Origin: a bacterium
GTDB taxonomy: Bacteria; Patescibacteriota; Minisyncoccia; Sungbacterales; GWA2-42-14
Direction: 5' to 3'
Length of the DNA: 50,058 nucleotides
NCBI GenBank assembly: GCA_030649305.1
Contig: JAUSFV010000010.1
Coordinates: 1-50,058 of the forward strand
Shown here: in pieces, positions 1 through 50,058 of the stretch
How the letters are laid out: each line of letters starts with the position of its first letter
Position numbering within the stretch: the stretch's first letter is position 1
Position numbers and translations under genes: made by a program
The notes under the pieces: generated by a model
The model's input: the letters and a program-made list of their open reading frames with translations, nothing else
What the model was told of the DNA's origin: nothing
The model's database searches: none

Positions 1-116
1 CTACCCCGAAACACCCGCGCACTTTTCGCATAACTCACTCCTTTGTTTCCATAAAAAGATCTTTTTTTACTCTATCACGCAAGCGCAAATAAAAAAATGT
101 CCCTGTGGACATCTTT

Positions 117-1052
117 TTACCCATCCGTTTTTGGCTCTGCCACTTCCCCACTCCGGCGCTTCTGAATCGCCTCTTCAAGCTTCGGCACAATATCGTCAAT
201 AGAAAATCCGTACGTGTTATATCCGCCGAGCTCTGATGCTCCGTCGTTTTTCCCCGCGTGATACGTATCCGCGTCGCGATGAAAATCAGAACCCGCGGTC
301 CGAAGTATTCCGTATTTCCCCGCAAACATATTTAAAAATTCCACTTCATCCTCAGAGTAATCCGGGTGAAATGCCTCAACGCCATCCAGTCCGGCGCCAA
401 TGAGCGCTTCAAGCGTCTCCTCAATTTTTTTCGCATCACGGTCAAGGTGAATCGCGGGATGCGACCACACGGCAACCCCGCCCGCGTTATGCAAAAGCTC
501 AATCGCGTCTTTCATCGCAACATGTTCCCGCCCCACATACGCTGACTTTCCTTCCACCAAAAATTTTCTGATGACCGTGGAAATATCATACGCGTCTCCA
601 CCGAGCTTTGATTTATTTTCAGGATGCATAAGAAGGGCTTCGGCAATCGCGGGGCGCGCCACCGACCCTTCGGCAAATATACGAACTTCTTTCATAGTAA
701 TCACAAAACCGTCCCGATTAAGATTCTCAACCATTTTTTCAGCGCGCCGAACCCGGTCTTCCTGAAACAACGCGAGAGCGGAAAGAAGTGCCGGGTCGGC
801 ATCATCCATTCCGAATCCCAACAGATGAAATTCGTGATGCAAAAAATTGCACGACATTTCAATACCGGAAATCACTTTCACACCGACCTCTTCCCCTTTT
901 TTCATTGCCTCGCGCACCCCCGCAACCGAATCGTGGTCCGTAATCGCGACTGTTGTAAGCCCGAGGCGCTTTGCGCGCTCAACCAATTCAGCCGGCGGAT
1001 ATTTTCCGTCGGATTTGTTTGATTGGATTTGCAGATCAATTGGATTCATCAT
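117..1052 (-). CDS. PHP domain phosphoesterase (TrpH/YciV-like)
   Basis: Motifs AITDHD, GIEMS, HLLG, SHP, GSDFH. The N-terminal HxH motif reads QxQ (DLQIQS). Confidence 0.85.
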   Translation of the reverse strand: MMNPIDLQIQSNKSDGKYPPAELVERAKRLGLTTVAITDHDSVAGVREAMKKGEEVGVKVISGIEMSCNFLHHEFHLLGFGMDDADPALLSALALFQEDRVRRAEKMVENLNRDGFVITMKEVRIFAEGSVARPAIAEALLMHPENKSKLGGDAYDISTVIRKFLVEGKSAYVGREHVAMKDAIELLHNAGGVAVWSHPAIHLDRDAKKIEETLEALIGAGLDGVEAFHPDYSEDEVEFLNMFAGKYGILRTAGSDFHRDADTYHAGKNDGASELGGYNTYGFSIDDIVPKLEEAIQKRRSGEVAEPKTDG

Positions 1053-1094
1053 ATCAAGAAAGATACCACGAATATATGAATGCGCACAAATTCA

Positions 1095-1195
1095 CCCCGT
1101 TAGAAGTCGTCTTTATATGACCGAGGCCAGTCAATTTCAGGTGGCCGCAACTTAATATAATGAACACCCAGCAAACCCAAAAACTTCTAACGGGG
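1095..1195. mobile_element. MITE-like element, CCCCGTTAGA family, copy 1 (101 bp)
   Basis: Terminal inverted repeats CCCCGTTAGAAGT / ACTTCTAACGGGG. TTCA direct repeats at 1091-1094 and 1196-1199. Interior homologous to the copy at 21774. Confidence 0.85.
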
Positions 1196-1279
1196 TTCAC
1201 GAATTCCGATTTCTTGACTTTTTTCAAAAAACATGTAACCAATGGGTTAATAATGTTCGCTGACAATAGGAGGAAAACG

Positions 1280-2734
1280 ATGCCTGATTTTGATGCGGCG
1301 GTGATCGGCGCGGGACCCGGCGGGTATGTGGCGGCGATTCTTGCCGCACGCGCAGGTTTAAAAACGGCACTCATAGAAAAAGAGGAGCCGGGAGGAACGT
1401 GTTTACAAATCGGATGCATTCCCTCAAAAATCCTTCTTCACGCGGTCCATATACAAGAACAACTAAAATCATTCAAGGAAATTCTTGACGGACCAATGCC
1501 AAATTATCGCTACGATGGCTTGCTCTCCTTCTCAAGAAAAAAGGTTCGTGACATCACCGCGAGTCTTCGCGGAATCATCAAAAGAGAGGGGGTTACCCTC
1601 ATTGGAGGAACCGCTCAATTTGCGAACGCCAAGACGCTTTTGCTTAAAAAAGAGTCTGGCGAAGATACTATACACGCAACGCATATCATTATCGCATGCG
1701 GGGCGCGCGCGAAAACAAAAGCAGACGCACTTCCCGACATTCCTTATCCGCATGAGCGCGTATGGACGAACCGCGAAGCGCTCACTCGCACCGAGAAACC
1801 GGATAAGGTCCTTATTCTCGGCGGGGGGGCAATCGGGTGTGAATTCGCAAGTTTCTTCAATGGCTTAGGAATACCCGTAACCGTGATTGAATTCATGCCG
1901 CGAATCCTGCCCGGAGAAGACACGGATATTTCCAAAGAACTAGCGGGTGCATTCAAAAAAAGAGGTATCGCGGTACTCACGGGGCGCACAGCAAAGACGG
2001 TGGAGGCGGATACACAAAGCGTCCGGGTAACGCTTGATGACGGTAGTGTACAAGAAGGATCACATCTTATTATCGCAGCCGGCATCACGCCCTCATCCGA
2101 CGGCCTCAATCTTGAGAAAGCGGGAGTAAAGCTTGACGCGCGCGGATTTATTCCTGTCGCACTTCCCTCCTACACGACAGATGCAAAAAATATCTATGCG
2201 ATAGGCGACATCATCGCGGTCCCCGGAAGAGCACATCTCGCCTTGGCACATGTCGCATCTGCGGAGGCAGAAAACGCTGTCGCGGCAATAACCGGCAAAA
2301 AACCGGAACCCATTGACTATGACAATATTCCGATCGCGACATTCACCATTCCCGAAGTCGCGCATGTCGGATTTACACAGGAACAGGCGGATACACTACC
2401 CTGCAAAAATCCTCACCACAAAATTGACGCCTATCAGATCGCATACTCAGCACTTGGCCGCGCGTATGCGCTCGGACTCACAGAGGGTATGGTGAAAATT
2501 GTGGAGCATCAGGATATATTCAATAAAAATCCGATCCGGCGCATTGCGGGAACACATATTATAGGAGAAAATGCTTCTGAAATAATCCACATCGCCGCCG
2601 AAGCACGCCACGCAGAAGATTCCATTCCCCACATGAAGCGACTTATCCTACAGCATCCTACGTGGTCGGAACTCTACGGCGAAGCGCTCCGCACATCAGA
2701 TAACGAGGCGGTACATATAAGGAGCGGCAAATGA
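1280..2734 (+). CDS. lpdA: dihydrolipoamide dehydrogenase (E3)
   Basis: GAGPGG FAD motif, GGTCLQIGCIP redox disulfide, GGGAIG NAD motif, HPTWSE. Start moved to ATG 1280, which follows an AGGAGG SD. Confidence 0.92.
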   Translation: MPDFDAAVIGAGPGGYVAAILAARAGLKTALIEKEEPGGTCLQIGCIPSKILLHAVHIQEQLKSFKEILDGPMPNYRYDGLLSFSRKKVRDITASLRGIIKREGVTLIGGTAQFANAKTLLLKKESGEDTIHATHIIIACGARAKTKADALPDIPYPHERVWTNREALTRTEKPDKVLILGGGAIGCEFASFFNGLGIPVTVIEFMPRILPGEDTDISKELAGAFKKRGIAVLTGRTAKTVEADTQSVRVTLDDGSVQEGSHLIIAAGITPSSDGLNLEKAGVKLDARGFIPVALPSYTTDAKNIYAIGDIIAVPGRAHLALAHVASAEAENAVAAITGKKPEPIDYDNIPIATFTIPEVAHVGFTQEQADTLPCKNPHHKIDAYQIAYSALGRAYALGLTEGMVKIVEHQDIFNKNPIRRIAGTHIIGENASEIIHIAAEARHAEDSIPHMKRLILQHPTWSELYGEALRTSDNEAVHIRSGK

Positions 2735-3528
2735 TGCTTCGCTCCTATTATCTCCCCCCGATTTCCGTCGAAGAGAGCGAAATACTGCTTATGCGCCTTA
2801 CGCGCCTCCGGAGAAACGATGCCATCCAGGATACGCTTCTTATATTTGAGTATCTGCCGGCATTCGCGTTCCACCATTGGGAACGCGACCAACACGCCAT
2901 ACGGGACCAAACGGCTTTTGATTCGTATCGCGCCGCACACAACATCCCCCTCGTCTCTGCTCAATACCGCGGCGGAGGCATGATGTATCACGGTCCGGGA
3001 CAAATTGTATGCGCACCGGTTATCAAATGCCGATACGGAATGGGCATAGCTGAATACCAAAAGAAGCTCGGAGATACCTCTCTGTATGCGTGCAAAACGC
3101 TCTTCGGCGTAAAGGCGTTTCGAGTGAGATATGATACACCATCCGCATCGTGGCAGACAGAAAAAGGAGACAAGATTTCTTTTTCTACGACAAATCCCCT
3201 CGGCATCCAGGGGGCGTGGGTTCAAGACAATAATGAAATCAGAAAAATAGGATTTCTCGGCTTTCGTCATAGCGCGGGCGTGCTCTGTCATGGCTTTGCT
3301 CTCAATCTCTATCCCGGCCTTGAAGCGTTCCGGCTCATTGATCCCTGTAATCTTTCGGGCATCAACGCATCATCCGTAGAACGCATCTCCGGCATACGAT
3401 ATGAAATAAATCCGACACTTGCGCAAAACATTACAGCTCTTTTTTCAAAAACATTTAACTACGACGCACATACCTTTCAAGAAGAATCCCTCGAGAATAT
3501 GCTCACTATAAAAACAAAAAACCCCTGA
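2731..3528 (+). CDS. lipB: octanoyltransferase / lipoate-protein ligase B
   Basis: RGGGMMYHGPGQ, KIGFLG, HGFALN and IDPC motifs. ATGA overlap with lpdA. Confidence 0.82.
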   Translation: MMLRSYYLPPISVEESEILLMRLTRLRRNDAIQDTLLIFEYLPAFAFHHWERDQHAIRDQTAFDSYRAAHNIPLVSAQYRGGGMMYHGPGQIVCAPVIKCRYGMGIAEYQKKLGDTSLYACKTLFGVKAFRVRYDTPSASWQTEKGDKISFSTTNPLGIQGAWVQDNNEIRKIGFLGFRHSAGVLCHGFALNLYPGLEAFRLIDPCNLSGINASSVERISGIRYEINPTLAQNITALFSKTFNYDAHTFQEESLENMLTIKTKNP

Positions 3529-3545
3529 AAGAGGGGTTTTCTTTT
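3518..3545. terminator. bidirectional intrinsic terminator
   Basis: AAAACCCCT-GAAAG-AGGGGTTTT between convergent lipB and E2. Confidence 0.7.
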
Positions 3546-3562
3546 ACAATGCATTATTGTTT

Positions 3563-5029
3563 TTAGCCGAGCGCCAAAATCTGTTCGGGGCGTTCCAAAA
3601 GATGCTGAAGCGCCCGCAAAAACATCTTCGGCTCATGACCCTGCACGACCCGATGGTCAAACCGAAGCCGGAATTTCATAAGCTGCACTCCGCCTACTTC
3701 CCGGATTGCGCCGAATGCAAGAATCGCGGCAGTATGTCTCGGGATAACCGGGTCAGGATCTTCGTCTCCGGCAAATCGCATTCCGTTCCACTCAATCGGA
3801 TTTCCGGTATTGTTGACCGTAAACGTAAGGCCCGCGAGATTATCTGCCCGCGGCTTTCCCGATACTGCTTCGCGTATAAGAGCCTCAGCCTTCTTCGCGA
3901 TACCGGCAAGTGACCGCCGTGGCGCATCCTTAATGACCGGAATAACAAGGTCAGAAAACCTTCCTTGTGCCTGCGGAGGAAGAATACCCACCGCGATGCC
4001 GATATTCACATCCTGATAAAGCTCAATGACATCGCCGCTGTCTTTCTCAAACCAGCGCGCGTTCAAAATGTGGAATTCCGGCCTCGTCAGAAGCCATGCG
4101 CATGCCCGCACAACAAAGTATTCGTAACGAAGCTTAACACCGTGCAGTTTTTCAAAATCTTCCCGCATACGCGCCCGCATCTCCACGAGCGGAACCGGAT
4201 TGATATCAATCCCCGGAGAAGCATGCGGGGCTACCCACGCAAACTCAAGGGCGCTTGCCGTCACGAGTTGCCGCTGGGGCGGTATATAGAATCCCGCTTC
4301 AACAATATCCTTGGGTGATTCGATCGACGTCCCGGGTTCAGTAACCGACGACGCAACCCGCGCCGCAGCAGCTGCCCGAACATCACATTCGCGGATAATC
4401 CCATCCGGACCGGAACCCTTCACCTGATTCAAAGATACGCCAAGATCCTTTGCAATACCCCGCGTATACGGAGCTGCAAGAACGGCATCCTGTTCACGGG
4501 GGACAAGCGGCTGCGACATATGCTTATCCAAAACATCCTGCATACGCACGATCTCGCCATTGTTCTCCGGCAACGGCACACCAAGCGCTTCCGCACATTC
4601 CCGTGCAAGCCGAGTTCCGCACGGAGGGGCCGTTTCGATTTGTTCCGCAACTTCAAAAGAAGAACGCTTCTCTGCGACGGTATCCGGAACTTCAAGTACC
4701 GCAAGACGCATAGGCTCCTTTCGGAGATCTACCGTAATACCTTTTTTTCCTGCCGGCTCAAGAATCTGTACCAACGTCGCACCGATTTCCCATCCTCGCG
4801 CCGTTATAATAGAAATTCCTTTACCCGATTCCTCAAGATTCAATTCCACGATATCCTCGCCCTCAATCGTACCGCTATCCACATCCTGAAGGCCGAGAAT
4901 TTTCTCTCCCTCTTTCTTAAACCACCGCACGACATCAAATTGAACGGGCGCGGTAACGGCGTTATATGCCCCGATTCGCTGTGCGGTCTGATTTTCACCG
5001 TCAAGAGTAATTTCCAAGAATCGTCGCAT
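3563..5029 (-). CDS. 2-oxoacid dehydrogenase E2 (dihydrolipoamide acyltransferase)
   Basis: Divergent lipoyl domain (VVRWFKKEGE...ESGKG), subunit-binding domain (APYTRGIAKDLGVSLNQVKGSGPDG), catalytic FDHRVV. Start set to ATG 5029, right after the E1 stop. Confidence 0.85.
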   Translation of the reverse strand: MRRFLEITLDGENQTAQRIGAYNAVTAPVQFDVVRWFKKEGEKILGLQDVDSGTIEGEDIVELNLEESGKGISIITARGWEIGATLVQILEPAGKKGITVDLRKEPMRLAVLEVPDTVAEKRSSFEVAEQIETAPPCGTRLARECAEALGVPLPENNGEIVRMQDVLDKHMSQPLVPREQDAVLAAPYTRGIAKDLGVSLNQVKGSGPDGIIRECDVRAAAAARVASSVTEPGTSIESPKDIVEAGFYIPPQRQLVTASALEFAWVAPHASPGIDINPVPLVEMRARMREDFEKLHGVKLRYEYFVVRACAWLLTRPEFHILNARWFEKDSGDVIELYQDVNIGIAVGILPPQAQGRFSDLVIPVIKDAPRRSLAGIAKKAEALIREAVSGKPRADNLAGLTFTVNNTGNPIEWNGMRFAGDEDPDPVIPRHTAAILAFGAIREVGGVQLMKFRLRFDHRVVQGHEPKMFLRALQHLLERPEQILALG

Positions 5030-5030
5030 C

Positions 5031-7325
5031 TTACGATTCCTCCATAAGCCGCAACGCGGCCGCCACAACTTCATCAACCTGCGGAAGGCGGATATCTTCA
5101 AGATTCGGATGCACCGGTACCTGCGTATCGGCTGCCGCAAGGCGCACAATTCTCGTCCGTAGGCGATGGAATGTTTGAATCTCCTCGCCGATAGATGCGG
5201 AAAATTCCGCGCCCGCATGAAATGACTTTGACGCCTCGTGCATAATGATAACGCGTCCGGTTTTCTCCACAGAGGCAAAAACGGTTTCTTTGTCCCACGG
5301 CTTAATCGTCCGAAGATCAATAACCTCAAGCGATACGCCTCGTTTTTCAAGCTCTTCGGCTGCCGCAAGCGCGCATTTCAGCATGAGGGCGCCATAGGTT
5401 ACGAGAGTCGCGTCTGATCCCGCGCGACGAACCAAAGCTACGCCAAGCGGGATAAAAAATTCTTTTTCAGAAACCCGCTCGCGCATCCCTAATTCGTGAA
5501 TAGGAACGATGATGTAACATGCGTCCGGATCGCGGATTGCTGATTTTACCATACCGATCATGTCTGCTACCGTTGCGGGTTCCAAAACTTTCATGCCGGG
5601 AAGCGCCGCAAAATCAATTTCAATACGAGCCGAATGAGAATTATTACTCGAAGGAACCTTACCGCCGGGCCCTACGAACGTCACGTTTGCTCCTCGACCC
5701 GTACGCGTGGCAACGGTTGGCACGTAGTTAGAAAATATTTCTCCGGCCGATCGTGTAAACTGAAGGAACTGAAATTCCATACATACGGGATATCCGAACA
5801 TCCCCGATCCTACGGCGTGCCCCGTACCCGCAGACTCGGCAATCGGCATATTCCGAACTTGTTTTGGAAACTCTTTGGAAAGACCAAGCGTTAAACCCAA
5901 AACGCCGCCCTTCGGATCCGCAACGTCTTCTCCGTAATAACGAAAGAGTTCGTTCGCGCCAAGTTCCTCCCGGATCGCTCGCCGGTAAGCCTCACGAAGC
6001 GTGTATTCTTGTGTCGGCTCCGCAAGCGGAAAACGAACCGCAAGCTCTTTGCTGATACGGCACTCGGGGTCTATCAACGCCACCGTAAGATTGTTACGAT
6101 CACGCGCCGGATCTTCTGCCCGCAATGCCGCATCATACGCGCCCCCCACCTCGTTATGCGCCCCCGCGATTTCCTTTTCTACGGCGACAGCATCAAGAAT
6201 GCCGCACGCAACAAGCTCCGTACGAATCTGCGCGAGAGGGTCGTGTTTCTTTTTTGAATATTCCCGAAATGTATCTAGTCCGTATACTTCCTCCGCATAT
6301 TTCGTATCTTCAATCAAATTGTGTCCTTCTTTCCGAAACGCGCCGACCTTCATAAAAGAAGGGTGCGATGTCCTTCTGGAAAACATAAGGAGCCAATGGT
6401 TTACCAAATACGTAAGAACGGCATCTCTGCCATCTACGGGAATACCCGGCATCTCATAGCCAACCGCGCGATTTACAAGATCAATCCCGCCATGCTGTTC
6501 TTTCGACGGAACCGAAAGCGCAATCTCGTTATCGTGGCAGACAAAAAGCGCTCCGATGTTCCATGCCTTCGCGAGATTCATACCCTCATGCACAACACCG
6601 TTTGACGCAGCTCCATCGCCGAAAATCGTAACCGCGGCAATCCGCTCATCGGGCAAAAGTTCACGCCCAAGTTTTTTTGCCTTCTCCCACATCGCGGGAA
6701 TTACGGGACCCGGACCGATACACGCGGAAATCCCCATGGTGGAAATCCCGAATCCGAAATTATGATGCTCGAGGTCGGAGAAATGAATATTACCCTCATG
6801 TCCCCGCGTTGGACCGTCTTTCTTGCAGAGATGATTCATCCATGCGTCATACAAAATTTTTCGCAGGCTCGCGCCGCGCACCTCTATACGGTCCTCGTTC
6901 ATCACCACGTAAAAACTAAAACTGCGATGATCGGGATACCCGTAATCATCCGGCCGCATGGTACGACCCGCGGCAACTCCCGCAACTTCCTGCCAATGGC
7001 CGGAAAAGGCGGGGCCCGGAATCGTCCCGTCGCCCGTCTTGCTCAAATGTTTTTTGATTTCGTCAAAAAACACGCGCGTCAAAAGAATATCCTTATAGAG
7101 CTGGATAAAAAGTGAAACGGGAAAATGTTCGCCACGATACAGCGCCTCGTCGTAAGCGCGCCGCAACTCATCCATGAGCGCTGTACCGCGCCATGATTTA
7201 TACATAGGAATCAATAATTCGCATCGACCCCACGCCGTCCGAAAATATTCCCGCCGCGCATCAGTCAGAAGATTAACCGTTTCCTGTATCATTTTGGTCT
7301 CCGAAACAACGTATTCAAATATCAA
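5031..7325 (-). CDS. fused 2-oxoacid dehydrogenase E1 alpha/beta
   Basis: TPP motif GDGA...N, YGEDV, PIAE, EVIDLRTIKPWD. TTG start about 8 nt after an AGGAG SD. Confidence 0.88.
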   Translation of the reverse strand: MIFEYVVSETKMIQETVNLLTDARREYFRTAWGRCELLIPMYKSWRGTALMDELRRAYDEALYRGEHFPVSLFIQLYKDILLTRVFFDEIKKHLSKTGDGTIPGPAFSGHWQEVAGVAAGRTMRPDDYGYPDHRSFSFYVVMNEDRIEVRGASLRKILYDAWMNHLCKKDGPTRGHEGNIHFSDLEHHNFGFGISTMGISACIGPGPVIPAMWEKAKKLGRELLPDERIAAVTIFGDGAASNGVVHEGMNLAKAWNIGALFVCHDNEIALSVPSKEQHGGIDLVNRAVGYEMPGIPVDGRDAVLTYLVNHWLLMFSRRTSHPSFMKVGAFRKEGHNLIEDTKYAEEVYGLDTFREYSKKKHDPLAQIRTELVACGILDAVAVEKEIAGAHNEVGGAYDAALRAEDPARDRNNLTVALIDPECRISKELAVRFPLAEPTQEYTLREAYRRAIREELGANELFRYYGEDVADPKGGVLGLTLGLSKEFPKQVRNMPIAESAGTGHAVGSGMFGYPVCMEFQFLQFTRSAGEIFSNYVPTVATRTGRGANVTFVGPGGKVPSSNNSHSARIEIDFAALPGMKVLEPATVADMIGMVKSAIRDPDACYIIVPIHELGMRERVSEKEFFIPLGVALVRRAGSDATLVTYGALMLKCALAAAEELEKRGVSLEVIDLRTIKPWDKETVFASVEKTGRVIIMHEASKSFHAGAEFSASIGEEIQTFHRLRTRIVRLAAADTQVPVHPNLEDIRLPQVDEVVAAALRLMEES

Positions 7326-7389
7326 AGCATCTGCTCCTATAGGTAGCGAATTTTTGACGATTTGTCAACGGCGACATGAACAAAAAAAT

Positions 7390-7411
7390 AAAACGGCATT
7401 GCGCCGTTTTT
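7390..7411 (-). terminator. putative intrinsic terminator after the SDR gene
   Basis: AAAACGGC-ATTGC-GCCGTTTT hairpin with A/T tails. Confidence 0.5.
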
Positions 7412-7413
7412 GT

Positions 7414-8229
7414 TTAACTTCGATACCGATATCCTCCGTCAATCGCAACGGATTCCCCCGTCAAAAAACGCATGGCTGGCACATCGCTTGCAAGAAAATG
7501 AATAAGGTCGGCGACTTCTTCGGGCTTTCCTTTGCGGGCAAACGGCACGCGCTTCAAGTATTCCTGTAAAAATTTTTCCGGAACCTCTTTTGCCATATCG
7601 GTATCAATAACACCCGGCATCACCGCATTCACGGTAATCGCGAGAGGCGCATCACTCCCCTTATTGGGATAGGGAGCCTCAACAGCAAGAGTTCTTGTCA
7701 TACTCATGACGCCGGCTTTTGCGGAGGCGTACGGAAGATTGCCCTGATCTCCCTTCTCACCCATCACGGATGCCACGCTTACAATTCTCCCGTATCCATG
7801 TTCCCGCATATGCGGCAAAACCGCCTTACACCAAAAAATGGGGCCAACCTGATTCACCATAATGGAGCGCACGATATCTTCGGGTTTTGTTTTCACCAGG
7901 GGCGTTAAACTAAAAACCTTTCCCGCGACATTCACCAACACATCAATCCTGCCGAAGCGCTGCGCCAGAAGCTTCGCGCATTCTTCAATCTGCCGATAAC
8001 ACTCATCAACACTCCGGAAATTCATCACATCAACATCGTTTGTGTACCACGTTACATAGCCGCCCTTATTCATTGCCGTATCAAGTTCCGATACAAATTC
8101 TTTCAGCTGCTTCTCGCGCGACGGATGATCCACCAAAACGAGAAGTTCGTTATCTTTCGCAAATCGCCGTGCTGTTGCCGAACCAATACCGCCCGTCGCA
8201 CCCGTAATCACCACGACACGAAGCGCCAT
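7414..8229 (-). CDS. short-chain dehydrogenase/reductase (FabG-like)
   Basis: TGATGGIG, NVAG, YASAK, PGVIDTDM, DGG. Confidence 0.85.
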   Translation of the reverse strand: MALRVVVITGATGGIGSATARRFAKDNELLVLVDHPSREKQLKEFVSELDTAMNKGGYVTWYTNDVDVMNFRSVDECYRQIEECAKLLAQRFGRIDVLVNVAGKVFSLTPLVKTKPEDIVRSIMVNQVGPIFWCKAVLPHMREHGYGRIVSVASVMGEKGDQGNLPYASAKAGVMSMTRTLAVEAPYPNKGSDAPLAITVNAVMPGVIDTDMAKEVPEKFLQEYLKRVPFARKGKPEEVADLIHFLASDVPAMRFLTGESVAIDGGYRYRS

Positions 8230-8371
8230 GACGCCCCCCTCCTTTCTTAAATTTCTATTAAATTTTCAAAAAAACCACACCCCAGTAGTAGCAAAAATCA
8301 GCTAACTTGACAAGACCTAAAAAAAAACCTACGAATACTACAGAAGCACCTTCACAAAGAAAGGAAGTAAC

Positions 8372-10222
8372 ATGAACGATTTCACGATTGCGATATCGGG
8401 CGTCCAGCTTGAAAACGGAGCCGAAACCACATCGGGTATTGTCGCGCGAACGTTTTTTCGGGCCGGGGCACGGGTAGTACGCTTCGGAGATTATCTCTCC
8501 ACAATCTATGGAGGAAAAGCCGGAACAACCGTATATCTCGTGCGGGCCGCTGATAAAGACATAACCTGCCCGGGAGACGAGCAGTGGGACACTCTTATTT
8601 GCCTGCAGCTTGGACGCGAAAAAGGAATACTTCCGGTTTCTGCCACAAATTATCTCAACCGGATGAAACTGGGCGGCATTGTCGTCTACGATACAACGAA
8701 ATCCGGCGAAGCACGCCATGAACTCTGCGAAGAATTACACCTTCAACTGCTTGGTATTTCCGCTCTGGATATCGTCGGAAAAACATATCCGGGCGAAGAT
8801 ACGCAAAAAACAAATCTCATGCGAAACGGGGTGCTCGTTGGCGCCGCGTTCGCCGCACTCGGATTTGATACAAAACTTGAACGCCATCGCACGGCACTTG
8901 AAGAAACATTCGGGAAAAAGAAATTATCTGTCGTGGAAAAAAATATGATTCTGGCGCGAAAGGGCATTGAGGCGTATACAGCAAGTTCACACGCCGAGGC
9001 TCGTACCGCCCGCCCGCCTCTTTTCGCTACGGAACCGAAAGCAAAACGCCTTCTCCTGCGGGGGAATGACGCGATATTCTTAGCCCCGCAATTTCTCGGA
9101 AAGCCCGTGTTCTACGCGGGTTACCCCATCACGCCCGCATCGGATGTGTTACTGCGAAACGAAGAGTTCAATCGTCCGCCTCACGGCATTACCATGCAGA
9201 TGGAAGATGAAATAGCGGCACTCGGCTCTGTAATCGGAGCGGCATGTGGCGGAGCGCTCGCGTACACCGCGACGTCCGGTCCCGGCTTCGACCTCATGGG
9301 CGAGATGATCGGACACGCAAGCGTCCTTGAAATTCCGGTTGTTATTTTTGACATCCAGCGCGCGGGCCCCTCAACGGGCATGCCGACCAAAACCGAACAA
9401 AGCGATCTTTCCTGCGCTCTCAACATAGGCCACGGGGAATTTCCCCGCATCATCCTTGCTCCGGGCGACGTGGAGGAGCATTTCTATGAAACCGCACGCG
9501 CCTTTTACCTTGCGTGGAAATATCGCATGCCGGTCATCGTCTTGAGTTCGCTTGAGGTTGCAGAAGGATATCAGACCCCGAATTATTTTGATTATGCCAA
9601 GCTTGAACCCTATCGCAATTTTTTCACCAATCTGCGCCTTCCCCCGCAGGAAGAAAAATTTTATCCTTTTGCCATTACTGATTCCGGCATATCGCCGCAT
9701 ACTATTCCCGGAAATCCGGGCACAACGTTCGTGCTGAACGGCACGGAACACTGGATTGACGGCCGGGTCAGCACGAACCGCGAACGGCGAATTACCATGA
9801 TGGATAAGCGTATGCGAAAACTCGCAACCTGCCTGCGGGAAGATACGCGCGGTCCCGTCTGCTATGGAAATGAGGAGGCGGCAATTGCCCTCATGGGCTG
9901 GGGAAACACAAAAGGAGCCCTGCTGGAAGCGCAGGAGCGTCTTACTGCGTCCGGTCTTGAGACAAAAGTGCTTCACTATATTGATATCTTGCCGTTTCCG
10001 CGCGTCCGAACGAAGCGCCTCATTCAGAACATCAAAAAGGCATTTATCGTTGAAGGAAATAAAGAGGGACAATTTGCCGAATACCTTGCGGGTGTCATGG
10101 GACGCATGGGCGTTGCCTGCTCGGAAGATCGTTTCGTTGAAATCAACCGATACGACGGAGCGCCGATTGAACCCCGTATCATTGTAAATCGCATGAAGGA
10201 GGTGATGCGCCGTGTCCACTAA
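8372..10222 (+). CDS. korA: 2-oxoacid:ferredoxin oxidoreductase alpha subunit (gamma-alpha fusion)
   Basis: YAGYPITPASD, MEDEIAA, TATSGPG, QRAGPSTGMPTKTEQSDL. Confidence 0.9.
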   Translation: MNDFTIAISGVQLENGAETTSGIVARTFFRAGARVVRFGDYLSTIYGGKAGTTVYLVRAADKDITCPGDEQWDTLICLQLGREKGILPVSATNYLNRMKLGGIVVYDTTKSGEARHELCEELHLQLLGISALDIVGKTYPGEDTQKTNLMRNGVLVGAAFAALGFDTKLERHRTALEETFGKKKLSVVEKNMILARKGIEAYTASSHAEARTARPPLFATEPKAKRLLLRGNDAIFLAPQFLGKPVFYAGYPITPASDVLLRNEEFNRPPHGITMQMEDEIAALGSVIGAACGGALAYTATSGPGFDLMGEMIGHASVLEIPVVIFDIQRAGPSTGMPTKTEQSDLSCALNIGHGEFPRIILAPGDVEEHFYETARAFYLAWKYRMPVIVLSSLEVAEGYQTPNYFDYAKLEPYRNFFTNLRLPPQEEKFYPFAITDSGISPHTIPGNPGTTFVLNGTEHWIDGRVSTNRERRITMMDKRMRKLATCLREDTRGPVCYGNEEAAIALMGWGNTKGALLEAQERLTASGLETKVLHYIDILPFPRVRTKRLIQNIKKAFIVEGNKEGQFAEYLAGVMGRMGVACSEDRFVEINRYDGAPIEPRIIVNRMKEVMRRVH

Positions 10223-11222
10223 TCCAGACCAGACCGCGATTCCTTTAAAACTCTATAAAGAAGGCACAGCGGACCCACAGTGGTGTCCCGGGTGCGGCGA
10301 CTTTGCGGCACTCTCGGTGTATACGGAAGCACTCCGAGACCTCACGAACCCCGAACTTTTCAACAAACCGTCGTGGGAGGCGTATCGTTCTGTCAAACCA
10401 ATTGATACACCCGACGGCTACTGCCAGAAAACATTTATTGGCGTCGCCCCGCACACCATCGTAACAGACGGCGGTATCGGCTGTATGGGACAGTTCCCGC
10501 AATATGTAAACACGAACGCGGTGAAAATGCCCCATGGACGCCTCCTGCCGTTTGCCGCGGGCCTCAACGCTATGCGGCCCGATCTTACGATCTTCGGCGT
10601 CGGAGGTGATGGCGACGCATTCGCAATTGGCGCTGCGCACATGATAAATTTCCCAGGCTGGGGTTTGAATATCACCTATCTTGTCGCAAACAACCGCGTA
10701 TACGGATTAACCAAAGGACAAACCGCTCCCGGATCGCCGCGAGGGATGGTAACCAAAGGAACACCATACGGGGCCCCACGATATCCCCTTAATTTCGCAA
10801 GGATTGCGGTTTCGTGCGGCTGGACGTTTATCGGACGAATTGCCGTATGCGGAAAAACCAAAGACGGCTTCGATACAAAAAGGCAGGCTGTCGAGGTCAT
10901 GAAAAAAGCGCTCGTACACCGGGGCCCGAGCATAATTATCGATGAAAGCGAGTGTCCAACATATAACAAAGAGATGACCCCGGAATATCTGCGAGAACAC
11001 GTTATGCCCGTTGAAGCGCTCGGCGCGCACGATCCGACCGACGAAAATGCGGCATACCGCCTTGCGGGTCTTGAAGAAAAAGAGGGGAACATCATCCCGA
11101 CCGGCGTCTATTACCATATAGAACGCGAAACATTCCATGAACGCCTCGATATTATCGAGCCGCTACTTATAGCGGGGCGAAACAGAGAAGAGGCAGAAAA
11201 ACTTCTTACTATGTTTGCATAA
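10212..11222 (+). CDS. korB: 2-oxoacid:ferredoxin oxidoreductase beta subunit
   Basis: WCPGCGD, GIGC, HGR, GGDGD...NN TPP motif, YGLTKGQ. AAGGAGGTG SD before the GTG start. Confidence 0.9.
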   Translation: MSTNPDQTAIPLKLYKEGTADPQWCPGCGDFAALSVYTEALRDLTNPELFNKPSWEAYRSVKPIDTPDGYCQKTFIGVAPHTIVTDGGIGCMGQFPQYVNTNAVKMPHGRLLPFAAGLNAMRPDLTIFGVGGDGDAFAIGAAHMINFPGWGLNITYLVANNRVYGLTKGQTAPGSPRGMVTKGTPYGAPRYPLNFARIAVSCGWTFIGRIAVCGKTKDGFDTKRQAVEVMKKALVHRGPSIIIDESECPTYNKEMTPEYLREHVMPVEALGAHDPTDENAAYRLAGLEEKEGNIIPTGVYYHIERETFHERLDIIEPLLIAGRNREEAEKLLTMFA

Positions 11223-11223
11223 T

Positions 11224-11258
11224 AAAAAAATCCTTGGAAATATTCCAGGGATTTTTTC
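11224..11258. terminator. bidirectional intrinsic terminator
   Basis: AAAAAATCCTTGGAA-ATA-TTCCAGGGATTTTTT between convergent genes. Confidence 0.7.
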
Positions 11259-11272
11259 TTTATAAAAAACCA

Positions 11273-11710
11273 CTACGGACGATTAATCAAACCACCGACA
11301 TAGATAGCAAGCGTTGCCAAGCTATTGGTGATAATTAGCTTATACACGTCATCAAAACGATATGCCGGCGAAAAAAAGACGAGAAGCGTTGATACGACCA
11401 GTAACACGAGCCACATCGCAACAAAAAATTCTCCATAGTGTTTACTCTGCTCATGATGATAGCGTTTTCGAATTTCTTTTAAAATCACATATACACCAAG
11501 TCCCCCAAGATACGGCTCCTGCAGGGCATCAAGTAGACCCACAAGTACGGGCCACGATGAAGCCGTACGGAAAAAGAAAAGAAGCGTTAGTGTTCCCCCG
11601 TAAAAATGGGTAAGCGCCCCAATAATAAAATAAAATGCGTCAATTGCGCGATGGCGCATAGTAAGCCGTTCCATAACGCCGCCCCAACCCCCTTGTTTAT
11701 TTTCTTCCAT
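11273..11710 (-). CDS. hypothetical integral membrane protein
   Basis: About four hydrophobic segments. Lies directly downstream of the EamA gene. Confidence 0.7.
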   Translation of the reverse strand: MEENKQGGWGGVMERLTMRHRAIDAFYFIIGALTHFYGGTLTLLFFFRTASSWPVLVGLLDALQEPYLGGLGVYVILKEIRKRYHHEQSKHYGEFFVAMWLVLLVVSTLLVFFSPAYRFDDVYKLIITNSLATLAIYVGGLINRP

Positions 11711-11713
11711 ACA

Positions 11714-12142
11714 CTAAAGCAAAAGCAGGACGACGCCAGCCGCAGTCAAAATAGCGCCGCCAAATTGCAAAATAGTAATTTTTTCTCCGAGAAAAATAAC
11801 GCCGACCAAAACCGCGACCAACACGGAGCCGCCGCCGGTAACGGGTGCGAAAATTGCAACACGCCCCCCGCCCTTAAACACATAAATTGCGATGAGATCA
11901 AACACCGCGAGTGCCAAAGCCGTACAAATCAAGAATAAAAAACTCGCTCGGTCAAAATGAAACACGTCGCGAATCCCCCGAAGGTTAGACAATAAAAGCG
12001 CCAAACCCGCTACGCCAAACGCCGCGTACAACACAAACAGAGAAAATACCGGGTGAAACACGCCCGACCCGAGCTTCAGAAAAACGCGACCGAGCCCGAG
12101 TGCCGCCGCGGCGATAATAGTAAGCATCAAAATATAATTCAT
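11714..12142 (-). CDS. EamA/DMT family small membrane transporter
   Basis: About five TM segments. C-terminal FLGEKIT...GAIL..AGV signature. Confidence 0.8.
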   Translation of the reverse strand: MNYILMLTIIAAAALGLGRVFLKLGSGVFHPVFSLFVLYAAFGVAGLALLLSNLRGIRDVFHFDRASFLFLICTALALAVFDLIAIYVFKGGGRVAIFAPVTGGGSVLVAVLVGVIFLGEKITILQFGGAILTAAGVVLLLL

Positions 12143-12159
12143 ATGAGAGACGCGCTGTC

Positions 12160-12199
12160 AATAACATTCCAACATTCTCAAGAATGTTGGAATGTTATT
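12160..12199. repeat. perfect 19-bp inverted repeat
   Basis: AATAACATTCCAACATTCT-CA-AGAATGTTGGAATGTTATT, abutting the ruvA stop. Confidence 0.9.
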
Positions 12200-12782
12200 A
12201 TTTCCCGCCGCCAAGCTTTTTAAGCGCCGCTTTTACACGCTTTTCGGCGCCAACGATTTCTTCGGGGATTTGTTGAAGCGCCTCGCGCGCTTCGCGCTGT
12301 GAATACCCAAGTTGCACCAACGCATCAAGTGCGTCCGCCTCTTCTTTAAGCTCCGGCGCCTCCATACTGGAAACGCCTCGGCCCGCCATTTTTTCACGAA
12401 GTTCCAAAATTATTTTTTCCGCGGTTTTTCTTCCAATGCCGGAGACACGGGTAAGATATGAGGTATCACCCGAGGCAATTGCTTTTTTAAGCGTATCCAC
12501 GGGCGCTACCCCCAATACGCCAAGGGCGCCCTTGGGGCCTATGCCTGAGATACCGATAAGTGTTTCAAAAAGTTCAAGCTCGGCAAAATGCAAAAAACCA
12601 TAAAGTTCCAGCGCGTCTTCCCGCACATACTGATGCGTCCATATTTTGACATTCGCTTCTTTTTCTGGTATTTTATGTAATGTTTCTGCGCCAGCAAAAA
12701 TTTTGTAGCCAACACCGGCCACATTCATAATAAAAAACTTTTCGGCTTTCAGTTCAATTGTGCCTTCAAGAAAAGAAATCAT
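12198..12782 (-). CDS. ruvA: Holliday junction branch migration protein RuvA
   Basis: MISFLEG, GVGY, LYGF, two HhH motifs (SGIGPK, SGIGRKTAEKI), ALVQLGY. True start at ATG 12782. Confidence 0.95.
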   Translation of the reverse strand: MISFLEGTIELKAEKFFIMNVAGVGYKIFAGAETLHKIPEKEANVKIWTHQYVREDALELYGFLHFAELELFETLIGISGIGPKGALGVLGVAPVDTLKKAIASGDTSYLTRVSGIGRKTAEKIILELREKMAGRGVSSMEAPELKEEADALDALVQLGYSQREAREALQQIPEEIVGAEKRVKAALKKLGGGK

Positions 12783-12789
12783 TGATAAT

Positions 12790-12849
12790 AATCCGAATCT
12801 ATGAATAGTATGCGAATGCCACGAATGAATGGGTGATTCGTATATTTGT
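12790..12849. repeat. degenerate CGAAT tandem-repeat hairpin upstream of ruvA
   Basis: ccgaat...atgaat...gcgaat...acgaatgaat followed by attcgtatatttgt. Confidence 0.6.
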
Positions 12850-13024
12850 CCCGACGTTTCTCCTAAAATCTGCAATAAAGAAGTCGGGATCCCACTATCC
12901 TTTATTATAACTCTAAAGTAGATAGCGGGATAGATTAGTATAAAATTTGTAGATTTGCATTATACAAGCGAAGCACAAAAAAAGCCGATATCCAAATTCA
13001 GGATACCGGCGCAAAAACTAGTTA

Positions 13025-13534
13025 TCAGCGCTCAATTACGACCACCAAAGATGCAATCGGCGCCTTTCCCTTATACAGGACAAATACGAGATTGCACGCT
13101 TCTTCTGTGTCGCAGTCAAAAACTTTTGCGATATCATCTCCCTGCTTCCAAGCGCCATCGATAAACAAATAATATCGTATGCCGTTTGGAGAGGCAATTG
13201 CTCCGTATACTCGTTTCCCGCCAGCATCATCCATAAAACCATAGGAGACAAGCGCGGCAATACAATTGGGATTCTCAATCTTTTTAATGCCGACAAAGAT
13301 TCGCTTTTCCGGATCGGGAAAATAACTAAGGCGATGCTCATAAATACGATACAATCCCCTTTCTTTAATCTTAATTTCATGCATCGCCCACGCGGAATTA
13401 TCTGGATCAAATTCCATGGGGCACGAATCTAATTTCTCCACGGCAAATGCCGTCGAAACAGACGCTAAAATCGTAAGTAAAAGAACAAAAACGCCAAGCC
13501 TACCCGGAATCTTCATTTTCCCCCTCCTTTTCAT
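13025..13534 (-). CDS. hypothetical secreted protein
   Basis: Signal peptide-like N-terminus (basic, hydrophobic, AFA) and four Cys. Confidence 0.65.
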   Translation of the reverse strand: MKRRGKMKIPGRLGVFVLLLTILASVSTAFAVEKLDSCPMEFDPDNSAWAMHEIKIKERGLYRIYEHRLSYFPDPEKRIFVGIKKIENPNCIAALVSYGFMDDAGGKRVYGAIASPNGIRYYLFIDGAWKQGDDIAKVFDCDTEEACNLVFVLYKGKAPIASLVVVIER

Positions 13535-13561
13535 ATCGATTATTTTAATATTATTTATTAT

Positions 13562-15589
13562 ATGAAATTCATCCTAAAAAGTCAATATAAACCGACTGGA
13601 GACCAACCGAGTGCCATCAACCAATTAACGGCAAACGTAAACACGGGCACACAACACCAAGCCCTGCTTGGCGTGACGGGTTCAGGAAAGACATTCACGA
13701 TGGCGAATGTAATTGAGCGTGTGCAAAAACCGACCCTCGTGATTTCGCACAACAAAACCCTAGCCGCACAGCTCTATCAGGAATTCAAAGAATTTTTTCC
13801 GGAGAATGCCGTACACTATTTTGTTTCCTATTACGACTACTATCAACCCGAAGCATATCTCCCCCAAACCGACACCTATATAGAAAAGGATGCAAAAATA
13901 AACGAGATGATTGATTCTCTGCGCCATGCCGCAACCGCTGATTTACTGATACGTGATGACGTAATCATTGTTGCTTCGGTCTCCTGCATCTACGGCATCG
14001 GAAGTCCCGAAGAATACAAAAAGGCGAGTATGGAAATAAAAATGGGGCAGAACATTTCACCCAAAACCCTCGCGCGCGATTTGGTGCTTTTGCAATACCG
14101 CCGCAACGACTACGACCCGCAGCGTGGAGAGTTTCGCATGCGCGGAGAACAGACGGAAATCTATTCGCCGTCGGGCGAAGAAATAATTGACATTGAATTT
14201 TCCGGCAACGCCGTCGTGTCAATCAAAAAACGGAAACAAAAAGAGGGGGGGCTACAAACTACAAGCCACCCTAGGGCGACCGCGCCCGGGCTAGCCAAGC
14301 TACAAGCTACTCACGTCTTCCCCGCAAAACACTTCGTAACCCCGAAGCAGAAACTCGCCTTTGCCATCCGTAATATTAAAAAAGAACTAAAGGAACGCCT
14401 CGTGGAATTAAAAAAGCGCGGCCACCCGCTTGAAGCCGAGCGCCTGAAACAGCGCACGAATTTTGATATGGAGATGCTCGAAAAAACGGGTTACGTAAAC
14501 GGCATTGAAAACTACTCGCGCCACTTGGATTTCCGGGAATCGGGCACTCCACCCTCAACACTCCTTGATTATTTTCGATATCGCGACACCAATACACGAA
14601 TGCACACGAATGACACAAATGTGCCACCCGATTTTCTTACCATCATCGACGAGTCCCATGTAACTATCCCGCAAATCCGCGGGATGTATTATGGTGACAA
14701 GGCGCGCAAAACTACGCTTGTTGAATACGGCTTCCGCCTGCCCTCCGCAATTGATAATCGCCCGCTAAAATTTGATGAATTTAATAAAAAAATTGGGCAA
14801 ACAGTCTATGTCTCAGCAACGCCCGCCGACTATGAACTGGAAAAATCAAAATCCCGCGTCGTCCAACAAATCATACGGCCAACCGGCATCCTTGACCCCG
14901 ACGTGGAGGTGCGCCCGACAAAAAACCAGATTAGAGATGTCATCAAAGAAATCAAAAAGCGCGTCGCGAAAAAAGAGCGCTCGCTCGTTATGGCGCTCAC
15001 CAAACGCCTCGCCGAAGACATTGCCGAATATCTGACGGAGGCGGGTATTAAAGCGGAATATCTCCACTCGGAAATTAAAACGCTTGAGCGCTCTGAAATC
15101 CTAAAAAAACTCCGCACAGGAGAACACGACGTTCTTGTTGGTATTAACCTTCTCCGCGAAGGCCTGGACTTGCCCGAAGTATCGTTCATCGCGATACTGG
15201 ACGCGGACAAAGAGGGGTTTTTGCGAAACGAAACAACGCTTCTCCAAATTATCGGAAGAGCAGCGCGCCACACCGATGGCAAAGTAATTTTATACGGCGA
15301 CACCATCACGAAATCAATGAGGGCCGCAATTCACGAAACCAAACGGCGCAGAAAAATTCAAGATGCATATAATAAAGCACACGGCATCACCCCGCAACAA
15401 ATTGAAAAAGCAATCCGAAAATCAATTTTGGAAGAGCAAAAACGGGAGGAAGAATTTCCGATTCTTGAGGGTACCGCCGGAGAAATAGCGAAGTCGCTTG
15501 AAAAAGAAATGCGCCGAGCCGCGCGGGAGCTCAATTTTGAATTGGCCGCAAAAATTAGAGATCGTATCAAGCGGATGAACGCGATTTGA
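13562..15589 (+). CDS. uvrB: excinuclease ABC subunit B
   Basis: GVTGSGKT, YYDYYQPEAY beta-hairpin, DESH, LLREGLD, C-terminal UVR domain. Confidence 0.97.
   Translation: MKFILKSQYKPTGDQPSAINQLTANVNTGTQHQALLGVTGSGKTFTMANVIERVQKPTLVISHNKTLAAQLYQEFKEFFPENAVHYFVSYYDYYQPEAYLPQTDTYIEKDAKINEMIDSLRHAATADLLIRDDVIIVASVSCIYGIGSPEEYKKASMEIKMGQNISPKTLARDLVLLQYRRNDYDPQRGEFRMRGEQTEIYSPSGEEIIDIEFSGNAVVSIKKRKQKEGGLQTTSHPRATAPGLAKLQATHVFPAKHFVTPKQKLAFAIRNIKKELKERLVELKKRGHPLEAERLKQRTNFDMEMLEKTGYVNGIENYSRHLDFRESGTPPSTLLDYFRYRDTNTRMHTNDTNVPPDFLTIIDESHVTIPQIRGMYYGDKARKTTLVEYGFRLPSAIDNRPLKFDEFNKKIGQTVYVSATPADYELEKSKSRVVQQIIRPTGILDPDVEVRPTKNQIRDVIKEIKKRVAKKERSLVMALTKRLAEDIAEYLTEAGIKAEYLHSEIKTLERSEILKKLRTGEHDVLVGINLLREGLDLPEVSFIAILDADKEGFLRNETTLLQIIGRAARHTDGKVILYGDTITKSMRAAIHETKRRRKIQDAYNKAHGITPQQIEKAIRKSILEEQKREEEFPILEGTAGEIAKSLEKEMRRAARELNFELAAKIRDRIKRMNAI
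14251..14310 (+). repeat. in-frame GCTACAA heptamer insertion with nested GC-rich hairpin, inside uvrB
   Basis: GCTACAA ACTACAA GCCA[CCCTAGGGCGACCGCGCCCGGG...]AAGCTACAAGCTAC, read as LQTTSHPRATAPGLAKLQAT. Related units at 23285-23311. Confidence 0.65.
14584..14620 (+). repeat. in-frame CACGAAT repeat arm inside uvrB
   Basis: CGACACCAATACACGAATGCACACGAATGACACAAAT nearly matches the intergenic arm at 28225-28258. Confidence 0.8.
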
Positions 15590-15614
15590 CAAATAAGACC
15601 ATTCTTTCTACACT
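15586..15614 (+). promoter_or_regulatory. sigma70 promoter for probably leaderless rpsT
   Basis: TTGACA-17 nt-TACACT, ending 6 nt before ATG 15621. Confidence 0.7.
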
Positions 15615-15620
15615 ACTCTC

Positions 15621-15878
15621 ATGCCTATTACCCAATCAGCCGCAAAGGCCCTGCGACAATCAAAAAAACGGCGCGTCCAAAACCTTACACGAAAAGAGGC
15701 CTTTAAAGATGCGTTAAAAAAAATAAAAAAACTTCTTTCGGAAAAGAAGGCTGATGAAGCAAAAAAATTAATTCCGATCGCCTACAAAGCGCTTGATAAA
15801 GCGGCAAAGACAAACGCCATCAAAAAAAATACCGCGTCCCGAAAAAAAGCGCGCCTCATGAAACTCTTCAGAAAGTAG
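15621..15878 (+). CDS. rpsT: 30S ribosomal protein S20
   Basis: MPITQSAAKALRQS...LDKAAK...IKKNTASRKKARL. Confidence 0.95.
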   Translation: MPITQSAAKALRQSKKRRVQNLTRKEAFKDALKKIKKLLSEKKADEAKKLIPIAYKALDKAAKTNAIKKNTASRKKARLMKLFRK

Positions 15879-15888
15879 AGGTAAAATT

Positions 15889-15954
15889 AAACGCTACCGA
15901 ATACGCCAATGGCGTTTCAATAGCGTATCGTTGGCGTATCTCGTGGCTTCTACG
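15889..15954. repeat. ACGC(C/T)A / T(G/A)GCGT repeat hairpin
   Basis: ~11-nt periodic units ending in TGGCTTCTACG, the same end as the element at 24467-24554. Confidence 0.65.
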
Positions 15955-16930
15955 GCAAAGGAATATCAAAATTGAGCCCCGTTTCCACTATCCTCATGAC
16001 GACTGACTCCGCCGGAAGAGTTCCGGTTTTGGCCAATATATCAGCGGTAAGCAGCCGCTGATATATTTTTTTAAGCTCAACAAGAGAAAAACGACCCGCT
16101 TGTATCATAAGTTTCTTTGCGACAAAAGTATGCATTCCTTCGTTGTTGGCAACACGCGCGCGCTCACCCACGTCTTTCGCTGATTTCAAAAGCAACATTC
16201 CGCGAACCGCGTTAACAAAAACCCCAAGCAATAACACGTCGTCAACGGCAGCAACGTTCTTCAGTGTATGCCACGCGCGCAGAGCATCGCGCCGCCCCTC
16301 AATAACCGCATCCGCAAGATGATATGGCTTTATCGACGAAACGCTGAACGATGAATTCTGAACGCCAAACAGTTCGTCTTTGGCGTTTGGCGTTTGGCGT
16401 TTGGCGTTTAATTGAATGAGCTCATATTTTTCAAGCTCCCGCACCATACGCCACGAATCGCCCCCCGCGGAAAGCAGCGCTTCTGTCGCCTCGCGCCCAA
16501 GCGAAATGCCGCGCTCTCGTGCCTCCTCCGTAATCAACCGCCGCAAAGTAGCGCCGTCGGGTAATGAAAATTCTTGGGTTTTCGCGGAATTTTTTTCCAA
16601 CAATACGGCAGTTTTTTTTCTCTTTTCGGAAATTAGGCGCTCCCAAAATATGATGATGGTATTCGCATCGTCTTTCCACGCGGGAAACCGGACCTCCAGA
16701 AATTTTGTATAGTCCTTTTTCGCAGCAAGCGCGTTTTCAATTACGATAAGCGTTTTTTGCTGAAACAGCGTGGCTGAATGCGGAGGCAATTTTTCAAACA
16801 AATCATCCTCCTCCGTGTCAAGGCGCGTACATCCTAAAACGCCCCCTGATTTTTTCTGGTAGGCGTCAATAAGTTCCCGCAATTTTTTACGGCTCCGATA
16901 GGTATCGGGGCCATGGAGAAAATAAATCAT
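15950..16930 (-). CDS. holA: DNA polymerase III delta subunit
   Basis: MIYFLHGPDTYR, ELEK, H.FVAKK, AD..AKTG. Convergent with rpsT, the typical arrangement. Confidence 0.88.
   Translation of the reverse strand: MIYFLHGPDTYRSRKKLRELIDAYQKKSGGVLGCTRLDTEEDDLFEKLPPHSATLFQQKTLIVIENALAAKKDYTKFLEVRFPAWKDDANTIIIFWERLISEKRKKTAVLLEKNSAKTQEFSLPDGATLRRLITEEARERGISLGREATEALLSAGGDSWRMVRELEKYELIQLNAKRQTPNAKDELFGVQNSSFSVSSIKPYHLADAVIEGRRDALRAWHTLKNVAAVDDVLLLGVFVNAVRGMLLLKSAKDVGERARVANNEGMHTFVAKKLMIQAGRFSLVELKKIYQRLLTADILAKTGTLPAESVVMRIVETGLNFDIPLP
16338..16410. repeat. in-frame heptamer inverted-repeat insertion inside holA
   Basis: Perfect (TTTGGCG)x4 at 16379-16406 facing the degenerate arm AAACGCT GAACGAT GAATTCT GAACGCC AAAC. 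Confidence 0.85.
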
Positions 16931-17075
16931 GCCAATTTTATTTACGAGTGAGGGGAGTAACTATACAATTGAGCACCCCGTGAGATGAGCGCTTCGCGCT
17001 CTATCTCATGGGGTAAAGGTTTGGCAACTGCGATTTTTTTGTCTAACGACTCAAAATCGCAGGCCAAGCCCCTTA
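16928..17075 (-). mobile_element. nested stop-to-start intergenic element, copy A, with 40-bp palindromic cargo at 16975-17014
   Basis: CATGCCAAT...TTGAGC[ACCCCGTGAGAT...ATCTCATGGGGT]AAAGGTTTG...CAAGCCCCTTA. 17015-17075 matches 46036-46096 at 52/61 nt. Confidence 0.8.
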
Positions 17076-17543
17076 TCTCAATTCCGTATACTGCTCACGA
17101 AGCACTTCTCGTATGCGCGAAATAATTTCGTCAGGCGTGAAGTTTGCCTTCACGAGATAATCCGTAGCGCCGAGGTCTTTCGCTTTTTTTACATCCTCCT
17201 GCTGGCCGAGGTTTGTCAAAATAATCACGGGGATTTTAGAAAGTTCCGGCGTGGCGCGGATATGTTTTAATACTTCAAATCCGAGAATGCCCGGGAGAAG
17301 CAGGTCAAGAAGTACCAGGTGTGGCGTTTCTTTTTTAAAAAACGCGAGGGCGGCGTCTCCGTCAATCGCCTCCCGAACAAGAAAGCCCTCTTTCATAAGT
17401 TTTTCAGAAAGAAGCTGGCGCAAAAATTTATCATCCTCCACGACGAGAATAACGGGGGATGCCCGCTGTCCGTCGCGCTCCCCGGAAGAAGGGGTGGGGG
17501 CGATATTTGTTGTTTTTGTATCTGGAAAGGTGTTGTTTTCCAT
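17073..17543 (-). CDS. single-domain response regulator
   Basis: ILVVEDD, LLDLLLP, ILTN, DYLVK receiver motifs. Confidence 0.92.
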   Translation of the reverse strand: MENNTFPDTKTTNIAPTPSSGERDGQRASPVILVVEDDKFLRQLLSEKLMKEGFLVREAIDGDAALAFFKKETPHLVLLDLLLPGILGFEVLKHIRATPELSKIPVIILTNLGQQEDVKKAKDLGATDYLVKANFTPDEIISRIREVLREQYTELR

Positions 17544-17573
17544 ACTAATAAAATTCTGTTGTGTTCGTTCGAT

Positions 17574-18929
17574 CTATCCCCCCATCGGGAACTCTCCAAC
17601 CGGCGGAATAGAAGGAATAAGCGCGTGGTCCGTCGGAATGGTTATAAATACCGTAGTGCCCCTGCCAACCTCCGAATCAACCCATACATCTCCCCCGTGG
17701 GCAAGAATAATATTTTTTACAATAAAAAGTCCAAGCCCCGTGCCTTCGGTCTGCAAACGCACAACGTTATCCCCCCGAAAAAACTTGGTAAAGAGGCGTT
17801 CCAGCTGGTGCGACGGAATACCAACGCCGGTGTCGTGTACCGCGACGCGGACATACGGCGACATGACGTCAAATACAATTTTAATTGTACCACCCGACGG
17901 CGTATATTCAATGGCGTTATCCAACACGTTCGTAAACGCGAGACGAAGTTTCTCCGGATCAAACACGGCGCGCGGCAAAACCTTTTCCTCAAAAATACAA
18001 CGAAGCCCCCGATCCTGCATGCGGGGCAGGAGCTCTCCCACAATCGCTTTGAAGAATTGTACCACATCACCCTCCTGAAACGCATATCCAAACCTTCCTT
18101 CTTCAATGCGGGAGGCGTTGAGTAAATCGTTGACCAAAAGAATCATCCGTTCGTTTGTGCCATACGCCTTCTCCAAAAAATCCCGCTGTTTTGGGGTTGG
18201 GTCGCCAAAGTCTCCGTCAAGAAAAAGCCGCAGTGCCCATTTGACACCCGAAAGCGGCGTGCGAAGCTGGTGCGCCGCGATGGAGATAAATTCCGATTTC
18301 AGACGCCCGATAACTTTTTCGCGCGTACTATCCCGCACGATAAAAATACCCCCCAAAGAAACGCCGTCTTTCCCGCTTAACGGAATAAAAGATACCCACA
18401 AAAAAAGTTCGCGCGGCGCCTGCCCAACCACAATTTCGCGACTCAATGATTCTCGGGGCAGAGGATCGGACGGCGCGCCCGCTTCCCCAACGACGGCAGC
18501 GAGAAATCCAAAAATCGAATCTTTGGTTTTTAACGCCGTTCCGAACGACGGAAGAACACCGACTACGCGCTCGCTCCTGAACGAAAGAAGCTCTTCTGCC
18601 CGTCGGTTCACACGAAGAATGCGGCGCGACGCATCAATTTCCACAAGACCATCCGCGAGATTCGCGATGATTGTCTCGGCGCGTTCGAAAATTTTTTTCA
18701 TTTCCTCAAACGCCCGAACAAAAATCCAGATAAGCCACAGGGCCCAAACAAAAAAGAAAAAAGCGGCGGATCCGAAAAGAACGCCCCAGAGAAACGAACC
18801 GCCGAGAAGAAAAACGGCGGCTCCGAAGGCAAAAAGCGCCCCCGCGAGAAACAGACAAAAAAGCGCGCCAATATAAAGTCCGCGCCCCCCATGTCTTACT
18901 GTAGTGTACCGTTCTTTTTGTTCTGCCAT
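17574..18929 (-). CDS. PAS domain sensor histidine kinase
   Basis: Two TM helices, PAS, H-box AHQLRTP, N/G boxes (NVLDNA, DTGVGI, GTGLGL). Confidence 0.92.
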   Translation of the reverse strand: MAEQKERYTTVRHGGRGLYIGALFCLFLAGALFAFGAAVFLLGGSFLWGVLFGSAAFFFFVWALWLIWIFVRAFEEMKKIFERAETIIANLADGLVEIDASRRILRVNRRAEELLSFRSERVVGVLPSFGTALKTKDSIFGFLAAVVGEAGAPSDPLPRESLSREIVVGQAPRELFLWVSFIPLSGKDGVSLGGIFIVRDSTREKVIGRLKSEFISIAAHQLRTPLSGVKWALRLFLDGDFGDPTPKQRDFLEKAYGTNERMILLVNDLLNASRIEEGRFGYAFQEGDVVQFFKAIVGELLPRMQDRGLRCIFEEKVLPRAVFDPEKLRLAFTNVLDNAIEYTPSGGTIKIVFDVMSPYVRVAVHDTGVGIPSHQLERLFTKFFRGDNVVRLQTEGTGLGLFIVKNIILAHGGDVWVDSEVGRGTTVFITIPTDHALIPSIPPVGEFPMGG

Positions 18930-18963
18930 TACTCTTTAGTATAACAAAAAATAGGATGGCTCG

Positions 18964-19033
18964 CCCTAAACCATTTTGCTCTACAAAATGGTCGGGCGAT
19001 CAATACAGCACACTATGCTGTATTGATTTAGCC
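18964..19033. repeat. two-hairpin structured element, copy A
   Basis: CCCTAAACCA-hairpin-TGGTCGGGCGA-hairpin-TTTAGCC, the same skeleton as 40156-40223. Confidence 0.75.
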
Positions 19034-19074
19034 CCCATAGTACTTTTTGCTTCTGTCGTGCGTGTTTCTGCGCT

Positions 19075-21774
19075 CTATAACTCCGCCCACGTCTTTCCCT
19101 CATGCGCGTCCACCGGAAACGGAACCGCGCCCTCAAAGCACGATTCCATAATTTTTTTAATTTCTGTTTTATAATGTTCTGATTTTTCTTCGCGCGCCTC
19201 AAAAATAAGTTCATCATGCACCTGCAAAAGCATCCGCAAATCCCCGCGCTTAAAATCTTCGGCAAACGCGGCCCAAATCCGTATCATGGCGCGCTTCAAA
19301 ATGTCCGCCGCCGTTCCCTGAATCGGCGCGTTTACCGCCATGCGCTCGGCTTCCGCCACTTCACGAAACCCGCCGGAAAAAAGCTGGGGCAAATACCGCC
19401 GCCTGCCGAATGCCGTCTCCACATACCCCTCGATGCGGGCTTTTTCTTTTGTCTCTGCAATATAATTCGCAATGCCCGAAAAATCGCTGAAATATTCGGA
19501 AAAAAACTTTTTTGCCTGTTCAAGCGGAATACCCGCACTCTCCGCAAACGAACGCACGCCCATGCCATAGAGAATTCCGAAGTTAAGCGCTTTTGCCGCA
19601 CGGCGCATCTCGGGCGTTACCTTTTCAATCGTCGTATCATTCACTTCCGCCGCGGTAAGCGTATGAATATCCATCCCGCGCGTGAACGCGTCAATCATCT
19701 TTTTGTCTCCCGCTAAATGTGCCGCAATCCGCAATTCCAATTGCGAATAATCAAACGCAAGAAAAGAAAAACCTTTTTCCGCAACAAACGCGGCGCGAAT
19801 TTCTTTGCCGCGCAGAGTTTTCGTAGGAATATTCTGTACATTGGGGTCAGATGAAGAAAGGCGCCCCGTAACGGTTCCTGTCTGGTGGAATGTCGTATGA
19901 ATTCTCCCGCCCAAGTCAACAAGCTTCGGAAGCGCCTCAATATACGTACTCTGTAGCTTTGCAAGTTCCCGATATTCAATAAGGAACGGAATGATGGGAT
20001 GTTCTTTCTGCATACGCGAAAGCTGGTCAATGTTGGTAGAAAGGCGTCCCGTTCCGGTTTTTTTTATGCGGGCACTCTTGCCAAGGCCAAGTTTCGTAAA
20101 AAGAATTTCCGAGAGCTGTTGCGAAGAATTGATATTAAATGATTCGCCGGCGTTCTTGTATATTTTTTCTTCAAGAATGCCTATCTCTTTTTTGGTTTTT
20201 TGCGAAAGTTTTAAAAGATACCCCGTATCAATCCCAATGCCCCAACGCTCCATTGCGGCAAGAATCACAGGAAGAGGCATTTCAAATTCTTCAAATATCC
20301 GGAGAAGCTGATTTTTTTCAAGATCATCTCGAAGGCGTCGGGCAATGCGCGGGAGAAGTGCAAGCAGGTCGCCCGTGCTTATATCAGCCACATCTTTTTG
20401 TAAAAACCACGACACAAGTTTTCCAAGCGAATAATCGCGCCTTCCGGGGTCTGCGATAAACCAAGCGAGCTTGCAATCAAAAAATGTTCCCCACCCCTCC
20501 GCAAACGGAGCTAATTTCAAAAACGCCTTAAGATCGTGCGTGATAAGGTCAACGCCTTTTGTCGCTGTAAAAAAATCTTCCGCCTCGCGGGAACGCAATA
20601 ATTTTTCCGGCACAGCGAAAAATTCCGAAGATCCCTCGGGCCTAAAGCCCGACCTAGTCCGACCGCGGACGGTCTCGGATGGCTCGGCCGTGTAGGGCAG
20701 AATAAAAAACGTTTTTGACGCCTCATCAAAAAGAAACGCGAGCCGCGTGCCGCGCAAGGAAGATACAGGAAGAAGATGCCAATCTTTGCCATTCGTAATT
20801 TTCACTTCTTTTTGTTTCGGCGCCTCCGTTTCTTTTTCAAAAAGCGTCGCCGGCCCCGGCGCTGTTCGCGTCTGTTCGTTTTCTGTTCGTGGCTGTTCGT
20901 GTAAACGTTTCAGAAAGCTCGAAAAGCCAAATTTTTCAAAAATAGGTTCGAGTTTGTCTTTATGAGATTGCATCCCCCGCCATTCGCCCTCTTCAAGCGT
21001 TACGGAAACGGGAGCGTCCCGCGCAATAAGCGCAAGTTCTTTTGAAATACGCGCGTTTTCTTCCCCCTCTTCAAGTTTTTTTCGTACAGAATCGGAAAAT
21101 GAAAATGCGCCCCTTTTTTTAAGAGCTTTGTAGGTATTTTCAACAGAGCCATATTTTTGCAAAAGTTCTGTTGCAATTTTTTCGCCAATTCCTTTAACTC
21201 CGGGGATATTATCCGAGGGGTCGCCCCGGAGCCCCTTATAATCCACAAGCATCTCGGGCCCGAAGCCAAACCGTTCGCGCACGGCTTTTTCATCATATAA
21301 AATCGTATCCGAAATGCCCTTTTTTAGGGTAAACACGGACACGCGCGGCCGCACGAGCTGGAGCGCGTCCAAATCGCCCGACACAATAACAACTTCATAA
21401 TCTTTCTTTTTTGAAAAACTTTCCGCGAGCGTCCCAATAACATCATCCGCCTCATACCCTTCTTTTTGAATGACCGGAATGCCAAATGCCTCAAGAATTT
21501 CGCGCACCATGGGAATTTGTGTGATAAGTTCATCCGGCGCTTTGGGGCGATGGGCCTTGTAGCGCTCATACGCAATATGGCGGAACGTTGGGCCCGGCAA
21601 GTCAAAGGCAGCAAACACAAAATCGGGTTCTAATTCCCCGAGCATTTTCAGAAGCATAGAGGTAAAACCGTATGCCGCCTGGCTTGGTTTGCCGTCGGGA
21701 GTGCGCAAACCCGGCAGCGCATGAAAGGCGCGATGGATAAGAGAATGGGAATCAATTAAGATAATGCGCTTCAC
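19075..21774 (-). CDS. polA: DNA polymerase I
   Basis: 5'-3' exonuclease (LIDSHSL, YEADDVIG, GDPSDN), TVTGRLSS, DYSQLELR, LQVHDEL. Start placed at GTG 21774, created by the MITE end. Confidence 0.95.
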   Translation of the reverse strand: MKRIILIDSHSLIHRAFHALPGLRTPDGKPSQAAYGFTSMLLKMLGELEPDFVFAAFDLPGPTFRHIAYERYKAHRPKAPDELITQIPMVREILEAFGIPVIQKEGYEADDVIGTLAESFSKKKDYEVVIVSGDLDALQLVRPRVSVFTLKKGISDTILYDEKAVRERFGFGPEMLVDYKGLRGDPSDNIPGVKGIGEKIATELLQKYGSVENTYKALKKRGAFSFSDSVRKKLEEGEENARISKELALIARDAPVSVTLEEGEWRGMQSHKDKLEPIFEKFGFSSFLKRLHEQPRTENEQTRTAPGPATLFEKETEAPKQKEVKITNGKDWHLLPVSSLRGTRLAFLFDEASKTFFILPYTAEPSETVRGRTRSGFRPEGSSEFFAVPEKLLRSREAEDFFTATKGVDLITHDLKAFLKLAPFAEGWGTFFDCKLAWFIADPGRRDYSLGKLVSWFLQKDVADISTGDLLALLPRIARRLRDDLEKNQLLRIFEEFEMPLPVILAAMERWGIGIDTGYLLKLSQKTKKEIGILEEKIYKNAGESFNINSSQQLSEILFTKLGLGKSARIKKTGTGRLSTNIDQLSRMQKEHPIIPFLIEYRELAKLQSTYIEALPKLVDLGGRIHTTFHQTGTVTGRLSSSDPNVQNIPTKTLRGKEIRAAFVAEKGFSFLAFDYSQLELRIAAHLAGDKKMIDAFTRGMDIHTLTAAEVNDTTIEKVTPEMRRAAKALNFGILYGMGVRSFAESAGIPLEQAKKFFSEYFSDFSGIANYIAETKEKARIEGYVETAFGRRRYLPQLFSGGFREVAEAERMAVNAPIQGTAADILKRAMIRIWAAFAEDFKRGDLRMLLQVHDELIFEAREEKSEHYKTEIKKIMESCFEGAVPFPVDAHEGKTWAEL
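20633..20688. repeat. GC-rich palindromic in-frame insertion in polA
   Basis: CCCTCGGGCCTAAAGCCCGA...GTCCGACCGCGGAC...CTCGG, read as AEPSETVRGRTRSGFRPEG. Confidence 0.55.
20861..20902. repeat. in-frame CTGTTCG(C/T) ~10-mer repeat in the polA linker
   Basis: Four units encoding HEQPRTENEQTRTA. Same family as 39606-39700 and 47978-48018. Confidence 0.75.
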
Positions 21775-21872
21775 CCCGTTAGAAATCACCTTTATATGAC
21801 TGGGACCAGCCAATTTCAGATGACAAAACTTAATGCGATAAACACCCCGCAAACTAAAAATTTCTAACGGGG
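21774..21872. mobile_element. MITE-like element, CCCCGTTAGA family, copy 2 (99 bp), in the tsaE/polA junction
   Basis: TIRs CCCCGTTAGAAAT / ATTTCTAACGGGG. TTCA duplicated at 21770-21773 and 21873-21876. Confidence 0.88.
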
Positions 21873-21873
21873 T

Positions 21874-22314
21874 TCATAAAACTTTTAACTTTCGTTCGTT
21901 AGATTTTTTTCCATGATGAAAAGAAATGCGAACAATGCTTTTGGGTAATATTTTTTTAATCCTCTCCGCCCATTCAATCACAACGATACTGTGCGGGTCT
22001 TTAAAAATTTCTTTAACGCCGAGGTGTAAAAGTTCTTTCGACGACTTAATCCGATAACAATCAATATGAACAAGGTGCCGCGCTTTGCCGAATGGATACA
22101 CGTTCATCAACACGAATGTCGGACTTTTCGGAATATCTTTAATACCAAGCCCCCGTGCAAATCCCTGTGCGAACGTAGTTTTTCCCGAACCGAGATTTCC
22201 TTCAAGCGCTACGACAAACGCCCCCGTTTTGTGGGGGGTTTTTTTGATTTCCTTGGCAAGGGCGGAGGCGATGTTTTTTGTTTGAGAAGCGCTGTGGGTA
22301 GTGATTTCAATCAT
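21874..22314 (-). CDS. tsaE: tRNA t6A biosynthesis ATPase TsaE
   Basis: LEGNLGSGKTTF, SPTF, HIDCYR, IEWAE. Start at ATG 22314. Confidence 0.93.
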   Translation of the reverse strand: MIEITTHSASQTKNIASALAKEIKKTPHKTGAFVVALEGNLGSGKTTFAQGFARGLGIKDIPKSPTFVLMNVYPFGKARHLVHIDCYRIKSSKELLHLGVKEIFKDPHSIVVIEWAERIKKILPKSIVRISFHHGKKSNERKLKVL

Positions 22315-22320
22315 AAAGCA

Positions 22321-22424
22321 ATGATGCCAATCCGATACGAATGCCATGCGAATTTGGCGAATTGCAAATCGGATAGCGTATTCGCAATTTGTAGATTGGC
22401 ATTTCATTTGTAGATTAGCATCAT
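22321..22424. repeat. CGAAT/ATTCG tandem-repeat hairpin upstream of tsaE
   Basis: Closed by ATGATGCCAATC / GATTAGCATCAT, with internal gcgaat and tttgtagatt repeats. Confidence 0.7.
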
Positions 22425-22498
22425 TTTTAGCGTAACAAAAAAAACGGGGCAGCGCATCCGTGATTGATGACAACTGCCCCATATTCGCATTCACAACC

Positions 22499-22933
22499 TT
22501 AGTGGCCGGAATTTTCGAGAGAACGGCCGAAGTTTTCGCCGTCCTCCCAGACCCGCCGGTCGTGTTCGAGCCGACTAGCGGCTAGCCCCGTACTGTGGCG
22601 TCGGTAATTCTCGAAGGTATGACTACGATAGCCATGCCTGGTGGAACTACTCAGGTAGCCGTACGCGCCGTTCCGGCACGTTGCGTAGTCGCGGCCCGAA
22701 TACCGCGAGCCGCAATACTCCGCGATTTTACGGGAGGCCTCTGTCACGTGGATAGTATCATACCCGGTGACAACCTCCACTACCCCGCCCAGTACCGCGA
22801 AGGGTAGCGCCACGGCCATATCAATCAACCCGGGAGCGCCGCGCCGCGACATCGTTGTCGCGCATCCCGTCAAACCAAAGAGGGTCATGACGACAACCAA
22901 AACGACCAACTGCGGACTTAGATCTCTCACCAT
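22499..22933 (-). CDS. hypothetical lipoprotein
   Basis: Hydrophobic signal with LTGC lipobox and an AAGGAG SD. Confidence 0.65.
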   Translation of the reverse strand: MVRDLSPQLVVLVVVMTLFGLTGCATTMSRRGAPGLIDMAVALPFAVLGGVVEVVTGYDTIHVTEASRKIAEYCGSRYSGRDYATCRNGAYGYLSSSTRHGYRSHTFENYRRHSTGLAASRLEHDRRVWEDGENFGRSLENSGH

Positions 22934-23061
22934 TTTTCACTCCTTTCGCGCCGTATTAACGACGTAGCAATGACATCGTGAACATACATCGCACACATCG
23001 CAAACGCGAACGCGCCGCCGATAACCACAAGCGTGTTGATGTTAGCCCAGTCCCAGTTCAT
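22927..23061 (-). CDS. small 44-aa membrane protein (absent from the ORF track)
   Basis: MNWDWANINTLVVIGGAFAFAMCAMYVHDVIATSLIRRERSEKW. GGAGGA SD. Overlaps the lipoprotein start. Confidence 0.55.
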   Translation of the reverse strand: MNWDWANINTLVVIGGAFAFAMCAMYVHDVIATSLIRRERSEKW

Positions 23062-23136
23062 TGATTCTCCTCCCTTACGATTTATTGGCCGAAACACTCA
23101 TATCACGAACTGAAAAAGACCAACTTTCCTATATTT

Positions 23137-23165
23137 ATTATACTCTATTTTTCTTAAAAAGTCAA
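23137..23165 (-). promoter_or_regulatory. sigma70 promoter
   Basis: TTGACT-17 nt-TATAAT on the minus strand, upstream of the 44-aa ORF. Confidence 0.7.
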
Positions 23166-23323
23166 GCTTTCCGCCCCGCCAAGTCTAAAGCTGATTGAAG
23201 TCGGACTTCGATCAAGAACGCCACTGAAGTTATCCCCATCCCGCCTTGACCCCCTCCTCCGCCTGCGCTACGAATGAACCCAGAGACTACAAGCTAGCGG
23301 CTAGGAGCTAGATATCACACCCC

Positions 23324-24457
23324 ATGAATGAACAAACGTTGAAATTCATCCGTTCTGCGAAAAAAATCGCAATTGTAATCGCTGATGAAGCGTCGGGCGA
23401 CCAGATTGGAGCCGCTCTCGGACTTTTGAATTCTCTGAATGCGGCGGGTAAAAAAGCGGAGTTCTTTTTTACAAACGAACTGCCGCCGCAATTTTTATTT
23501 TTGGCACCCTACTTTCCCGAAGAGGAGCCCGACGCCGAGAGCGCCGACTCGCTTCGGGATTTTGTTATTTCGCTTGACGCGAAAAAGCACGGCATTGAAG
23601 AAATACGCTACGAAAAAAATGGCGATACGCTTTCTATTATTCTTGGCGCCAGACAGGGCGTCTCTTCCGCGGATATCGCGATAGAAGCGGCGGATGATTA
23701 CGACCTCATCGTTTCGTTCGGCATCCCGAAACGCGAAAAGTTTCTGACAAAAGCGGGGACGAACGCATCAGGGATGGCGCGCACGCCCATACTTCTTCTC
23801 GCGCGGGAAGATATAAAAGAACATGATGCGGGTGCGGTACTCGCCGATATTTCAAAATCGTCATGGTGCGAACTTGTGTGGGACTTACTTGTTGCCGCAA
23901 ACAACAAAAAGGAAATTGCTGAAGCCGCCGCAACTCCTCTCCTTGCGGGGCTCTTTGCCGCAACCAACAACCTTCGATCACCGGATACCACCGTGGCATC
24001 GGCGGAGTTCGCGTCTCTCCTGGTCAAACACGGAGCGAAGCGCGAACTCATTCGAGAACACCTTGAACCGCCGAAAGAAACCTCCTTACATCTTATGCAA
24101 TTGTGGGGGCGCGCGCTTTCGCGCTCACGGATGGACGAAGAGACAAACATTCTTTGGTCATTTCTTCCTGCGGAGGATTTTCTCAAAACCGGCTCTACTT
24201 CAAAAGACCTCCCCCATGTTTTCTCACAAATGGAACACGCGGTTTCTTCTCCGCGCGGCTTTCTCTATGTTTTTGAAAATCCCCACAAAAACCACATTCG
24301 CGCGATTTTAAAATCAAAAGACAACATGCTTCTTGCCCGCGCCGCAGAATATGAGGCGGGCGACCTTTCCTCGGACGCTTTGATCCTTCACAAATCATTT
24401 ACGAGCTTCGCCGGGGCGGAAGAACATCTTCGCACTCTCCTCGCAAAAGTACTATAA
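23324..24457 (+). CDS. degenerate DHH/NrnA-like family protein
   Basis: N-terminal GDQIGAALG and A..LLAGL.AATN.LRSP resemble the DHH family, but the DHH triad is absent. Confidence 0.6.
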   Translation: MNEQTLKFIRSAKKIAIVIADEASGDQIGAALGLLNSLNAAGKKAEFFFTNELPPQFLFLAPYFPEEEPDAESADSLRDFVISLDAKKHGIEEIRYEKNGDTLSIILGARQGVSSADIAIEAADDYDLIVSFGIPKREKFLTKAGTNASGMARTPILLLAREDIKEHDAGAVLADISKSSWCELVWDLLVAANNKKEIAEAAATPLLAGLFAATNNLRSPDTTVASAEFASLLVKHGAKRELIREHLEPPKETSLHLMQLWGRALSRSRMDEETNILWSFLPAEDFLKTGSTSKDLPHVFSQMEHAVSSPRGFLYVFENPHKNHIRAILKSKDNMLLARAAEYEAGDLSSDALILHKSFTSFAGAEEHLRTLLAKVL

Positions 24458-24466
24458 TAAGGAGGA

Positions 24467-24554
24467 GAAGCCACAACGACGCTAAAAGATACGCCACAAA
24501 AACGCTATTGGCGTAATTTCTGGCGTAGTCGGTGGCGTACTGTTGGCTTCTACG
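24467..24554. repeat. ACGC(C/T)A / TGGCGT repeat hairpin before pilB
   Basis: Closed by GAAGCCA / TGGCTTC, with three units per arm. Confidence 0.7.
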
Positions 24555-24558
24555 AAAC

Positions 24559-26220
24559 ATGATCCAATTCGCCGAAGAGCGACAACAAAAAAAACTTTCC
24601 GATTTACGGAAAAAAGAGGAGGAAGAAACCGTAAAAATTCTTTCGGGGAAATATAATATCCCCTATTTGAATCTTGCCACAATCCCAATTAATATGGACG
24701 CGCTTAAGCTTATCGCCGAACCGGACGCGAAAACCGCAGAGCTCGCCGTCATCCAAAAAATCGGCAAAACGCTTCAAATTGCCACACGAAATCCCGAAAA
24801 AACGGGGGTAAAAGCGATTTTAAAAAAACTTACAGATGAACGCTATGAATACCAGCTCTTTCTCGTATCTTCCACCAGCTTACAAAAAGCATGGGAGACC
24901 TACAAAAAAATACCCAAAGATGACGGCGTTATCGGAGGAGAAATTACTATTTCTCCCGAGCGGCTTGAAGAATTTCAAACGAAAGTTTCCAAAACATCCG
25001 ACATCCAAACGCTTCTTGAATCGGTTCTGCATCAGCGCATTACGGATGTCCTTGAAATTATCATCGCGGGAGCCGTTAAGCTTGATGCATCCGACATCCA
25101 TATTGAACCACAAGAGGATGCAACGCTCATCCGCTATCGCCTGGACGGAACGCTCTATGACTTGGCGCGGATACCGGCGAAACACTACAAATTTTTACTC
25201 TCGCGCGTCAAGCTCATCTCGGACATGAAGCTCAATATTCATGAGCGGGGACAGGACGGCAGATTCACTATCCGAAAGGGCGGCGTTGATGTGGAAGTCC
25301 GCACCTCTACGCTCCCGGGCCCGAACGGAGAAAATATGGTGCTCCGAATTCTTGACCCAAAAAACATAGCGCTATCCATGAAAGAACTCGGCATGCAGCC
25401 TCATATTGAGGAGAAAATGCTGAAAGAAATAGGAAAGCCAAACGGCATGATTTTGACCACCGGCCCTACGGGTTCCGGAAAAACCACAACACTCTACGCG
25501 TTCTTGAAACAAGTCAATAAACCCGGCGTAAAAATTATTACCATTGAAGACCCGATTGAGTATCATCTAACCGGCCTTGAACAGACACAAGTAGAGCCGG
25601 ACAAGGGGTATGATTTTGCAAATGGCCTCAAATCCATTCTGCGACAAGACCCGGATATTATTTTGGTGGGCGAGATCAGGGATTTGGAAACTGCGGAGAT
25701 CGCGATGCACGCGGCACTCACGGGGCACCTTGTATTCTCAACCCTCCACACCAATAATGCCGCAGGAACCATTCCGCGCCTCATTGACCTTGGGGTAAAA
25801 CCAAACATTATAGCGCCGGCAATTAATCTTACGATGGCCCAGCGCCTCCTGCGAAAACTCTGTGAGGGCTGCAAACAATCATACACCCCGACCAAAGAAG
25901 AAGAAAAAGAGGTGAAAGAAGCGATTGCCCACGTGCCTGAACCCATACGCCCTAAAATCCCGAAGGTTTTGTACCGCGCAAAAGAAGGAGGATGCGAGGC
26001 ATGCAACAGTATTGGCTATAAAGGACGGGTTGGCATATTTGAAATCATCGGCGTTGATGACACGATTGAAAAATTGATTATCTCCTCTCCCTCGGAAGGC
26101 GATATAAAAAAAGCCGCGCTGGCACAGGGCGAACTTATGATGCGGGATGACGGTGTTTTAAAAATCGTCGCGGGCGTTACCGATTTCGCGGAATTAAATA
26201 AAGCGGTGGGAGAGGAATAA
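24559..26220 (+). CDS. type IV pilus / type II secretion ATPase (PilB/GspE family)
   Basis: ASDIHIEP, GPTGSGKTT, TIEDPIE, LRQDPD, GHLVFSTLH, two CxxC. Start at ATG 24559. Confidence 0.93.
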   Translation: MIQFAEERQQKKLSDLRKKEEEETVKILSGKYNIPYLNLATIPINMDALKLIAEPDAKTAELAVIQKIGKTLQIATRNPEKTGVKAILKKLTDERYEYQLFLVSSTSLQKAWETYKKIPKDDGVIGGEITISPERLEEFQTKVSKTSDIQTLLESVLHQRITDVLEIIIAGAVKLDASDIHIEPQEDATLIRYRLDGTLYDLARIPAKHYKFLLSRVKLISDMKLNIHERGQDGRFTIRKGGVDVEVRTSTLPGPNGENMVLRILDPKNIALSMKELGMQPHIEEKMLKEIGKPNGMILTTGPTGSGKTTTLYAFLKQVNKPGVKIITIEDPIEYHLTGLEQTQVEPDKGYDFANGLKSILRQDPDIILVGEIRDLETAEIAMHAALTGHLVFSTLHTNNAAGTIPRLIDLGVKPNIIAPAINLTMAQRLLRKLCEGCKQSYTPTKEEEKEVKEAIAHVPEPIRPKIPKVLYRAKEGGCEACNSIGYKGRVGIFEIIGVDDTIEKLIISSPSEGDIKKAALAQGELMMRDDGVLKIVAGVTDFAELNKAVGEE

Positions 26221-26221
26221 A

Positions 26222-26689
26222 ATGAAAAAACTTTCCTGGAAACAAGCCGAAAAATTAATCGAAAAACTCGGGGGCAAAATAAAAAAGGACCGCTTCAAGC
26301 CCGATTATATTATTGGGATAACAACCGGTGGGTTAATTCCCCTGTATTTTCTCGCAAAACAACTGGATATTAATAACATCCTTACTATCTCTGCAAGTTC
26401 CTACGAAAAAAACAAAAGAAAGAAAAAAACAACAATCACCTACCTGCCCAGAATAAATTTAAAGAATCAGAGGGTCCTCCTGGTTGATGAGGTCGCCGAA
26501 ACGGGCAAAACGTTAAAAAAAATAACAAAAGTCGTAATAAAAAAATATAAACCAAGAGAAATTAAAACCGCAACGATTGCAATCCACCAGGAGAAATGCG
26601 CCCCGAAACCCAACTACTGGATTATAGCAACACGCGAATGGTTGGTTTTCCCATGGGAGAAAAAAGATTTCCCTGAATATTTCCGATAA
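26222..26689 (+). CDS. phosphoribosyltransferase (Gpt/Hpt-like)
   Basis: GGLIP, PRPP motif VLLVDEVAETGKT, WLVFPWE. Confidence 0.85.
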   Translation: MKKLSWKQAEKLIEKLGGKIKKDRFKPDYIIGITTGGLIPLYFLAKQLDINNILTISASSYEKNKRKKKTTITYLPRINLKNQRVLLVDEVAETGKTLKKITKVVIKKYKPREIKTATIAIHQEKCAPKPNYWIIATREWLVFPWEKKDFPEYFR

Positions 26690-26709
26690 ACCCTGCCACC
26701 CCAAATGAA

Positions 26710-26900
26710 GTGCCTAGCGGAAATTTTTGCATTAAGGAGCTTTGATAACAAATTTACGAGCGACTGAGCAAGATCGGAAAAATTGTTGTGTGAATCCCCC
26801 GACGCGTGTCGGAGTTGAGTACAATTTTTCCGAGCTATCTTGCGACGGGCGCGAGGAAAATTTGTTCAAAGCGACGCCTGAAAAAATTTCCGCTAGGCAC
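26710..26900. mobile_element. 191-bp rod-like palindromic element (MITE-like)
   Basis: Perfect 19-bp TIR GTGCCTAGCGGAAATTTTT / AAAAATTTCCGCTAGGCAC plus nested complementary blocks. Confidence 0.7.
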
Positions 26901-26907
26901 GAAAAAA

Positions 26908-27058
26908 CCACTCACCTCGAGGCAATTACCCCGGTCTAGGAACGCGGGGGTCAGGATTTTCCCGTGGCACACTCCAGTCGAAACCAGCGTGCCCAGCGTT
27001 AAAAAATCCCCATTAAGGCCAAATGGTATTAAAACCTTAATTGCCTCGAGATGAGTGG
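26908..27058. mobile_element. 151-bp TIR element (MITE-like)
   Basis: TIR CCACTCACCTCGAGGCAATTA / TAATTGCCTCGAGATGAGTGG (20/21). Confidence 0.7.
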
Positions 27059-27183
27059 CTAAAAGCAAATTTCAGTATAAGAAATTGCTTTAAAAACAAA
27101 TAAAAAGGCGGGCTTTTTCACTATTCCCTCCTTTCCTTTTTATTATTGATTTTCTTACTACATTATAGCAATATAAAAATATA

Positions 27184-28218
27184 ATGTCAAGAGACCCCAA
27201 AGAACCTAAAATTAGCACAATTTCTCCTCCCGCGCAAGAAGAGGACCAAAATCTTGACCTCGCCCTTCGTCCAAAAAAATGGAACGAATATATTGGGCAG
27301 GAAAACGTCAAGGCGAACTTAAGCGTGCTTATTGAAGCGGCACAAAAACGAAAAGAGCCGATTGAGCACGTACTTCTCTATGGTCCGGCGGGGCTTGGCA
27401 AAACATCGCTTGCCTATTTGATCGCGCGCGAAATGAATACCAATATCCGCATCACCTCGGGTCCCGCGATTGAACGCGTCGGAGACCTCGCATCCATTCT
27501 CACAAATCTTATACCGGGAGACGTTCTCTTTATTGATGAGGCGCACCGGCTGAATAAAACTATTGAGGAGGTGCTCTATCCCGCGATGGAGTCGCGCACC
27601 ATTGACATCATCATCGGCAAGGGACCATCGGCCCGCACGATTCAGTTGGAACTCCCGCCCTTCACCCTTGTTGCCGCGACCACGCGCATCGGTATGCTCT
27701 CGGGACCCCTTCGTTCGCGCTTCGGCGGAACCTTCCGCCTTGATTTCTACACAGAAGAGGAAATTGGAAAAATTATTTCGCGCTCCGCGAAACTTCTTGG
27801 CGTTACCCTGAATGATGATGCGCGCTCCCTCATCGAAAAATCATCCCGCTTCACGCCGCGCGTCGCAAACCGGCTTCTGAAGCGCGTACGCGATTACGCG
27901 GAAGTCCACGGAACGGGAGTTATCACAAAAGAGATGGCGGAAAAAGCACTAGCACTTCTTGAGGTTGATGAACGGGGGCTTGAACCAACCGACCGCAGAA
28001 TTTTGCATGCCATTATCAATAAATTTCAGGGAGGGCCCGTCGGTTTACAAACCCTTGCCGCCGCGTCCGCCGAAGAAATAGAAACCATTGAAGAGGTCTA
28101 CGAACCCTATCTCATGCAAATCGGATTTTTGGAACGCACCCCGCGCGGGAGAGCCGTCACCAAATTAGCATATATGCATCTTGGTATAAAACCACCTGAG
28201 CAAAATAGATTGCTCTAA
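27184..28218 (+). CDS. ruvB: Holliday junction branch migration helicase RuvB
   Basis: [43 protein letters not shown]. Confidence 0.97.
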
Positions 28219-28223
28219 ACCCG

Positions 28224-28306
28224 CCACAAATACACGAATGGGCACGAATGACACTAATAGAAAATCGTATTCGTGACATTCGTGAAAATTTTGTGTATTG
28301 GTGTCG
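28224..28306. repeat. CACGAAT/ATTCGTG tandem-repeat hairpin
   Basis: Left arm CACAAATACACGAATGGGCACGAATGACAC. Right arm ATTCGTGACATTCGTG...TTGTGTATTGGTGTCG. Confidence 0.8.
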
Positions 28307-28313
28307 AGTCAAA

Positions 28314-28517
28314 ATGTTTTTTCTTCTTCTTATCATCTCACTCGCCTTTCTCGGCCTTTTCAGTTTTCTCGCGTGGGCCTGCATGTACCATCTACGCCAA
28401 TATGCGCCAAACGGCTTGAGCACGCCCAATGTCGTTACTACGGCCTTTCTTTTGGTAACCTTGGCGCTTTTCATATTCGCAGTATGTTTTTTCTTCCAAA
28501 TAACGGGCTTTGTCTAA
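28314..28517 (+). CDS. small two-TM hypothetical protein
   Basis: MFFLLLII...YHLRQY...; two hydrophobic helices. Start moved past the repeat hairpin. Confidence 0.6.
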   Translation: MFFLLLIISLAFLGLFSFLAWACMYHLRQYAPNGLSTPNVVTTAFLLVTLALFIFAVCFFFQITGFV

Positions 28518-28758
28518 AATTTGAAGCGCCCGCGCGAACAAATTTTAGCAACAAAACCTTTACCCCCACACTCAAAATGGTATAGCATTTACGCCCAACA
28601 AAGACAGAGAAAATCTCGGGGGTAAAATAATATACGAATGCCCCCTCGGATTTACAAACAATGCAGGCGTTATACCATTTTGAGTGTCGGGGTGCTCAAT
28701 GTTGCAGCCGCTCGGGCTGCGTTATCCGTAACTTGCCCTCGCGGGCAACAGTGGCATG
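28515..28758 (+). mobile_element. nested stop-to-start intergenic element, copy B, with 132-bp TIR cargo at 28562-28693
   Basis: TAA...AAACCTTT[ACCCCCACACTCAAAATGGTATA...TATACCATTTTGAGTGTCGGGGT]GCTCAATGTTGC...GCAACAGTGGC-ATG. Reverse-complement architecture of 45782-46096. Confidence 0.75.
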
Positions 28759-29313
28759 ATCAAATTAGAACCCGGCGAAAAACAAATCCTTATGATCCGG
28801 CGGCACTGGTTTGTGCTCGCGAAACCACTCGCTTTTTTCTTTGCGGCCCTCGTATTCCCCACAATTTTTTTGAAGTTTGCCCCCTCGCTTTTTCCCGCGC
28901 TTGCGGCACCCGACTACGAACCCATGCTCAATTTTTTTCTCACCCTCTACTTCATGGGTTTGTTTCTTTTTCTTTTTATTTTTTGGGTCAATTACTATCT
29001 GGATGTCTGGATTGTCACCACACACCGCCTCATTGATATAGAACAAAAAAGTTTGTTCTCGCGCGAAATTGCCGAGATGCGGCTCTCGCGCATAGAAAAC
29101 GTTACCGTGGAAGTCAGCGGCTTCATTCAAACGATGCTTGGTTTCGGAGACATTAAGGTTGAAACCGCGGGCGTGTCGCGCTTCATCATCAAAGACGCGC
29201 CCCGCTACTACGAAGTAAAAAACGCGCTACTCCGCCATCAGCACGCAACTGATCGCGCGCGCCAAGGACAACAAAACGGCACTACCGCTGAGCCGACAAA
29301 GAAAACGCCCTAA
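28756..29313 (+). CDS. membrane-anchored bacterial PH domain protein (bPH_2-like)
   Basis: RRHW, two TM helices, WIVTTHRLIDIEQ, RIENVTV, GFGDIKVETAG. Confidence 0.8.
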   Translation: MIKLEPGEKQILMIRRHWFVLAKPLAFFFAALVFPTIFLKFAPSLFPALAAPDYEPMLNFFLTLYFMGLFLFLFIFWVNYYLDVWIVTTHRLIDIEQKSLFSREIAEMRLSRIENVTVEVSGFIQTMLGFGDIKVETAGVSRFIIKDAPRYYEVKNALLRHQHATDRARQGQQNGTTAEPTKKTP

Positions 29314-29325
29314 CAGGCGTTTTTT
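29302..29325 (+). terminator. intrinsic terminator
   Basis: AAAACGCC-CTAACA-GGCGTTTTTT. Confidence 0.65.
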
Positions 29326-29374
29326 GGTTGCAAAATGTCCTACCTCCGCTATACTTAAAAAATCCAAAGTTGCA

Positions 29375-29434
29375 TAGTAGGTAGTGAGTAGTTAGTAGCA
29401 CTTGCTGCCGACTATTTACTACCAACTACTTACT
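29375..29434. repeat. TAGTNAG/CTNACTA heptamer hairpin before yebC
   Basis: TAGTAGG TAGTGAG TAGTTAG TAG ... ACTATTT ACTACCA ACTACTT ACT, ending 4 nt before the ATG. Confidence 0.75.
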
Positions 29435-29438
29435 CGCC

Positions 29439-30155
29439 ATGTCCGGTCACAGCAAGTGGGCGCAAATCAAACACAAAAAGGCTGCGTCGGATGCTAAAAA
29501 AGGAAATCTTTTTTCAAAGCTTTCGCGCATGATTACCGTTACCGCAAAAGGGGGTTCTGACCCCGCAACGAACGCGTCTTTGCGCGTGGCGATTGAGAAG
29601 GCTAGGGGATTTTCGCTTCCCCAGCACAATATTGAGCGCGCCATACAAAAAGCAGAGGAAAAAAAATCGGGCGAGGGGTTAGAAGAAGTACTCTATGAGG
29701 CATACGGCCCAGGCGGAAGCGCCTTACTTATAGAAGGCATCACGGATAATAAAAACAGGACTACCGCAGAAATCAAACACCTCCTCTCGGAATACGACGG
29801 GAAACTCGCAGAAAAAGGAACGGTTCTCTGGCTTTTTGAACGGGTCGCGGTACTTGAAATTGCACGGGATACCAAAAAAAGCGCGGAAGATATTGAACTT
29901 GCTCTCATCGACGCGGGGGTAAACGATACCGCCACGGAAGAAGAAATTGTTTACGGATTTTTCGCCCCGGATACTTTAGAAAACACAAAAGAAAAATTAG
30001 GCGCCTCCGGCTTCCCCATAAAAGACGCGTATTGTGCGTGGCGCGAAAAAAATCAGATGTCGCTCGCAGAAAACCAAAAAGAAAAATTCATAAAACTTAT
30101 GGAGGCGCTTGACGCGCATGATGATGTGCAGGAAGTATATACCAATATAAACTAA
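29439..30155 (+). CDS. yebC: YebC/PmpR family protein
   Basis: MSGHSKWAQIKHKK, YEAYGPGG, TDNKNRT, DDVQEVY. Confidence 0.95.
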   Translation: MSGHSKWAQIKHKKAASDAKKGNLFSKLSRMITVTAKGGSDPATNASLRVAIEKARGFSLPQHNIERAIQKAEEKKSGEGLEEVLYEAYGPGGSALLIEGITDNKNRTTAEIKHLLSEYDGKLAEKGTVLWLFERVAVLEIARDTKKSAEDIELALIDAGVNDTATEEEIVYGFFAPDTLENTKEKLGASGFPIKDAYCAWREKNQMSLAENQKEKFIKLMEALDAHDDVQEVYTNIN

Positions 30156-30233
30156 CAACCTACCACCAACAACCAACAACAAACGACGGTGCGCCGCGAC
30201 GTGTTGTTGGTTGTAAGTTGTCAGTTGTGCGTT
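30150..30233 (+). mobile_element. gene-less copy of the four-helix-bundle heptamer cassette
   Basis: 5' arm 32/34 and 3' arm 30/37 identical to the arms flanking 46796-47155. Fills the space from the yebC stop to the ruvC ATG. Confidence 0.8.
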
Positions 30234-30722
30234 ATGATAATTTTGGGCATTGACCCCGGCACCGTAATTATCGGCTACGCATTTTTGGAAAAACGCGGCG
30301 CTGATTTGACGCTTCTGAAAGCCGACGCTATTCGCATACTATCGGGAGGCGACAAAGCGGAGCGGCTTGCGACGCTTCATAAAAAACTAACTGCCCTCAT
30401 TAAAAAATGCCGCCCCAACATGATTTCAGTGGAAAAACTCTTCTTTTCCAAAAACCAAAAAACCGCCCTTGATGTGGCTGAAGCGAGGGGTGTTATTCTA
30501 TCCACAGCCGCCCTTGCAAAGATTCCCGTATCTGAATATACTCCCCTAGAGGTGAAGGTGGCCTCAACGGGCTACGGGAAAGCCGACAAGCGGCAGGTCC
30601 GAGAAATGGTTCGGGCGATCCTGAAACTCAACGAGGTTACGCACCTTGATGATGTGACTGACGCGATGGCTATTGCCATTACGGGAGCACATCTTAATAA
30701 AAACAGGGAGATACATAACTAA
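30234..30722 (+). CDS. ruvC: crossover junction endodeoxyribonuclease RuvC
   Basis: MIILGIDPG, VEKLFF, EARGV, GYGKADK, DDVTDA. Start at ATG 30234. Confidence 0.95.
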   Translation: MIILGIDPGTVIIGYAFLEKRGADLTLLKADAIRILSGGDKAERLATLHKKLTALIKKCRPNMISVEKLFFSKNQKTALDVAEARGVILSTAALAKIPVSEYTPLEVKVASTGYGKADKRQVREMVRAILKLNEVTHLDDVTDAMAIAITGAHLNKNREIHN

Positions 30723-30738
30723 AAAGGTCGGTATAATT

Positions 30739-30828
30739 TAGAAGCAAAATTAGACACAAGCGGGAACGCGAAATCAGACGCAATTGCGTTAGCGGTTGCG
30801 TATTAATTTGCGTTTATCATTGCTTCTA
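30739..30828. repeat. ACGC/TTGCGT repeat hairpin
   Basis: Closed by TAGAAGCAA / TTGCTTCTA, with three TTGCGT units. Confidence 0.6.
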
Positions 30829-30834
30829 TAAAGA

Positions 30835-30990
30835 ATGGAACTCTACACGAAACATTGGGTTGCGAATGACGATGACGCGGGAGACGAAAAAGAAGACGAG
30901 GAAGAGCTTGCCGATGCCGAAGACGAGGAAGAAGAAAATGACGGATTAGAAGAAGAGGAAGAGGGTGCAGAAGAAAACAGCAATTATTAA
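30835..30990 (+). CDS. 51-aa hyperacidic peptide (absent from the ORF track)
   Basis: MELYTKHWVANDDDAGDEKEDEEELADAEDEEEENDGLEEEEEGAEENSNY, 26/51 D+E, followed directly by a terminator. Confidence 0.6.
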   Translation: MELYTKHWVANDDDAGDEKEDEEELADAEDEEEENDGLEEEEEGAEENSNY

Positions 30991-30997
30991 TACGAAT

Positions 30998-31036
30998 AAA
31001 AATCAACCCCGACAAAACGTCGGGGTTGATTTTTTT
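30998..31036. terminator. bidirectional intrinsic terminator
   Basis: AAAATCAACCCCGAC-AAAAC-GTCGGGGTTGATTTT. Confidence 0.8.
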
Positions 31037-31045
31037 ATACATGAA

Positions 31046-32218
31046 TTACGCAACCCGAAATATTTTCCGTTTCCCGACTTTTATAATATCGCCGGAAGCT
31101 ATTGCTATCTCCGCGTATGCGTCTTTCAACACTTGTTGGTTAATTTCAACGGCTCCCGGTATGATGAGGCGCCTTGCTTCACTCTTAGATAACGCAAACC
31201 CAACCTCAAGAAGAAGCTCGGGGAGTGTATATGTTTTTTTCTTTAAACGGCGCGAAGGAATATTTGAAAGATCTTTTTTAGAAAAAAGCTTTACAAAATT
31301 TTCGCAGGCTCGGCGCGCTTTTTCTTTTCCGTGATACAGGCCCGCAACGCGCTCTGCCAATTCAAGCTTCAAATCCCGTGGATTCTTACTGTCCTTGGGG
31401 TCCCACCGAGGAAGTTCATCAACGGGGACAAAAGCGGCAAGCTCTGCGTAATGGAATATAAGAGAATCAGGAATAGACATAATTTTTCCGACCATCTCGT
31501 CAGCGCTGTCGGTAAGAGCAATATAATTCCCGAGTGACTTTGACATTTTGTGCTTCCCGTCAAGTCCGATAAGGAGCGGGAGGAGCACCAAATCCTGCTC
31601 CGGATACCCTATCTTTTTTTGCAATTCGCGCCCCGCAAGCAAGTTTAATTTCTGATCCATGCCGCCAAGCTCAACATCGGCGCGCACCGCAACCGAATCG
31701 TATGCCTGCATGATCTGATACAGGGTTTCATGATGTGCCACCTCTTCTCCTTGTTCCAGGCGCCGCTTAAAATCCTCGCGGTCCAAAATGCGGTTCGTGG
31801 AAAAATTTCCGACAACACGAAGAAACTCGGCAAGTTTCATTTTGGAAAACCATTCGCTGTTGTAATGAATTTCCGCCTTTTTCAAATCAATAATCCGGCC
31901 TACTTGTTCAAAGTAGGTTTTGGCGTTTTTTTTGATTTCTGCATCCAAAAGAGGCGGACGCGCTTTTGTTTTGCCGGAGGGGTCACCGATTGCCGCGGTG
32001 TAGTCGCCGATAATAAAAACCGCCGTATGCCCTGCGTCCTGAAATTCACAAAGTTTTCTCAGGACAAGCGCGTGCCCCAAATGCAAATCGGGCGCCGTCG
32101 GATCCGCCCCTAATTTCACCCGAAGTTTTCGACCCGAGGAAAATTTCTTTTCAAGCGAAACCTGATCAATAATTTCTTCGGCAAGCGAAAAAATATCGCC
32201 GTAAAGATTCTTTTTCAC
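31046..32218 (-). CDS. tyrS: tyrosine--tRNA ligase
   Basis: GADPTAPDLHLGH (HIGH), YQIMQAYD, KMSKS, C-terminal S4 domain. The G of its GTG start belongs to the MITE. Confidence 0.96.
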   Translation of the reverse strand: MKKNLYGDIFSLAEEIIDQVSLEKKFSSGRKLRVKLGADPTAPDLHLGHALVLRKLCEFQDAGHTAVFIIGDYTAAIGDPSGKTKARPPLLDAEIKKNAKTYFEQVGRIIDLKKAEIHYNSEWFSKMKLAEFLRVVGNFSTNRILDREDFKRRLEQGEEVAHHETLYQIMQAYDSVAVRADVELGGMDQKLNLLAGRELQKKIGYPEQDLVLLPLLIGLDGKHKMSKSLGNYIALTDSADEMVGKIMSIPDSLIFHYAELAAFVPVDELPRWDPKDSKNPRDLKLELAERVAGLYHGKEKARRACENFVKLFSKKDLSNIPSRRLKKKTYTLPELLLEVGFALSKSEARRLIIPGAVEINQQVLKDAYAEIAIASGDIIKVGKRKIFRVA

Positions 32219-32343
32219 CCCGTTAGAAGTCTGCCGTTATATGGCCAACAACCAATTTCAGACAGACACGACAATAGATATAACCCCGCTTGTTTGATGT
32301 GGAAAAAATTACTAATTTTTTCCACCAAAGACTTCTAACGGGG
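32218..32343. mobile_element. MITE-like element, CCCCGTTAGA family, copy 3 (126 bp), in the tyrS start codon
   Basis: TIRs CCCCGTTAGAAGTCT / AGACTTCTAACGGGG. TTCA at 32214-32217 and 32344-32347. Extra internal hairpin TGGAAAAAATT-ACT-AATTTTTTCCA. Confidence 0.88.
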
Positions 32344-32402
32344 TTCATACTTCTTCATCATACGGCATTTCGGGTGAATTTGCAAAACATAGAAAATATG
32401 CT

Positions 32403-34901
32403 ATGTTTGTATTACGCATGAGACCAAAAAAGAAAAAACGAACAATCACAAAAAAACTCGTCATCTTTGTTGGCGGGCTTTTTTTGGTTTGCCTTACGTT
32501 CCTGGCCGCCGCGACCGCCTTTTTTTTGAAAGACCTTCCGCGGCCGGAAACAATTACCAAGCGCGCGCTCACCGAATCAACGAAAATATACGACCGGACC
32601 GGAAAAATTCTCCTCTACGAAGTATATAAAGAAGAAAAGAGAACCCAGATAGCGCTTGATATGATTCCGCTTCCAGCCCAGCAGGCGCTCATTGCCATTG
32701 AGGATGCGAATTTCTACAACCATTTCGGCCTTGATTGGCGGGGGGTTGCCCGCGCGGTTATTGAAAACTTCACCCCCTTCGGGCCCGGATTTTTCCGGGG
32801 TAGCGGCGGCTCTACCATCACCCAGCAACTTGTCAAAAATTCGCTCGTCGGCACGAAGCGGACGTACGCCAGAAAACTGAAGGAGGCAATTCTTGCTATT
32901 CTTCTTGAGCGCCAATATTCAAAAAGCCAAATTCTTGAGTGGTACCTGAATCAAATTCCGTTTGGTTCAAACGCCTACGGCATTGAATCTGCCGCCCAAA
33001 CATTTTTCGGAAAAAACGCGGAGTCGCTCACGATAAGCGAATCTGCCCTCCTTGCAGCCCTTCCGAAGGCTCCCACCTACTATTCCCCCTACGGCCAGCA
33101 CAAAGACGAATTATTAAACCGAAAAAATCTTATTCTGAATCGGATGCAAGAACTCGGATTTCTCTCGCCCGATGAGATAGCGAATACGAAAAAAGAAGTG
33201 CCGGTGTTTCTCCCCCCGCGAAAAGATATTATCGCCCCGCACTTCGTCATGATGGTGCGTGAGGAATTAGCACGGCGCTTCGGAGAAGAAGAGGTGGAGC
33301 GCGGAGGATTAAACGTCACAACGACGCTTGATGTAACGCTGCAAACGGAAGCTGAAAAAATCATCGGGGAAGGAGCAGAGTACAACACCAAAACATTCAA
33401 CGCGACGAACGCGGGGCTTATCGCGATTGACCCCGTCAATGGAAATATTTTAGCGCTCGTCGGCTCAAAAAACTATTTTGACGTGGCGGCCGAAGGAAAT
33501 TTTAACGTCACGACCGCCTTTCGCCAGCCGGGTTCAGCATTCAAACCATTTGTCTATGCAACCGCCTTCAAAAAGGGCTATACGCCCGATACGGTCGTCT
33601 TTGATACCGAAACGGAGTTTAACCCCCTTTGCAATCCGGACGGCACGCCAGGGCCCCTCATACAAGACCCGAAAGATTGCTACAAGCCCCAAAACTACGA
33701 TGGATCTTTCCGCGGACCGGTAACGCTCCGGAGAGCCCTTGCGCAGTCGCTGAATGTCCCCGCCGTAAAAGTTCTCTACCTTGCCGGGGTTCAGGATTCA
33801 GTCGCAACTGCGCGAGATTTGGGAATTACAACACTCGGGGACGGCTCGCGCTTCGGCCTCTCGCTGGTGCTTGGGGGAGCAGAAGTAAAACTCCTTGAAA
33901 TGACAAGTGCTTTTGGCGTGTTCGCGCGCGAGGGTGTGCGTGTAGCTCCAACTCCGATACTTCGCATTGAACACCAAGGCAGGCCTTTGTGGGAATTCCA
34001 TCCGGAGCCGCGCCCCGTTCTTGATACAAATATCGCGCGTCTTATCAACGATGTGCTCTCGGACAATGCGGCGCGTATTGGCGTGTTTCATCCCAATTCA
34101 TCGCTCGCATTTCAAAACCGGGACGTTGCCGCAAAAACAGGAACTACACAGGAATTCCGCGACGCATGGACCGTGGGGTATGTCCCGTCGCTTGCGGTGG
34201 GCGTATGGGTCGGGAATAATGACAACACACCGATTCAAGAAAAGGGTGGCGGCATTACCACGGCAGCCCCTCTGTGGCGCCGCTTTATGGATGTTGCCCT
34301 CGCGAGTGTGCCGCCCGAAGCATTTACGGCTCCCGAAATTCCCCATCCCGAAAAAGCAATTCTGCGCGGGGTGTGGCGCGGAGAAGAAATTGTGAAACTT
34401 GACCGGGTATCAGGAAAGCGCGCAACTGATGCAACGCCGCCAGATTTCATCGAGGAACACGCCTACGGCGAACCGCACACGATTCTTTGGTGGTTGAATC
34501 CAAAAGACCCGGCAGGCCCCAAACCAGAATACCCCGAGGAGGACCCGCAATATAAAAACTGGAACGCCTCATTTAGAAAATGGCTTTTGCAAAGCGGATT
34601 TGTACCAATTCCCGTAACCGCAATTCCCGAGGCGTATGATGACGCACACACCGCAGAAAAAAGTCCGAAAATAGAAGTCGTTTCGTTCACCGAAGAAAAA
34701 ATAATTACCAGAATCTCAGGATTTTTTCCCTTAAAAGAGGTTATATTTTTTATAGATGACGCACCGTATAAAACGATCGTCTCGCCCGCGGAAGGACAAA
34801 TAGAGTTTTTGTTCCCCGCGCTTATCAAAGAAGAGCACACGTTTCGCATCAAAACATACGACGCGGTGGGCAATAGCGGCGAGTGGGAGAGTGGATTGTA
34901 A
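32403..34901 (+). CDS. class A penicillin-binding protein (PBP1A family)
   Basis: TM anchor, transglycosylase (EDANF, GGSTITQQL, RKLKE), transpeptidase SAFK, SLN, KTG. Start may be ATG 32418. Confidence 0.93.
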   Translation: MFVLRMRPKKKKRTITKKLVIFVGGLFLVCLTFLAAATAFFLKDLPRPETITKRALTESTKIYDRTGKILLYEVYKEEKRTQIALDMIPLPAQQALIAIEDANFYNHFGLDWRGVARAVIENFTPFGPGFFRGSGGSTITQQLVKNSLVGTKRTYARKLKEAILAILLERQYSKSQILEWYLNQIPFGSNAYGIESAAQTFFGKNAESLTISESALLAALPKAPTYYSPYGQHKDELLNRKNLILNRMQELGFLSPDEIANTKKEVPVFLPPRKDIIAPHFVMMVREELARRFGEEEVERGGLNVTTTLDVTLQTEAEKIIGEGAEYNTKTFNATNAGLIAIDPVNGNILALVGSKNYFDVAAEGNFNVTTAFRQPGSAFKPFVYATAFKKGYTPDTVVFDTETEFNPLCNPDGTPGPLIQDPKDCYKPQNYDGSFRGPVTLRRALAQSLNVPAVKVLYLAGVQDSVATARDLGITTLGDGSRFGLSLVLGGAEVKLLEMTSAFGVFAREGVRVAPTPILRIEHQGRPLWEFHPEPRPVLDTNIARLINDVLSDNAARIGVFHPNSSLAFQNRDVAAKTGTTQEFRDAWTVGYVPSLAVGVWVGNNDNTPIQEKGGGITTAAPLWRRFMDVALASVPPEAFTAPEIPHPEKAILRGVWRGEEIVKLDRVSGKRATDATPPDFIEEHAYGEPHTILWWLNPKDPAGPKPEYPEEDPQYKNWNASFRKWLLQSGFVPIPVTAIPEAYDDAHTAEKSPKIEVVSFTEEKIITRISGFFPLKEVIFFIDDAPYKTIVSPAEGQIEFLFPALIKEEHTFRIKTYDAVGNSGEWESGL

Positions 34902-34935
34902 AAAACAGCCCCGACGTTACGTTGGGGCTGTTTTT
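34901..34935. terminator. bidirectional intrinsic terminator
   Basis: AAAAACAGCCCCGACG-TTA-CGTTGGGGCTGTTTTT. Confidence 0.8.
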
Positions 34936-34949
34936 GTGTTCTGTATATA

Positions 34950-36062
34950 TCAATACGCCGGCGTATTCCGGATCGGCATGACGATATACAAAAACGAATC
35001 GTCTTCAGGATTTTTTAAAAGGAGCGGGGAGTTTTCGTCGTTCATCCCAATAAAAATATTGTCCCCGCCGCAGGACGCAATGCCGTCTGAAAAATATCGC
35101 GCATTTAGTGTTGCGGTTGCCTCCTTTCCTTTTACGGGCGTTGAAAAAGAGGAGCTTGTCGTACCAAGTTCCGGATTTACGCTCAGTACCGATATTTCGT
35201 TTTTTCCGGTTTTTAAAACAACGTCATTCAATTTTCCGGTAAGAACATTCGCCATCCGTACCCTCCGGAGAATCGCGTCTCGGGGAATAGAAAACGTAAT
35301 ACCAAAATTGTTCGGAATAATTGCCTTGTATTCGGGAAAGTTCCCGTCAATCACGCGCGATACCATGCGAGATGCGTTCCAGGAAATCATCAATTGGTTG
35401 TCGCCAACTCCGACTTCCACAGAGGCAACTTCTTCTGTGGTACCAAGCGTACGAACAATTTCTTGAGCCATTTTTAAAGGAATAATGCAAGAAAATTTTC
35501 CATTAACCTCTTTTTCAAGAAAAATTTTTTTCTCAGCAAGCCGGAAGGTGTCGGTTGCGGCAAATGTGGCATTTTTTCCCGAGGCGGCCAAATATACCCC
35601 ACCTATTTCCGGTTTAAAATCCGAAAGAGAAACCGCCGGAAGTATTTGTTCCATGGCGCTTACAAAACCCGTTCGCGAAACAAAAAACGAGGTGGTTGTT
35701 TTTATTTTTGGAATGAGCGGAAAATCATCAGAGGGTGTGGTGTTTAGTTTTGTATGTGATGTTTCTGTTTCAATAAAAATTATTCCTTGCTTTAATTCAA
35801 GTGTTACGGATTCCTCTTGAATATGTTGTAAGATACCAAAAAGGAGTTTGGGAGAAACCGCGAAAATACCTTCGCGATCCGTTTTACACGAAAAAGATGC
35901 CTCAATACCAATTTCAAGATTTGTTGCTTTTATGGTGCATGTGTTTCCTTTTGTCTCCAGAAGTATTGATTGAAGTGTCGGAAGGGTAATTTGTTTTCCT
36001 GTAAATCGTTCTGCGTTTGAGATGGCGACTACTATGTTTTTTTTGGTAGTAGTTAACTTCAT
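34950..36062 (-). CDS. dnaN: DNA polymerase III beta clamp
   Basis: ATNLEI, DDFP, ATDTFRLA, IDGNFPEY, YIVMPIR. Downstream of dnaA. Confidence 0.96.
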   Translation of the reverse strand: MKLTTTKKNIVVAISNAERFTGKQITLPTLQSILLETKGNTCTIKATNLEIGIEASFSCKTDREGIFAVSPKLLFGILQHIQEESVTLELKQGIIFIETETSHTKLNTTPSDDFPLIPKIKTTTSFFVSRTGFVSAMEQILPAVSLSDFKPEIGGVYLAASGKNATFAATDTFRLAEKKIFLEKEVNGKFSCIIPLKMAQEIVRTLGTTEEVASVEVGVGDNQLMISWNASRMVSRVIDGNFPEYKAIIPNNFGITFSIPRDAILRRVRMANVLTGKLNDVVLKTGKNEISVLSVNPELGTTSSSFSTPVKGKEATATLNARYFSDGIASCGGDNIFIGMNDENSPLLLKNPEDDSFLYIVMPIRNTPAY

Positions 36063-36294
36063 ATATATATTTATATTATTTTATTATTATTATAGAGGAA
36101 TACTTTGGGGAAACGTAAAATAGGTATGTAGAAACGGAACAAAACACGCATTTAATTTTTTTATGTATGTGTGTGGTGCGGGGATATGTTTTGTAAGAAA
36201 TTTTTTTATTTACTTTCTTAACTCCCCCACCAATTATTATCACTAGTATATTCTCCTTTCTGTACATTCCCTCATACACATATATATGAACAGC
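36063..36294. other. candidate oriC segment (AT-rich dnaA-dnaN spacer)
   Basis: Very AT-rich DUE-like tract next to dnaN. Only degenerate DnaA-box-like 9-mers (e.g. TCATACACA). The + strand appears by eye to shift from A/C-rich to G/T-rich around here. Confidence 0.5.
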
Positions 36295-37677
36295 TTATGA
36301 AGTGAATATTCGTTCGCGTATGAGTTTTAACTCCTCCTCAAGGTCTTGGTTTACTTTTAATTCATTTTTTATTTTTTTATATGCGTGTATTGCTGTGGTG
36401 TGATCTTTTTTCCCGAGCTTTTCTCCGATAAAAGGAAACGAACACTTCAGATCGTCTCGCAGAACATACATGGTAATTTGGCGTGGTCGGACCATCTCTT
36501 TTTTTCTACTGCTGTTTACAAGGTCTTTTTCGCTTATTTCATAAAAATCAGAGATGGTTTTTATGACCTTTTTGGGGGTCGCAAATTTTTTCGGTGCGTA
36601 TATTAGTTGGTTTAATATTTTTTTTGTTTCGTCAACGGTTACGGGGGTATTTGCCATTTTTGACATGAGAACAATCTTATTAAGAACGCCCTCAAGCTCT
36701 CTGATATTATTTTTTATGTTTTGCGCGATGAGAAAAAGAACCTCGTCGTCTATATGAACCTGTTTTTCTTCCAATTTTTTCTTCAAGATAATAAGGCGTG
36801 TTTCAAAATCTGGCTCTCCAAGGTCAGCCATCATGCCGCCCTCAAATCGTGACCGCAGACGGGCCTCAAGCGTGGGAATTGCGGCAGGCGGCCGGTCGGA
36901 AGAAATGACTATTTGTTTATTGCGTTCATAGAGCGCGTTGAACGTATGAAAAAACTCCTCCTGCATTTTTTCGGTTTTACCAATAAATTGGATATCATCC
37001 ACAATAAGGAGGTCGAAATTTCGGTACCGTTCTTTGAGCTGCTGCATTTCCTGTGTTTTAAGGGCATCTACGATTTCCCCCATGTATTTTTCCGAAGAAA
37101 CATACCTAACTTTTGCGGAGGGCTGTTCTCCGATGAGTGCATTTCCGATTGCCTGTATAAGGTGTGTTTTCCCGAGACCAACGCCACCGTAGATAAAGAG
37201 GGGATTATAAACGCCTCCGGGTTTTTTTACGATGGATTGCGCCGCCGCATGCGCGAACTCGTTGAAAGAACCGACAACGAAATTTTGGAACGTATATCTT
37301 GGATTCAGATTTGTCGTAGGATTTACCAATGCTTCTTTCAGATCAAGTTGGTCAAGGTATTGAGGAAAGGCCTCAAACGTTCTCCGGGGCGCCGATTTTA
37401 TGGAGCGATCGTGGGCGGCGGATTGAGGCGCAACATCTCCTATCGCATACTCGATTTCTCGAATTTCGGGAGCCAAGCTCCGTACGGCTTTTACTACAAA
37501 TTTGTTGTATTTATTCTGGAGCCACTCTTTCGCAAAGCCGTTCGGAACGGACACAACCATTTTGCCGCCATCAAAAGAGGCAATGCGCGTGTCTTTAAAC
37601 CACGTGATAAAATTAGGCCGGCTCACGCTGAGTTCTATGTCCGCAAGCGCGGTTTTCCAAAGTTCGTGTAAATCCAT
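36295..37677 (-). CDS. dnaA: chromosomal replication initiator DnaA
   Basis: YTFQNFV, YNPLFIYGGVGLGKTHL, DDIQF, RELEG, KDHTTAIH. Start at ATG 37677. Confidence 0.97.
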   Translation of the reverse strand: MDLHELWKTALADIELSVSRPNFITWFKDTRIASFDGGKMVVSVPNGFAKEWLQNKYNKFVVKAVRSLAPEIREIEYAIGDVAPQSAAHDRSIKSAPRRTFEAFPQYLDQLDLKEALVNPTTNLNPRYTFQNFVVGSFNEFAHAAAQSIVKKPGGVYNPLFIYGGVGLGKTHLIQAIGNALIGEQPSAKVRYVSSEKYMGEIVDALKTQEMQQLKERYRNFDLLIVDDIQFIGKTEKMQEEFFHTFNALYERNKQIVISSDRPPAAIPTLEARLRSRFEGGMMADLGEPDFETRLIILKKKLEEKQVHIDDEVLFLIAQNIKNNIRELEGVLNKIVLMSKMANTPVTVDETKKILNQLIYAPKKFATPKKVIKTISDFYEISEKDLVNSSRKKEMVRPRQITMYVLRDDLKCSFPFIGEKLGKKDHTTAIHAYKKIKNELKVNQDLEEELKLIRERIFTS

Positions 37678-37717
37678 ATGATAAAAAATTTTTAAACTCT
37701 TCGGCCCGGGGCCGGCC

Positions 37718-37747
37718 CCAGCTCGAGGCGGACCAGCCCTTGGCTGG
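37718..37747. repeat. 30-bp double-hairpin REP-like unit upstream of dnaA
   Basis: CCAGCTCGAGGCGGACCAGCCCTTGGCTGG, related to the unit inside yidD. Confidence 0.6.
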
Positions 37748-37874
37748 CGCAAACCACCCCAGAGGAAATATTATGAGAACCTCTCTATTATGAATCAGGC
37801 GCGCAAGAACCACTAATCAAAAAAATAGAATAAGCTGTTTATAACATGTTGATATGCTTATGTTTGTTTTTCAG

Positions 37875-37981
37875 CCCCGTTAGAAGTTTAGAACTCCTCG
37901 TCTTAAGAACAATAAAGAGGCAGTTCGGTCGTATTGGATAGATTCTGGATACGTTTATCGTGCGTTTGACTTCTAACGGGG
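37875..37981. mobile_element. MITE-like element, CCCCGTTAGA family, copy 4 (107 bp), between dnaA and rpmH
   Basis: TIRs CCCCGTTAGAAGT / ACTTCTAACGGGG. Flanks TCAG / TCAA (imperfect duplication). Interior differs from copies 1-3. Confidence 0.8.
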
Positions 37982-38022
37982 TCAACTTCCCACTTTTTGT
38001 TTTGTATGGTAATCTAAAAGCT

Positions 38023-38157
38023 ATGTCTGTTACCTACCAACCCAAAAGGAGAAAACGCAGCCGTACGCACGGGTTTCGCGTGCGGTCAAAAACCCCAGGC
38101 GGACGAAATATTTTACGGAGGCGCCGCGCAAAAGGGAGGCGCCGCCTCACGGTTTAA
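38023..38157 (+). CDS. rpmH: 50S ribosomal protein L34
   Basis: [21 protein letters not shown]...[10 protein letters not shown]. Confidence 0.95.
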
Positions 38158-38158
38158 C

Positions 38159-38509
38159 GTGCCGTCCTCCTCCTCTCATCGTTTAAAAAAGAACGCTGAC
38201 TTTCTCCATGTTTTGCGCGGAAGAACAAAAAAGTTTGAAGGAATATTCGGCAGGATGGTTGTGGCGGGGGGCCGGTCTTCCGTGGCCCGGTTTGGTTTTG
38301 TGGTTTCAAAGAAGGCATCGCCCCGCAGTACCGAGCGTAATCTTCTGAAGCGTCGTGCCTCCGAGTGGGTGCGGAAACGGCTTCCCTCCATGCGGGCGGG
38401 TTTTGATGTTATTTTTATTTTTGAAAAGGGCGCCACTTCTCTTTCTCGCCGCATCCTGTATGAAGAACTGGAACGCGCGTGCAAGCGCGCGGGACTTTTT
38501 CAAAATTAA
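38159..38509 (+). CDS. rnpA: ribonuclease P protein component
   Basis: RLKKNADF, RFGFVVSKK, RNLLKR. Follows rpmH. Confidence 0.92.
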   Translation: MPSSSSHRLKKNADFLHVLRGRTKKFEGIFGRMVVAGGRSSVARFGFVVSKKASPRSTERNLLKRRASEWVRKRLPSMRAGFDVIFIFEKGATSLSRRILYEELERACKRAGLFQN

Positions 38510-38512
38510 ACT

Positions 38513-38812
38513 ATGCGAACAGCAAAAACTCTTTTTTTATTTTGCATCTTCGTATATCAGAAAACCGTATCACCCGATCACGGAATATTTTTTTCCGCTC
38601 GAGGCGGATCCGCCTTCGGCGGATATTCATTGCGCCGCTGTCGTTTCTCCCCTTCTTGTTCAGAGTATAGCAGCGAGGCACTCCGTCAATATGGACTTTT
38701 GAAAGGTAGCGTGTTGTCTTTGGCAAGAATTTTTCGTTGCGGCCCGTGGAGTCGCGGCGGGTACGACCCCGTGCGGCAAAATTCCAAATTTCAAGCACCA
38801 AATTACAAATAA
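38513..38812 (+). CDS. yidD: membrane protein insertion efficiency factor
   Basis: YQKTVSP, CRFSPSCSEY, RIFRCGPW, GGYDP. Confidence 0.9.
   Translation: MRTAKTLFLFCIFVYQKTVSPDHGIFFSARGGSAFGGYSLRRCRFSPSCSEYSSEALRQYGLLKGSVLSLARIFRCGPWSRGGYDPVRQNSKFQAPNYK
38594..38623. repeat. 30-bp double-hairpin in-frame insertion in yidD
   Basis: TCCGCTCGAGGCGGATCCGCCTTCGGCGGA, read as SARGGSAFGG. Confidence 0.75.
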
Positions 38813-38903
38813 ATCTCAAACAGAAAAATTCCAGCGTGTTTAGAATTTCGGTCATTTGAATTTAGAATTTGTTTGTGATTTGGAATTTGTGATTTAGGTT
38901 TTT
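38778..38903. repeat. AAAT(T/C)NC heptamer inverted-repeat element at the yidD/yidC junction
   Basis: AAATTCC AAATTTC AAGCACC AAATTAC AAAT facing TTTGTGA TTTGGAA TTTGTGA TTTAGG. Supplies the yidD C-terminus and stop. Confidence 0.8.
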
Positions 38904-38908
38904 CGTCC

Positions 38909-39658
38909 ATGAATCCTCTTTCTTTTGTCTATCATACTTTTTTTTATCAACCGTTATTTAACGGCCTTATTTTGTTATATTTGGCGCTTCCGTATCAGGA
39001 TCTGGGTCTTGCCATTGTCGTTTTTGTTATTTTGGTACGCCTAATTCTTCTGCCGATTTCCGTGCATGGTGTGCGCACGCAAAAACGATTAGCGGAACTC
39101 CAGCCGCACATAAAAGAACTTCAGGAAAAACACAAAGAAGACAAAGAAGCGCTTTCCCGGGGCTTGATGGAATTATATAAAACACACAAAGTAAACCCCT
39201 TTTCCGGATGCGCTCCCCTGATTCTACAGGGCTTTTTTCTTTTCGCGCTCTATCGGATATTTTTTAATGGGTTCGGCCAAGATTCTCTTTCGGCGCTTTA
39301 TTCTTTTATCCAACAGCCCGGATTTATTAATCCGGTAAGCTTCGGGTTTTTGGATGTGTCGCAGTCAAATAAGATTCTTGCGATCCTCGCGGGCGTGTCG
39401 CAGTATGTGCAGGCGCTCGTCATGCCGCAACCTCCGGCGGGGGCGTCACGCGGAGGCCCGGATTTTCAAAAAATCCTTTCGTCCCAAATGAAATATTTTT
39501 TCCCGTTCCTCATCGCCACCATCTCTTGGTCGCTCCCGGCGGCCCTTCCCTTGTACTGGACGGTTTTAAACGTTTTTGGTATAGTACAGCAGATAGTTTT
39601 GGATAAAACACAAACAGACGCGAACAGTAATAAACACAAACAGACGCGAACCGATTAG
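38909..39658 (+). CDS. yidC: membrane protein insertase YidC (short form)
   Basis: GLAIV, RLILLP, LQP.IK.LQ, VNPFSGC, PAALPLYW. Confidence 0.93.
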   Translation: MNPLSFVYHTFFYQPLFNGLILLYLALPYQDLGLAIVVFVILVRLILLPISVHGVRTQKRLAELQPHIKELQEKHKEDKEALSRGLMELYKTHKVNPFSGCAPLILQGFFLFALYRIFFNGFGQDSLSALYSFIQQPGFINPVSFGFLDVSQSNKILAILAGVSQYVQALVMPQPPAGASRGGPDFQKILSSQMKYFFPFLIATISWSLPAALPLYWTVLNVFGIVQQIVLDKTQTDANSNKHKQTRTD

Positions 39659-39700
39659 CTGTTGGCGCCCGTTCGCTTCGCTGTTCGTGTCTGTTCGCGT
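39606..39700. repeat. ACAGACGCGAAC 10-mer inverted-repeat element at the yidC/jag junction
   Basis: AAACACAAACAGACGCGAAC twice, facing CTGTTCGTGTCTGTTCGCGT. Supplies the yidC tail. Confidence 0.8.
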
Positions 39701-39705
39701 ACATC

Positions 39706-40161
39706 ATGGAATCAATTAAAGAAAAATTAAACGAGTTTTTCGCGAAACTCGGCATTGAGGTTCAATATGAAATAACGCCCGCAAGCGGTACCGAGGTGCC
39801 CCAAGTTCGTGTTGCCACGGTGTATCCGGAAGACGCGAGGCTTCTTATTGGTGAGGGTGGACAGAATCTTGCGGCACTGGAACATCTCATACGCCGGCTG
39901 CTCTATAAAGATACGGTTGCTCCGCCGCCCGTGTTTGTCGACGTAAATGGATATCGCGCGCATCAGATTGAAGCATTGAAAGATGAGGTGCGCGATTGCG
40001 CAAAACGCGTGCGGCTCTATCGAAAAGAAATTCGCCTTCGGCCCATGTCTTCGTTTGAACGCCGGGTGGTACATATGGCACTTGCAGAATACCCGGACCT
40101 TACAACAGAAAGTATTGGGCAAGACCCTGCCCGTATGGTGGTGATTAAGCCGTATCCCTAA
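39706..40161 (+). CDS. jag: Jag/KhpB-like RNA-binding protein (KH + R3H)
   Basis: LIGEGGQNLAALEHL, DVNGYR, ERRVVH (R3H). Follows yidC. Confidence 0.88.
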   Translation: MESIKEKLNEFFAKLGIEVQYEITPASGTEVPQVRVATVYPEDARLLIGEGGQNLAALEHLIRRLLYKDTVAPPPVFVDVNGYRAHQIEALKDEVRDCAKRVRLYRKEIRLRPMSSFERRVVHMALAEYPDLTTESIGQDPARMVVIKPYP

Positions 40162-40223
40162 ACCAAATTTATTTCATAAATTTGGTCGGGCGACCAATCT
40201 CGCCGCGCGAGATTGGTTTAGCC
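40156..40223. repeat. two-hairpin structured element, copy B
   Basis: CCCTAAACCA-hairpin-TGGTCGGGCGA-hairpin-TTTAGCC. Contains the jag stop codon. Confidence 0.75.
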
Positions 40224-40258
40224 AAAACACAAAATGAAAATTGAAAAATTTCGGTAAT

Positions 40259-40286
40259 ACAAAAGCCGCCCAAGGGCGGCTTTTGT
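40259..40286. terminator. bidirectional intrinsic terminator
   Basis: ACAAAAGCCGCCC-AA-GGGCGGCTTTTGT. Confidence 0.8.
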
Positions 40287-40288
40287 GT

Positions 40289-41500
40289 TTATTTTAATTT
40301 CAGCCTCCAGAGCGTTAAATCGTTTTTATCCTGGAAGAAAAGATATTGTTCGTCAGGCGAGAGAAAAAGATTAATTGCATCAATCTGAGTTTTATCCGAA
40401 ATCCCTTCAGCGACGAGCGTATCCGGGGGAATTCGCACGAATTGGTCTTGAAGCGCCATATCTCCGCGGAGCCACGCATCGGGAAGATCGGCGTCATTTT
40501 GTGGGATGGCACAAAGAATGGTTTTTGCGTCTTTTGTGAAGACGCATTTTTCCGCAAGCGTTGGGGGCGTGATTGTTTTCGGAATTTCTCCCTTTTGGTT
40601 TGTGAGCGCGAGGGCAATGCGCCCGTCTTCTCCCACAAATGAGGTAAGGAGAGCAGCGCCGTCGGGGCTTGCAATTGTCATATTTCCCCGGATAGTACCG
40701 AATATTTTTTCAAGCGCTTTCGTTCCCGTATCAAACAAATACACAATGCCGGGCGACTGGTTTGAGGGCGCGGATTGCAGAAGAATTTTTTTTGGCGCGA
40801 TCCACAGAAGCGAAAAATCAGGAATCGGTGTTTCAAAGACCACGCGTGGAGTTTTTCCGTCTTCCGTCGCGGTAATGAGTTGCGTCGCGTCACCTTTTGG
40901 CAGGAGATACGCAAGCGAACGCGAGTCGGGAGAAAAATCAAACGAACGGATGTCCTTGGGGAGAAATACAACGCCAGTGGTTGCGGTTGTGTTGATAAAT
41001 CGTTTTACTGTTGTGCCTTCTTGATATGAAACAACACTGCGACGTTTTGCGTCTTGCCACACGACGTCAAACATTCCGACAATGGTAAGGGGCGAGACCT
41101 GTTCCGCGGCTCCTCCGGAAAAATCAATCATTTCTAATTTCCCTCCGCTTCGCACATAGTAAATTATTTTTCCGCCATCCGCGGTAAGGGTTGCGCCAAG
41201 GATTGGTTTTTTTACAATTTGCAGAAGTTCGGTCTCCACGGCTTCCTCGCCGTCGATTTCTCCGTCGGTTTCGCCACCGGTTCCTCCCTCTTCCTCAATG
41301 CCCCCAGGCGGTATTGTTGTATCTCCACCTCCTCCGCCTCCCCCTCCCGACTCACCGATTTGGGGCAGGATGCCGAAAAGATTTTTTACCGTTTTTGTTT
41401 TGTCGGGACGATTGATATACCACAGTATGCCGAGCGCGATTAAAATTACGGCGGCGGTGCCCCCGATGACAAGAATTAAAGTTTTTCGGTTTATAGTCAT
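40289..41500 (-). CDS. membrane-anchored beta-propeller-like (TolB-like) surface protein
   Basis: N-terminal TM, Gly/Glu linker, repeated SPD blade motifs. Confidence 0.7.
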   Translation of the reverse strand: MTINRKTLILVIGGTAAVILIALGILWYINRPDKTKTVKNLFGILPQIGESGGGGGGGGDTTIPPGGIEEEGGTGGETDGEIDGEEAVETELLQIVKKPILGATLTADGGKIIYYVRSGGKLEMIDFSGGAAEQVSPLTIVGMFDVVWQDAKRRSVVSYQEGTTVKRFINTTATTGVVFLPKDIRSFDFSPDSRSLAYLLPKGDATQLITATEDGKTPRVVFETPIPDFSLLWIAPKKILLQSAPSNQSPGIVYLFDTGTKALEKIFGTIRGNMTIASPDGAALLTSFVGEDGRIALALTNQKGEIPKTITPPTLAEKCVFTKDAKTILCAIPQNDADLPDAWLRGDMALQDQFVRIPPDTLVAEGISDKTQIDAINLFLSPDEQYLFFQDKNDLTLWRLKLK

Positions 41501-41512
41501 TAGTTTTACAAA

Positions 41513-41974
41513 CTATTGCTGTATTTTATTTAAATTCTTAGTAACGATACTTTGGAGATCAAACCCACCCACCAAATCCGTATTAATCGTGGAAAGAATA
41601 AGATAGCCGAACCCCGCGACAAGAATTCCCGCAATGCCGTTCCAAATTGCCTGTTTCGCGGTTCCGACGCGCGAAGGATTTCCCGCTGAAATAATATACA
41701 GCACCCCGCCATATACAATAGAACCCATTGCCGCAACCCCAACAAGGCCGAGGAGGAAATTATAGAGATTGCTCAAATAATCGCCGGGTTCCGTGGGGGT
41801 CGCATTTTCGGCTCCTGACCCAGAGGCCGCTCCTCCGGCGTTGCCGACGGTAACGCATACCTCATTAGGATTTCCGGTCTCACACGTGGTTTGTGCTTTC
41901 ACAAAAAACGGGCTTACTGCAATAAGTAAGACGAATGAAAGCAAGAATGATGATATAAAAGTAAAGCGAGCCAT
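41513..41974 (-). CDS. CPR pilin (VirB2/TrbC-like)
   Basis: Signal peptide, then YNFLLGLVG..A...IVYGGVLYIISAGNP..V..AK..IWN..G two-TM pilin pattern. Confidence 0.75.
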   Translation of the reverse strand: MARFTFISSFLLSFVLLIAVSPFFVKAQTTCETGNPNEVCVTVGNAGGAASGSGAENATPTEPGDYLSNLYNFLLGLVGVAAMGSIVYGGVLYIISAGNPSRVGTAKQAIWNGIAGILVAGFGYLILSTINTDLVGGFDLQSIVTKNLNKIQQ

Positions 41975-41989
41975 GTTATGATGCGAGTT

Positions 41990-43342
41990 TTACCTAAATT
42001 CTATATCGACTGACCGTTGTGTTTTTTGGATATCATCTTTTTTATTTTCCACCAAGACTGAAATTGTGTGGCGTCGTAGTGTATCAGCCGCGGACCGGAT
42101 CGTAAGGATGCGCGGCCGCTCGGCAGTACTTGGGATGGCATCGCCGTTAAGGTTCCAACGGAACGAAAGATCGGCTACGTTGCGAAGTGGAAAAAAGAAG
42201 GGTTCGGCGATAAGATCGATTGTTTCCCCGCCGCGCGCGGCTCTTAGGGTAAGCGCACGGATAAAATCGACTCCCTCAAGTGGTTTTAATTCATACACCC
42301 GCACAAATGGTTCAAGGGATGGAATCTCAATATTTTTTTCTTTGTCAATGGAGCCGCTTGTATTTTGTACGCGCACTGCTATGGTTTCGCGCACTCCCAA
42401 GAATTGCGGGGTAAAACGAAAAACATTTTTTCCGACACCCGATTGCGCGCCGATGTAATTATCATTGAAGCGCCATGTATACAAAAGCGTTCGCGGATTC
42501 ACGCCGGGAAGATTGGGGAGAGCCGTAATGTGCACATCGCTTCCGATTGAAGGAAGGGCTTTCCCGCGATACCACGAGGGCGTTGTGGAATCAGCCCACC
42601 AATAAAGCGGCATATCAAAAGAGCGCACCGCGGTTGTTTTGGAGAGTGCCGTGCCCGTCGGCGGCGTTACCGTAACGCTGATGGAATAATTCGTTCCGGT
42701 TTTACCCGCGGTGAATGTGTGTGATTTCGCGCCAATCCCCTGCGTATCGCGCGGGGCAACGCCGTTCACAACCCAGCGAAACGACGAGCGGTCAAGGTCA
42801 ATGTCGGATGAGCGTACGCTCACGGTTATAACCTCTCCCGGGTCGGGATTATTGGAGGGAAGTGCTAAAAGTTCAATGGAGCGCGTTTCAATCCCGGGGA
42901 TGCCGCCGCCCGGCGTTGTTCCTGGCGCGCCACCCGCACCCGGCACGCCCCCTTCGGGAAGCGTCACAACGGAGAGTGGAAGTGTTTGTTGGGCATCGGC
43001 AAATTCTCCGCCCGGTTTTACCACAAGCCGCATTGTGATAGTGGTAAGCCCCAGGGTTTCAGAGGCGCTTGCGGTAAGGGAGTAGGTGCCCTTTCCTACC
43101 CCTGAGTTTGCCGAATCCAGAACGCCATTTTTATACCACTCAAACACGGCCGTTGAGGCATCAAAATTTATTGGTGTAACATTGATAAAAACGGTGTCCC
43201 CGCGGAAAATCACGGGCGGATCAACGTCAATGGTATAGACGGGCTGGGTAAGCGCGTATACGTTTCCGAAAAAAAGCAAAGAGCCCGCGAAGACGCTTCC
43301 GGAAAGAAGGAAGATAAGAAAGAGTTTTTCCCGTTTACCCAT
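41990..43342 (-). CDS. secreted protein with tandem Ig-like/PKD-like domains
   Basis: Signal peptide and repeated W..NG....G.GK beta-sandwich units. ATG 43342 follows the extended -10 TGGTATAAT. Confidence 0.7.
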   Translation of the reverse strand: MGKREKLFLIFLLSGSVFAGSLLFFGNVYALTQPVYTIDVDPPVIFRGDTVFINVTPINFDASTAVFEWYKNGVLDSANSGVGKGTYSLTASASETLGLTTITMRLVVKPGGEFADAQQTLPLSVVTLPEGGVPGAGGAPGTTPGGGIPGIETRSIELLALPSNNPDPGEVITVSVRSSDIDLDRSSFRWVVNGVAPRDTQGIGAKSHTFTAGKTGTNYSISVTVTPPTGTALSKTTAVRSFDMPLYWWADSTTPSWYRGKALPSIGSDVHITALPNLPGVNPRTLLYTWRFNDNYIGAQSGVGKNVFRFTPQFLGVRETIAVRVQNTSGSIDKEKNIEIPSLEPFVRVYELKPLEGVDFIRALTLRAARGGETIDLIAEPFFFPLRNVADLSFRWNLNGDAIPSTAERPRILTIRSAADTLRRHTISVLVENKKDDIQKTQRSVDIEFR

Positions 43343-43387
43343 TTTCTTTATTATACCACGTTGTGCTTCGTATTTCATGTCGTATAG

Positions 43388-43879
43388 TTAGCTATTTGCT
43401 TTATAAATAGCCCATACCAGCCACGGAAGTGTCAGGACGCCGGTGCTTGGGATAATGCCGAGAATAAGCGGGAGAAAGAACGCGGCGGATTTTCCGGCAA
43501 CCGGTATTTGTTCAATTGCGGCCGACGCTTTTTCTCCGGGGTCTAGGGCCGCCGCCGCTTTTTTTCCCGCAAACGGCAGTTTAGAGGACAGCCCGAGTGT
43601 TGGCGGTTTTAATCCCGACACAGTCCACCAAAGAAATATAAATCCGACCCCGATACCGTTTAAGATAAATCCGATACCCGGAATTGCGCTTAATACTCCG
43701 AAAAATAACGCGACCATTCCCATTAAAAATCCTGTTCCCCAATCCATTTTTTTTTCGCGTTGGAGCGTCGGCGCCTCCGGTTCATCGGGTTCTTCCTCCG
43801 CTTCTTCCCCGGCGTCTTGATTTTGCGCCTCCGCAAGACGCGCAGCGTTTTCATATTCGTTTGTTGCGGTATCTGCCAT
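43388..43879 (-). CDS. hypothetical membrane protein
   Basis: Acidic N-terminus and three to four hydrophobic segments. Lies in the VirB4 operon. Confidence 0.65.
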   Translation of the reverse strand: MADTATNEYENAARLAEAQNQDAGEEAEEEPDEPEAPTLQREKKMDWGTGFLMGMVALFFGVLSAIPGIGFILNGIGVGFIFLWWTVSGLKPPTLGLSSKLPFAGKKAAAALDPGEKASAAIEQIPVAGKSAAFFLPLILGIIPSTGVLTLPWLVWAIYKANS

Positions 43880-43886
43880 ATTTTTT

Positions 43887-43960
43887 AATTCATGAATGAC
43901 GAATTAGGAATTGGGGACCTTGGCTGTTCCTGGTTCATAATTCTTACTTCCTGATTCCTG
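43887..43960. repeat. CAGGAAT/ATTCCTA heptamer hairpin forming the virB4 3' end
   Basis: Minus strand CAGGAAT CAGGAAG TAAGAAT TATGAAC CAGGAAC ... CCAATT CCTAATT CGTCATT CATG. Confidence 0.7.
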
Positions 43961-45784
43961 TGTAGCGTGTTGTTCCGAAAACTCCTCCTTTGCCTTCTTA
44001 ATTAATAAAAGCTGGGCCGGGTCTGACGTGATGATTTGGTCTTCGGTGTATGACGCAATGATTTTTATGGCAACGTGTTTCAGCCCCGCGAAAAACATTC
44101 CTTCTCCTACCTCGGACTCAAGCAATAAAAACTTTTCTTCCTCCGTAAGGTTGAATGTTTCCACCAGTTTTTGGATGGTTGCGGGCGACTGTTTGAGTAA
44201 AAGCTGAATGGATGAGTTTGTCACAATCGGTTTGCCGTAAGGCGATTCCATAAAGTCGGCCACATCCTGTGTTATGGTTGTGAGTCCTAAGTAATATTTG
44301 CGCGCGCGCTTGGCGATGCTGTATAAAAACGATGCGCCATCCTCCCGCCGCATCAGCCACCACGCCTCATCCACGACAAGAAGCCGCTTTTTCAATTCGG
44401 CGCGGACGGTGTTCCAGATAAAATGAAGCACGATATACATTGCAACATCGCGCAGCTCCTCCTCCATGTCGCGAACCGAAAATACAATGAGGCGGTTTCG
44501 CACATCCACGTTTGTGTGCTGGTTAATGAATCCCGCCCAGGTACCCTCGGTATATTTTTTGAGGCGTGTCGCGAGCGACTCTCCCCCCTCGGTGTTTGCG
44601 AGAACAAGGGCTAAGTCAGACAAAAGCGGCGGGGTTGTTTTGGAAAAATCGGTTTCGGGAGTAATGTCGCGTGAGGCGTAGGTCTCGGTAATGGCGCGGT
44701 CAAGCACGGAGTCTTCTTCCGGCGAAAGCCCGCCGAGCATTATCCGGAAGAGGCCAATGATGCTGATAATGTTTGAGCGAAGCACATCTGCGGGCGACTC
44801 GTCATCCCGCGGGGGCGGCAAATCAAAGGGGTTGATGTGGTGCTGCGAGGTAAGCGAGATATTGAAGTAGGACCCGCCAACGGTTTCGGCAAGAAATTGG
44901 TATTCGCGCTCGGGGTCAATAATAAGTACATCCACCCCAAACATGAGCGAGCGAAGAACCTCAAGTTTTGTCGCGTATGATTTCCCGGCGCCCGACGTCG
45001 CGAAGGTAATTGAGTTTGCGTTTGGGAGTGAGAAGCGGTCAAACAAAATGAGGGAATTATTGTGCCGGTTGATGCCGTACAGGATTCCCTTATTTGAGGT
45101 GAGGTCAAAAGAAACAAAAGGAAAGGTGCTTGAGATGGCAGCCGAATTTAAATAGGTGTGTATCAGAAGCTGGTCGTTATTGATGGGGAGCGTTGAATTA
45201 AATCCCTCTTCCTGTTGAAAGAGCGCCGGTTTCGCGTACACAAGCTTTGATTCAAGTATGGTTCGGATCTGGCCTTCGGTTTTGTTCAGCTCTTCCTCCG
45301 CGTCAGCATACATCGTTATGTAGAGGCCGAAGTTAAACAATCGTTCTTGTGCTTGTTGGAGTTTGTCGCGGAGATCCTCAAGGTCGCGGTAGGCGGTATC
45401 CAAAATCGGGTCGCGCACCAACCCTTTTTCTTCGCGGTCAACAATTTGTGATTGCACCCGCGCCACTTGCTTGCGGAGGTCTTTCAAAATGGTTGAGGTG
45501 TCAATCGGATGCACGAAGAGCGAAATATCAAAGACGCGGTCCATATTAATAATGGGCGAGAACCAGTTGGTGTGTAGATACCGCGGGTAGGAGAAAACAA
45601 AAATCGTTCGGCTGAATTTCTCACCCAGGCGCAGAAAACTCGGGTTTACTTCCAGGGCGGAGGGCGAGACGATGTCTTTGAGGGTCAGTTCGCCCTGTTC
45701 AAAAATTTCCTGCGGAAAAACAGCAAGAACTTCCTGTTCCGTTTTTTTGCTTTCTTTGGGTTTTAGTAAATCGAGGATTGCCAT
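43904..45784 (-). CDS. VirB4-like type IV secretion ATPase
   Basis: LYGIN, Walker A ATSGAGKS, IIDPEREY, INPFD, Walker B VVDEAW, RARKY, TQ. Confidence 0.92.
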   Translation of the reverse strand: MAILDLLKPKESKKTEQEVLAVFPQEIFEQGELTLKDIVSPSALEVNPSFLRLGEKFSRTIFVFSYPRYLHTNWFSPIINMDRVFDISLFVHPIDTSTILKDLRKQVARVQSQIVDREEKGLVRDPILDTAYRDLEDLRDKLQQAQERLFNFGLYITMYADAEEELNKTEGQIRTILESKLVYAKPALFQQEEGFNSTLPINNDQLLIHTYLNSAAISSTFPFVSFDLTSNKGILYGINRHNNSLILFDRFSLPNANSITFATSGAGKSYATKLEVLRSLMFGVDVLIIDPEREYQFLAETVGGSYFNISLTSQHHINPFDLPPPRDDESPADVLRSNIISIIGLFRIMLGGLSPEEDSVLDRAITETYASRDITPETDFSKTTPPLLSDLALVLANTEGGESLATRLKKYTEGTWAGFINQHTNVDVRNRLIVFSVRDMEEELRDVAMYIVLHFIWNTVRAELKKRLLVVDEAWWLMRREDGASFLYSIAKRARKYYLGLTTITQDVADFMESPYGKPIVTNSSIQLLLKQSPATIQKLVETFNLTEEEKFLLLESEVGEGMFFAGLKHVAIKIIASYTEDQIITSDPAQLLLIKKAKEEFSEQHATQESGSKNYEPGTAKVPNS

Positions 45785-45795
45785 GCCAATGTTGT

Positions 45796-45892
45796 CCCTG
45801 TTAGATAACGAGGAGCTTGGTGCTTATAACTAAAACAATATTTTTCTTGATATCACAGTAAATCACGAATTTTAAATTTTTATCTAACGGGG
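45796..45892. mobile_element. MITE-like element, CCCCGTTAGA family, copy 5 (97 bp)
   Basis: CCCTGTTAGATAA / TTATCTAACGGGG. No clear target duplication. Confidence 0.7.
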
Positions 45893-45906
45893 CTACAACA
45901 TTGAGC

Positions 45907-46035
45907 ACCGCGCACATAAAATGGTATTGCGTGTACGCCCAATAAAGGCGCGGGGGCGATTCATGACTCATTGCGAAATGATTACAAATCTTTCTTACGA
46001 ACCACGCAGGCGTCATACCATTTTATGTGCGCGGT
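45907..46035. mobile_element. 129-bp element with perfect 21-bp TIRs
   Basis: ACCGCGCACATAAAATGGTAT / ATACCATTTTATGTGCGCGGT. Homologous to 28562-28693. Confidence 0.8.
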
Positions 46036-46093
46036 AAAGGTTTGACAGCTACAATTTTTTCGTCTGATGACTCAAAATTGCAGGTCAAGCCCC

Positions 46094-46747
46094 TTACTTT
46101 TCCCTCGCCGCCTGCTCCGTCGGGTTATATAATCCGTAAAAAAGTTCTATCAGCTCCTCGGTGTTAAGGGGGGCGGTTCGGACGCCGATACGCACCAAAC
46201 CGAGCGATACTTCATCCACCCGCTGAAAAAGCTGGGCTTTAAATTCGGCAAACTGGTCCTGCTCGTTTGTTTTTTTCTGGGATGCTGAGGGGGGCTTGAG
46301 AAACGACGTAAGCGACCCCATGAGGCCTTTCCGGGTTATAACCGACGGGTTAAAAGGAACAATGACATAAAATGTTTTTGCGACGATATTGGAAAGCTCC
46401 ACGAAGCTTTTTACGAAATCAACATATTCTTCTATTTGGATTTTAAGGAGTTCGTTTGGTTCTTCTTTTACGCGGTCTTTGAGCGTATCAAGATAGGGAA
46501 CGATATTAAGTTTTCGCGAATGGGTTACGAATTGGATTGAAAAATCAAGCGAGTTTAAAAAATTCTGGTATTGAAACGTAATCGCGTCCTGCTCATCTTC
46601 CGATTTAAGCGCGAAGTTGAGAGAGGACGCCATAAGGACAGCGCGAATTCCGCTGTCTTTCATGACAACGACGCCGTCCCGGATTGAATCAATATTGATG
46701 AAATCCTGCGCGGATTTTGCTTGTGCAGATTTTTTTGATTCGGCCAT
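46094..46747 (-). CDS. conserved T4SS-locus protein preceding VirB4 (VirB4 N-terminal-like)
   Basis: SAQDFI..IRDGVV, SLNFALKSEDEQ, FLNSLDF, FYVIVPF, L.TEELIELFY..YNP. Start at ATG 46747. Confidence 0.75.
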   Translation of the reverse strand: MAESKKSAQAKSAQDFINIDSIRDGVVVMKDSGIRAVLMASSLNFALKSEDEQDAITFQYQNFLNSLDFSIQFVTHSRKLNIVPYLDTLKDRVKEEPNELLKIQIEEYVDFVKSFVELSNIVAKTFYVIVPFNPSVITRKGLMGSLTSFLKPPSASQKKTNEQDQFAEFKAQLFQRVDEVSLGLVRIGVRTAPLNTEELIELFYGLYNPTEQAAREK

Positions 46748-46752
46748 AATAT

Positions 46753-47192
46753 AACCAACAACCAACAACTTACAACTAACCACACGACGATTGCTCTATT
46801 TTTGTAATTTTTTTTTAAAACCACCCAACTGATTTGAGATGCTATCGCATTTCAGATATACCTCTCTAAATTCTGTGTCGGTGGCAAGGTTATTTCCGTT
46901 TAAAACATCAGCGCCTGCCAACGTTTCATTTACGGAACCGAGCGCGATTTCTATAAACCGGTTGAGTTCTTTATCTGATGTCTTTCCACTTCCCTCTGCG
47001 ATGTTGAGAATAACAGAGAAAGCCGATCTGATGATTTGGCTTCCCAATTCATATCGATATTCTCTTGGTAGTTTTTTGACGATTTTTAGGATAAGCGCAA
47101 GGAGCCCCTTTGCTTCTTGGTATACCCGCCATTTTAGGAATCTGAATTTATCCACGTTTTTGTTGTTAGTTGTTGGTGGTAAGTTGTTAGTT
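46753..47192 (-). mobile_element. four-helix-bundle cassette bounded by inverted heptamer arms
   Basis: Arms (AACYWAC)n at 46753-46789 and (GTTRGTT)n at 47156-47192 enclose a single gene. Confidence 0.75.
46796..47155 (-). CDS. four helix bundle protein (TIGR02436 / 23S rRNA IVP family)
   Basis: F..W.VYQ, LPREYRYELGSQIIRSAFSV.LNIAEGSG, RFIEIALGSVNE. Confidence 0.9.
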   Translation of the reverse strand: MDKFRFLKWRVYQEAKGLLALILKIVKKLPREYRYELGSQIIRSAFSVILNIAEGSGKTSDKELNRFIEIALGSVNETLAGADVLNGNNLATDTEFREVYLKCDSISNQLGGFKKKLQK

Positions 47193-47200
47193 AGGAAAAA

Positions 47201-47608
47201 TTACCTCTGTAATTTTTCCTTTATATCCAAGCTCCACGCCAAGTCATTTAATTTGCTTTCCGTCAGCTTGGTAAGCCCGACGGGCGCCGTTGCTTTTTTT
47301 GCCGCTTCCCCCGTTATAAGTTCGGGGCGCTTTTTTTTCCATATGTAGAGCCGCGGCCGTACAAAGTAATGGAAGCCGTTCAGGATGACTTTTGCGAGCG
47401 GTTGTTCATTGACTTTCAAATAGGCGAGCGATACGGAAAGGGAGGCAATCGGAATGGAGAAAATAATAAATGCAACCATCTCAAATACATTCCAAAAAAT
47501 CACCACGATGCCAAGCCCCGCGATGAGATAAATAAATTGCCGGAGCGTAAACGGCCCGAAAATCTTGTCTTCTACGGTAATAAATTGAGGAACTTGATAC
47601 TGTCTCAC
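47201..47608 (-). CDS. PrgI family protein (VirB3-like)
   Basis: YQVPQFITVEDKIFGPFTLRQF, two TM helices, KVNEQP, PRLYIWKK. GTG start at 47608. Confidence 0.85.
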   Translation of the reverse strand: MRQYQVPQFITVEDKIFGPFTLRQFIYLIAGLGIVVIFWNVFEMVAFIIFSIPIASLSVSLAYLKVNEQPLAKVILNGFHYFVRPRLYIWKKKRPELITGEAAKKATAPVGLTKLTESKLNDLAWSLDIKEKLQR

Positions 47609-47611
47609 GGT

Positions 47612-47702
47612 AACTGACAACCAACCACCCACAACTTATAACAGGCGACGTTTTGACTTGGTGTGTTATTAGTTGTTTGTTGTTGGTTGTACGTTGTTGG
47701 TT
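47612..47702 (-). mobile_element. second gene-less heptamer cassette
   Basis: AACTGAC AACCAAC CACCCAC AACTTAT facing (GTTRKTT)n. Spans the upstream stop to the prgI GTG. Confidence 0.7.
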
Positions 47703-48729
47703 ATTCTATCGGCTCTCTATACGGGTCGGTAGCGTATTTTTGTGTAGGTGTTGTCGGTTGTTTTGGCGATGTTATTGGTTGTTGGTTATTGGTTGTTTGT
47801 TTTTCTTGCGGTGGTTGAGGCGCTTGCGCCGGTGTTATTAGTTGTTGGTTATTAGTTATTGGTTGCCCCTTCTCTAATTCCGGCGTTTGAGTCAGTTTTT
47901 CAACTTCTTTCATGAATGGCAAGCTCGGCGGAGGTGCGGCTTTTGGCGTTTCCGGTTTTGGTTGCGGCGTCGTGGGTTGTTCGCGTCTGTTCGTATCTGC
48001 CGTTCGCGTCTGTTCGTGACCTCCGATGGGCCTAATCTCTTTCAAAACTTCGGAGTCGCGGGAAGACGGCATCGGCTGCGGCGCCTCCCGTGTCTTCGGC
48101 GGCTCCGGCGGCTCCGCTTTTTTTAATTCCGCCTCCGCCGCTTTTGTCGTTTGCGGCTGGTTATTGGTTATTAGTTGTTGGTTATTAGTTTTTGCGGGCG
48201 GTATCACCGATTTTGTCTCCGTTACCTGTTTTGTGCGGTCAAAACCATCCGGCCGGATTTCCCACGGCGACTTCGGCGTCGTTGTTGTTGGTTGTTTATT
48301 GTCAATTGTCGGTTGTGCCCGCGGTGTTGTTGGTTGTCGGTCGTAATTTGTTGGTTGTTGCATCGCCCGTTCATCCCAGCCCCCCCCATGTGCCTCTTTC
48401 AACCGCTCGCGTATCGCAAGAAAAATTTTAGTGTTTACTTCGCGCGCGATCTCGCTTGCTTTTGCATTATCAACATCCAACGTATCTTTGAGGTTGTATG
48501 TAAAATCAGCAATCGGTAGAAGTCCGATAATGCTATATCCGATAACGTCCGCAAGGTATCCGGTCTTTTCGATATTCAGTCCGAATTTTTTTCCGATTTC
48601 ATATACGGCACTCGCGGTATCAATTGAAATAAGCGCCTCTTTGATGTCGGGGTGCAGTTGCTCGTAGCGGCGCATCACTTCATTTTTGAGATCAGCGCCA
48701 TATTCTTTTGTGATATTTTGATTCGGCAT
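47701..48729 (-). CDS. hypothetical protein with helical N-domain, repeat-derived Q/P/T/N linker and DPYREPIE C-terminus
   Basis: N-terminal domain YEQLHPDIKEAL...IF..IRE.LK; low-complexity linker; ends DPYREPIE. Confidence 0.75.
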   Translation of the reverse strand: MPNQNITKEYGADLKNEVMRRYEQLHPDIKEALISIDTASAVYEIGKKFGLNIEKTGYLADVIGYSIIGLLPIADFTYNLKDTLDVDNAKASEIAREVNTKIFLAIRERLKEAHGGGWDERAMQQPTNYDRQPTTPRAQPTIDNKQPTTTTPKSPWEIRPDGFDRTKQVTETKSVIPPAKTNNQQLITNNQPQTTKAAEAELKKAEPPEPPKTREAPQPMPSSRDSEVLKEIRPIGGHEQTRTADTNRREQPTTPQPKPETPKAAPPPSLPFMKEVEKLTQTPELEKGQPITNNQQLITPAQAPQPPQEKQTTNNQQPITSPKQPTTPTQKYATDPYREPIE

Positions 48730-48730
48730 A

Positions 48731-50058
48731 TTATTTGTTTTGTTCGTGTTCTTTAAGCGCTTCTGTAATTATTTTTGCAATATCCTTTTTTCCGATTTGT
48801 CCTCCCCCCCCTCTTTTTTCGCTGAGCAATTTTTGTTGTGACATCAAGCGGAGGCCGGGTGATGTATTGAGAAGCTTTTGCATATCTCGAGTTAAATATT
48901 TGTCAGCAGTTTGTTGTTCGATGGCGCTCACCCTCATTTTTCCTTGGTCGGTATTTGGGTCCCAATTATGCGGGGTTTCTCTTCGAGACGCTTCAATGAT
49001 TCTACTTGATTCTTCTTCTATCTTTTGTTGTATATCCGCGAACGCGGTGCCGAGCGCTTCTGCGTGTTGTCGCGATTGTTTTCCGATATTCACGATGTCT
49101 GCCTCCGAGGCGTTCTTGATATATGCTTCAGCAAATTGTGATTTCAAAAATTCTGGAGCGATATTTCCTATTTTATCGCCGCTATAATTTTCTTTCGCAT
49201 AGTTCGCCACCTGCTGTTTGTATGTTTCCGAACTAAGCTCTTTTTTGGCGTTTGGATTTTTAATATTATACTGCACCTCGGGATTATTGGATGCCTCATG
49301 CACAATGTGTTCTGCTCTCACGCTTCGCAGTTTATCGGCAAGGGCGCCCTGCATCTCTGCGGGAAGTTTATTGATAACGTCTTGTCGGTCGCCCGCATCC
49401 ATCTTCTCAAGCAGGGTGCGCGCGTTTTGGGGCCGCTCATTCATGAGGTATTTCGCCTTTGCTTCATCTGACAGCCGCTGGTAGAAACCGAATTTTTCTT
49501 TATTCCGTTCCTTTTCTGCTTTTTCTCCAACCGCAGTTACGCGGCCAAGCCCGCGCGCGATGCCGCCGCCAAACGGGATTCTATTAAGAACATTTTGAAC
49601 GCCCTCGCTTCCAAGCATGTCTTTTGTTCTCGCTCCGACCCATTGTCGTCCGTAACGCGCTCCCCTTCCAACCGTCTGCCGTTTTGCGTAATTCGTAAGC
49701 CCCCTCCCCCATCCCGTTACGGTACTCGCGCCATAAATTCCCATTTTCTGCGCAACCATGAGCGAGCCAATGAGAAGCCCCGTGACCATAAAGAACTGTA
49801 CGCCCAAACCGATGGTATTATAGAGTTCAAATTGGGTTTTTGTCTTTGTAAGCGAGACGCTGAGGAGTTCTGATGAGGTGCGTAGGGAAAGCATGAGCAT
49901 AAACATAAATGCGGGCGCAAAAAACGACCATTGTGTCAATTTGTTCCACCAATCGTTCCAGTGGCTTTGCGTTGCGGGGAGTATCATAAAAAGAAACGCA
50001 AGCGGGCCGAACACCAAAAGCATCGCGAGCGAAATTATTCTGATAAGGAAGAAAAGTC
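48731..50058 (-). CDS. VirB6/TrbL-like polytopic membrane protein (5' partial)
   Basis: L.L.FGPLAFL..ILP.T..HW..WW..L....FFAP..MF pattern. The frame is open to the window edge. Confidence 0.7.
   Translation of the reverse strand, partial: LFFLIRIISLAMLLVFGPLAFLFMILPATQSHWNDWWNKLTQWSFFAPAFMFMLMLSLRTSSELLSVSLTKTKTQFELYNTIGLGVQFFMVTGLLIGSLMVAQKMGIYGASTVTGWGRGLTNYAKRQTVGRGARYGRQWVGARTKDMLGSEGVQNVLNRIPFGGGIARGLGRVTAVGEKAEKERNKEKFGFYQRLSDEAKAKYLMNERPQNARTLLEKMDAGDRQDVINKLPAEMQGALADKLRSVRAEHIVHEASNNPEVQYNIKNPNAKKELSSETYKQQVANYAKENYSGDKIGNIAPEFLKSQFAEAYIKNASEADIVNIGKQSRQHAEALGTAFADIQQKIEEESSRIIEASRRETPHNWDPNTDQGKMRVSAIEQQTADKYLTRDMQKLLNTSPGLRLMSQQKLLSEKRGGGGQIGKKDIAKIITEALKEHEQNK

Follow-up and report, generated by a model that had tools for sequence, protein, structure and literature searches.

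Gene-less tandem-repeat hairpins between stop and start codons in a Sungbacterales genome, and their probable origin from palindromic cassettes similar to rRNA intervening sequences

The intervening sequences (IVS) of 23S rRNA genes are the closest known relatives of the repeat hairpins described in this work. As reported for Coxiella burnetii, the 23S IVS contains a 28-bp terminal stem cleaved in its middle by RNase III, an S23p open reading frame (ORF) and tandem GACAGAT heptamers in a strain-dependent number (PMC4990558). The elements analysed here share with the rRNA IVS, as described in that source, the stem formed by terminal inverted repeats, the heptamer tandem repeats and a loop ORF belonging to PF05635/TIGR02436. 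Besides, two genomes of the order, the one studied here (G000, contig C45) and G026 (at 677.8 kb), carry a four-helix-bundle cassette within the 5' part of an rRNA gene, which is the 16S rather than the 23S gene. On the other hand, all 12 sites of the window are found between protein genes or at their ends instead of in an rRNA helix, most of these copies lack an ORF, a second cargo family (GxxExxY) exists with its own arm style, and some cassettes of the same type are inserted in frame within lepA and recG.

Other repeat systems resemble these hairpins in part. REP/REPIN-RAYT systems also consist of dispersed intergenic palindromes, with a single gene between inverted copies and many gene-less copies, but the cargo found here is not a Y1 (HUH) transposase. 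Related to this, membership in the REP/RAYT group was considered and rejected: the three PF01797 genes of the genome are flanked by their own plain, non-periodic palindromes of 21-23 nt, which are unrelated to the tandem-unit arms. A resemblance to MITEs, the non-autonomous derivatives of DNA transposons, lies in the short copies without a gene, which have the same ends as longer elements with a gene and are scattered over non-orthologous sites. Here, however, periodicity runs through the arms themselves, a single hairpin makes up the entire element and the gene-carrying parents encode a nuclease-fold or a four-helix-bundle protein and no known transposase. We saw neither a transposase nor a target-site duplication (looked for by eye in the printed flanks of the gene-less copies), and no periodic hairpin gained or lost between strains, the sole hint of such a change being a low-depth contig of a relative that differs at 39597-39702. 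Heptamer arrays in intergenic DNA are likewise found among the cyanobacterial STRR repeats. The TAACTGA heptamer repeats of marine Beggiatoaceae and some cyanobacteria, reported as 169 direct sets and one inverted set, are also intergenic, and the most numerous class stops about 1 nt short of a start codon that has no ribosome-binding site (PMC4679880). That system, as described there, has a single unit in direct arrays, whereas here the units are many, and their arrays are always inverted and linked to cargo genes.

The window, that is, the whole stretch of 50,058 nt that was analysed, comes from G000. The host is an ultra-small groundwater bacterium. All 12 repeat-hairpin sites listed by the first-pass annotation are present in the sequence and carry the units that had been named. 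Each site was folded as sense RNA and compared with 200 dinucleotide shuffles. Ten of them form the long stem from terminal inverted repeats that is typical of an IVS (z -2.65 to -4.99), with 0-2 of the 200 shuffles folding equally well; the remaining two, 12790 and 43887, do not fold markedly better than their shuffles. Stem-to-start distances were read by hand from the folded stem bases and the sequence. The start codon chosen was the first in-frame start past each hairpin, using our own, crude gene caller; this choice biases the residuals towards small values, although chance alone would give a start at 3 codons or less in only about 13% of cases. The starts chosen for ruvA, tsaE, ruvC and prgI agree with the onsets of their Pfam domains.

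Two ACGCCA-type hairpins were found. One (15893..15947; -27.6 kcal/mol, z -4.36) occupies the convergent spacer between the stops of rpsT (15878) and holA (15950), and the other (24466..24551, plus strand; z -4.96) lies between the stop of a DHH-family gene (24457) and pilB, 6 nt from the latter if its start is ATG 24558, with a promoter-like site nearby at 24429-24458. On the minus strand, a long hairpin with CGAAT-type cores (22321..22425; z -4.59) follows a canonical terminator (about 22445-22490) and stops 6 nt short of ATG 22314, where tsaE starts. The CACGAAT hairpin on the plus strand (28222..28306; z -4.05) begins 3 nt past the ruvB stop (28218) and ends 7 nt short of ATG 28314; further copies of this type are present at C28:53929 and C44:3053. 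The TAGTNAG heptamer hairpin (29375..29428, plus strand; z -4.99) is in the yebC leader, 4-10 nt before ATG 29439 and downstream of a promoter-like site (29328-29355). The yebC-ruvC spacer is filled by an AACCAAC heptamer hairpin (30150..30233, plus strand; z -3.86), whose 5' arm contains the yebC stop (30153-30155) and which ends 1 nt from the ruvC start (ATG 30235). It is followed by the TAGAAGCA...ACGCAA hairpin (30739..30828, plus strand; z -4.53), between the ruvC stop (30722) and ATG 30835, 6 nt from this start; its sister copies are at C26:7518 and C3:7467.

Between yidD and yidC, the AAATTNC heptamer hairpin (38775..38907, plus strand; z -2.67), which belongs to the TRF census, holds the yidD stop (38810-38812) in its 5' arm and ends 1-10 nt before the yidC ATG (38909). 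The next hairpin, with the 10-nt unit ACAGACGCGA (39608..39700, plus strand; z -3.40), encodes the YidC tail in its 5' arm, has the yidC stop (39656-39658) in its loop and lies 5 nt from the jag ATG (39706). At 39597-39702, one contig of a related organism (run X3, depth 3.6) has 16 different letters instead. The two poorly folding sites are on the minus strand. The CGAAT direct array at 12783..12860, which precedes ruvA (ATG 12782) by 7 nt, has barely any inverted partner (sense fold z +0.85) and is a degenerate or half element rather than a convincing hairpin. The CAGGAAT heptamer element (43887..43960; sense fold z -0.45) overlaps the 3' end of a VirB4-like gene (stop 43904), lies 7 nt ahead of the start at 43879 and folds better as antisense (-20.3 kcal/mol) than as sense (-11.8 kcal/mol). 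As had been proposed in the annotation, elements thus supply the stop codon of the upstream gene, in the cases of yebC, yidD, yidC and the VirB4-like gene.

The window also contains one full four-helix-bundle cassette (46753..47195, minus strand), between prgI and the gene starting at 46747 and 5 nt from that start. It consists of an AACCAAC arm (46753-46789), a four-helix-bundle gene (46796-47155) and an inverted arm (47156-47195), and the ORF matches PF05635 (3.4e-26) and TIGR02436. Nearby, a gene-less AACCAAC hairpin (47612..47695, minus strand; z -2.65) separates the stop of the gene at 47701-48729 from prgI, whose start (GTG 47608) is 3 nt away. Together with the 30150 hairpin, it shares the AACCAAC arms of this cassette. 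Like the optional S23p ORF of the IVS, three more genomic copies of the gene lie between inverted arms, so that the PF05635 genes of this genome are flanked by inverted heptamer arms in 4/4 cases, with four different units. The sole PF13366 gene of the genome is flanked by ATTCTGCGT-type arms. In the order as a whole, PF05635 occurs in 48 and PF13366 in 25 of 62 genomes.

When the genome was scanned for inverted tandem-array pairs (period >=7, gap <=100 nt), as the annotation had suggested, 44 pairs were detected, whereas 5 dinucleotide shuffles gave 0 each and direct tandem-array pairs numbered only 5. Of the 336 spacers of 35-260 nt covered on 37 of the 54 contigs, 118 hold a hairpin of >=16 pairs with z <= -3. 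The TRF-defined hairpin set under-samples the irregular GxxExxY-type hairpins, one of which, 15889, lies in the convergent spacer mentioned above. The density varies: 1.02 Mb of G000 hold 44 pairs, 0.92 Mb of G026 hold 12 pairs (10 sites after merging), and 262 kb of more distant metagenome loci hold 3-4. The more stable strand is sense in 23 cases and antisense in 13 (Wilcoxon p = 0.08), antisense folding much better than sense at 30150, 43887 and C6:12558; the absence of a clear sense-strand advantage is as compatible with neutral or selfish DNA as with an RNA function.

For 41 hairpins both neighbouring genes were called: these genes are co-directional at 37 hairpins, divergent at 2 and convergent at 0, and 2 cases are odd. 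The elements had been thought to crowd translation starts, and they do lie at a median of 5 nt before the start, but stops are hugged as closely, at a median of 1 nt after the stop. Copies that had landed in the few nucleotides between a stop and the next start would seem to crowd starts. Both residuals are <=16 nt in 30/41 hairpins, while random insertion gives 0.0066, which contradicts a random placement within intergenic space. A Shine-Dalgarno-like motif precedes 1 of 47 hairpin-adjacent starts, compared with 18% of 687 genes. Hairpins also separate genes within the ribosomal-protein operon on C11, and some of them directly follow promoter-like sites. At single junctions the content differs between genera: G000, G004, G023 and G006 each have a different, unrelated periodic hairpin between yebC and ruvC, and in G002, G015, G007 and G011 this junction measures 3 nt or overlaps. 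The prfB-ftsE junction is occupied by a GATTTAA hairpin in G000 and by cassettes in other genomes, of the GxxExxY type in G005 and G058 and of the four-helix-bundle type in G040.

The arms of the gene-less hairpins were compared with those of 57 cassettes from other genomes of the order, among about 215 matches listed. For five hairpins of the window, matching cassette arms exist in other genera (z 11-23). Three of these hairpins match GxxExxY arms: 22321 (z 17; cassette L128 in G005, arms roughly 80-90% identical), 28224 (z 23; collinear with the arms of L130 in G019) and 30739 (z 15; L129 in G058). Two match four-helix-bundle arms: 43887 (z 13; L036 in G016, sited between rpoB and rpoC) and 29375 (z 11; L017 in G040). 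In these alignments the hairpin corresponds to the cassette's left and right arms joined together, and the ORF is absent exactly at the apical loop, with nothing omitted beyond the ORF and a linker of 10-35 nt. The arms are conserved at roughly 80-90% across genera, whereas YebC of G000 and G005 shares about 48% identity. Among the 57 sampled cassettes, no partner was found for 15889, 24467 and 38778, and the partners of 12790 (z 3.0 against GxxExxY arms) and 39606 are weak.

The annotation had regarded the hairpins as empty remnants of cassettes, each repeat type being perhaps tied to its own small cargo gene. Arm types do enclose genes, and gene-less counterparts with homologous arms exist. 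However, decay in place does not agree with partner cassettes located at other gene junctions (prfB-ftsE, rpoB-rpoC, pilC-pilin). Nor does each repeat type have its own cargo: two cargo families were seen and arm style tracks the family. Four-helix-bundle (S23p/TIGR02436) cassettes have degenerate heptamer arms, almost each cassette with its own heptamer, so that dozens of units serve one cargo family. In GxxExxY (PD-(D/E)XK-like, TIGR04256) cassettes, the arms are built from CGNAT- or ACGC-type cores at intervals of about 8-12 nt. Period-7 arms were found in 25/34 four-helix-bundle versus 0/28 GxxExxY cassettes (Fisher p = 4e-10), and an arm alignment score >=25 in 30/34 and 26/28, respectively. 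As one cargo family uses dozens of units and the cassettes sit at non-orthologous sites, the hairpins are dispersed copies and not decayed local cassettes.

Taking the architecture, the homology of arms across genera, the non-orthologous sites, the stop-to-start placement and the scarcity of Shine-Dalgarno motifs at adjacent starts together, the hairpins are probably gene-less copies of IVS-like palindromic cassettes that landed independently between stop and start codons. They could also be domesticated operon punctuation, i.e. selected RNase III processing sites or fold-out bridges for termination-reinitiation, by which a polycistronic mRNA would be cut or coupled and a start lacking a Shine-Dalgarno sequence placed beside a free 5' end or a terminating ribosome. 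The genome encodes RNase III (rnc, C10:3269-3664), and the stop and start at the stem base, the rarity of Shine-Dalgarno-like motifs, the hairpins of the C11 operon, the different families at the same junctions across genera and the hairpins right behind promoter-like sites, as expected of 5'-terminal stems, all agree with such a role. It is nevertheless rather unlikely: several relatives have the same yebC-ruvC junction free of hairpin, which is therefore dispensable there, sense folding is not significantly preferred, two window copies are decayed and density differs several-fold among related genomes. That the tandem units are instead DNA-level binding arrays, acting as double-stranded operators or cruciform/ssDNA substrates for a putative binding by the cargo proteins (four-helix-bundle pentamer, GxxExxY nuclease) or a host regulator, seems improbable. 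The arm types of four-helix-bundle genes do recur as gene-less hairpins in the same genome (4/4 in G000, 3/3 in G026, units read by eye), the arms are conserved far beyond proteins and both strands fold about equally. Against this, a cargo gene cognate to the GxxExxY-class hairpins of G000 (CACGAAT, 22321-type, 30739-type) is missing from a genome 94.7% complete, whose only GxxExxY gene copy has arms unlike theirs, and the helical repeat of double-stranded DNA differs from a period of 7 bp.

Tandem repeats are known substrates of replication slippage, and the hairpins might have arisen in place from a seed heptamer and its complement, with neither mobility nor relation to cassettes. Units vary from site to site, and Coxiella strains differ in heptamer copy number according to PMC4990558. 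Slippage alone makes no matching inverted arm, and ordered irregular arms (e.g. AGCTTGTAGGAATTAGCTTGTAG or those of 22321) are found again in different genera at sites that are not orthologous; judging from the collinear cross-genus alignments, this origin is already disfavoured and we hold it to be very improbable. Ordinary intrinsic terminators or attenuators are scarcely credible, even though the hairpins are stable intergenic stem-loops and 15889 stands between convergent genes. Of the 41 TRF-defined hairpins for which both neighbouring genes were called, 37 are within co-directional runs and not one is in a convergent spacer, and the arms extend right to the next start codon. The clear terminators of the window (30998-31034, 34901-34935, 40256-40289, 16035-16067 and 12984-13010) have G+C-rich stems flanked by A/T runs, whereas the periodic hairpins are rich in A+T, have no T run and are picked up by a terminator scan only via small inner sub-stems.

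According to the preferred reading, that of gene-less copies of IVS-like cassettes, each cassette consists of two inverted arms of short tandem units, with one small ORF in the apical loop of full-length members, and copies of many arm families would have been inserted independently into the few nucleotides separating a stop from the next start. As in the rRNA IVS, whose excision by this enzyme has been reported for Coxiella (PMC4990558), the stem of 20-35 bp may be cut by RNase III; the downstream gene would then be left with a very short leader. Against this, such cutting would destroy the mRNAs of lepA and recG, whose cassettes are in frame. The palindrome would also fold out of the mRNA, so that its insertion may be tolerated, with the stop and the start codon staying side by side.

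The repeat units named in the first-pass annotation were found at every one of the 12 hairpin sites that it had listed in the window (all sites were read), and ten of the 12 fold as sense RNA (z between -2.65 and -4.99, with 0-2 equally good folds among 200 dinucleotide shuffles per site). The two others do not stand in the same way: the site at 12790 was rejected as a hairpin, being a direct CGAAT array nearly without inverted partner (z +0.85), and the site at 43887 shows a weak sense fold (z -0.45) and a better antisense fold. According to our own assignment, start codons lie 1-10 nt from the stem bases, and the assigned starts of ruvA, tsaE, ruvC and prgI are supported by the positions of Pfam domains. 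Four upstream genes, yebC, yidD, yidC and the VirB4-like one, have their 3' end within an element, which supplies their stop codon, as had been proposed.

The window is one entire contig of a genome (G000) of 1.02 Mb, 54 contigs and 46.7% G+C, and carries the usual gene set of CPR/Patescibacteria: dnaA-dnaN, rnpA-yidD-yidC-jag, ruvABC, pilB, PrgI, a type IV secretion system pilin and a VirB4-like ATPase. No other member of its genus is in the genome set, the top YebC match being 58% identical. Two DNA runs covering most of the window are labelled as groundwater metagenome, and DNA contigs often end at hairpins; a bPH-domain protein queried against metagenomes gave a best identity of at most 46%. 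No Rfam family was found in the window at gathering score, and no RNA run was found for positions 27200-31000.

A TRF-based census of the genome (period of at least 7, gap of at most 100 nt) gave 44 inverted tandem-array pairs, 30 of them of period 7, vs no pair in each of five dinucleotide-shuffled genomes and 5 direct pairs in the genome itself. This census is an undercount, because only three of the 12 window sites appear in its list; together with fold-based detection, 55 elements are reached. A separate scan of 336 spacers of 35-260 nt, on 37 of the 54 contigs, detected hairpins with 16 pairs or more and z not above -3 in 118 of them. Simple rules class 23 of these as periodic or cored and 9 as short and terminator-like, and leave 86 unclassed (75 under 'other'); judged by eye, many of the 'other' spacers are degenerate arm-type hairpins.

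Both neighbours could be called for 41 of the 55 elements: 37 are flanked by co-directional genes, 2 by divergent and none by convergent ones, and 2 are odd, the baseline for adjacent gene pairs being 652 co-directional, 93 convergent and 90 divergent. An exception to co-directional placement is the GxxExxY-type hairpin at 15889, located in a convergent spacer. In the 37 co-directional cases, a median of 1 nt separates the upstream stop from the element, and a median of 5 nt the element from the first in-frame start. Neither of these residuals exceeds 16 nt in 30 of the 41 elements vs 0.66% under random insertion into hairpin-free spacers, although the gene calls come from our own crude caller and the first-start rule is biased toward small residuals. 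The crowding of start codons previously noticed is thus real as non-random placement but not specific to starts: since both residuals are small, the elements fill the entire stop-to-start spacer. Besides, a Shine-Dalgarno-like motif, whose position peaks at -13 to -9 upstream of genes, precedes 1 of 47 hairpin-adjacent starts vs 18% of 687 genes.

Two classes of cargo gene are carried between arms of this kind. The first encodes the four-helix-bundle protein PF05635 ('23S rRNA IVS protein', from intervening sequence); four genes are present in G000, each enclosed, in the loop, by inverted arrays of heptamers, and the units of the four cassettes all differ (GATTTAA, AACCAAC, AGCTTCT-like and AATTTCT). 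A four-helix-bundle version of the AATTTCT hairpins exists at C2:1065-1352. The second class is the GxxExxY protein (PF13366), with one gene in G000 whose arms are of the ATTCTGCGT type. PF05635 is found in 48 of 62 genomes of the order (about 150 matches) and PF13366 in 25 of 62 (about 65 loci). Flanks were analysed for 34 four-helix-bundle and 28 GxxExxY cassettes, that is, the loci returned by the searches plus the copies of G000 and of G026, which is a complete genome belonging to this order. Arms of period 7 occur in 25 of the 34 former vs none of the 28 latter (Fisher p = 4e-10), and the heptamer differs in nearly every four-helix-bundle cassette. In the GxxExxY arms, a period of 8-12 nt is seen in 15 of 28 cases, the other 13 being without a clear one. 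At least two CGNAT/ACGC-type cores are present in 20 of 28 GxxExxY vs 1 of 34 four-helix-bundle cassettes, a descriptive figure, the motif having been defined post hoc on the same arms.

The hairpins of the window were set against the flanking sequences of 57 cassettes found in other genomes, with 20 shuffles for every site as the control. Three of them match GxxExxY cassettes clearly: 22321 (best match L128 in G005, z 16.9), 28224 (L130 in G019, z 23.3), where CACGAAT arms flank a GxxExxY gene, and 30739 (L129 in G058, z 15.4). Two others match four-helix-bundle cassettes, namely 43887 (L036 in G016, z 13.4) and 29375 (L017 in G040, z 11.0). Weak matches to GxxExxY cassettes were obtained for 39606 (L136, z 4.1) and 12790 (L125, z 3.0), and the sites at 15889, 24467 and 38778 have no partner among the 57 (z of about 1, 2.5 and -0.4, respectively). 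The window's own cassette (46753-47195, with its four-helix-bundle gene at 46796-47155), whose arms are shared by the gene-less hairpins at 30150 and 47612, was excluded here. Hairpin and cassette align collinearly: the two halves of the hairpin correspond to the left and right arms of the cassette, respectively, and meet at the apical loop, where the cassette holds its ORF and a linker of 10-35 nt. The matching cassettes occupy other junctions, prfB-ftsE (G005, G058 and G040), rpoB-rpoC (G016) and pilC-pilin (G019), and the arms are about 80-90% identical across genera vs about 48-58% for the YebC protein. Since the arms are far more alike than YebC and the junctions are not orthologous, these data argue for dispersal of the hairpins, probably with transfer between lineages, and against the earlier idea of remnants, in the sense of cassettes decayed in place.

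Cassettes are also found within genes. In G000, the 16S rRNA gene contains in its 5' part a four-helix-bundle cassette whose arms are made of heptamers (C45:760-1330); the same part of the 16S gene of G026 likewise holds one (677685-678246), with arm units unlike those of G000. A gene-less hairpin with the unit type of the G026 16S cassette is located just 5' of that 16S gene. The GxxExxY cassette of G000 (C34:7775-8116, L117) is read in frame, arms and ORF, in lepA (EF4), between GITIK and DTPGH. Residues 70-227 of this LepA are an insertion, because LepA of G026 is continuous at that point, without the 158 residues. In-frame GxxExxY cassettes occur in LepA of five genomes (G000, G004, G023, G035 and G025) and in RecG of five (G016, G012, G021, G035 and G041), in the latter between the DEQH box and SATPIPRT; the loci of the relatives are L110-L112, L115, L116, L122, L124, L136 and L139. 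LepA of G000 has a second extra stretch of 22 residues (445-466), possibly an arm pair without a gene that is translated in frame.

Some junctions are occupied repeatedly. Between yebC and ruvC, unrelated periodic hairpins are present in G000 (AACCAAC), G004 (AACATGA), G023 (GGTTTTAGTT) and G006 (AGCTTGT), with z of -2.8 to -5.9; the arrays of G005 and G016 are marginal or degenerate, and in G002, G015, G007 and G011 the genes overlap or are 3 nt apart. The prfB-ftsE junction of G000 holds a GATTTAA hairpin. The recurrences at these two junctions are a hint of hot spots rather than a rate, because the junctions were chosen after a hairpin had been seen. For four of ten G026 hairpin sites both neighbours are adjacent in G000, and of these few, one has a proper hairpin and two have solo arrays. 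In the rpoB-rpoC spacer of G000 (C23:11340-12045, about 700 nt), a long palindrome without periodicity is accompanied by a NUDIX-like ORF and by a solo TAAATCN x4 array ending 9 nt 5' of the rpoC start; in G016 this junction holds a four-helix-bundle cassette.

Other repeats are present in the window. An element of about 105 nt with 14-nt terminal inverted repeats (ACCCCGTTAGAAGT...) lies at 1094-1196, 21773-21873, 32217-32344 and 37875-37981; in otherwise perfectly matching contigs of the runs X1 and X2, precisely the 111 nt of 37871-37981 are missing, which means that some cells carry this copy and others lack it. A second family of about 130 nt, without Rfam match, has terminal inverted repeats of 21-23 nt ending AAAATGGTATA (28562-28693, 45907-46035 and 26908-27058). 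Between an EamA-like gene and the ruvA stop, positions 12160-12199 form a near-perfect 40-nt palindrome with two AACATTC-type octamers per arm, of which further copies (AACATTCTAACATTCT gc AGAATGTTAGAATGTT) exist, five in G000 and one in G026. The holA ORF (15950-16930) includes, in frame, a TTTGGCG x4 array and its imperfect inverted partner (16339-16409), between the N-terminal part and the C-terminal domain of the DNA polymerase III delta gene. Arrays of AACCAAC type, the unit of the adjoining hairpins, lie at 47771-47864, 48158-48194 and 48278-48360 within ORF 47701-48729, where they encode N/Q/T/P-rich repeats of a product of 342 residues without Pfam match.

Among described systems, the IVS of 23S rRNA that bear an ORF (PMC4990558) come closest, having stem, heptamers and ORF family in common with the present elements; G000 also has one cassette within an rRNA gene. 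Unlike these IVS, the window copies lie in mRNA spacers and most lack the ORF. The TAACTGA repeats of Beggiatoaceae (PMC4679880) share the heptamer period and a placement about 1 nt before starts without ribosome-binding site, but consist of a single unit in direct rather than inverted order. REP/RAYT units were rejected as an explanation: the three Y1-transposase genes (PF01797, RAYT-like) of G000, at C4:1500-2200, C23:440-1290 and C37:3900-4700 (L140-L142), have their own plain palindromes of 21-23 nt, several copies around each gene (CTATAGAGGCTTAGCCTCTATAG; TGTCAAGACGAAATCTCGACA; TGTTTGAAGTCGGACTTCAAACA), and are classical REP-RAYT units coexisting with the tandem-unit hairpins. Canonical terminators were discarded too, the real ones of the window being G+C-rich stems with A/T runs. 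In full-text searches of the literature, no paper was found on IVS-type or tandem-unit hairpins between CPR protein genes.

How such insertions could be borne by the transcripts can be proposed from their position. A palindrome between stop and start would fold out of the mRNA, bringing stop and start together at the stem base, so that the downstream gene would still be expressed. By analogy with the rRNA IVS, a stem of 20-35 bp would be a plausible substrate of RNase III, encoded in G000 at C10:3269-3664, and its cutting would leave a very short leader. It seems quite likely that the elements are selfish and tolerated. They could instead be domesticated as punctuation of operon transcripts in SD-poor, ultra-small bacteria, RNase III cutting the stem or a terminating ribosome crossing its base, so that a few nucleotides would separate the downstream start from a free 5' end or from the stop of the preceding gene. 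This is rather unlikely: sense transcripts are not significantly better folded than antisense (by G-U asymmetry, sense is more stable in 23 cases and antisense in 13, p = 0.08) and some copies are decayed, for which reasons the selfish and tolerated state is ranked above it. The 5' arm shows a modest excess of stop codons (mean 4.7 vs 3.6, Wilcoxon p = 0.006), but all three frames are stop-blocked in 22/37 vs 19/37 arms. The notion that the same arm always comes first relative to transcription is void, as an inverted repeat is identical on both strands.

To our knowledge, the function and spread of rRNA IVS and of the very large four-helix-bundle and GxxExxY families have been unexplained for decades. 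In G000, IVS-type elements are mostly outside rRNA, in gene-carrying and gene-less forms inserted with nucleotide precision at stop-start junctions, and a long hairpin is present in about one third of the mid-sized spacers examined, which turns an rRNA curiosity into a testable genome-wide system. CPR annotation is affected too, since starts called by longest ORF extend into the arms, and the arms give stop codons and short C-terminal tails. If the hairpins did act as punctuation, a selfish rRNA-type insertion would now be part of normal gene expression, the same insertion being tolerated within rRNA and, in frame, within LepA and RecG.

Follow-up and report, generated by a model that had tools for sequence, protein, structure and literature searches.

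The window (the whole 50,058-nt stretch analysed) carries on its minus strand the polA gene, present in one copy in the assembly, and upstream of it tsaE, the two being separated by a 99-bp element without any ORF. Counted from its GTG codon, polA extends over positions 19075-21774 (899 codons), and in a profile search residue 2 of the GTG product aligned with position 1 of the 889-position profile NF004397 (DNA polymerase I). The tsaE ORF, with limits set mechanically, occupies positions 21874-22494 on the same strand and scores 107 bits against TIGR00150. The element itself (21774-21872, minus strand) is bounded by 13-bp terminal inverted repeats, CCCCGTTAGAAAT and ATTTCTAACGGGG, and flanked by a 4-bp duplication, which reads TGAA on the minus strand (TTCA on the plus strand). 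The minus-strand order in the window sequence is GTTTT ATGAA / CCCCGTTAGAAAT ... ATTTCTAACGGGG / TGAA GCGC ATT. An earlier note had described such an insertion at the polA start, and its anatomy is reproduced here. The tsaE-proximal copy of the duplication (21873-21876) contains the TGA stop (21876-21874), so that tsaE keeps its end. The gene-proximal copy (21770-21773) contributes TG, which together with the final G of the element makes up the rebuilt polA start (21772-21774) and gives GTG-AAG-CGC. The insertion has split an ATGA overlap between the tsaE stop and the polA start, leaving the PolA protein unchanged. The original polA ATG (21875-21877), which overlaps the tsaE stop as ATGA, is orphaned and, as the earlier note had read it, now opens a short leader ORF, MNPVRNF-stop (21854-21877, minus strand), that crosses the left arm. 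The host of this element is an ultra-small groundwater bacterium.

The two arms of the polA copy form a perfect 13-bp inverted repeat and pair with each other in the RNA fold of the element's minus strand (-40.3 kcal/mol, z = -4.0). A scan of positions 21000-22600 against Rfam with E values up to 1 returned two chance-level matches and nothing else. With up to two mismatches allowed, 10 occurrences of the 13-mer were counted in the window where 1.55 would be expected, and none of 100 shuffles reached 10; the repeat is therefore not due to chance. Another copy in the window also sits at a start codon (32218-32343, minus strand; agtATGAA / element / TGAAAAAG), and its GTG opens tyrS (31046-32218). 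The closest relative of the polA copy (1095-1195, minus strand), with 75% inner identity and a TTCA duplication, lies between divergent genes, off start codons. The fourth window copy (37875-37981, strand not assigned) has an imperfect duplication, TCAG / TCAA.

Element-free relatives do not, as a rule, start polA at GTG, the state that would contradict the rebuilding of this start. Among the 25 GTDB relatives, 23 have ATG as the nearest in-frame start and two have TTG (none has GTG); among the 79 metagenome orthologs, 75 have ATG, three GTG and one TTG, with ATGAA in 35. The uninterrupted overlap, which according to the earlier note should be sought in orthologs, does exist: a P-loop ORF is joined to polA through ATGA (in one case GTGA) at 16 of the 104 ortholog loci, and all eight upstream ORFs tested at these overlaps are TsaE by TIGR00150. 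Moreover, PolA orthologs begin MK[KR]-[LI]ILID at the same residue as the GTG product. The element is absent from more than 100 polA orthologs, all of them at most 67% identical. The closest polA relatives are 60-67% identical, the best match in a metagenome scan with the PolA N-terminus reached 67%, and the GTDB representatives include no genome of the source's own genus. Since the nearest relatives are that distant, there is no near-isogenic empty site. Contigs from X1 and X2, two runs of which one comes from an independent study, showed no empty-site allele, contigs being prone to drop rare variants. At both polA and tyrS the contigs of the two runs continue unbroken through the element copy, and the contig joints near 32230-32330 result from cross-matching of other copies.

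The 1.02-Mb source genome has 38 arm pairs spaced within 400 bp and about 37 long copies, 94-137 bp in length and without coding capacity; in addition, contig C36 carries an intermediate of 210 bp that ends at 9526. At 17 of the approximately 37 long copies a long ORF begins at the last base of the element followed by TG. Fourteen of these copies end in G and three in A, the G-ending variants rebuilding GTG and the A-ending ones ATG. The host genes at such start sites include polA, tyrS and adk, which cannot be dead because each is single-copy in the assembly. At rebuilt N-termini the first Pfam domains begin at residue 11 (ADK), 1 (DUF427), 6 (CBS) and 18 (PilM). Across 34 copies, each of the arm positions 1-13 is conserved in 30-34 (33-34 everywhere but position 5), and the variable positions 1, 11, 12 and 13 change jointly on both arms in 33-34 of 34. 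Inner sequences are at most 84% alike among copies, which indicates no recent burst. There is a nested insertion at C16:35849-36066, and a 110-bp subfamily (110 + 4 = 114 bp) is read through in frame in atpG and in the gene of a 777-residue membrane protein. A strict sigma-70 promoter scan detected none within the polA or tyrS copies, and the conserved inner box reads TATAAT in just two of 14 start-site copies; on these grounds a promoter-carrying element was dropped as the main reading.

The enrichment at start codons predicted by the earlier note is pronounced in the source genome. TGAA-flanked copies are located at gene starts in 14 of 15 cases, compared with 14.6% expected when intergenic and start-codon TGAA sites are taken as the tolerated background (P = 2.5e-11). 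All 12 ATGAA copies are at starts as against 36% expected (P = 5e-6), the site backgrounds coming from crude gene calls in this one genome. Tolerance alone does not account for the bias, since subfamilies defined by sequence each adhere to a single flank type: TGAA in 11 of 11 copies in three clusters versus 0 of 6 in the 110-bp cluster. The proposal that a TGAA target combined with a G-ending repeat spares ATGAA start codons is thus supported, and it had to be widened to A-ending arms and to several TNNA targets, of which TTGA is the commonest.

The same repeats are found throughout CPR/Patescibacteria, in at least 119 copies at no fewer than 118 loci. The phylum-wide pattern covers one arm variant with an interior of 70-100 nt, and the counts take in related, non-independent genomes. 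Very distant CPR lineages share the same 13-mer arms. Among the 119 matches listed, 74 copies have a perfect 4-bp duplication; 17 have a start at the junction and 11 a start inside the duplication, together about a quarter. Thirty copies among these listed matches are situated in a -35 box followed by a -10 box at a distance of 16-18 nt, and about 30% of the copies among them fall inside TTGACA -35 boxes, where the duplication restores the box. For the TTGA-type copies among the matches listed, TTGAC is present in 38 of 44 and the -10 box in 34 of 44, compared with 22% and 13%, respectively, of intergenic TTGA sites. Target duplications are of the form TNNA and comprise several types; TTGA inside -35 boxes is the most frequent, and TGAA is one among them. 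Judging by eye from the N-termini, host genes affected in this way elsewhere resemble mreB, rplD, rpmC and lexA.

Full-length relatives of about 280 bp contain, between the same arms, a gene for a 94-residue GIY-YIG nuclease. Twelve elements, from different genomes, enclose such a gene between their arms, and the nuclease matches PF01541 with 56.5 bits, above the cut-off, and PDB 1zg2 with E = 8e-7. Close nuclease homologs have CCCGTTAGA-type arms, and distant homologs have other arms. The right arm supplies the final codons of the nuclease gene (L-T-G), and the gene stops at the duplicated TGA, which overlaps the rebuilt host start; the nuclease and the host gene therefore form an ATGA/GTGA-coupled pair. 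For nine of the 12 full-length elements, a long ORF opening with [A/G]TG directly adjoins the element. The full-length element G000 C41 has ATGA overlaps on both sides, its flanking genes being, by eye, presumably hrcA and grpE, while L203 represents an independent insertion at the polA start in another genome. Two features count against the main reading given below: the left duplication is absent at several full-length elements, and the old start is in frame with the nuclease in just three of the 12. As to conventional enzymes, the source genome has no match to DDE_Tnp_1 or DDE_3, and no arms of this type were found within 400 nt of its single rve gene or its three Y1_Tnp genes. In the search for a conventional IS partner, arm pairs 180-3500 bp apart with matching flanks were found to hold ordinary or GIY-YIG genes alone. 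No known transposase is encoded by the partners that share these arms; their gene product is the GIY-YIG nuclease.

We consider it very probable that the 99-bp stretch at polA is a non-autonomous, MITE-like member of a CPR-wide family, and that it rebuilt the polA start as a regular habit of that family. The point of entry would have been the TGAA of an ATGAA at which tsaE ended and polA began in overlap. The tsaE stop would then survive in the left copy of the duplication, and the right copy, together with the last G of the element, would yield GTG-AAG-CGC and keep the frame and the N-terminus of PolA. Family copies in general appear to land directly in front of a signal which the duplication can regenerate, be it a start codon (TGAA, TGGA and TATG targets) or a TTGACA -35 box (TTGA target), with G-ending arms expected to give GTG and A-ending arms ATG. 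Judged from sequence, use of the rebuilt GTG for PolA is plausible, because most genes in the source genome are without a Shine-Dalgarno sequence (a 4-mer SD-like word precedes 21% of 306 unambiguous ATG starts versus 10% background). Ribosomes that start at the retained old ATG may open the arm hairpin, which would otherwise hold the G of the GTG.

It might be argued that the host retains the copies chiefly as modules for its own regulation, in the form of a conserved protein-binding palindrome or an RNA hairpin at promoters and start codons, so that their positions reflect function and their mobility is old or over. Such a role would fit the near-invariant arms next to inner parts drifted to at most 84% identity, the covariation of arm positions 1, 11, 12 and 13 (33-34 of 34 copies), the sharing of the 13-mer arms by very distant CPR lineages and the fixation of insertions in two populations. 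We nevertheless find it unlikely. A perfect duplication in 74 of the 119 matches listed is a hallmark of selfish insertion, and so are the nested copy, the in-frame copies in atpG and another gene and the nuclease-bearing full-length forms. Furthermore, the element is missing from more than 100 polA orthologs, and no regulator was linked to these arms in this analysis. Somewhat less likely still is that the start-codon copies are remnants of full-length nuclease elements which decayed in place and never transposed when short. This would account for the conserved inner module always facing the gene, as well as for lengths that vary between 95 and 130 bp, with the 210-bp intermediate on C36 in addition. 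However, none of 10 start-site copies scored above the shuffled maximum in local alignments with L143, the sole full-length representative with the same arm variant, and decay in place is therefore not supported.

We also regard as improbable that PolA starts at an in-frame codon inside the element, with a short N-terminal extension, or by some other reinitiation, which would make the rebuilt GTG incidental. The polA frame is indeed open across the whole element (the mechanical 925-aa ORF, 19075-21852, starts at TTG 21852), and five codons upstream of the junction there is an in-frame GTG within AAAGGTGAT, an SD-like word. Yet in all 14 G-ending and three A-ending start-site copies the junction reads [G/A]TG and is followed by a long ORF, whereas no gene-strand frame is open across 12 of the 13 other G-ending start-site copies, the one exception being a frame that has no flanking codons. 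The beginning of the PolA profile at residue 2 of the GTG product and the onset of the orthologs at the same residue likewise favor the junction. Equally improbable is that the family owes its movement to a host enzyme in place of the GIY-YIG protein, be it of the tyrosine HUH (IS200/RAYT-like) type or another, with the target encoded in the element and the duplication only apparent, consisting of a target word and the element's own end: the source genome does have three Y1_Tnp genes, and one flank type per subfamily (TGAA 11/11 versus 0/6) is unexpected from a simple TNNA-cutting enzyme, but these genes are not flanked by the arms, IS200/IS605 and REPIN elements are without such terminal inverted repeats and make no duplication, and arm type tracks similarity among the nucleases encoded inside the arms in the 12 elements.

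Beyond the MITE-like reading of the polA copy, we tentatively suggest that the family may belong to an undescribed class of prokaryotic transposons, which would be moved by the 94-residue GIY-YIG nuclease, live on gene-expression signals and encode its own target choice. The GIY-YIG protein would then be the mobilising enzyme. Such an element would insert at start codons, into a word that contains TGA, or at -35 boxes, into their TTGA, and it could borrow the host start and the stop-start overlap to express its nuclease, as in the presumed hrcA-nuclease-grpE arrangement with two ATGA overlaps. The host gene would receive an ATG or GTG rebuilt from the last base of the element. ORF-less derivatives would have colonised essential genes throughout CPR, and subfamilies would keep to one target because target choice is encoded in the element.

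The polA copy illustrates a way in which selfish DNA can survive in bacterial genomes of the most compact kind, namely by insertion where its end and the duplication restore the interrupted signal. Gene callers will misplace the starts of essential CPR genes, as they do at polA, where the mechanical ORF begins inside the element; a GTG start directly after ...CTAACGGGG can serve as a signature for recognising such cases. Should the GIY-YIG protein indeed mobilise the family, it would constitute a new catalytic class among prokaryotic transposases and provide a function for the widespread UPF0213/COG2827 proteins. The family's association with -35 boxes and leaderless-type start codons provides a way into the study of promoters and of how translation is initiated in this uncultured phylum.

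We found no description of the family or of start-codon-rebuilding MITEs in the literature, although supplementary tables (PMC11270868, PMC12455944) may list GIY-YIG insertions. The copies have the terminal inverted repeats, the fixed 4-bp duplication and the short, multi-copy, non-coding nature of MITEs. Correia elements duplicate TA, have 26-bp Correia arms and are restricted to Neisseria; to our knowledge, they have not been reported within start codons or as supplying a start-codon base. Unlike them, the elements described here have a 4-bp TNNA duplication and CCCCGTTAGAA-type arms, for which reasons they were not assigned to the Correia family, and their ORF-bearing relatives encode a GIY-YIG protein. 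The likeness lies elsewhere: in the available portion of PMC3184786, Correia repeat-enclosed elements (CREE) are described as ~100-150 bp long, with terminal inverted repeats and many copies beside genes, and their arms as folding into RNA hairpins and affecting the expression of neighbouring genes. Our elements are likewise ~100 bp long with inverted-repeat ends, adjoin genes in many copies and have hairpin arms. The same portion of that source places Neisseria REP2 repeats immediately upstream of 14 genes and presents REP2 and Borrelia IR sequences as repeats fused to gene 5' ends that supply the start codon (PMC3184786). REP2 has no terminal inverted repeats and brings an entire promoter, RBS and ATG, whereas the polA element supplies only the first base of the codon, the remainder coming from the duplicated target. 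Rickettsia palindromic elements (RPE) are palindromic repeats tolerated in frame inside genes, and the 110-bp subfamily, read through in atpG and the membrane protein gene, resembles them; we know of no RPE that targets start codons or -35 boxes and of no nuclease partner.

The GIY-YIG catalytic domain is found in the full-length relatives, not in the polA copy. Classical GIY-YIG homing endonucleases recognise long sites, leave no duplication and are copied by homologous repair. Spread of this type does not agree with many unrelated host sites sharing 4-6 bases or with the presence of arms and a 4-bp duplication. The nuclease resembles small free-standing GIY-YIG genes (UPF0213/COG2827; PDB 1zg2, 1ywl). 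CPR rRNA insertions with GIY-YIG genes are reported to be non-intron and apparently not spread by homing, and the available portion of their description mentions no inverted-repeat arms, 4-bp duplication or placement at start codons or -35 boxes (PMC11270868). The family shares with REP/REPIN-RAYT systems dispersed palindromic hairpin doublets and a dedicated single-copy enzyme. REPINs make no target duplication, and the RAYT gene is flanked by its own REPs; such a system was rejected here, since a duplication is present and the three Y1_Tnp genes are without such arms within 400 nt. Finally, IS200/IS605 elements have subterminal hairpins, no inverted ends and no duplication, and insert 3' of a fixed word. 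The inverted ends and matching flanks of the present family differ from these, whereas its subfamily-specific flanks resemble their element-encoded targeting.

At the polA start, the 99-bp element occupies 21774-21872 on the minus strand; its inverted arms match perfectly over 13 bp, and TGAA borders it on either side. The minus-strand junction reads ...GTTTT ATGAA, the element (CCCCGTTAGAAAT...ATTTCTAACGGGG), then TGAA GCGC ATT ATC. The earlier note's reading of this junction, in which tsaE keeps its TGA, GTG-AAG-CGC leaves PolA unchanged and the old ATG reads MNPVRNF*, is borne out in each part at the sequence level. The TGA lies within the left TGAA, and the ORF that it ends (21874-22494, minus strand) is TsaE according to TIGR00150 (107 bits). 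The frame opened by GTG (the element's last G plus TG) encodes DNA polymerase I, residue 2 of its product being aligned with position 1 of the 889-position profile, while translation from the old ATG yields MNPVRNF and a stop. When up to two mismatches are allowed, the window contains 10 instances of the arm 13-mer, where 1.55 are expected; 0 of 100 shuffles reached this count.

The possibility that polA started at GTG even without the element finds little backing in relatives, where the nearest in-frame start is nearly always ATG (104 loci): 23 ATG, two TTG and no GTG in 25 GTDB relatives, and 75 ATG, three GTG and one TTG in 79 metagenome loci, 35 of which have ATGAA at this site. At 16 of these 104 loci the stop of a P-loop ORF overlaps precisely with the polA start (15 ATGA, one GTGA), and all eight of these upstream ORFs tested are TsaE. 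Thus, the uninterrupted tsaE-ATGA-polA junction proposed as ancestral exists in relatives. Neither the GTDB relatives nor the metagenome search provided any closer than 60-67% PolA identity; despite this distance, the ortholog evidence bears directly on the reconstruction. Contigs from an independent study contain both this insertion and the one on the tyrS start (32218-32343, minus strand), and no empty-site allele of either was seen in the contigs examined.

The assembly of this CPR/Patescibacteria genome (1.02 Mb, 54 contigs) contains 38 arm-core pairs within 400 bp, 34 of them at least 94 bp long. One long pair mis-joins both copies of a nested insertion; with a few copies added by eye, there are about 37 long copies. 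In 17 of them a long ORF opens at the element's last base plus TG, the 14 G-ending arms giving GTG and the three A-ending ones (TCCC...GGGA) giving ATG. The first domains of the products begin at the rebuilt N-termini; the genes include adk, tyrS, pilM and those for DUF427, sortase, an NrtR-type Nudix regulator and a histidine kinase of CBS-PAS type. The invaded genes are real, and polA, tyrS and adk must work, because they are single-copy in this genome.

Two apparent junction starts were dropped from the count as in-frame read-through insertions. Both involve the 110-bp subfamily (6/6 members exactly 110 bp), and in each of the two 110 + 4 = 114 bp are read through without a stop. One copy lies in the ATP synthase gamma gene (atpG) and the other in the gene of a 777-residue DsbD_TM protein, the two positions being C25:19386-19495 (locus L032:1887-1996) and C25:38804-38913 (L033:3805-3914). 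In the nested insertion (C16:35849-36066, L047:1850-2067), a TTGA-flanked copy of the 110-bp type is split by a second copy at 35912-36013, which has TCCC...GGGA arms and CTTCG at both flanks. The remaining four arm-core pairs are palindromes of 29-34 bp (C16:15430-15459; C25:20732-20760, or L032:3233-3261; C3:8655-8688; C23:7989-8021), sharing the arm core (CCCCGTTAGAT...ATCTAACGGGG) without a duplication. Two lie in frame inside genes resembling dnaG and atpD; the palindromes may be the element in its minimal form.

The enrichment at start codons anticipated in the earlier note is evident. As background we relied on gene calls of our own, which are rough (981 genes; coding fraction 84%). Of the 11,528 TGAA sites that are not part of an element, these calls put 131-238 at candidate ATG starts and 1,396 in intergenic regions. 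Gene starts hold 14 of the 15 copies flanked by TGAA; the other one (window 1095-1195) lies between divergent genes. With these rough calls, P = 2.5e-11 against start-plus-intergenic TGAA sites, and P = 5e-6 for ATGAA sites alone (12/12 copies on starts). Tolerance offers another explanation, namely a single enzyme of loose TNNA specificity followed by survivorship. Clustering of inner sequences regardless of position (identity ≥60%; shuffled maximum 57%) yielded three clusters comprising 11 copies, all TGAA-flanked, versus none of six in the cluster of 110-bp copies. Each subfamily therefore has one target type, which the tolerance explanation does not predict.

A scan of the phylum (one genome per species; arm pair with 70-100 nt between) found at least 118 loci, with 119 copies among the matches listed, in Saccharibacteria, Moran-, Uhr-, Kaiser-, Portnoy- and Gribaldobacteria, the Kazan group and others. 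The 4-bp duplication is perfect in 74 of these listed copies, most often TCAA/TTGA (33), TGAA/TTCA (13), TAAA/TTTA (9), CATA/TATG (8) or TATA (4), and TNNA fits nearly all. The TATA-type duplications read TATACT or TATACA, resembling a -10 box. In 17 of the 119 listed copies the junction start opens an ORF of 60 codons or more, and 12 of these 17 combine a perfect duplication with an old start codon; 11 of the 119 have ATG inside the duplication. By their N-termini, judged by eye, start-codon targets elsewhere resemble mreB, rplD, rpmC and lexA. Among the listed copies (loci L051-L168) and those of this genome (for example, C51:13518-13627 and C46:7688-7798), the element most commonly targets TTGA within a TTGACA -35 box that has a proper -10 box downstream of it. 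Thirty of the 119 have TTGA and, 16-18 nt past the hexamer, a TAnnnT box; five more have TTGAC without that box, and 56 fall outside all start and -35 classes. Among 44 pooled TTGA-type copies, TTGAC is present in 38 and a -10 box in 34, compared with 22% and 13% of intergenic TTGA sites in this genome. The duplication restores the -35 box on the gene side.

A 277-bp full-length copy with TCCC...GGGA arms (C41:6593-6869) sits between hrcA-like and grpE-like genes (named by eye) and encodes a GIY-YIG protein (PF01541, 56.5 bits; closest solved relative PDB 1zg2, a UPF0213 protein, E = 8e-7). Its ORF opens at the old ATG, overlapping the upstream stop, and ends ...L-T-G-TGA, the TGA overlapping the rebuilt ATG of a downstream 184-codon ORF. 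Of 301 Patescibacteria genomes sampled, 147 contain homologs of the nuclease (E ≤1e-8); the closest homologs share CCCGTTAGA-type arms, and distant ones have other inverted repeats. Nine of 12 full-length elements adjoin a long ORF at [A/G]TG, and in seven (three script-checked, the remainder read from sequence) conserved C-terminal codons reach a flank-supplied TGA; the old start is in frame with the nuclease in only three of the 12. In another CPR genome, a full-length GIY-YIG element with A-ending arms has independently inserted on the polA start (L203:1100-1470), in tandem with a degenerate, ORF-less second copy. ATGAA precedes each copy, which fits regeneration of the entire ATGAA target by an A-ending arm. 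Another full-length element (L264:1470-1790) is flanked not by 4 bp but by a direct repeat of 10 bp (TGGCCGCTGA), within which the host start codon lies. This genome has four further small GIY-YIG genes (C16:19583-19795, C37:11136-11348, C47:7681-7887 and C17:6382-6600) enclosed by C-rich/G-rich inverted repeats of other kinds, such as CCCCCACACCAAATT with TTTA at both flanks. The arrangement of arms around a nuclease gene is thus repeated with other arm sequences. No element arms were found beside this genome's one rve gene or its three RAYT-like (IS200/RAYT-like, Y1_Tnp) genes (C4:1498-2193, C23:376-1248 and C37:3975-4697; plus-strand coordinates approximate, gene on minus strand), which may serve other repeat families.

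Arm positions 1-13 agree in 30-34 of the 34 copies (minimum 30, at position 5), inner sequences share no more than 84% identity, and the variable arm positions 1, 11, 12 and 13 change jointly on both arms. Judging by this pattern, either arm pairing or protein recognition is maintained, which keeps alive the reading of the copies as domesticated regulators. Predicted RNA folds pair the arms (-40 to -51 kcal/mol, z -3.5 to -6.2). If transcribed from upstream, the arms would pair, with the G of GTG as the stem's last pair. ATG is kept at -5 in 12 of the 14 G-ending start-site copies; the other two have an in-frame ATG a single codon upstream of that position. A leader ORF (M-N-P-V-R...) therefore always crosses the left arm, and would thereby open the stem. 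Where the element is full-length, the nuclease would be the leader, the host gene being coupled by stop-start overlap. The host gene may thus be expressed from the junction GTG with the help of the leader ORF or coupling. An SD is probably dispensable here: of 306 unambiguous ATG starts, only 21% have an SD-like 4-mer (background 10%). A -10-like box lies 5-9 nt upstream of 25% of those ATG starts (background 6.6%), which suggests many leaderless mRNAs. Several invaded starts, tyrS included, have a leaderless-type layout; a promoter-like TTGCAA-17-TATGAT (window 32346-32386, minus strand) ends 8 nt before the old tyrS ATG, and before the insertion tyrS was probably transcribed as a leaderless mRNA.

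Our literature search found no description of this element family. Rickettsia palindromic elements are among the nearest known systems. The nearest also include Correia elements and Neisseria REP2 repeats (PMC3184786), as well as GIY-YIG insertions of CPR rRNA genes that are not introns (PMC11270868).

Follow-up and report, generated by a model that had tools for sequence, protein, structure and literature searches.

A gene-less, MITE-like element, probably of a GIY-YIG nuclease-encoding family, splits and rebuilds the tyrS start codon in a groundwater member of the Sungbacterales

In a tiny groundwater bacterium of the Patescibacteriota with a genome of 1.02 Mb, the tyrS gene carries an insertion that splits the start codon at the target A|TGAA, with duplication of TGAA. 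As judged from sequence comparisons, the inserted segment is probably a gene-less (MITE-like) member of a family of tiny elements whose full-length members encode a GIY-YIG nuclease, and the start codon of the host gene is rebuilt at the junction between element and gene. The case was found in a window (the whole stretch of DNA that was analysed, namely positions 1 to 50,058 of contig JAUSFV010000010.1, assembly GCA_030649305.1) that also contains a sister case on the start of polA.

All features of the tyrS locus lie on the minus strand, where GAAGAAGT-ATG-AA is followed by the 126-bp element (32343..32218), a second TGAA and AAAGAAT. The element is bordered by the left (32344..32347) and right (32214..32217) 4-bp copies of TGAA, and its ends, CCCCGTTAGAAGTCT (32329..32343) and AGACTTCTAACGGGG (32218..32232), form a perfect inverted repeat of 15 bp. 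The original ATG of tyrS (32346..32348) now lies 130 nt upstream of the rebuilt GTG (32216..32218), from which the coding sequence (31046..32218, 390 aa) is read, and in which the G is the last base of the element and the TG belongs to the right TGAA. With a purine as the last base of the element and TG as the first two bases of the duplicate, the far junction necessarily reads as a start codon, in this case GTG. The preliminary description of this DNA had proposed a 126-bp insertion exchanging the ATG of tyrS for GTG, which is correct; it had also drawn from the displaced ATG a 41-codon upstream frame (uORF, MNPVRSLWWKK...GHITADF), and this was confirmed in the sequence (32223..32348 with its stop), the left repeat being read as N-P-V-R-S and the right repeat containing the stop TAA (32225-32223), followed by CGGG and then GTG.

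The tyrS copy displays the features by which MITEs are recognized, being short and non-coding (the uORF is its sole frame), with terminal inverted repeats, a target-site duplication and many dispersed copies. Within the window the end motif has eight matches at up to two mismatches, compared with 0.09 expected, and none of 100 shuffles reached eight. An Rfam search of the element gave as its best match a plant miRNA model at chance level (E = 0.53). A ‘GYIY’ stretch in the uORF peptide was considered as a relic of the GIY motif and set aside, nothing better than chance being shown for it.

The junction GTG is the sole possible start of TyrS. The genome contains a single TyrS match, and the GTG frame is open for just six codons further upstream (396 aa open, of which 390 aa are matched), so that GTG is the first usable start; the possibility, raised earlier, that TyrS starts at another codon was checked in this way, and the N-terminal length counted from GTG agrees with that of 19 TyrS orthologues, the Pfam tRNA-synt_1b domain beginning at residue 29. 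Upstream, the sole sigma-70-type match on the minus strand between 32100 and 32500 is a promoter-like site at 32357..32385 (TTGCAA at 32385-32380, a 17-nt spacer and TATGAT at 32362-32357), presumably the native tyrS promoter. Between its second hexamer and the displaced ATG lie 8 nt, which would place the transcript start on or beside that AUG and suggests a leaderless tyrS mRNA. Shine-Dalgarno spacing in this genome peaks at -14 to -9, and no Shine-Dalgarno-like word is found at these positions in the right repeat of the tyrS copy.

The state of the locus before the insertion is represented in a relative, L056, recovered in a scan of metagenomes, whose TyrS is 83% identical and whose divergent neighbour is the same. 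L056 has no element and carries ATG at the matching site, bearing out the ATG that had been reconstructed for tyrS; together with this genome, it provides the empty and the occupied state of one site, as is expected of a MITE. Both promoter hexamers are kept in L056 with a differing spacer, the second hexamer lying there 7 nt before the ATG. The end motif was absent near the 5′ end of tyrS in all of 19 more distant orthologue loci (0/19), which at 42-56% identity are too far removed to serve as empty sites at the DNA level. A near-identical contig from run X2 (two differences in 1001 nt) reads ATT in place of the displaced ATG, the G at 32346 being replaced, and keeps the GTG. The public runs listed for this stretch supplied DNA contigs and included no RNA. 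The element is present in tyrS-locus contigs of two runs, and among these contigs neither an empty allele nor a transposition event was seen; the contig joints, which had been considered as empty alleles, turned out to be shorter copies belonging to different loci or different organisms.

The tyrS copy is one of 34 paired copies in the genome, 21 of which are flanked by identical 4-mers. Fifteen of the 34 lie at gene starts, 12 of them clean and three degenerate; among the clean ones, 11 read exactly ATGAA-element-TGAA and open frames of 93-899 codons at the junction GTG, and one reads ATGGA...TGGA with a junction ATG. The longest of these frames is that of polA (899 aa, GTG at 21774), where ATGAA, a 99-bp element (21872-21774) and TGAA occupy 21772..21877 on the minus strand. 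The host genes vary (tyrS, polA, adk, grpE, a pilM-like gene, a histidine kinase and others). Judging from the positions of Pfam domains, the proteins do begin at the junctions: counted from there, the domains start between residues 1 and 18, for example at residue 4 for the 5′-3′ exonuclease N-domain of polA, 11 for adenylate kinase, 1 for DUF427 and 6 for CBS. Of the 12 TGAA-flanked copies, 11 are on ATGAA gene starts, against 9% expected from the 124 ATGAA gene starts and 1255 intergenic TGAA sites of the genome (P = 3e-11, or 2.5e-8 when the number of start sites is doubled), the gene calls being crude, that is, the longest frames of at least 70 codons.

Across 62 related genomes of the order, which are not independent samples, 134 of 138 copies with TGAN duplications have ATG, GTG or TTG at the left junction, the base before TGAN being A in 119, G in 14, T in 1 and C in 4. 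The earlier claim that such an exchange at two core genes argues against coincidence was thus too low in its count and sound in its conclusion. The end pair was found in 15 of 30 relatives, with no hits for a reversed control pattern, and the inverted repeats of the family begin YCCCGTTAGA. In a sample of 21 copies (20 regions, 13 genomes), 16 lead into a junction frame that either spans 71 codons or more or still lacks a stop where the retrieved DNA ends; of the other five, three are upstream members of tandem arrays and two open frames of just 4 and 20 codons. Pairs of these repeat ends are also seen to enclose tRNA genes in relatives.

Longer partners with the same kind of ends (L148, and C41 with TCCCGTTAGAG ends) encode only a GIY-YIG nuclease, a putative mobilising enzyme that would also have to generate the 4-bp duplications. 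Full-length members measure ~276-290 bp and carry a single gene for a nuclease of ~90 residues. The C41 copy of this genome (C41:6588-6872) contains a 94-aa ORF (P0001) with the Pfam GIY-YIG domain (PF01541, E = 2.8e-15) at residues 9-75, whose only relative in the PDB by sequence is 1zg2, a UPF0213 protein (E = 8e-7). It sits on grpE, where ATGAG is followed by TCCCGTTAGAG...CTCTAACGGGA and then by TGAG, the TGA of the nuclease gene overlapping the rebuilt ATG. Four nuclease paralogues are found in this genome, each with its own end type, these end types forming 31, 15, 9 and 8 inward-facing pairs. A nuclease gene with exactly CCCCGTTAGAAG ends is absent from this genome, the nearest having TCCCGTTAGAG ends. 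In L148, a 285-bp nuclease element has the same terminal bases as the tyrS copy (12/12). An origin of the tyrS copy by deletion within a nuclease gene was considered and not adopted, as blastn against the full-length L148 aligned only the 12-nt ends, the interior having no similarity to a nuclease gene.

Nuclease homologues occur in 46 of the 62 genomes of the order, and their genes tend to end where a host gene begins: at 17 of 30 nuclease loci a co-directional frame of at least 60 codons starts between -6 and +12 nt from the nuclease stop, with a 1-nt-back overlap in 10 of the 17. The nuclease frame closes in one of two ways, with a TGA that overlaps the rebuilt start (RTGA) or with the TAA of the far repeat, which leaves 4 nt before that start; in L151, the nuclease gene ends in TAA-CGGG-ATG and a host frame of 262 codons follows. 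Since the nuclease-carrying relatives end at the host start or 4 nt before it, the stop placed 4 nt before the start of tyrS appears to be inherited family architecture. In the full-length elements, the host gene would be fed by coupling of termination and reinitiation, and the tyrS uORF may be a frame-preserved echo of the design of the nuclease elements.

Whether such coupling also keeps tyrS expressed is a separate matter, on which the preliminary description had suggested that translation from the native initiation site could be handed on by reinitiation. According to this mechanism, ribosomes would initiate at the displaced ATG, read 41 codons across the hairpin, terminate at TAA and start anew at GTG, 4 nt further on. 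The layout for it is present, with the promoter-like site 8 nt before the ATG, an open uORF and a stop-to-start gap equal to that of the nuclease-carrying L151, and with 17 of 30 nuclease genes ending beside a host start; coupling as such, where stop and start codons overlap or adjoin, is established in the available part of PMC6728339. However, the layout failed the test of conservation. A uORF ending 30 nt or less from the new start is found in only one of the 15 start-codon copies of this genome, those of the remaining copies ending 31-98 nt before it, and one ending within 4 nt in only 3 of the 21 copies sampled in relatives, so that the tyrS uORF is not conserved among sister copies; moreover, an open frame arises in 7.8% of 20000 shuffles of the interior of the tyrS element, and the near-identical contig retains GTG with ATT for the displaced ATG. 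The earlier suggestion holds in that the 4-nt spacing belongs to the architecture of the family, and does not hold for reinitiation as the working route to tyrS, which we regard as doubtful, although the uORF may add some ribosomes in this strain.

Since the uORF is missing in sister copies and in the sister strain, direct initiation is most likely the general route to the junction GTG, and it would take place at the foot of the helix that closes the element. The element folds at -56.9 kcal/mol, against -36.4 +/- 4.1 for shuffles (z = -4.95), and in the predicted fold its ends close a perfect 16-bp helix within which the G and U of the GUG are paired; such a helix would bring the native upstream signals beside the new start, in line with the earlier suggestion that the hairpin of the repeats could draw the two ends together. 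The fold prediction also contains an internal 12-bp hairpin of the GGUGGAAAAAAU / AUUUUUUCCAC type (32299..32325), and hairpins matching it with different stem letters are found, as judged by eye, in the sister copies C42, C50:23087 and C51:24023 and in relatives. A stem GTCTGTC...GACAGAC, picked out by eye for its apparent compensating changes in sister copies, was set aside, not being part of the minimum-energy fold.

The excess of copies at start codons may result from targeting, from preferential survival there, or from both. Survival without any aiming would have the elements land on any TGAN-type site, with harmless intergenic copies purged from a small, deletion-prone genome, whereas a copy on the start codon of an essential gene can be lost only by exact excision and so persists. 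Consistent with this, subfamilies with TTGA or TTTA duplications are located between genes or in frame inside genes, the copies are diverged (their interiors are ~70-90% alike), and any element whose last base is A, G or T will restore a start codon by itself wherever the duplicate begins with TG. We nevertheless consider survival alone unlikely, as the skew is extreme (11/12 here, 134/138 across the order), the nuclease-carrying and presumably young members show the same placement, and tandem arrays have formed on the rebuilt ATGAA (L175 and L176), which indicates re-targeting of that sequence.

A different way of expressing tyrS would be an outward promoter borne by the element as part of a terminator-plus-promoter module, giving a leader of ~10 nt without the left repeat and hence without the hairpin. 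A TATATAA-type box is indeed found ~17 nt before the junction in the gene-proximal part of a subfamily, the copies with an interior informatively similar to that of the tyrS copy all have the same orientation relative to their gene (6/6), and the copy at C29:12343 scores CTGTCA-17-TATAAT (10/12). However, this was the only one of four copies scanned with a promoter match inside the element, none being found in the tyrS, polA and C46 copies; the interiors of start-codon copies in other genomes are mutually unrelated and have no common box, and the predicted leader has no Shine-Dalgarno at the usual spacing of this genome. This reading was not adopted and appears improbable. Finally, removal or cutting at the RNA level, for instance through RNase III cleavage of the closing helix of 16 bp or through true excision with religation to regenerate the AUG, would fit the length and perfection of the predicted helix, the tRNA genes enclosed by the same repeat ends, and GIY-YIG-encoding insertions in rRNA genes of CPR bacteria, which, in the available part of PMC11270868, are unlike group I or group II introns, the introduction of that paper also stating that insertions in rRNA genes are removed from their transcripts, but is very improbable in view of the copies that lie in frame and stop-free within two long reading frames (C25:19386-19495 and C25:38804-38913, each of 110 bp and adding with the duplication 114 nt, or 38 codons), as expected if elements stay in the mRNA and are translated, and of the constant length of 110 bp in all six copies of one subfamily.

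Among known systems, the Rickettsia palindromic elements are mobile repeats of palindromic sequence that essential genes can accommodate within them. The sister subfamily of 110 bp, found in frame within two long frames, resembles these elements, whereas the tyrS copy is not translated into TyrS and splits the start codon instead. Selfish nuclease genes spreading in DNA are exemplified by the free-standing and intron-encoded GIY-YIG homing endonuclease genes (such as I-TevI and Seg of T4), whose products bind DNA through a dedicated domain and home to a single cognate site in a single gene. The nuclease described here differs in consisting of the catalytic domain only (94 aa, with Pfam GIY-YIG at residues 9-75) and scores 28.9 bits against the group I intron endonuclease family TIGR01453, below the cut-off of 56.05; its elements are spread over many unrelated genes, with inverted ends and duplications.

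A further likeness is to the Ssn nucleases (Chenal et al. 2025, PMC11893778), which, in the available part of that paper, are small stand-alone GIY-YIG proteins encoded between two copies of a palindromic repeat of their own, which is also scattered genome-wide in many copies, a repeat-gene-repeat layout that its authors liken to an insertion sequence. The Ssn repeats (NTS/SRM) are described there as ~30-bp hairpins, whereas the present family has element-long inverted ends and 4-bp duplications; placement at start codons and overlap of stop and start with host genes are not reported in the available text, which makes no mention of Patescibacteria or start codons.

With bacterial MITEs, of which the Correia elements of Neisseria, RUP, BOX and ERIC are given as examples in the review PMC3184786, the gene-less copies share, as far as the available part of the review goes, short length, lack of genes, high copy number, terminal inverted repeats and short target duplications, as well as the formation of an RNA hairpin, often at the 5′ ends of genes, that can alter expression. 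They differ in lying on the start codon itself and not merely upstream, the start being made from the last base of the element, and in having as gene-carrying partner a GIY-YIG nuclease of ~90 aa and not a DDE transposase; residence on start codons is not described for MITEs in the available part of the review, which does cover in-frame repeat insertions. Repeats that are dispersed immediately upstream of many genes and supply an initiation codon are described in the same source for Neisseria (REP2) and Borrelia (IR), but REP2 is without terminal inverted repeats and brings its own promoter, ribosome-binding site and ATG, whereas in the present family the junction itself creates the start, and only one of four copies scanned contains a promoter match, the tyrS copy having none. 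The literature searched, supplementary tables lying outside the search, held no description of start-codon-resident elements or of inverted-ended GIY-YIG elements in CPR bacteria.

A wider reading, which we put forward tentatively and as plausible without favouring it, is that of a lineage-wide selfish DNA aimed at start codons. The full-length form would sit between the initiation signals and the coding sequence of the host, borrow those signals for its nuclease and return the ribosome to the host gene via an overlapping or 4-nt-spaced stop and start; its own target, ATGAA, would be rebuilt at each insertion, so that arrays can grow, and the gene-less derivatives would leave ~1% of genes starting at the foot of a hairpin. 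Mobile DNA would hardly be expected to survive on the start codons of genes that are essential and single-copy (tyrS, polA, adk, grpE), yet in this order of ultra-small bacteria these are its preferred sites. If the placement is aimed, it would represent a new strategy of mobile elements, which parasitize translation initiation and repay the host by coupling, and it would provide a role for the many orphan mini GIY-YIG genes of these genomes. In practical terms, automated annotation will assign wrong starts or unusual GTG starts at element junctions: 26 genes start with GTGAA in the crude calls, and these should include most of the 13 element junctions that read GTGAA. The rebuilt starts also offer a natural test bed for ribosome initiation next to a stable helix and, if ~1% of the genes, essential ones among them, do start at the foot of such a hairpin, this may constitute a shared point of translational control.

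On the minus strand, the 5′ region of tyrS reads GAAGAAGT, ATG (32348-32346), AA, a 126-bp segment (32343-32218), TGAA and AAAGAAT. Over 15 bases, the two ends of the segment form a perfect inverted repeat (CCCCGTTAGAAGTCT and AGACTTCTAACGGGG) and, since TGAA flanks both of them (32347-32344 and 32217-32214), the insertion adds 130 nt in total, made up of the 126-bp segment and a target duplication of 4 bp. With 8 matches in the window versus 0.09 expected, the repeat end is no chance palindrome. The start codon of tyrS is now a GTG (32218-32216), built from the last G of the segment and the TG of the right-hand TGAA, and the displaced ATG opens an upstream frame (uORF) of 41 codons, which ends at a TAA inside the far repeat (32225-32223) and is followed by CGGG and then by the GTG. 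The 126-bp copy, the start codon swap, the 41-codon uORF and its stop 4 nt short of the GTG are, therefore, all present as the preliminary description had claimed.

The ATG that had been reconstructed at the empty site is also found in nature: a metagenome contig (L056), encoding a TyrS 83% identical and carrying the same divergent penicillin-binding-protein neighbour, lacks the element, and its tyrS opens with ATG ATG AAG AAA AAT immediately after GAAGAGT, which favours insertion. A promoter-like site (TTGCAA, 17-nt spacer, TATGAT) ends 8 nt before the ATG in the window and 7 nt before it in L056, with both hexamers kept and a different spacer. Because this conserved site lies so close to the ATG, tyrS was, we infer, formerly leaderless or near-leaderless, and after the insertion a transcript from the same site would start at the displaced AUG.

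TyrS must start at the junction GTG. Upstream of it the tyrS frame is open for just 6 codons (396 aa open versus 390 aa matched), and a protein beginning at the next visible in-frame start, the V within ...SGRKLRVKLGAD... of the translation, would drop a conserved N-terminal stretch. In 19 orthologues of relatives, the N-terminus lies 13-21 residues ahead of a common conserved block, several of them opening with MKK..., and Pfam places the onset of the class-I synthetase domain at residue 29. TyrS gave a single match across the genome and is the only copy found.

In the source genome (1.02 Mb, 54 contigs, from groundwater metagenomes), a search with the end motif returned 34 inward-facing pairs of 94-165 bp, 21 of which are bordered on either side by the same 4-mer (TGAA, TTGA, TTTA, TAAA, TATG or TGGA). 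The exact arrangement ATGAA-element-TGAA is found in 11 copies, where a frame of 93-899 codons starts at the junction GTG; a twelfth start-codon copy has ends TCCC...GGGA, flanks ATGGA/TGGA and ATG as the rebuilt start, and three more have decayed left flanks. As judged from Pfam alignment positions, the junction starts are true N-termini, the domain onset being at residue 4 for the polA exonuclease, 11 for adenylate kinase, 1 for DUF427 and 6 for CBS. Against a background, from crude gene calls, of 124 ATGAA gene starts and 1255 intergenic TGAA sites, 9% of the surviving TGAA insertions would be expected on starts even if all those within genes were lethal, and 11/12 were observed (P = 3e-11, or 2.5e-8 with the start sites doubled). 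The recurrence, which had been held to be no coincidence on the basis of two genes, is thus a genome-wide pattern. At polA (899 aa), the second start-codon case of the window, the 99-bp copy (window 21772-21877, minus strand, ATGAA/TGAA flanks) sits on the start codon 2 nt from the stop of the upstream gene, so that the site was an operon junction, and the uORF has just 7 codons. The sole TGAA-flanked copy off a gene start, of the same subfamily (window 1095-1195), has TGAA on both flanks but GTGAA at the left junction, with a 13-codon junction frame, and faces a gene (117-1052, minus strand) the called start of which is 43 nt off. Between divergent genes at window 37875-37981 lies a 107-bp copy whose interior differs and whose flanks match imperfectly (TCAG/TCAA).

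The survey was extended to 62 genomes of the order, taking elements of 60-140 nt between YCCCGTTAGA and TCTAACGGGR with TGAN on both flanks. The base preceding the left TGAN is A in 119 cases (31 genomes), G in 14, T in 1 and C in 4, i.e. ATG, GTG or TTG stands at the left junction in 134/138, as counts over related, non-independent genomes; reversed control patterns gave 0 matches. At 20 places in 13 genomes, hand-picked from the list and not random, 16 of 21 copies have a junction frame that spans at least 71 codons or runs off the retrieved DNA without a stop; of the other five, three lie upstream in tandem arrays, and the junction frames of two are 4 and 20 codons long. Head-to-tail runs of two or three elements occur at two loci (L175 and L176) of one relative (G011). 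As a ...GGGA end followed by TGAA yields ATGAA, each insertion remakes the target for the next one.

The layout native to the element family has the stop 4 nt ahead of the start. Translation from each repeat end in this genome, in the frame set by the displaced ATG, gave one suitable long frame, C41:6588-6872, which encodes 94 aa with a GIY-YIG domain (Pfam, E = 2.8e-15). The element, ATGAG[TCCCGTTAGAG...CTCTAACGGGA]TGAG, lies on the start of a 184-codon gene, called grpE-like from reading its sequence and not from a family search. The first (SPVR) and last (SLTG) residues of the nuclease are repeat-encoded, and its stop codon, a TGA, is supplied by the duplicated target and shares bases with the rebuilt ATG. 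Nuclease homologues occur in 46/62 genomes, often in several copies; in 17 of the best 30 loci, a co-directional frame of at least 60 codons starts -6 to +12 nt from the nuclease stop, in 10 cases one base ahead of its TGA. Of two loci from relatives, L151 has the tyrS geometry, TAA-CGGG-ATG, before a 262-codon frame, and L148 shares 12 identical terminal bases with the tyrS copy, its nuclease likewise stopping at the far-repeat TAA. In the full-length form, the frame ending there is the nuclease gene, and ribosomes would be handed over by termination-reinitiation. Each of three more mini GIY-YIG genes of this genome (C16:19583-19780, C47:7681-7917 and C37:11112-11333) lies within inverted ends of its own, 18-25 bp long (CCCCCACACC..., CCCCATGAGAT..., CCCCCTCACTCG...), and the C16 copy is inserted in a host frame, 17 codons from its start, and has duplicated TTTA. 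The four paralogues differ in end type, with 31, 15, 9 and 8 gene-less pairs per type, which fits recognition of one kind of end by each nuclease. In a relative with a TyrS 64% identical (L057, ~467-600), another palindrome-ended element, with CCCCCACACTTAA... ends, comes to within 6 nt of the tyrS ATG on its upstream side; in the source genome this end type flanks tRNA-Arg and tRNA-Ile genes and bounds the GIY-YIG gene of C16.

The interpretation in the preliminary description holds as regards the insertion, the recurrence being no coincidence and the source of the geometry, but the proposal that the uORF keeps tyrS expressed is probably wrong. Gene-less copies do not maintain the stop/start layout: the displaced-ATG frame ends 31-98 nt before the new start in 14/15 start-codon copies of this genome, tyrS alone ending at -4, and within 4 nt of it in 3/21 copies sampled from relatives. 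With an element length that is a multiple of three, the uORF is open in 7.8% of 20000 interior shuffles, so that one open frame among six multiple-of-three copies is unremarkable. Furthermore, a contig from a second groundwater sequencing run (X2) differs from the window over 31800-32800 at two positions, 32026 and 32346; the latter changes the displaced ATG to ATT, with GTG and element unchanged, so that in that strain the uORF is unusable in the proposed way. Reinitiation may contribute in the window's strain, yet we conclude that it is dispensable.

The general route to the GTG that is preferred, with modest confidence, is direct initiation at the foot of a helix that would draw the upstream signals near. 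RNA starting at the displaced AUG and reaching into tyrS has a predicted fold of -56.9 kcal/mol versus -36.4 +/- 4.1 for shuffles (z = -4.95), with a predicted closing helix of 16 bp in which the 15-bp repeats are extended by an A and a U, one from each TGAA copy; at its foot the old initiation region would lie on one side and the new start on the other, with G and U of the GUG paired. Phage T4 genes offer a precedent, in principle, for the bridging of initiation signals by a helix. There is weak support for a promoter inside the element that would drive tyrS: the subfamily conserves a TATATAA-type box and 6/6 copies with informative interiors face their gene, but a sigma-70-type match is found in just one of four copies scanned, and start-codon copies of other genomes have unrelated interiors. 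Removal of the element at the RNA level is unlikely, as two long reading frames, one ATP-synthase-gamma-like by sequence reading and one of a 777-aa protein, contain copies of a 110-bp sister subfamily (interior ...GGCGAAGCCGACTTACG... type; C25:19386-19495 and C25:38804-38913) that keep the frame and have no stops, and the length of 110 bp, adding 38 codons with the duplication included, is kept in all six such copies of the genome.

The repeat ends of the tyrS copy's family also directly enclose whole tRNA genes, both in relatives (Val-UAC, L045 1501-1605; Pro-UGG, L052 1501-1605) and, with one end decayed or missing, in this genome (Pro-UGG, C33:14498-14584; Pro-CGG, C24:6435-6521), and half-like pieces of other tRNAs adjoin them; such arrangements may represent elements that carry a cargo or, alternatively, insertions into tRNA genes. 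Perfect or near-perfect palindromes of 30-41 bp with related ends (CCCCGTGAGAT...ATCTCAYGGGG and CCCCGTTAGAT...ATCTAACGGGG) are found at window 16976 and on many other contigs, often between the conserved flanks ATTGAGCA and TAAAGGTTT and at times mutually nested. ARAGORN, with intron search on, reports anticodon-loop inserts of 246 nt in a tRNA-Met (C3:29264-29582) and of 265 nt in a tRNA-Leu (C44:23393-23755).

In structure, the element fits the definition of a MITE, with an unusual partner enzyme and an unusual address. The closest published system found, as far as the available passages describe it, is Ssn/NTS, in which small GIY-YIG nucleases are flanked by their own dispersed hairpin repeats in a layout that its authors liken to an insertion sequence; a text search of that paper gave no mention of start codons or Patescibacteria, and its Ssn passages report no 4-bp duplications (PMC11893778). 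In the relevant part of a survey of insertions in CPR rRNA genes, GIY-YIG proteins are described in insertions unlike group I or group II introns (PMC11270868), which may be the same family at another host site. Neisseria REP2, according to the passage on it, gives downstream genes a promoter, RBS and ATG and is without inverted ends (PMC3184786). No published elements resident on start codons were found in the literature, supplements excluded. The tyrS copy is a gene-less member of an apparently undescribed family of start-codon-resident elements of CPR bacteria.

Follow-up and report, generated by a model that had tools for sequence, protein, structure and literature searches.

Organization of the three intergenic blocks

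Three intergenic regions of the window, which is the whole 50,058-nt stretch of DNA analyzed here, were each filled from stop codon to start codon by three abutting hairpins, namely H1, a middle element and H3 (Table 1). Copy A lies between a response-regulator gene, whose stop codon TAA (17073-17075) is the start of H1, and a holA-like gene, whose ATG (16928-16930) is the end of H3. The H3 hairpins of copies B and C are closed by the start codons of a bPH_2-domain gene and of a TraG-like P-loop gene (ATG 45782-45784), respectively. The source organism is a small groundwater bacterium with a genome of 1.02 Mb.

Table 1 Coordinates of the three blocks and their modules in the window
Feature	Position	Strand	Description
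Copy A	16928-17075	-	H1 + 38-nt cargo + H3
Copy A H1	17014..17075	-	62-nt hairpin, ends AAACCTTTA
Copy A slot cargo	16976..17013	-	38-nt P1 palindrome CCCCATGAGAT..ATCTCACGGGG
Copy A H3, variant a	16928..16975	-	TGCTCAAT..AAAATTGGC + ATG
Copy B	28505-28758	+	H1 + 130-nt cargo + H3
Copy B H1, type 2	28505..28562	+	begins GGGCTTTGTC..
Copy B slot cargo	28563..28692	+	130-nt T2 TIR element, orientation 1, without ORF
Copy B H3, variant d	28693..28758	+	final ATG 28756-28758
Copy C	45782-46096	-	H1 + 127-nt cargo + H3 with nested element
Copy C H1, type 1	46035..46096	-	53/62 identical to copy A H1
Copy C slot cargo	45908..46034	-	127-nt T2 TIR element, orientation 2, opposite to copy B
Copy C H3	45782..45907	-	basal helix TGCTCAATGTTGT/ACAACATTGGCA
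Copy C fourth layer	45796..45892	-	97-nt element, P1-like TIRs CCCCGTTAGAT..ATCTAACAGGG, inside H3

The initial annotation interpreted these copies as a structured carrier element with a site-specific acceptor slot. Its multi-copy block, the gene-carrying versions and the covariation were borne out, and its empty slot, resident carrier and slot specificity were not. The layout described for the sense strand was confirmed in all three copies: a stop codon, H1 ending in AAACCTTTA, a CC..GG slot, TGCTCAAT, the H3 hairpin and TGGC-ATG. The module ends can be delimited accordingly, with H1 closing with AAACCTTTA, a middle palindrome or terminal inverted repeat (TIR) element of the form CCCC..GGGG, and H3 running from TGCTCAAT to ATTGGC-ATG. 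Copy B had been given a start at 28515; its H1 in fact begins at 28505, and the TAA of the upstream ORF (28515-28517) falls within the 5' arm of that hairpin. The interior of the second hairpin was said to differ among the copies, and the length of H3 is 48 (A), 66 (B) and 126 nt (C); in copy C the nested 97-nt element stands in place of the inner part of H3.

The predicted folds of copies A, B and C (Z-scores -7.1, -6.6 and -8.1) each consisted of three abutting hairpins, and none of the dinucleotide shuffles folded as well (0/200, 0/200 and 0/100, respectively). The pattern GGGTGCTCAAT-N(20-120)-TKGCATG gave 19 matches in the 1.02-Mb genome and 0 in the reversed control, so the recurrence of the block is not due to chance. 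As had been claimed, a structured block exists in multiple copies, in which the joints are constant and the inserts at one nucleotide position differ.

Structure and distribution of H1 and H3

The identity of 52/61 reported for H1 of copies A and C was reproduced within one base (53/62 from TAA to CCTTTA), and the statement that all differences are transitions held for 9/9 of them. The two compensatory pairs mentioned there, both G-C to A-T, were located at positions 12/52 and 18/44 of the predicted fold, in which one of the other differences gives a G.T pair and four are unpaired. In an alignment of 58 H1 copies, covariation was strong, and the sense strand has a conserved internal loop of purines (RA / GAA, with A in 57/58 and G in 56/58). 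H1 is located on a stop codon or just 3' of one, and 38 of the 58 aligned copies begin on the stop codon.

Further copies had also been predicted, and H3 blocks were found at least 26 times in the genome, with 136 distinct copies overall. In an alignment of 55 H3 sequences with 24 pairs, 96.6% of the cells were paired and 13 pairs were changed on both sides, compared with 8.2 +/- 1.2 in shuffles (0 of 500 shuffles reached 13). The covariation expected of the block is therefore present in both hairpins. About 9 one-sided and 140 two-sided change cells were counted for H3 and G.U pairs were rare; hairpins formed at the DNA level consequently fit at least as well as RNA hairpins. The antisense strand of H3 folded slightly better than the sense strand in 52/66 copies, the sense strand of H1 was more stable in 38/67 copies, a proportion that is not informative, and a G.U strand-asymmetry test on H3 and H1 copies gave no support for an RNA-level hairpin.

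All 21 H3 copies found by regular expression end on ATG; in 20 of these the codon starts an ORF of 67 aa or more, and in the remaining one the frame continues beyond the contig end. H1 and H3 are dispersed, strand-specific hairpins, and they recur in records titled as many Parcubacteria lineages. Core genes such as those for ribosomal proteins, SSB, NusG, GlmS, FtsZ and MreB have them exactly at their stop and start codons. These genes frequently have no Shine-Dalgarno sequence, and many H3 copies sit within ribosomal-protein operons.

The orientation of the block is fixed relative to the genes, it exactly abuts stop and start codons, and H3 is found at the same housekeeping genes even when the lineages are distant (e.g. 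those for SSB, S19, L6, L16, GlmS and NusG). Together with the covariation, these facts would suit a single conserved cis-acting intercistronic RNA without mobility, whose middle helix tolerates any sequence or length. We nevertheless regard such an RNA as very unlikely, since the middle helix contains a protein gene in 8 cases, the middle-helix families also occur alone elsewhere (one insertion having a verified target duplication), close relatives have no block at the same junction, and no Rfam family matched. A search of the whole window against Rfam gave 0 matches at the gathering score and chance-level hairpin matches only (E up to 10).

Several other intergenic signals were considered and set aside. 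A pair of intrinsic terminator and sigma-70 promoter would consist of a GC hairpin with a U-tract following the stop codon and of -35/-10 hexamers preceding the start codon. The consensus scan revealed no terminator-like site on the sense strand of A or B, and the promoter-like matches in these two copies were 9-of-12 matches only, within the cargo or antisense. Promoter-like matches occurred at chance density (23 found, compared with 15.6 +/- 3.3). A promoter within H3 was dropped because there were no consistent hexamers, and a split ribosome-binding site, in which H3 brings the G-rich cargo end to the AUG, because no consistent spacing was seen by eye. Readings as an integron attC site or a CRISPR-like array were rejected since they did not fit the anatomy.

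The middle elements and their GIY-YIG gene

The 40-bp palindrome assigned to copy A and the related TIR elements assigned to B and C were recovered as gene-less cargos of 38 nt (40 nt with the flanking A/T), 130 nt and 127 nt, respectively. The elements of B and C have a common TIR core, CAC[AT][CT]AAAATGGTAT, in opposite orientations. Over all slots, at least five cargo families were recognized (P1, T2, T3, CCCGCC.. and CCCAGCACC..), of which P1 and T2 were each found in both orientations. Their lengths cluster at 37-41, 49-56, 96-112, 127-132 and 271-299 nt, and 11 of 128 cargos are at least 250 nt long.

Eight of these 11 long cargos contain an intact ORF for a GIY-YIG protein of 78-86 aa, always sense-oriented, so the gene-carrying versions proposed in the initial annotation do exist. 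They measure 274-299 nt; six are found elsewhere and two in this genome, one with P1 TIRs (G000:C47:7663-7949) and one of 295 nt with T3 TIRs (G000:C37). TIRs are common to gene-carrying and gene-less copies. The P1 sequence CCCCATGAGAT is present in copy A and in C47, and the palindrome of copy A is a gene-less relative of that GIY-YIG element; similarly, the T3 TIR CCCCCTCACTCGAAA is common to six short copies and the gene-carrying element in C37. T2, the cargo of B and C, occurs in five copies in this genome and in none of 60 relatives, and a gene-carrying T2 element was not found among the 61 genomes. Such GIY-YIG genes are present in 50 of 61 related genomes, with up to 13 per genome, and CCC..GGG TIRs surround them at 21 of the 30 loci inspected.

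The ORF matched Pfam PF01541 over residues 1-69 (E 6e-15) and had no second domain, so the 83-aa protein is the catalytic domain alone. Its nearest solved structures are the UPF0213 proteins 1zg2 (E 2e-5) and 1ywl, and matches to NCBIfam were sub-threshold only. This GIY-YIG gene is the sole ORF within the terminal repeats, and no transposase of a recognized class was found inside the element. The GIY-YIG protein could be a passenger.

A passenger role is part of a REP/BIME-type explanation, in which the hairpins are REP-like and were spread by the three Y1_Tnp (RAYT-like) proteins of the genome. Three PF01797 matches above the cut-off were indeed found (G000:C4, C23 and C37), matches to DDE_Tnp_1 and TnpB-type proteins were absent and there was just one to rve, and the blocks are mosaics of extragenic palindromes, as BIMEs are. 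However, the Y1 genes are flanked by palindromes of their own (CTATAGAGGCTAAACCTCTATAG, TTGAAGTCCGACTTCAA and TGTCAAGACGAAATCTCGACA) that are unlike H1, H3 and the cargo repeats, the sole ORF between the terminal repeats is the GIY-YIG gene, and a 4-bp duplication such as the one verified below is not known to be left by HUH Y1 enzymes. Spread by the Y1 proteins is thus improbable.

Insertion sites and the acceptor-slot interpretation

The middle "cargo" is mobile DNA. An element in G000:C16 reads ..GGATTTA|element|TTTACGAAGGG.., and the uninterrupted orthologue L110 reads ..GGGGATTTACGAAAAG..; the 4-bp target duplication TTTA was checked against L109 and L110. Apparent target duplications elsewhere were TATG (4 cases), TGAG (3) and TGGA (1). 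The same cargo families were also found at start codons, where a stop and a start codon overlap, and within an ORF; the 4 bp duplicated at these sites are unrelated in sequence. An element in C41 lies at the stop-start overlap of hrcA and grpE, and 13/13 relatives lack it at this position. The cargo families therefore insert at unrelated sites and are not slot-specific.

Nor is the "carrier" permanently settled at its loci. At the TraG junction (copy C) the block was found in 0/19 relatives, and at the holA junction (copy A) in 2/15, being absent in 19/19 and 13/15, respectively. Contig C47, which is 84-91% identical to the window, carries a block at one junction and none at the other, the reverse of the window. 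When DNA contigs of three runs were compared with positions 27500-47400, one contig had 174 other letters in place of 45772-46110, which probably represents the C47-type variant; at copy B, the contigs of these runs showed no joint left by excision or insertion.

A true acceptor would be a resident H1/H3 carrier whose H1|H3 junction is recognized by sequence or structure, with different elements inserted successively; the GIY-YIG nuclease might then act, for example, as a homing enzyme among many paralogous carriers. The exactness of the joints argues for it, since at least five cargo families have exactly the same phosphodiester bonds as their borders (A|CCC and GGG|TGCTCAAT), cargo is found in both orientations, and T2, a young family, is joined to either type of H1 (1 or 2) or to none. 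Furthermore, 124 of the 136 distinct H3 copies are occupied; a complete inverted repeat stands before each of them and stops exactly at TGCTCAAT. This figure is biased by the fact that most H3 copies were collected with patterns demanding GGG before TGCTCAAT. As a small unbiased check, a search for H3 without the required G gave 7 matches; 6 of them appear genuine, and 5 lie next to a hairpin.

These 7 matches included no clean empty carrier. The empty-slot version that the acceptor model predicts was also not recovered with a loose pattern joining the H1 end to the H3 start, which matched once in 61 genomes and once in the reversed control. The sole direct H1|H3 junction, in L077, is ambiguous, as CTTTA is missing there too and a deletion may have produced it. 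At the H1|H3 slot itself no target duplication can be seen, so cargo may reach it by a route different from that of the verified insertion. In L008, L044 and L066, a right half-repeat plus H3 remains without the left half. Where elements are nested, the host hairpin is not divided by the insert but has no inner part, which simple insertion does not explain.

The association between cargo and H3 points in the same direction. Among 27 H1/cargo/H3 rows there are 21 different combinations, a sign of shuffling. T2 in orientation 1 is paired with H3 variant d in 3/3 cases and T2 in orientation 2 with variant e in 2/2. This dependence of cargo orientation on the H3 variant suggests copying of cargo plus H3 as a single unit, and not entry of cargo into an acceptor. 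Considering also that the same families insert at other sites with 4-bp duplications, we find a site-specific acceptor doubtful.

Proposed origin of the blocks

The explanation to which we incline is that the three copies belong to a mosaic in which hairpin modules abut one another and which is assembled and reshuffled from dispersed repeats. The middle module would be a very compact mobile element, whose full form of about 275-325 bp is bounded by CCC..GGG inverted repeats and has as its sole gene that of a putative single-domain GIY-YIG nuclease of 78-86 aa. Most copies, including all three in the window, appear to have lost the gene, and these forms of 37-150 nt may be collapsed or MITE-like derivatives that retained the terminal repeats. 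The Russian-doll appearance results from elements lying both between the hairpins and within hairpin loops.

The putative nuclease may cut at or near its own hairpin, as Ssn does on single-stranded DNA, and thereby drive copying. The constant joints could stem from joint copying of cargo and H3 and from recombination between the conserved ends of modules, with no empty acceptor being recognized. In the mRNA, H1 and H3 would be the 3'-end and 5'-end hairpins of the neighboring cistrons, and sequence between them would then be harmless and co-transcribed; these roles in mRNA are pure inference.

A bolder and tentative possibility combines two proposals. The first is that the putative nuclease is the sole enzyme of an unrecognized class of hairpin-ended transposable elements of ~0.3 kb. 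The second is that H1 and H3 constitute a Parcubacteria-wide "punctuation" cassette of polycistronic mRNA, which the elements exploit and spread between junctions. Such a cassette would comprise one hairpin at the 3' end, a gap that can be discarded and, immediately before a start codon without a Shine-Dalgarno sequence, a second hairpin at the 5' end.

Comparison with known systems

The closest known systems are the Ssn/SRM GIY-YIG-hairpin systems and the REP/BIME-type mosaics. REP/BIME sequences are extragenic palindromes in stereotyped intergenic mosaic clusters, and hairpin-dependent enzymes are their suspected drivers. The blocks described here are likewise stereotyped mosaics of extragenic palindromes between genes, but they reach exactly from stop to start codon, one module carries a GIY-YIG gene, and the palindromes beside the Y1 genes of the genome are different ones. 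Two kinds of modular transcribed intergenic repeats, BOX of pneumococci (boxA-boxB-boxC) and ERIC of enterobacteria with its insertions at fixed internal sites, are similar to our blocks in layout (modularity, transcribed intergenic location, variable middle modules and constant internal insertion positions), and they have neither a gene of their own nor a tie to the start codon. The middle elements resemble MITEs and the autonomous transposons of MITEs in having TIRs common to gene-carrying and gene-less copies, target duplication and mutual nesting. They differ in that the only ORF here encodes an 83-aa GIY-YIG protein and not a DDE, HUH, serine or tyrosine transposase; no IS family is known to use GIY-YIG.

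It has been reported that Ssn single-domain GIY-YIG nucleases cut single-stranded DNA beside genomic hairpin repeats (Chenal et al. 2025, PMC11893778). In that paper, the gene architecture is said to resemble an insertion sequence, mobility of the gene-plus-hairpin unit is only hypothesized, and REP/BIME mosaics with RAYT are also cited in the Discussion. As in the Ssn/SRM systems described there, a single-domain GIY-YIG protein of less than 100 aa is encoded by a gene bracketed by multi-copy hairpin-forming repeats; the ORFs here (78-86 aa) agree with the ~90-100 aa of Ssn proteins, and the bracketing is present in altered form. The gene lies here between the two arms of one long inverted repeat, and the Ssn gene between two complete hairpins. 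In the gene-carrying slots the GIY-YIG gene is additionally located between H1 and H3. Target duplications and nesting, which were seen here, further distinguish our elements from the Ssn systems, and the hosts are Parcubacteria, compared with mainly Pseudomonadati for Ssn (PMC11893778). The repeats do not fit the published SRM motif HGTCWY..RNCYNB, which was not enriched: it matched the genome 4 times, compared with 0-4 times in five Markov simulations, with 0 matches within 500 nt of the 5 GIY-YIG genes and 0 in copies A, B and C.

Reused or "mobile" promoters are near-identical upstream sequences before unrelated genes, across taxa (PMC3575422). H3 is similar in this respect, but the consensus scan gave no sigma-70-like promoter on its sense strand in A or B, and many copies lie within ribosomal-protein operons. 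In the literature searched, of which coverage was partial, no description of these Parcubacteria elements was found.

In our case, an Ssn-like architecture comes with a target duplication that was verified, with derivatives lacking the gene, with nesting, and with near-identical contigs that differ in the presence of the block. The mobility of a gene-plus-hairpin unit thereby becomes directly testable. H1 and H3 stand on stop and start codons of core genes in Parcubacteria lineages, organisms without cultures, and if they act in mRNA they would bear on operon expression in reduced genomes. From a practical point of view, the blocks account for contig breaks and strain variation, and masking or modeling them in annotation is advisable.

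Layout and fold of the blocks

Contig C31 of a 54-contig genome (1,022,540 bases, G+C 46.7%) constitutes the window, and the DNA runs containing it carry the label groundwater metagenome. Three of its stop-to-start intervals, copies A, B and C, were re-read on the sense strand and have the same layout, as the initial annotation had claimed: a stop codon, an upstream hairpin (H1) ending AAACCTTTA, a slot segment which begins CC(CC) and finishes (GG)GG, and a second hairpin (H3), opened by TGCTCAAT and closing ..TTGGC or GTGGC before the ATG of the downstream gene. The flanking genes are ordinary. The figures given at first hold, except for H1 of B, which starts at 28505 and has the upstream TAA within its 5' arm. 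Of 62 positions in H1, A and C disagree at 9, always by a transition; the two compensatory pairs reported earlier (G-C to A-T) were found again, together with one G.T pair and four unpaired positions. The predicted fold of each copy consists of three hairpins with zero free linker (Z-scores -7.1, -6.6 and -8.1 for A, B and C), and no shuffle folded as well.

Coordinates of blocks, elements and other repeats in the genome of the window (G000; C-numbers are its contigs; P1 and T3 are terminal-repeat families of slot cargo)
Feature	Location	Strand	Details
Block A	window 16928-17075	-	between response regulator and holA-like gene; slot 38 nt, H3 48 nt
Block B	window 28505-28758	+	between small ORF and bPH_2-domain gene; slot 130 nt, H3 66 nt
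Block C	window 45782-46096	-	between unnamed 229-aa ORF and TraG-like P-loop ATPase; slot 127 nt, H3 126 nt
Block variants spotted by eye	C33:36617, C42:35023, C40:7780		
P1 gene-carrying cargo	G000:C47:7663-7949		repeats CCCCATGAGAT..ATCTCACGGGG in slot AAACCTTTA/../TGCTCAAT; encloses 83-aa ORF
T3 gene-carrying cargo	G000:C37, in slot		repeats CCCCCTCACTCGAAA..; 295-nt element enclosing second GIY-YIG ORF
GIY-YIG element outside any block	C16		interrupts small YdeI-like ORF
GIY-YIG element outside any block	C41		at hrcA/grpE stop-start overlap
Y1_Tnp (RAYT-like) ORFs	G000:C4:1498-2196, G000:C23:376-1251, G000:C37:4215-4469 (- strand)		232-291 aa
Unrelated hairpin	window 47602-47702	-	96 nt, CCAACAACGTACAACC..GGTGGTTGGTTG; GTG start
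Ribosomal-protein operon	G000:C11:1-10900	-	repeated leaders
Promoter-like motif	G000:C51:2500-2541, G000:C3:25890-25931		before L31 and one other gene
P1 in second constant context	G000:C23:7989, C43:6258, C4:8455, C28:65822		GCTC(G/T)CA/P1/C(G/A)GGTAGGCC
P1 after GTCCGATTGG motif	G000:C33:17459, C33:18444, C45:3468, C11:10232		upstream of ribosomal-protein genes (L10, L3)

Copies in the genome and its relatives

Further copies, which had been predicted, were found both within this genome and well beyond it. With a regular expression built on the H3 start, 21 copies were found, every one with an ATG at its end; 20 of the ORFs thus opened are at least 67 aa long and the remaining one runs off its contig. 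Looser rules gave 27 rows, of which one (C5:3073) is false and another is truncated where its contig ends. The genes 3' of the blocks are chiefly core genes (L13, L3, L6, S13, S4, L17, L10, L20, S18, S19, L33, NusG, GlmS, GalU, SSB), and ribosomal-protein operons contain several blocks. A strict H3 pattern had 19 matches in the genome versus 0 for the reversed control, and 16 of 61 related genomes, from three families of the order, also had it. Scanning one genome per species yielded at least 123 stretches matching the H3 pattern, for which about 33 chance matches over 596 Gb were estimated. The majority of the 81 listed matches inspected were clearly real, and these belong to records titled Candidatus Sung-, Lipton-, Wolfe-, Colwell-, Harrison-, Giovannoni-, Portnoy-, Yanofsky-, Jorgensen-, Uhr- and Campbellbacteria, or Paceibacterota, Minisyncoccia and similar. 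Four in differently titled records (L117, L123, L179 and L183) look like chance matches.

Structure of H1 and H3

Covariation, also predicted, was found in both hairpins. In an alignment of 55 H3 sequences from many lineages, 96.6% of cells at the 24 predicted pairs are paired, and 13 pairs have two-sided changes versus 8.2 +/- 1.2 in shuffles (0/500 reach 13), the first 8 and last 9 columns being uninformative because they were set by the search pattern; slid controls gave far lower values. An H3 variant before holA in two relatives (TGCTGAAT..ATTCGC-ATG) keeps its basal pair by a double change. Among 58 aligned copies of H1, the ends are conserved (TAAAGGGCTT.. and ..AAACCTTTA) and the inner helices strongly covary; the sense strand has a conserved purine internal loop, RA opposite GAA, and 38 of the copies start on a stop codon. 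Such strand-specific features, together with the fixed orientation relative to genes, point to H1 and H3 acting in the transcript. However, few G.U pairs occur, one-sided changes are scarce and in 52 of 66 H3 copies the antisense strand has the slightly better fold, all of which speak for hairpins at the DNA level.

In the apical loop of H3 (columns 37-48 of its alignment, A1), CATTGAGC or CATTGGGC is kept in many variants. Because this motif is complementary to GCTCAATG of the 5' strand and is a near-copy of CATTGGCA of the 3' strand, an alternative pairing that would free the start codon is possible.

No match to Rfam families was obtained, and neither a sense-strand terminator nor a consensus promoter was seen in A or B. 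The transposase genes of the genome comprise three Y1 (RAYT-like) genes and one rve match, with no DDE_Tnp_1 or TnpB-type match. The Y1 transposases are an unlikely source of the blocks, since the palindromes flanking their genes, each its own (CTATAGAGGCTAAACCTCTATAG, TGTCAAGACGAAATCTCGACA and TTGAAGTCCGACTTCAA), differ from those of the blocks; the Y1 genes and their palindromes make up a distinct hairpin-repeat system within this small genome.

Slot cargos as GIY-YIG elements and their remnants

Cargos were extracted from the slots of all collected H3 copies (n=128). Lengths of 250 nt or more occur in eleven, and eight of these have an intact GIY-YIG ORF of 78-86 aa, always in sense orientation, which supplies the gene-carrying versions sought by the initial annotation; of the other three, two are degenerate and one is a chance match. 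The ORF of the P1 cargo in C47 is the GIY-YIG catalytic domain alone (PF01541, E 6e-15), and the nearest solved structures to the GIY-YIG proteins are UPF0213 proteins. Genes of the same kind are present in 50 of 61 related genomes (at most 13 per genome), and 21 of 30 loci have the gene between inverted repeats that start CCC and end GGG, the element being about 276-324 nt long. The gene-carrying cargos span at least four terminal-repeat families, each of which has short gene-less forms in other slots. The cargos of A, B and C are short gene-less versions of GIY-YIG elements. T2, the family in B and C, has five copies in the genome, split three to two between the orientations, and 0 in 60 relatives; for P1, exact reverse complements also occur in different slots.

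Evidence for insertion

The junctions of the C16 element read ..GCGGATTTA/CCCCCACACC..GGTGTGGGGG/TTTACGAAGGG.. (slashes mark element ends). Two relatives hold the gene uninterrupted, one of them reading ..GGGGATTTACGAAAAG.., which makes this element a clean insertion that duplicated 4 bp, TTTA. Direct repeats border further copies: TATG (TATG/../TATG) at four start-codon loci, TGAG at three loci with ATGA stop-start overlaps, and TGGA at one locus. The nuclease ORF of the C41 element is in frame with the left copy of the duplicated ATG, and its TGA overlaps the grpE ATG that is thereby restored; in this way the element places itself in translational coupling. At this junction all 13 relatives lack an element. 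No duplication is visible at the H1/H3 slot.

In two related genomes from two families (loci L015 and L016), the same 276-nt GIY-YIG element stands at the same point of a small zinc-ribbon-like ORF (..EECGF.YxE...KCL / TWC(K/R)EH(Q/K)SC.., the slash marking the element), and the TGA of the nuclease ORF lies directly 5' of the downstream ORF half.

The acceptor question and module shuffling

A complete inverted repeat ending exactly at TGCTCAAT precedes 124 of 136 distinct H3 copies, a set biased because the pattern used for most of it required GGG; the left flank of the slot is CCTTTA in 54 and ACCTTA in 11. It had been proposed that the slot is a site-specific acceptor within a carrier element. 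This reading is supported in part: the structured multi-copy block with gene-carrying cargo stands, and an acceptor site is possible, but no empty H1/H3 carrier turned up in a search of 61 genomes for empty slots. Furthermore, among the H3 copies that lack a preceding G, five adjoin a hairpin that ends ..GGGA or ..GGA and the one direct H1-H3 junction (L077) also lacks CTTTA, and the right half-repeat alone precedes H3 in several relatives (L008, L044, L066 and others).

Contig C47 (9839 bases) is syntenic with window 45285-50058 and 84-91% identical to it, being either a paralogous region or a co-assembled strain; sequencing run X1 has a contig of the same depth (38). At the TraG-like gene junction, copy C of the window corresponds in C47 to an unrelated spacer of about 160 nt. 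For the next upstream gene it is C47 that carries a full H1/GIY-YIG/H3 block and an ATG start, and the homologous junction of the window has the unrelated hairpin at 47602-47702; here the entire stop-to-start spacer is exchanged and not simply interrupted. Neither H1 nor H3 precedes the TraG-like gene in any of 19 relatives, and a block precedes holA in 2 of 15. In these comparisons the block comes and goes between junctions.

Within the genome the modules combine freely, the 27 rows holding 21 combinations of H1, cargo and H3. Yet T2 in orientation 1 is always with H3 variant d and in orientation 2 always with variant e, and B is 95% identical to the block in C44 over 220 nt that cover both cargo and H3. 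Given these results, the likely reading is that H3 and its cargo, at times the entire block, are copied together and recombine through their conserved ends.

Comparison with known systems

The mosaic build is reminiscent of BIMEs, BOX and ERIC elements. The finding belongs with known kinds, namely mosaics of hairpin repeats and hairpin-associated GIY-YIG genes; a description of these Parcubacteria elements was not found in the literature searched. Both the direct signs of movement of such GIY-YIG units and the conserved hairpin pair that, across Parcubacteria, sits on core-gene stop and start codons merit follow-up.

The closest published system is Ssn/SRM (PMC11893778), in which single-domain GIY-YIG nucleases of about 94 aa cleave single-stranded DNA beside a hairpin repeat; this repeat flanks the nuclease gene and has hundreds of copies, and the authors likened the architecture to an insertion sequence. 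A GIY-YIG gene tied to hairpin repeats is the logic common to both. In contrast to the system as described there, the present elements fail the published SRM motif, their gene sits within a single inverted repeat, and they have target duplication, gene-less derivatives and nesting.

Other repeats and variable spots

In the ribosomal-protein operon of C11, nearly all gene junctions are 60-100 nt long without Shine-Dalgarno and end in a few repeated leaders (..TTCGTGAAAATTTTGTGTATTG.., ..AGAATTCGTATATTAGCATCGAGAC-ATG, ..AAATCATAAATCGAAAAT-ATG, ..CAAGCTAATTCCTACAAGCTT..); H3 is just one among several reused leaders. The motif TTGTGCCAGACA-N-TATATAAA(A/G)TGGC-ATG in C51 and C3 is promoter-like and has the TGGC-ATG context in common with H3. 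Because its -10 box is only a few bases from the ATG, it suggests leaderless transcripts. The second constant context of P1-type palindromes may be another kind of host repeat. P1 palindromes, some doubly nested, also follow the shared motif GTCCGATTGG-N-CAAACAA(T)AA, possibly a leader RNA that takes inserts in the same way.

Over window 38124-38900 contig depth is 1088 in run X1 (about 45 elsewhere) and 364 in run X3, with many loose ends at 38623; the segment is common to many organisms or repeats. Window 32214-32348, directly 5' of an 832-aa ORF, is a hypervariable spot, where contigs of all three runs have alternative joints that skip 72-96 bases, with different letters between.

Follow-up and report, generated by a model that had tools for sequence, protein, structure and literature searches.

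The gene for a four-helix-bundle (4HB) protein of the '23S rRNA intervening sequence (IVS) protein' family, located in the window (the whole 50,058-nucleotide stretch analysed), is enclosed by inverted arrays of degenerate heptamers and is best explained, with a probability of roughly 0.65, as part of a mobile 'foldback' cassette that is the operon counterpart of the ORF-bearing IVSs of rRNA. Gene and arms form one unit of inheritance, this unit has inserted at many unrelated sites, and it decays by internal deletion to ORF-less hairpins which fill intergenic spacers.

The cargo ORF matched the profiles PF05635 (E 3.4e-26, 92 bits, cut-off 33.8) and TIGR02436 (91.6 bits, cut-off 24), and its N-terminus can be aligned to homologues. 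PF05635 was the sole domain above cut-off in the profile search, which revealed no transposase or recombinase domain, and no PADLOC family was matched by the ORF or its three neighbours (4 proteins). The solved structure closest by sequence is 2gsc (E 4.9e-8, residues 12-79), which was deposited with five chains. The first-pass annotation had placed a TIGR02436-type gene between inverted arms inside a prgI-VirB4 operon; profiles, arm coordinates and complementarity bore this out, and the gene names (PrgI family, VirB4/TraG-type ATPase, YebC and RuvC) were likewise correct (Table 1).

The element lies between prgI and g217, i.e. not in an rRNA gene, in a gene order (342-aa gene, prgI, g217, virB4) that is kept in 27 of 31 genomes. 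Its 5' arm begins 8 nt downstream of the stop codon of prgI and stops 5 nt short of the GTG of the 4HB ORF; its 3' arm comes to within about 5 nt of the ATG (46747) of g217. The paired arms (46752-46784 and 47161-47193) are 33 nt long, 79% complementary, 376 nt apart and 7-nt periodic. AAC-type arrays are also found inside the coding sequence of the 342-aa gene (47774-47801, 47837-47864, 48156-48190 and 48287-48356), where they give rise to low-complexity protein stretches rich in N, Q and T.

Table 1. Coordinates of the loaded cassette, its host genes and the ORF-less hairpins in the window.
Feature	Positions	Strand	Description
Cargo ORF	46796-47155	-	119 aa, GTG start; 4HB / '23S rRNA IVS protein' family
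5' arm (operon sense)	47156-47193	-	About 5 degenerate AACNNAC-type heptamers
3' arm and spacer	46746-46795	-	11-nt spacer after ORF stop, then GTNNGTT-type heptamers; core 46752-46784
PrgI-family protein, upstream host gene	47201-47632	-	143 aa; PrgI family, E 3.1e-8
g217, downstream host gene	46094-46747	-	217 aa; no Pfam family above cut-off; conserved beside prgI and virB4
VirB4/TraG-type ATPase	43904-45784	-	Last gene of the conserved block (profile search)
342-aa gene	47701-48729	-	Upstream of prgI
ORF-less AAC-type heptamer hairpin, yebC-ruvC junction	30150-30233	.	Arms 30150-30181 and 30202-30233, 78% complementary
ORF-less AAC-type heptamer hairpin, 342-aa gene/prgI junction	47612-47709	.	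81% complementary, 20-nt loop

The window carries two further copies of the arms, both ORF-less, and the loops of the AAC-family hairpins showed no remnant of an ORF. For the copy at the yebC-ruvC junction, the identities to the arms of the loaded cassette noted at first (32/34 and 30/37) were correct, while the gap between its arms is 13 nt rather than about 11. The arm pair reported upstream of prgI was found again, and each of the three copies does begin at a stop codon, the position of this end being approximate, and end just short of the following start codon. In both ORF-less hairpins the antisense strand folds better. Two elements of the initial description had to be given up. The 'same sense order' of the arms is uninformative because an inverted repeat reads identically on both strands; the arm order (AAC arm 5', GTT arm 3') was accordingly dropped as a signal of orientation relative to genes. 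Nor are the arms one specific sequence, the AAC type being one among many heptamer families in the genome.

Enrichment of arms beside 4HB genes was determined with an inverted-arm score of at least 12.5 as criterion. All four PF05635 genes of the genome to which the window belongs (G000) have inverted 7-nt-periodic arms, built from four different heptamer families; one of these paralogues (C45) lies in 16S rRNA, where it abuts SSU rRNA and has the 5' end of 16S upstream of it. Inverted heptamer arms were present at 25 of 33 4HB loci of this genome and its relatives, at 67 of 74 loci of close metagenomic relatives (among the best 80 listed) and at 70 of 76 loci of other phyla (among the best 80 listed), the last sample leaning to one subfamily because it was drawn with the narrower alignment A2. 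A separate sample was taken for the subfamily of the window protein. In all samples kin are not independent, and gene calls are crude longest-ORF calls. Controls reached the score in 5 of 136 shifted windows (other phyla), 2 of 31 neighbour genes and 20 of 513 small ORFs of G000. Arms were inverted in 95 and direct in 10 of 108 cases; the arrays have median lengths of 38 and 33 nt with about five units, and the 3' array begins at the stop codon.

Heptamer repeats are not confined to the surroundings of 4HB genes. The 1.02-Mb genome contains 113 segments with a 7-nt period, which belong to many heptamer families; shuffled sequences contain none. Matches to the AACNNAC array numbered 27 versus 0, 0 and 0 in three shuffles. 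At least 47 inverted heptamer pairs are listed genome-wide. Dispersed ORF-less copies with common terminal inverted repeats comprise six hairpins of the AAC type and ten of the TTTCTAA type. ORF-less hairpins far outnumber loaded ones; they end 0-30 nt before start codons and show a modest strand preference (21 vs 7, with 3 ties). Segment density was 8.2-16.2 per 100 kb in 4HB-positive genomes and 0.5-9.5 in the seven genomes lacking a PF05635 match (Mann-Whitney p 0.002, rho 0.72), in a comparison of phylogenetically non-independent kin from which genomes G004 and G005 were left out. As the match-free genomes keep repeats, an absolute requirement of a 4HB gene for them is not supported. The idea of one 4HB gene per repeat family was likewise unsupported: heptamer families outnumber 4HB genes in G000, its own 4HB genes have arms matching only 21 of 110 segments, and for 12-13 segments the match is to arms of foreign 4HB genes without a partner gene in G000. 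Arms of the 4HB gene C21 of G000 are matched by 17 segments.

Arm type follows the protein. Arm similarity correlated with protein identity (rho 0.43, a value reached by 0 of 300 permutations), and the xAC type accounts for 55 of 58 arm sets in the subfamily of the window protein (among the best 80 listed). The contexts of these 80 best-listed loci are of at least three kinds (operon, 16S and elsewhere), with 16S-borne copies among the closer relatives of the window protein. No common flanking gene was found for 299 of 315 pairs with at least 60% protein identity, and the arm similarity of those pairs was 0.68 compared to a background of 0.50. The 4HB gene is co-oriented with its upstream neighbour in 80 of 93 cases and with its downstream neighbour in 79 of 94.

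Orthologous junctions were found in loaded, ORF-less or bare states. A 4HB gene is present in 7 of 27 operon-bearing genomes, at three different junctions, and the proteins are only 23-64% identical. The second copy of the operon (C47), with coding DNA 84-91% identical, has a different ORF-less hairpin in its prgI-g217 spacer, and at this junction an ORF-less hairpin of the AAC type is found in G023. The yebC-ruvC spacer measures 0-5 nt in 11 relatives and is heptamer-periodic in 7 of 29. A direct case of decay was found in the relative G013, which contains an intact cassette and, at another locus on a different contig, an internally deleted copy with 373 nt missing. Blocks of 87 and 50 nt of the latter are 94% and 96% identical to the ends of the intact cassette, and it retains the first 17 codons of the ORF (16/17). 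In addition, both ends of the loaded element C2 can be recognized by alignment in the ten ORF-less TTTCTAA hairpins. By eye, neither the window element nor the G013 pair showed a target-site duplication, the ends of the arrays being fuzzy.

The proposal that arms and gene constitute one unit with loaded and ORF-less forms which has moved is thus supported by flanking counts, clade-tracking, junction polymorphism and the G013 pair. Lack of enrichment beside 4HB genes and of presence/absence polymorphism among relatives had been named in the first-pass annotation as grounds for abandoning the proposal; it stands because the arms are enriched, the junctions are polymorphic and the G013 pair was found. 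A search for precise excision yielded no credible joint. The contig joint 46780->47163 of run X1 was rejected as an excision, with only 28 letters on a side and 88% likeness, the simplest account being a further AAC-type hairpin from that sample, e.g. the one at the yebC-ruvC junction.

At the RNA level, the arms form the closing stem in both the MFE and the centroid fold predicted for the cassette (-118.2 kcal/mol, z -3.24), and an RNase III gene is present in the genome; processing of the stem in the window cassette is a prediction. The wobble test for pairing in sense RNA gave no signal, mismatches between arms showing no excess of G-U over A-C (108 vs 131, with 329 other). When the order of heptamer units was shuffled, the loss in score was small (mean z 1.2), with p<=0.05 in 14 of 96. 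Given this weak effect and a complementarity of about 79%, the arms may be arrays of sites and not a selected stem.

Known systems resemble the element to different extents. In the available part of one study, IVSs that encode the S23p (23S_rRNA_IVP) ORF are located in helix 45 of 23S rRNA and have a 28-bp inverted-repeat stem, which is cut by RNase III in vitro, and 2-3 tandem heptamers before the ORF (Warrier 2016, PMC4990558). IVP-bearing insertions in 16S and 23S rRNA of CPR bacteria are described in the accessible portion of another (Tsurumaki 2024, PMC11270868), and the parts available of these two papers do not describe heptamer-array arms as a family-wide trait or ORF-less derivatives. 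The window element shares with ORF-bearing rRNA IVSs the protein family, the terminal inverted repeats that close the ORF and the tandem heptamers before its start, and one copy in G000 itself sits in 16S rRNA; unlike them, it is located between protein-coding cistrons, and its excision by RNase III is a prediction.

RAYT genes have members of their own REP family on either side, and a single small gene flanked by its repeat family is a feature of the present elements too. REPIN-RAYT systems (Bertels & Rainey 2011, PMC3116915) also resemble them in that the repeat family is dispersed as ORF-less intergenic hairpins and in having several gene/repeat pairs per genome. In contrast to RAYTs, the 4HB protein has no HUH/Y1 transposase domain, and its arms are tandem heptamer arrays instead of REP palindromes. 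Correia/NEMIS-type MITEs are inverted-repeat elements of intercistronic spacers that are processed in transcripts, and eukaryotic Foldback elements have arms of short tandem repeats and exist in ORF-bearing and ORF-less forms. Similarities to these two groups are the inverted-repeat structure in intercistronic spacers and the ORF-less forms, whose derivation by internal deletion is seen in G013; the window cassette differs in that it has no transposase, no target-site duplication seen by eye, and arms of about 35 nt each.

The STRR of cyanobacteria are intergenic heptamer repeats, and the cyanobacterial 4HB arms are G-rich heptamers of this kind. TAACTGA repeats, for which the available portion of the source indicates mostly direct sets without inverted partner (MacGregor 2015, PMC4679880), and GGGAATC / GGGGA(C/T)T repeats (Rehm 2015, PMC4692102) are further intergenic heptamers; convergent inverted pairs occur among the Xanthomonas repeats, again according to a source available in part. 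To the extent that these texts are accessible, the repeats resemble the present arrays as tandem heptamers in spacers that often end just before start codons, and the portions available of PMC4679880 and PMC4692102 contain no link to PF05635. TAACTGA-like units are present among the arms of the window's subfamily. Finally, a distant sequence relation exists to Avd, the accessory protein of diversity-generating retroelements (DGRs), with 19.8 bits for bAvd and E 6e-4 for DivGenRetAVD in a paralogue, yet both scores are below cut-off (40 in the case of bAvd). Since in addition no RVT_1 match, i.e. no reverse transcriptase, was found in G000 (94.7% complete), a DGR context was rejected.

In the preferred reading the locus is a foldback cassette of about 440 bp: inverted arrays, each of some five degenerate heptamers, enclose a PF05635/TIGR02436 ORF almost codon to codon, and the whole occupies, in sense orientation, a spacer between cistrons of the conserved prgI-g217-virB4 operon. 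It would be transcribed by read-through from the host operon. Its arms would pair to a stem of about 30 bp that RNase III would cut as in rRNA IVSs, and the host transcript would tolerate the insertion because the stem is processed. Movement would take place at the DNA level, directed by the arms, perhaps through recombination or template switching between heptamer arrays of the same family, and the 4HB protein might aid it by binding its own arrays. A much broader scheme is conceivable but held only tentatively: PF05635 genes and heptamer arrays might form a pan-bacterial, as yet unrecognized class of foldback cassettes in which an oligomeric 4HB protein recognizes its own five or so heptamers, with about one protomer per unit, and drives or guards their spread as RAYT does for REPINs; IVSs would then be copies landed in rRNA, and intergenic heptamer repeats (STRR, TAACTGA, GGGAATC) ORF-less progeny.

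Other explanations differ in what they make of the same data. The repeats could benefit the host, with hairpins that regulate or stabilize between cistrons and 4HB paralogues that each bind their own family in trans, self-regulate via the flanking arrays and act on ORF-less copies in a REPIN-RAYT-like or regulon-like manner. Such a repeat-and-binder system would agree with the match of arm type to protein clade, the five chains of the nearest solved homologue beside about five units per array, the higher heptamer density of 4HB-positive genomes, the 17 segments matching the C21 arms and the hairpin ends close to start codons. It is nevertheless rather unlikely, as hairpins persist in genomes without PF05635 match, families exceed 4HB genes in G000 and few segments match its own arms, clade-tracking can be explained by co-inheritance alone, and the kin compared are not phylogenetically independent. 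If, instead, the element acted in RNA only, the arms would be kept solely as an RNase III stem for an old, vertically inherited ORF, the ORF-less hairpins being unrelated host processing sites without DNA mobility. The predicted closing stem, the RNase III gene, the IVS precedent and the strong co-orientation with host genes are compatible with this. Unless it is an assembly artefact, the G013 duplicate-plus-deletion pair at two loci contradicts it, and the divergent proteins at three junctions of one operon, the close pairs in unrelated contexts and the lack of G-U excess also make it very improbable.

Equally improbable is an origin in host hairpins (REP- or terminator-like, with arms belonging to the host genome) into whose loop an ORF was occasionally captured. 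ORF-less hairpins are indeed far commoner than loaded ones and occur in genomes without 4HB genes, and one junction can hold different families; against this, arms track the protein subfamily across hosts and contexts, flank most 4HB genes listed from distant phyla, and ORF-less copies retain the first codons of the ORF. Chance or low-complexity composition, in favour of which only the AT-richness of the spacers can be cited, is already refuted (i) by the periodic segments absent from shuffles; (ii) by the period control, in which periods 5, 6, 8 and 9 gave at most 3.4 segments per 100 kb compared to up to 16.2 for period 7; (iii) by the predominance of inverted over direct arms; and (iv) by the G+C-rich 4HB arms of cyanobacteria and Chloroflexi.

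To our knowledge, the very widespread 23S rRNA IVS protein family has been assigned no function in over 30 years, and we know of no explanation for the intergenic heptamer repeats of cyanobacteria, Xanthomonas, Beggiatoaceae and Bacteroidetes. The foldback cassette joins these two puzzles by one checkable rule: the gene lies almost always between inverted heptamer arrays, and arm type tracks protein clade. No paper on a general link between PF05635 and heptamer arms was found in a search that covered openly accessible literature, supplementary tables aside. The packaging of 4HB genes in such arms in many phyla suggests a type of mobile gene cassette that has so far gone unnoticed, which occurs outside rRNA, within operons, and for which G013 provides a direct example of the passage from loaded cassette to ORF-less hairpin. 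Questions for the bench follow, namely binding of the arrays by the protein, cutting of the arms by RNase III and movement of a marked cassette. For annotation, many short hairpins in the small genomes of CPR bacteria may be cassette relics and not terminators.

Coordinates and profile matches confirmed the layout that the first-pass annotation had given for the region: a gene between two inverted arms, and two hairpins with similar arms that lack the gene (ORF-less hairpins; see table). The 119-aa ORF was assigned in profile searches to the four-helix-bundle (4HB) '23S rRNA IVS protein' family (IVS, rRNA intervening sequence) by both PF05635 (92 bits; cut-off 33.8) and TIGR02436 (91.6 bits; cut-off 24). 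Its arms, inverted arrays of degenerate AACNNAC heptamers (AAC-type), are 33 nt long each and 79% complementary. The identities quoted between the arms of the yebC-ruvC hairpin and those of the loaded cassette (32/34 and 30/37) were correct on direct reading. Their 'same sense order', which had been noted, says nothing about orientation since any inverted repeat shows the identical arm order on both strands. AAC-type arrays also occur in the up342 coding sequence, where they encode N/Q/T-rich low-complexity stretches. The 309-nt g217-virB4 spacer (45785-46093) contains a long inverted repeat (~20-nt arms, ~95-nt loop) and, as its sole ORF, a doubtful one of 71 aa; it may be a decayed passenger.

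Features of the window, and 4HB genes on other contigs (C21, C2, C45) of the same genome
Feature	Location	Strand	Basis or remark
(TTTGGCG)n array	16372-16413		
Hairpin	24466-24553		83% identical to the prgI-g217 element of contig C47
47-nt repeat	28712-28758		shares 96% identity with sequence upstream of the C47 prgI
ORF-less hairpin	30150-30233		yebC-ruvC junction (both gene names confirmed); arms like those of the loaded cassette
VirB4/TraG-type ATPase	43904-45784	minus	profile match
g217, conserved 217-aa gene	46094-46747	minus	conservation in block
Arm of loaded cassette	46752-46784		
119-aa 4HB ORF	46796-47155	minus	PF05635, TIGR02436; AAC-type arms
Arm of loaded cassette	47161-47193		
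PrgI-family gene	47201-47632	minus	profile match
ORF-less hairpin	47612-47709		between up342 and prgI; arms like those of the loaded cassette
up342, 342-aa gene	47701-48729	minus	ORF
4HB gene	C21		GATTTAA-type arms
4HB gene	C2		TTTCTAA-type arms
4HB gene	C45		AGCTNCT-type arms; within 5' region of 16S rRNA

The genome to which the window belongs (1.02 Mb in 54 contigs, of which the window is one complete contig) was obtained from a groundwater metagenome. Its size, the insertion within its 16S rRNA and the hosts named for its closest homologues make it probably a member of the CPR/Patescibacteria. It contains 27 (AACNNAC)x4 arrays and 113 7-nt-periodic segments of any sequence, compared with none of either in each of three shuffles. 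Many heptamer families are represented, including GATTTAA, TTTCTAA, AGCTACA, AACAACC, TTTCGAA, TTTAGAG and TTTGGCG, and the AAC-type arms of the window are one family among these. A looser periodicity scan yielded 160 segments and, from these, a list of 47 inverted pairs; 38 of the pairs have loops of at most 200 nt, and these mostly lie within ~30 nt of genes on both sides. All four PF05635 genes of the genome are located between inverted 7-periodic arms, each of another family. The C45 gene is immediately followed by SSU rRNA (Rfam match) and preceded by what we take to be the conserved 16S 5' end.

Packaging was quantified with an arm score, for which the 220 nt preceding a gene were compared with the 260 nt following it and the best ungapped inverted match was taken. 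Scores of 12.5 or more were obtained for 25 of 33 4HB loci in this genome and 30 relatives and for 20 of 513 small ORFs of the window's genome, with the latter 20 including three 4HB genes and genes merely sitting between two complete hairpins. The expected enrichment of arms next to 4HB genes was found. Elsewhere (CPR, Cyanobacteria, Chloroflexi, Bacteroidetes, Acidobacteria, Alphaproteobacteria, Nitrospirae, Elusimicrobia and others), 70 of 76 testable loci from the best 80 listed reached the threshold, compared with 5 of 136 shifted windows and 2 of 31 neighbour genes in the same set. The match was inverted in 95 of 108 4HB loci and direct in 10. Median array lengths were 38 and 33 nt, i.e. 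about five heptamers, and the 3' array starts at or overlaps the stop codon. The heptamer sequence varies between loci while the period of 7 is constant. Inverted-heptamer packaging is a family-wide trait of 4HB genes.

ORF-less hairpins can arise from loaded cassettes through internal deletion. In the clearest case, relative G013, the g217-virB4 spacer consists of arms around a loop that opens with 17 codons, 16/17 identical to an intact 4HB gene on another contig of that genome; the copy matches the two ends of the intact cassette in blocks of 87 nt (94% identity) and 50 nt (96%), and 373 nt of the ORF are missing. In the window's genome, ten ORF-less TTTCTAA-type hairpins can be aligned with the loaded C2 element at both of its ends, and several retain its start codon region.

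Alignment of orthologous junctions revealed the predicted polymorphism, with loaded, ORF-less and bare states. The up342-prgI-g217-virB4 block is present in 27 of 31 genomes, seven of which carry a 4HB gene inside it (7/28 operon copies). Among block-bearing genomes, this gene lies between prgI and g217 in the window only, upstream of prgI in five relatives and between g217 and virB4 in one. The seven proteins share only 23-64% identity, and their arms differ. Contig C47 carries the block a second time (7046-9839; L141). This copy, either a paralogue or derived from a co-binned close relative, is 84-91% identical to the window's in coding DNA; likeness is lost exactly at the stop codon and returns at the start codon. 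An 87-nt ORF-less hairpin of a family other than the window's occupies its prgI-g217 spacer, and a GIY-YIG ORF its up342-prgI spacer. In G023, a genome with zero PF05635 matches, the junction loaded in the window is occupied by a 134-nt ORF-less AAC-type hairpin. The yebC-ruvC spacer in 29 relatives' loci measures 0-5 nt in 11, is heptamer-periodic with other families in seven and of another kind in ten; in the remaining one, no ruvC was found near yebC.

Several further observations were made. C47 (5170-5527) overlaps the window contig end (50058-49701) with 89.7% identity, and its up342 is only 56% identical to the window's, compared with 93-99% for neighbouring genes. In six relatives (L286-L291: G028, G022, G024, G014, G030, G018), five of them from family f2, the YebC match is limited to residues 1-~138 of 238; yebC may be split, truncated or interrupted in these genomes. 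In G004 (L123), two nearly identical CACGAAT-type hairpins occupy the prgI-g217 and g217-virB4 spacers, which suggests recent duplication or conversion between adjacent junctions. In G009 (L139), the 4HB gene located upstream of prgI contains a TGA stop in frame, is flanked by weak arms and is probably a decaying copy.

The 4HB gene and its arms are inherited as one unit that has moved. Protein identity correlated with 5'-arm similarity (rho 0.43; reached in 0 of 300 permutations). Of 315 pairs with at least 60% protein identity, 299 had no homologous flanking gene in common, and arm similarity in these was 0.68, compared with 0.50 in pairs less than 40% identical. G exceeded C in the 5' arm of 86 4HB loci as opposed to 13 otherwise, the window's subfamily being a C-rich exception. 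That subfamily was sampled as the best 80 metagenome contigs listed (46-79% identical to the window protein; some clearly the same population resampled). Arms were present in 67 of 74 testable members of this sample and C-rich in 63 of the 67; xAC-type heptamers occurred in 55 of 58 members at least 54% identical to the window protein. The prgI-g217-virB4 operon holds 22 of the 80 (seven upstream of prgI, eight in prgI-g217, seven in g217-virB4), while seven lie in 16S rRNA and 51 elsewhere. On alignment, two 16S-borne copies share 48% and 51% identity with the window protein.

Repeat load was compared between samples of 141-200 kb from 12 relatives, plus the window's genome. Period-7 segments numbered 8.2-16.2 per 100 kb in six PF05635-positive genomes and 0.5-9.5 in seven negative ones (Mann-Whitney p 0.002; rho 0.72; the test overstates significance because the genomes are kin). 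Heptamer repeats also occur where the gene is lacking; periods 5, 6, 8 and 9 gave at most 3.4. In the window's genome, 21 of 110 segments resemble arms of its own four 4HB genes, and 12-13 resemble those of 4HB genes that are known from other genomes alone.

How the arms act was considered at the RNA and DNA levels. The cassette would be expressed by read-through from the host operon, and co-orientation of 4HB genes with the upstream gene (80/93 loci), the downstream gene (79/94) or both (64/87) fits such expression. The arms might then pair in RNA and the stem be processed by RNase III, as in IVSs, for which, by analogy, we see slightly less than even odds; mRNA loop-out of the cargo, as proposed initially, is a putative step, reasonable by analogy. 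The arms form the closing stem in predicted MFE and centroid structures of the whole window element (sense -118.2 kcal/mol, z -3.24; antisense -112.2 kcal/mol, z -2.62), and an RNase III gene is present in the genome. Selection of a stem in sense RNA is disfavoured by the arm mismatches (108 G-U-compatible, 131 A-C) and by the better predicted antisense folds of both ORF-less hairpins in the window; genome-wide, the gene-strand preference of hairpins is modest (21 to 7, three ties). Shuffling heptamer-unit order in one arm lowered the pairing score slightly (mean z 1.2), a weak effect suggesting that arms are as array-like (similar sites) as stem-like (compensatory change). Arm-directed movement at the DNA level, e.g. 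by recombination between arrays of one heptamer family, is a tentative possibility; it would fit the ORF-less AAC-type hairpin at the orthologue of the loaded junction. That the 4HB protein binds its own arrays is putative and rather doubtful. No recombinase domain was found in the 119-aa ORF, and no target duplication was evident by eye at the window element or the G013 pair. A single contig joint spans the window ORF, and a different hairpin of the AAC family is its best explanation.

The prgI-g217-virB4 block is also a hot spot for other small passenger ORFs (window 43904-48729; L114-L141, L292-L371): its junctions hold PDDEXK_3 (GxxExxY) ORFs in G021 and, twice, in G012, and GIY-YIG ORFs in G011 as well as on C47. 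The sole PDDEXK_3 match of the window's genome (C34:7775-8116(-), L372) lies in frame within an open frame of 790 aa that resembles, by our reading, a translational GTPase (LepA/EF4). The match is located between the switch I region and the DTPGH region, inverted CGCAGAAT-type repeats (period ~10-12 nt) flank it, and it has the appearance of a cassette-like insertion into a coding gene.

The accessible text of Warrier 2016 (PMC4990558) describes an IVS with an S23p ORF whose 28-bp stem of inverted repeats is cleaved by RNase III in vitro; two to three tandem heptamers, depending on the strain, precede the ORF. 23S_rRNA_IVP ORFs were reported within CPR 16S and 23S insertions (Tsurumaki 2024, PMC11270868), the available text of which contains neither 'heptam' nor 'inverted repeat'. 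Intergenic heptamer repeats are known from Beggiatoaceae, Cyanobacteria, Bacteroidetes and Xanthomonas (MacGregor 2015, PMC4679880; Rehm 2015, PMC4692102), and S23, IVS or four-helix proteins are mentioned in the accessible portions of neither paper. In the main texts of openly accessible literature, we found no general link between PF05635 genes and inverted heptamer arrays and no report of 4HB cassettes in operons leaving ORF-less hairpins.

Taken together, a discrete gene-plus-arms cassette exists; the contexts in which it is found are unrelated, and polymorphism is seen at orthologous junctions. The cassette idea is supported and far more general than originally proposed. The window element is classed as an IVS-type ORF cassette, of the same type as ORF-bearing rRNA IVSs but located outside rRNA. 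If a full census confirms the generalised cassette class, it would represent a new class of bacterial element.
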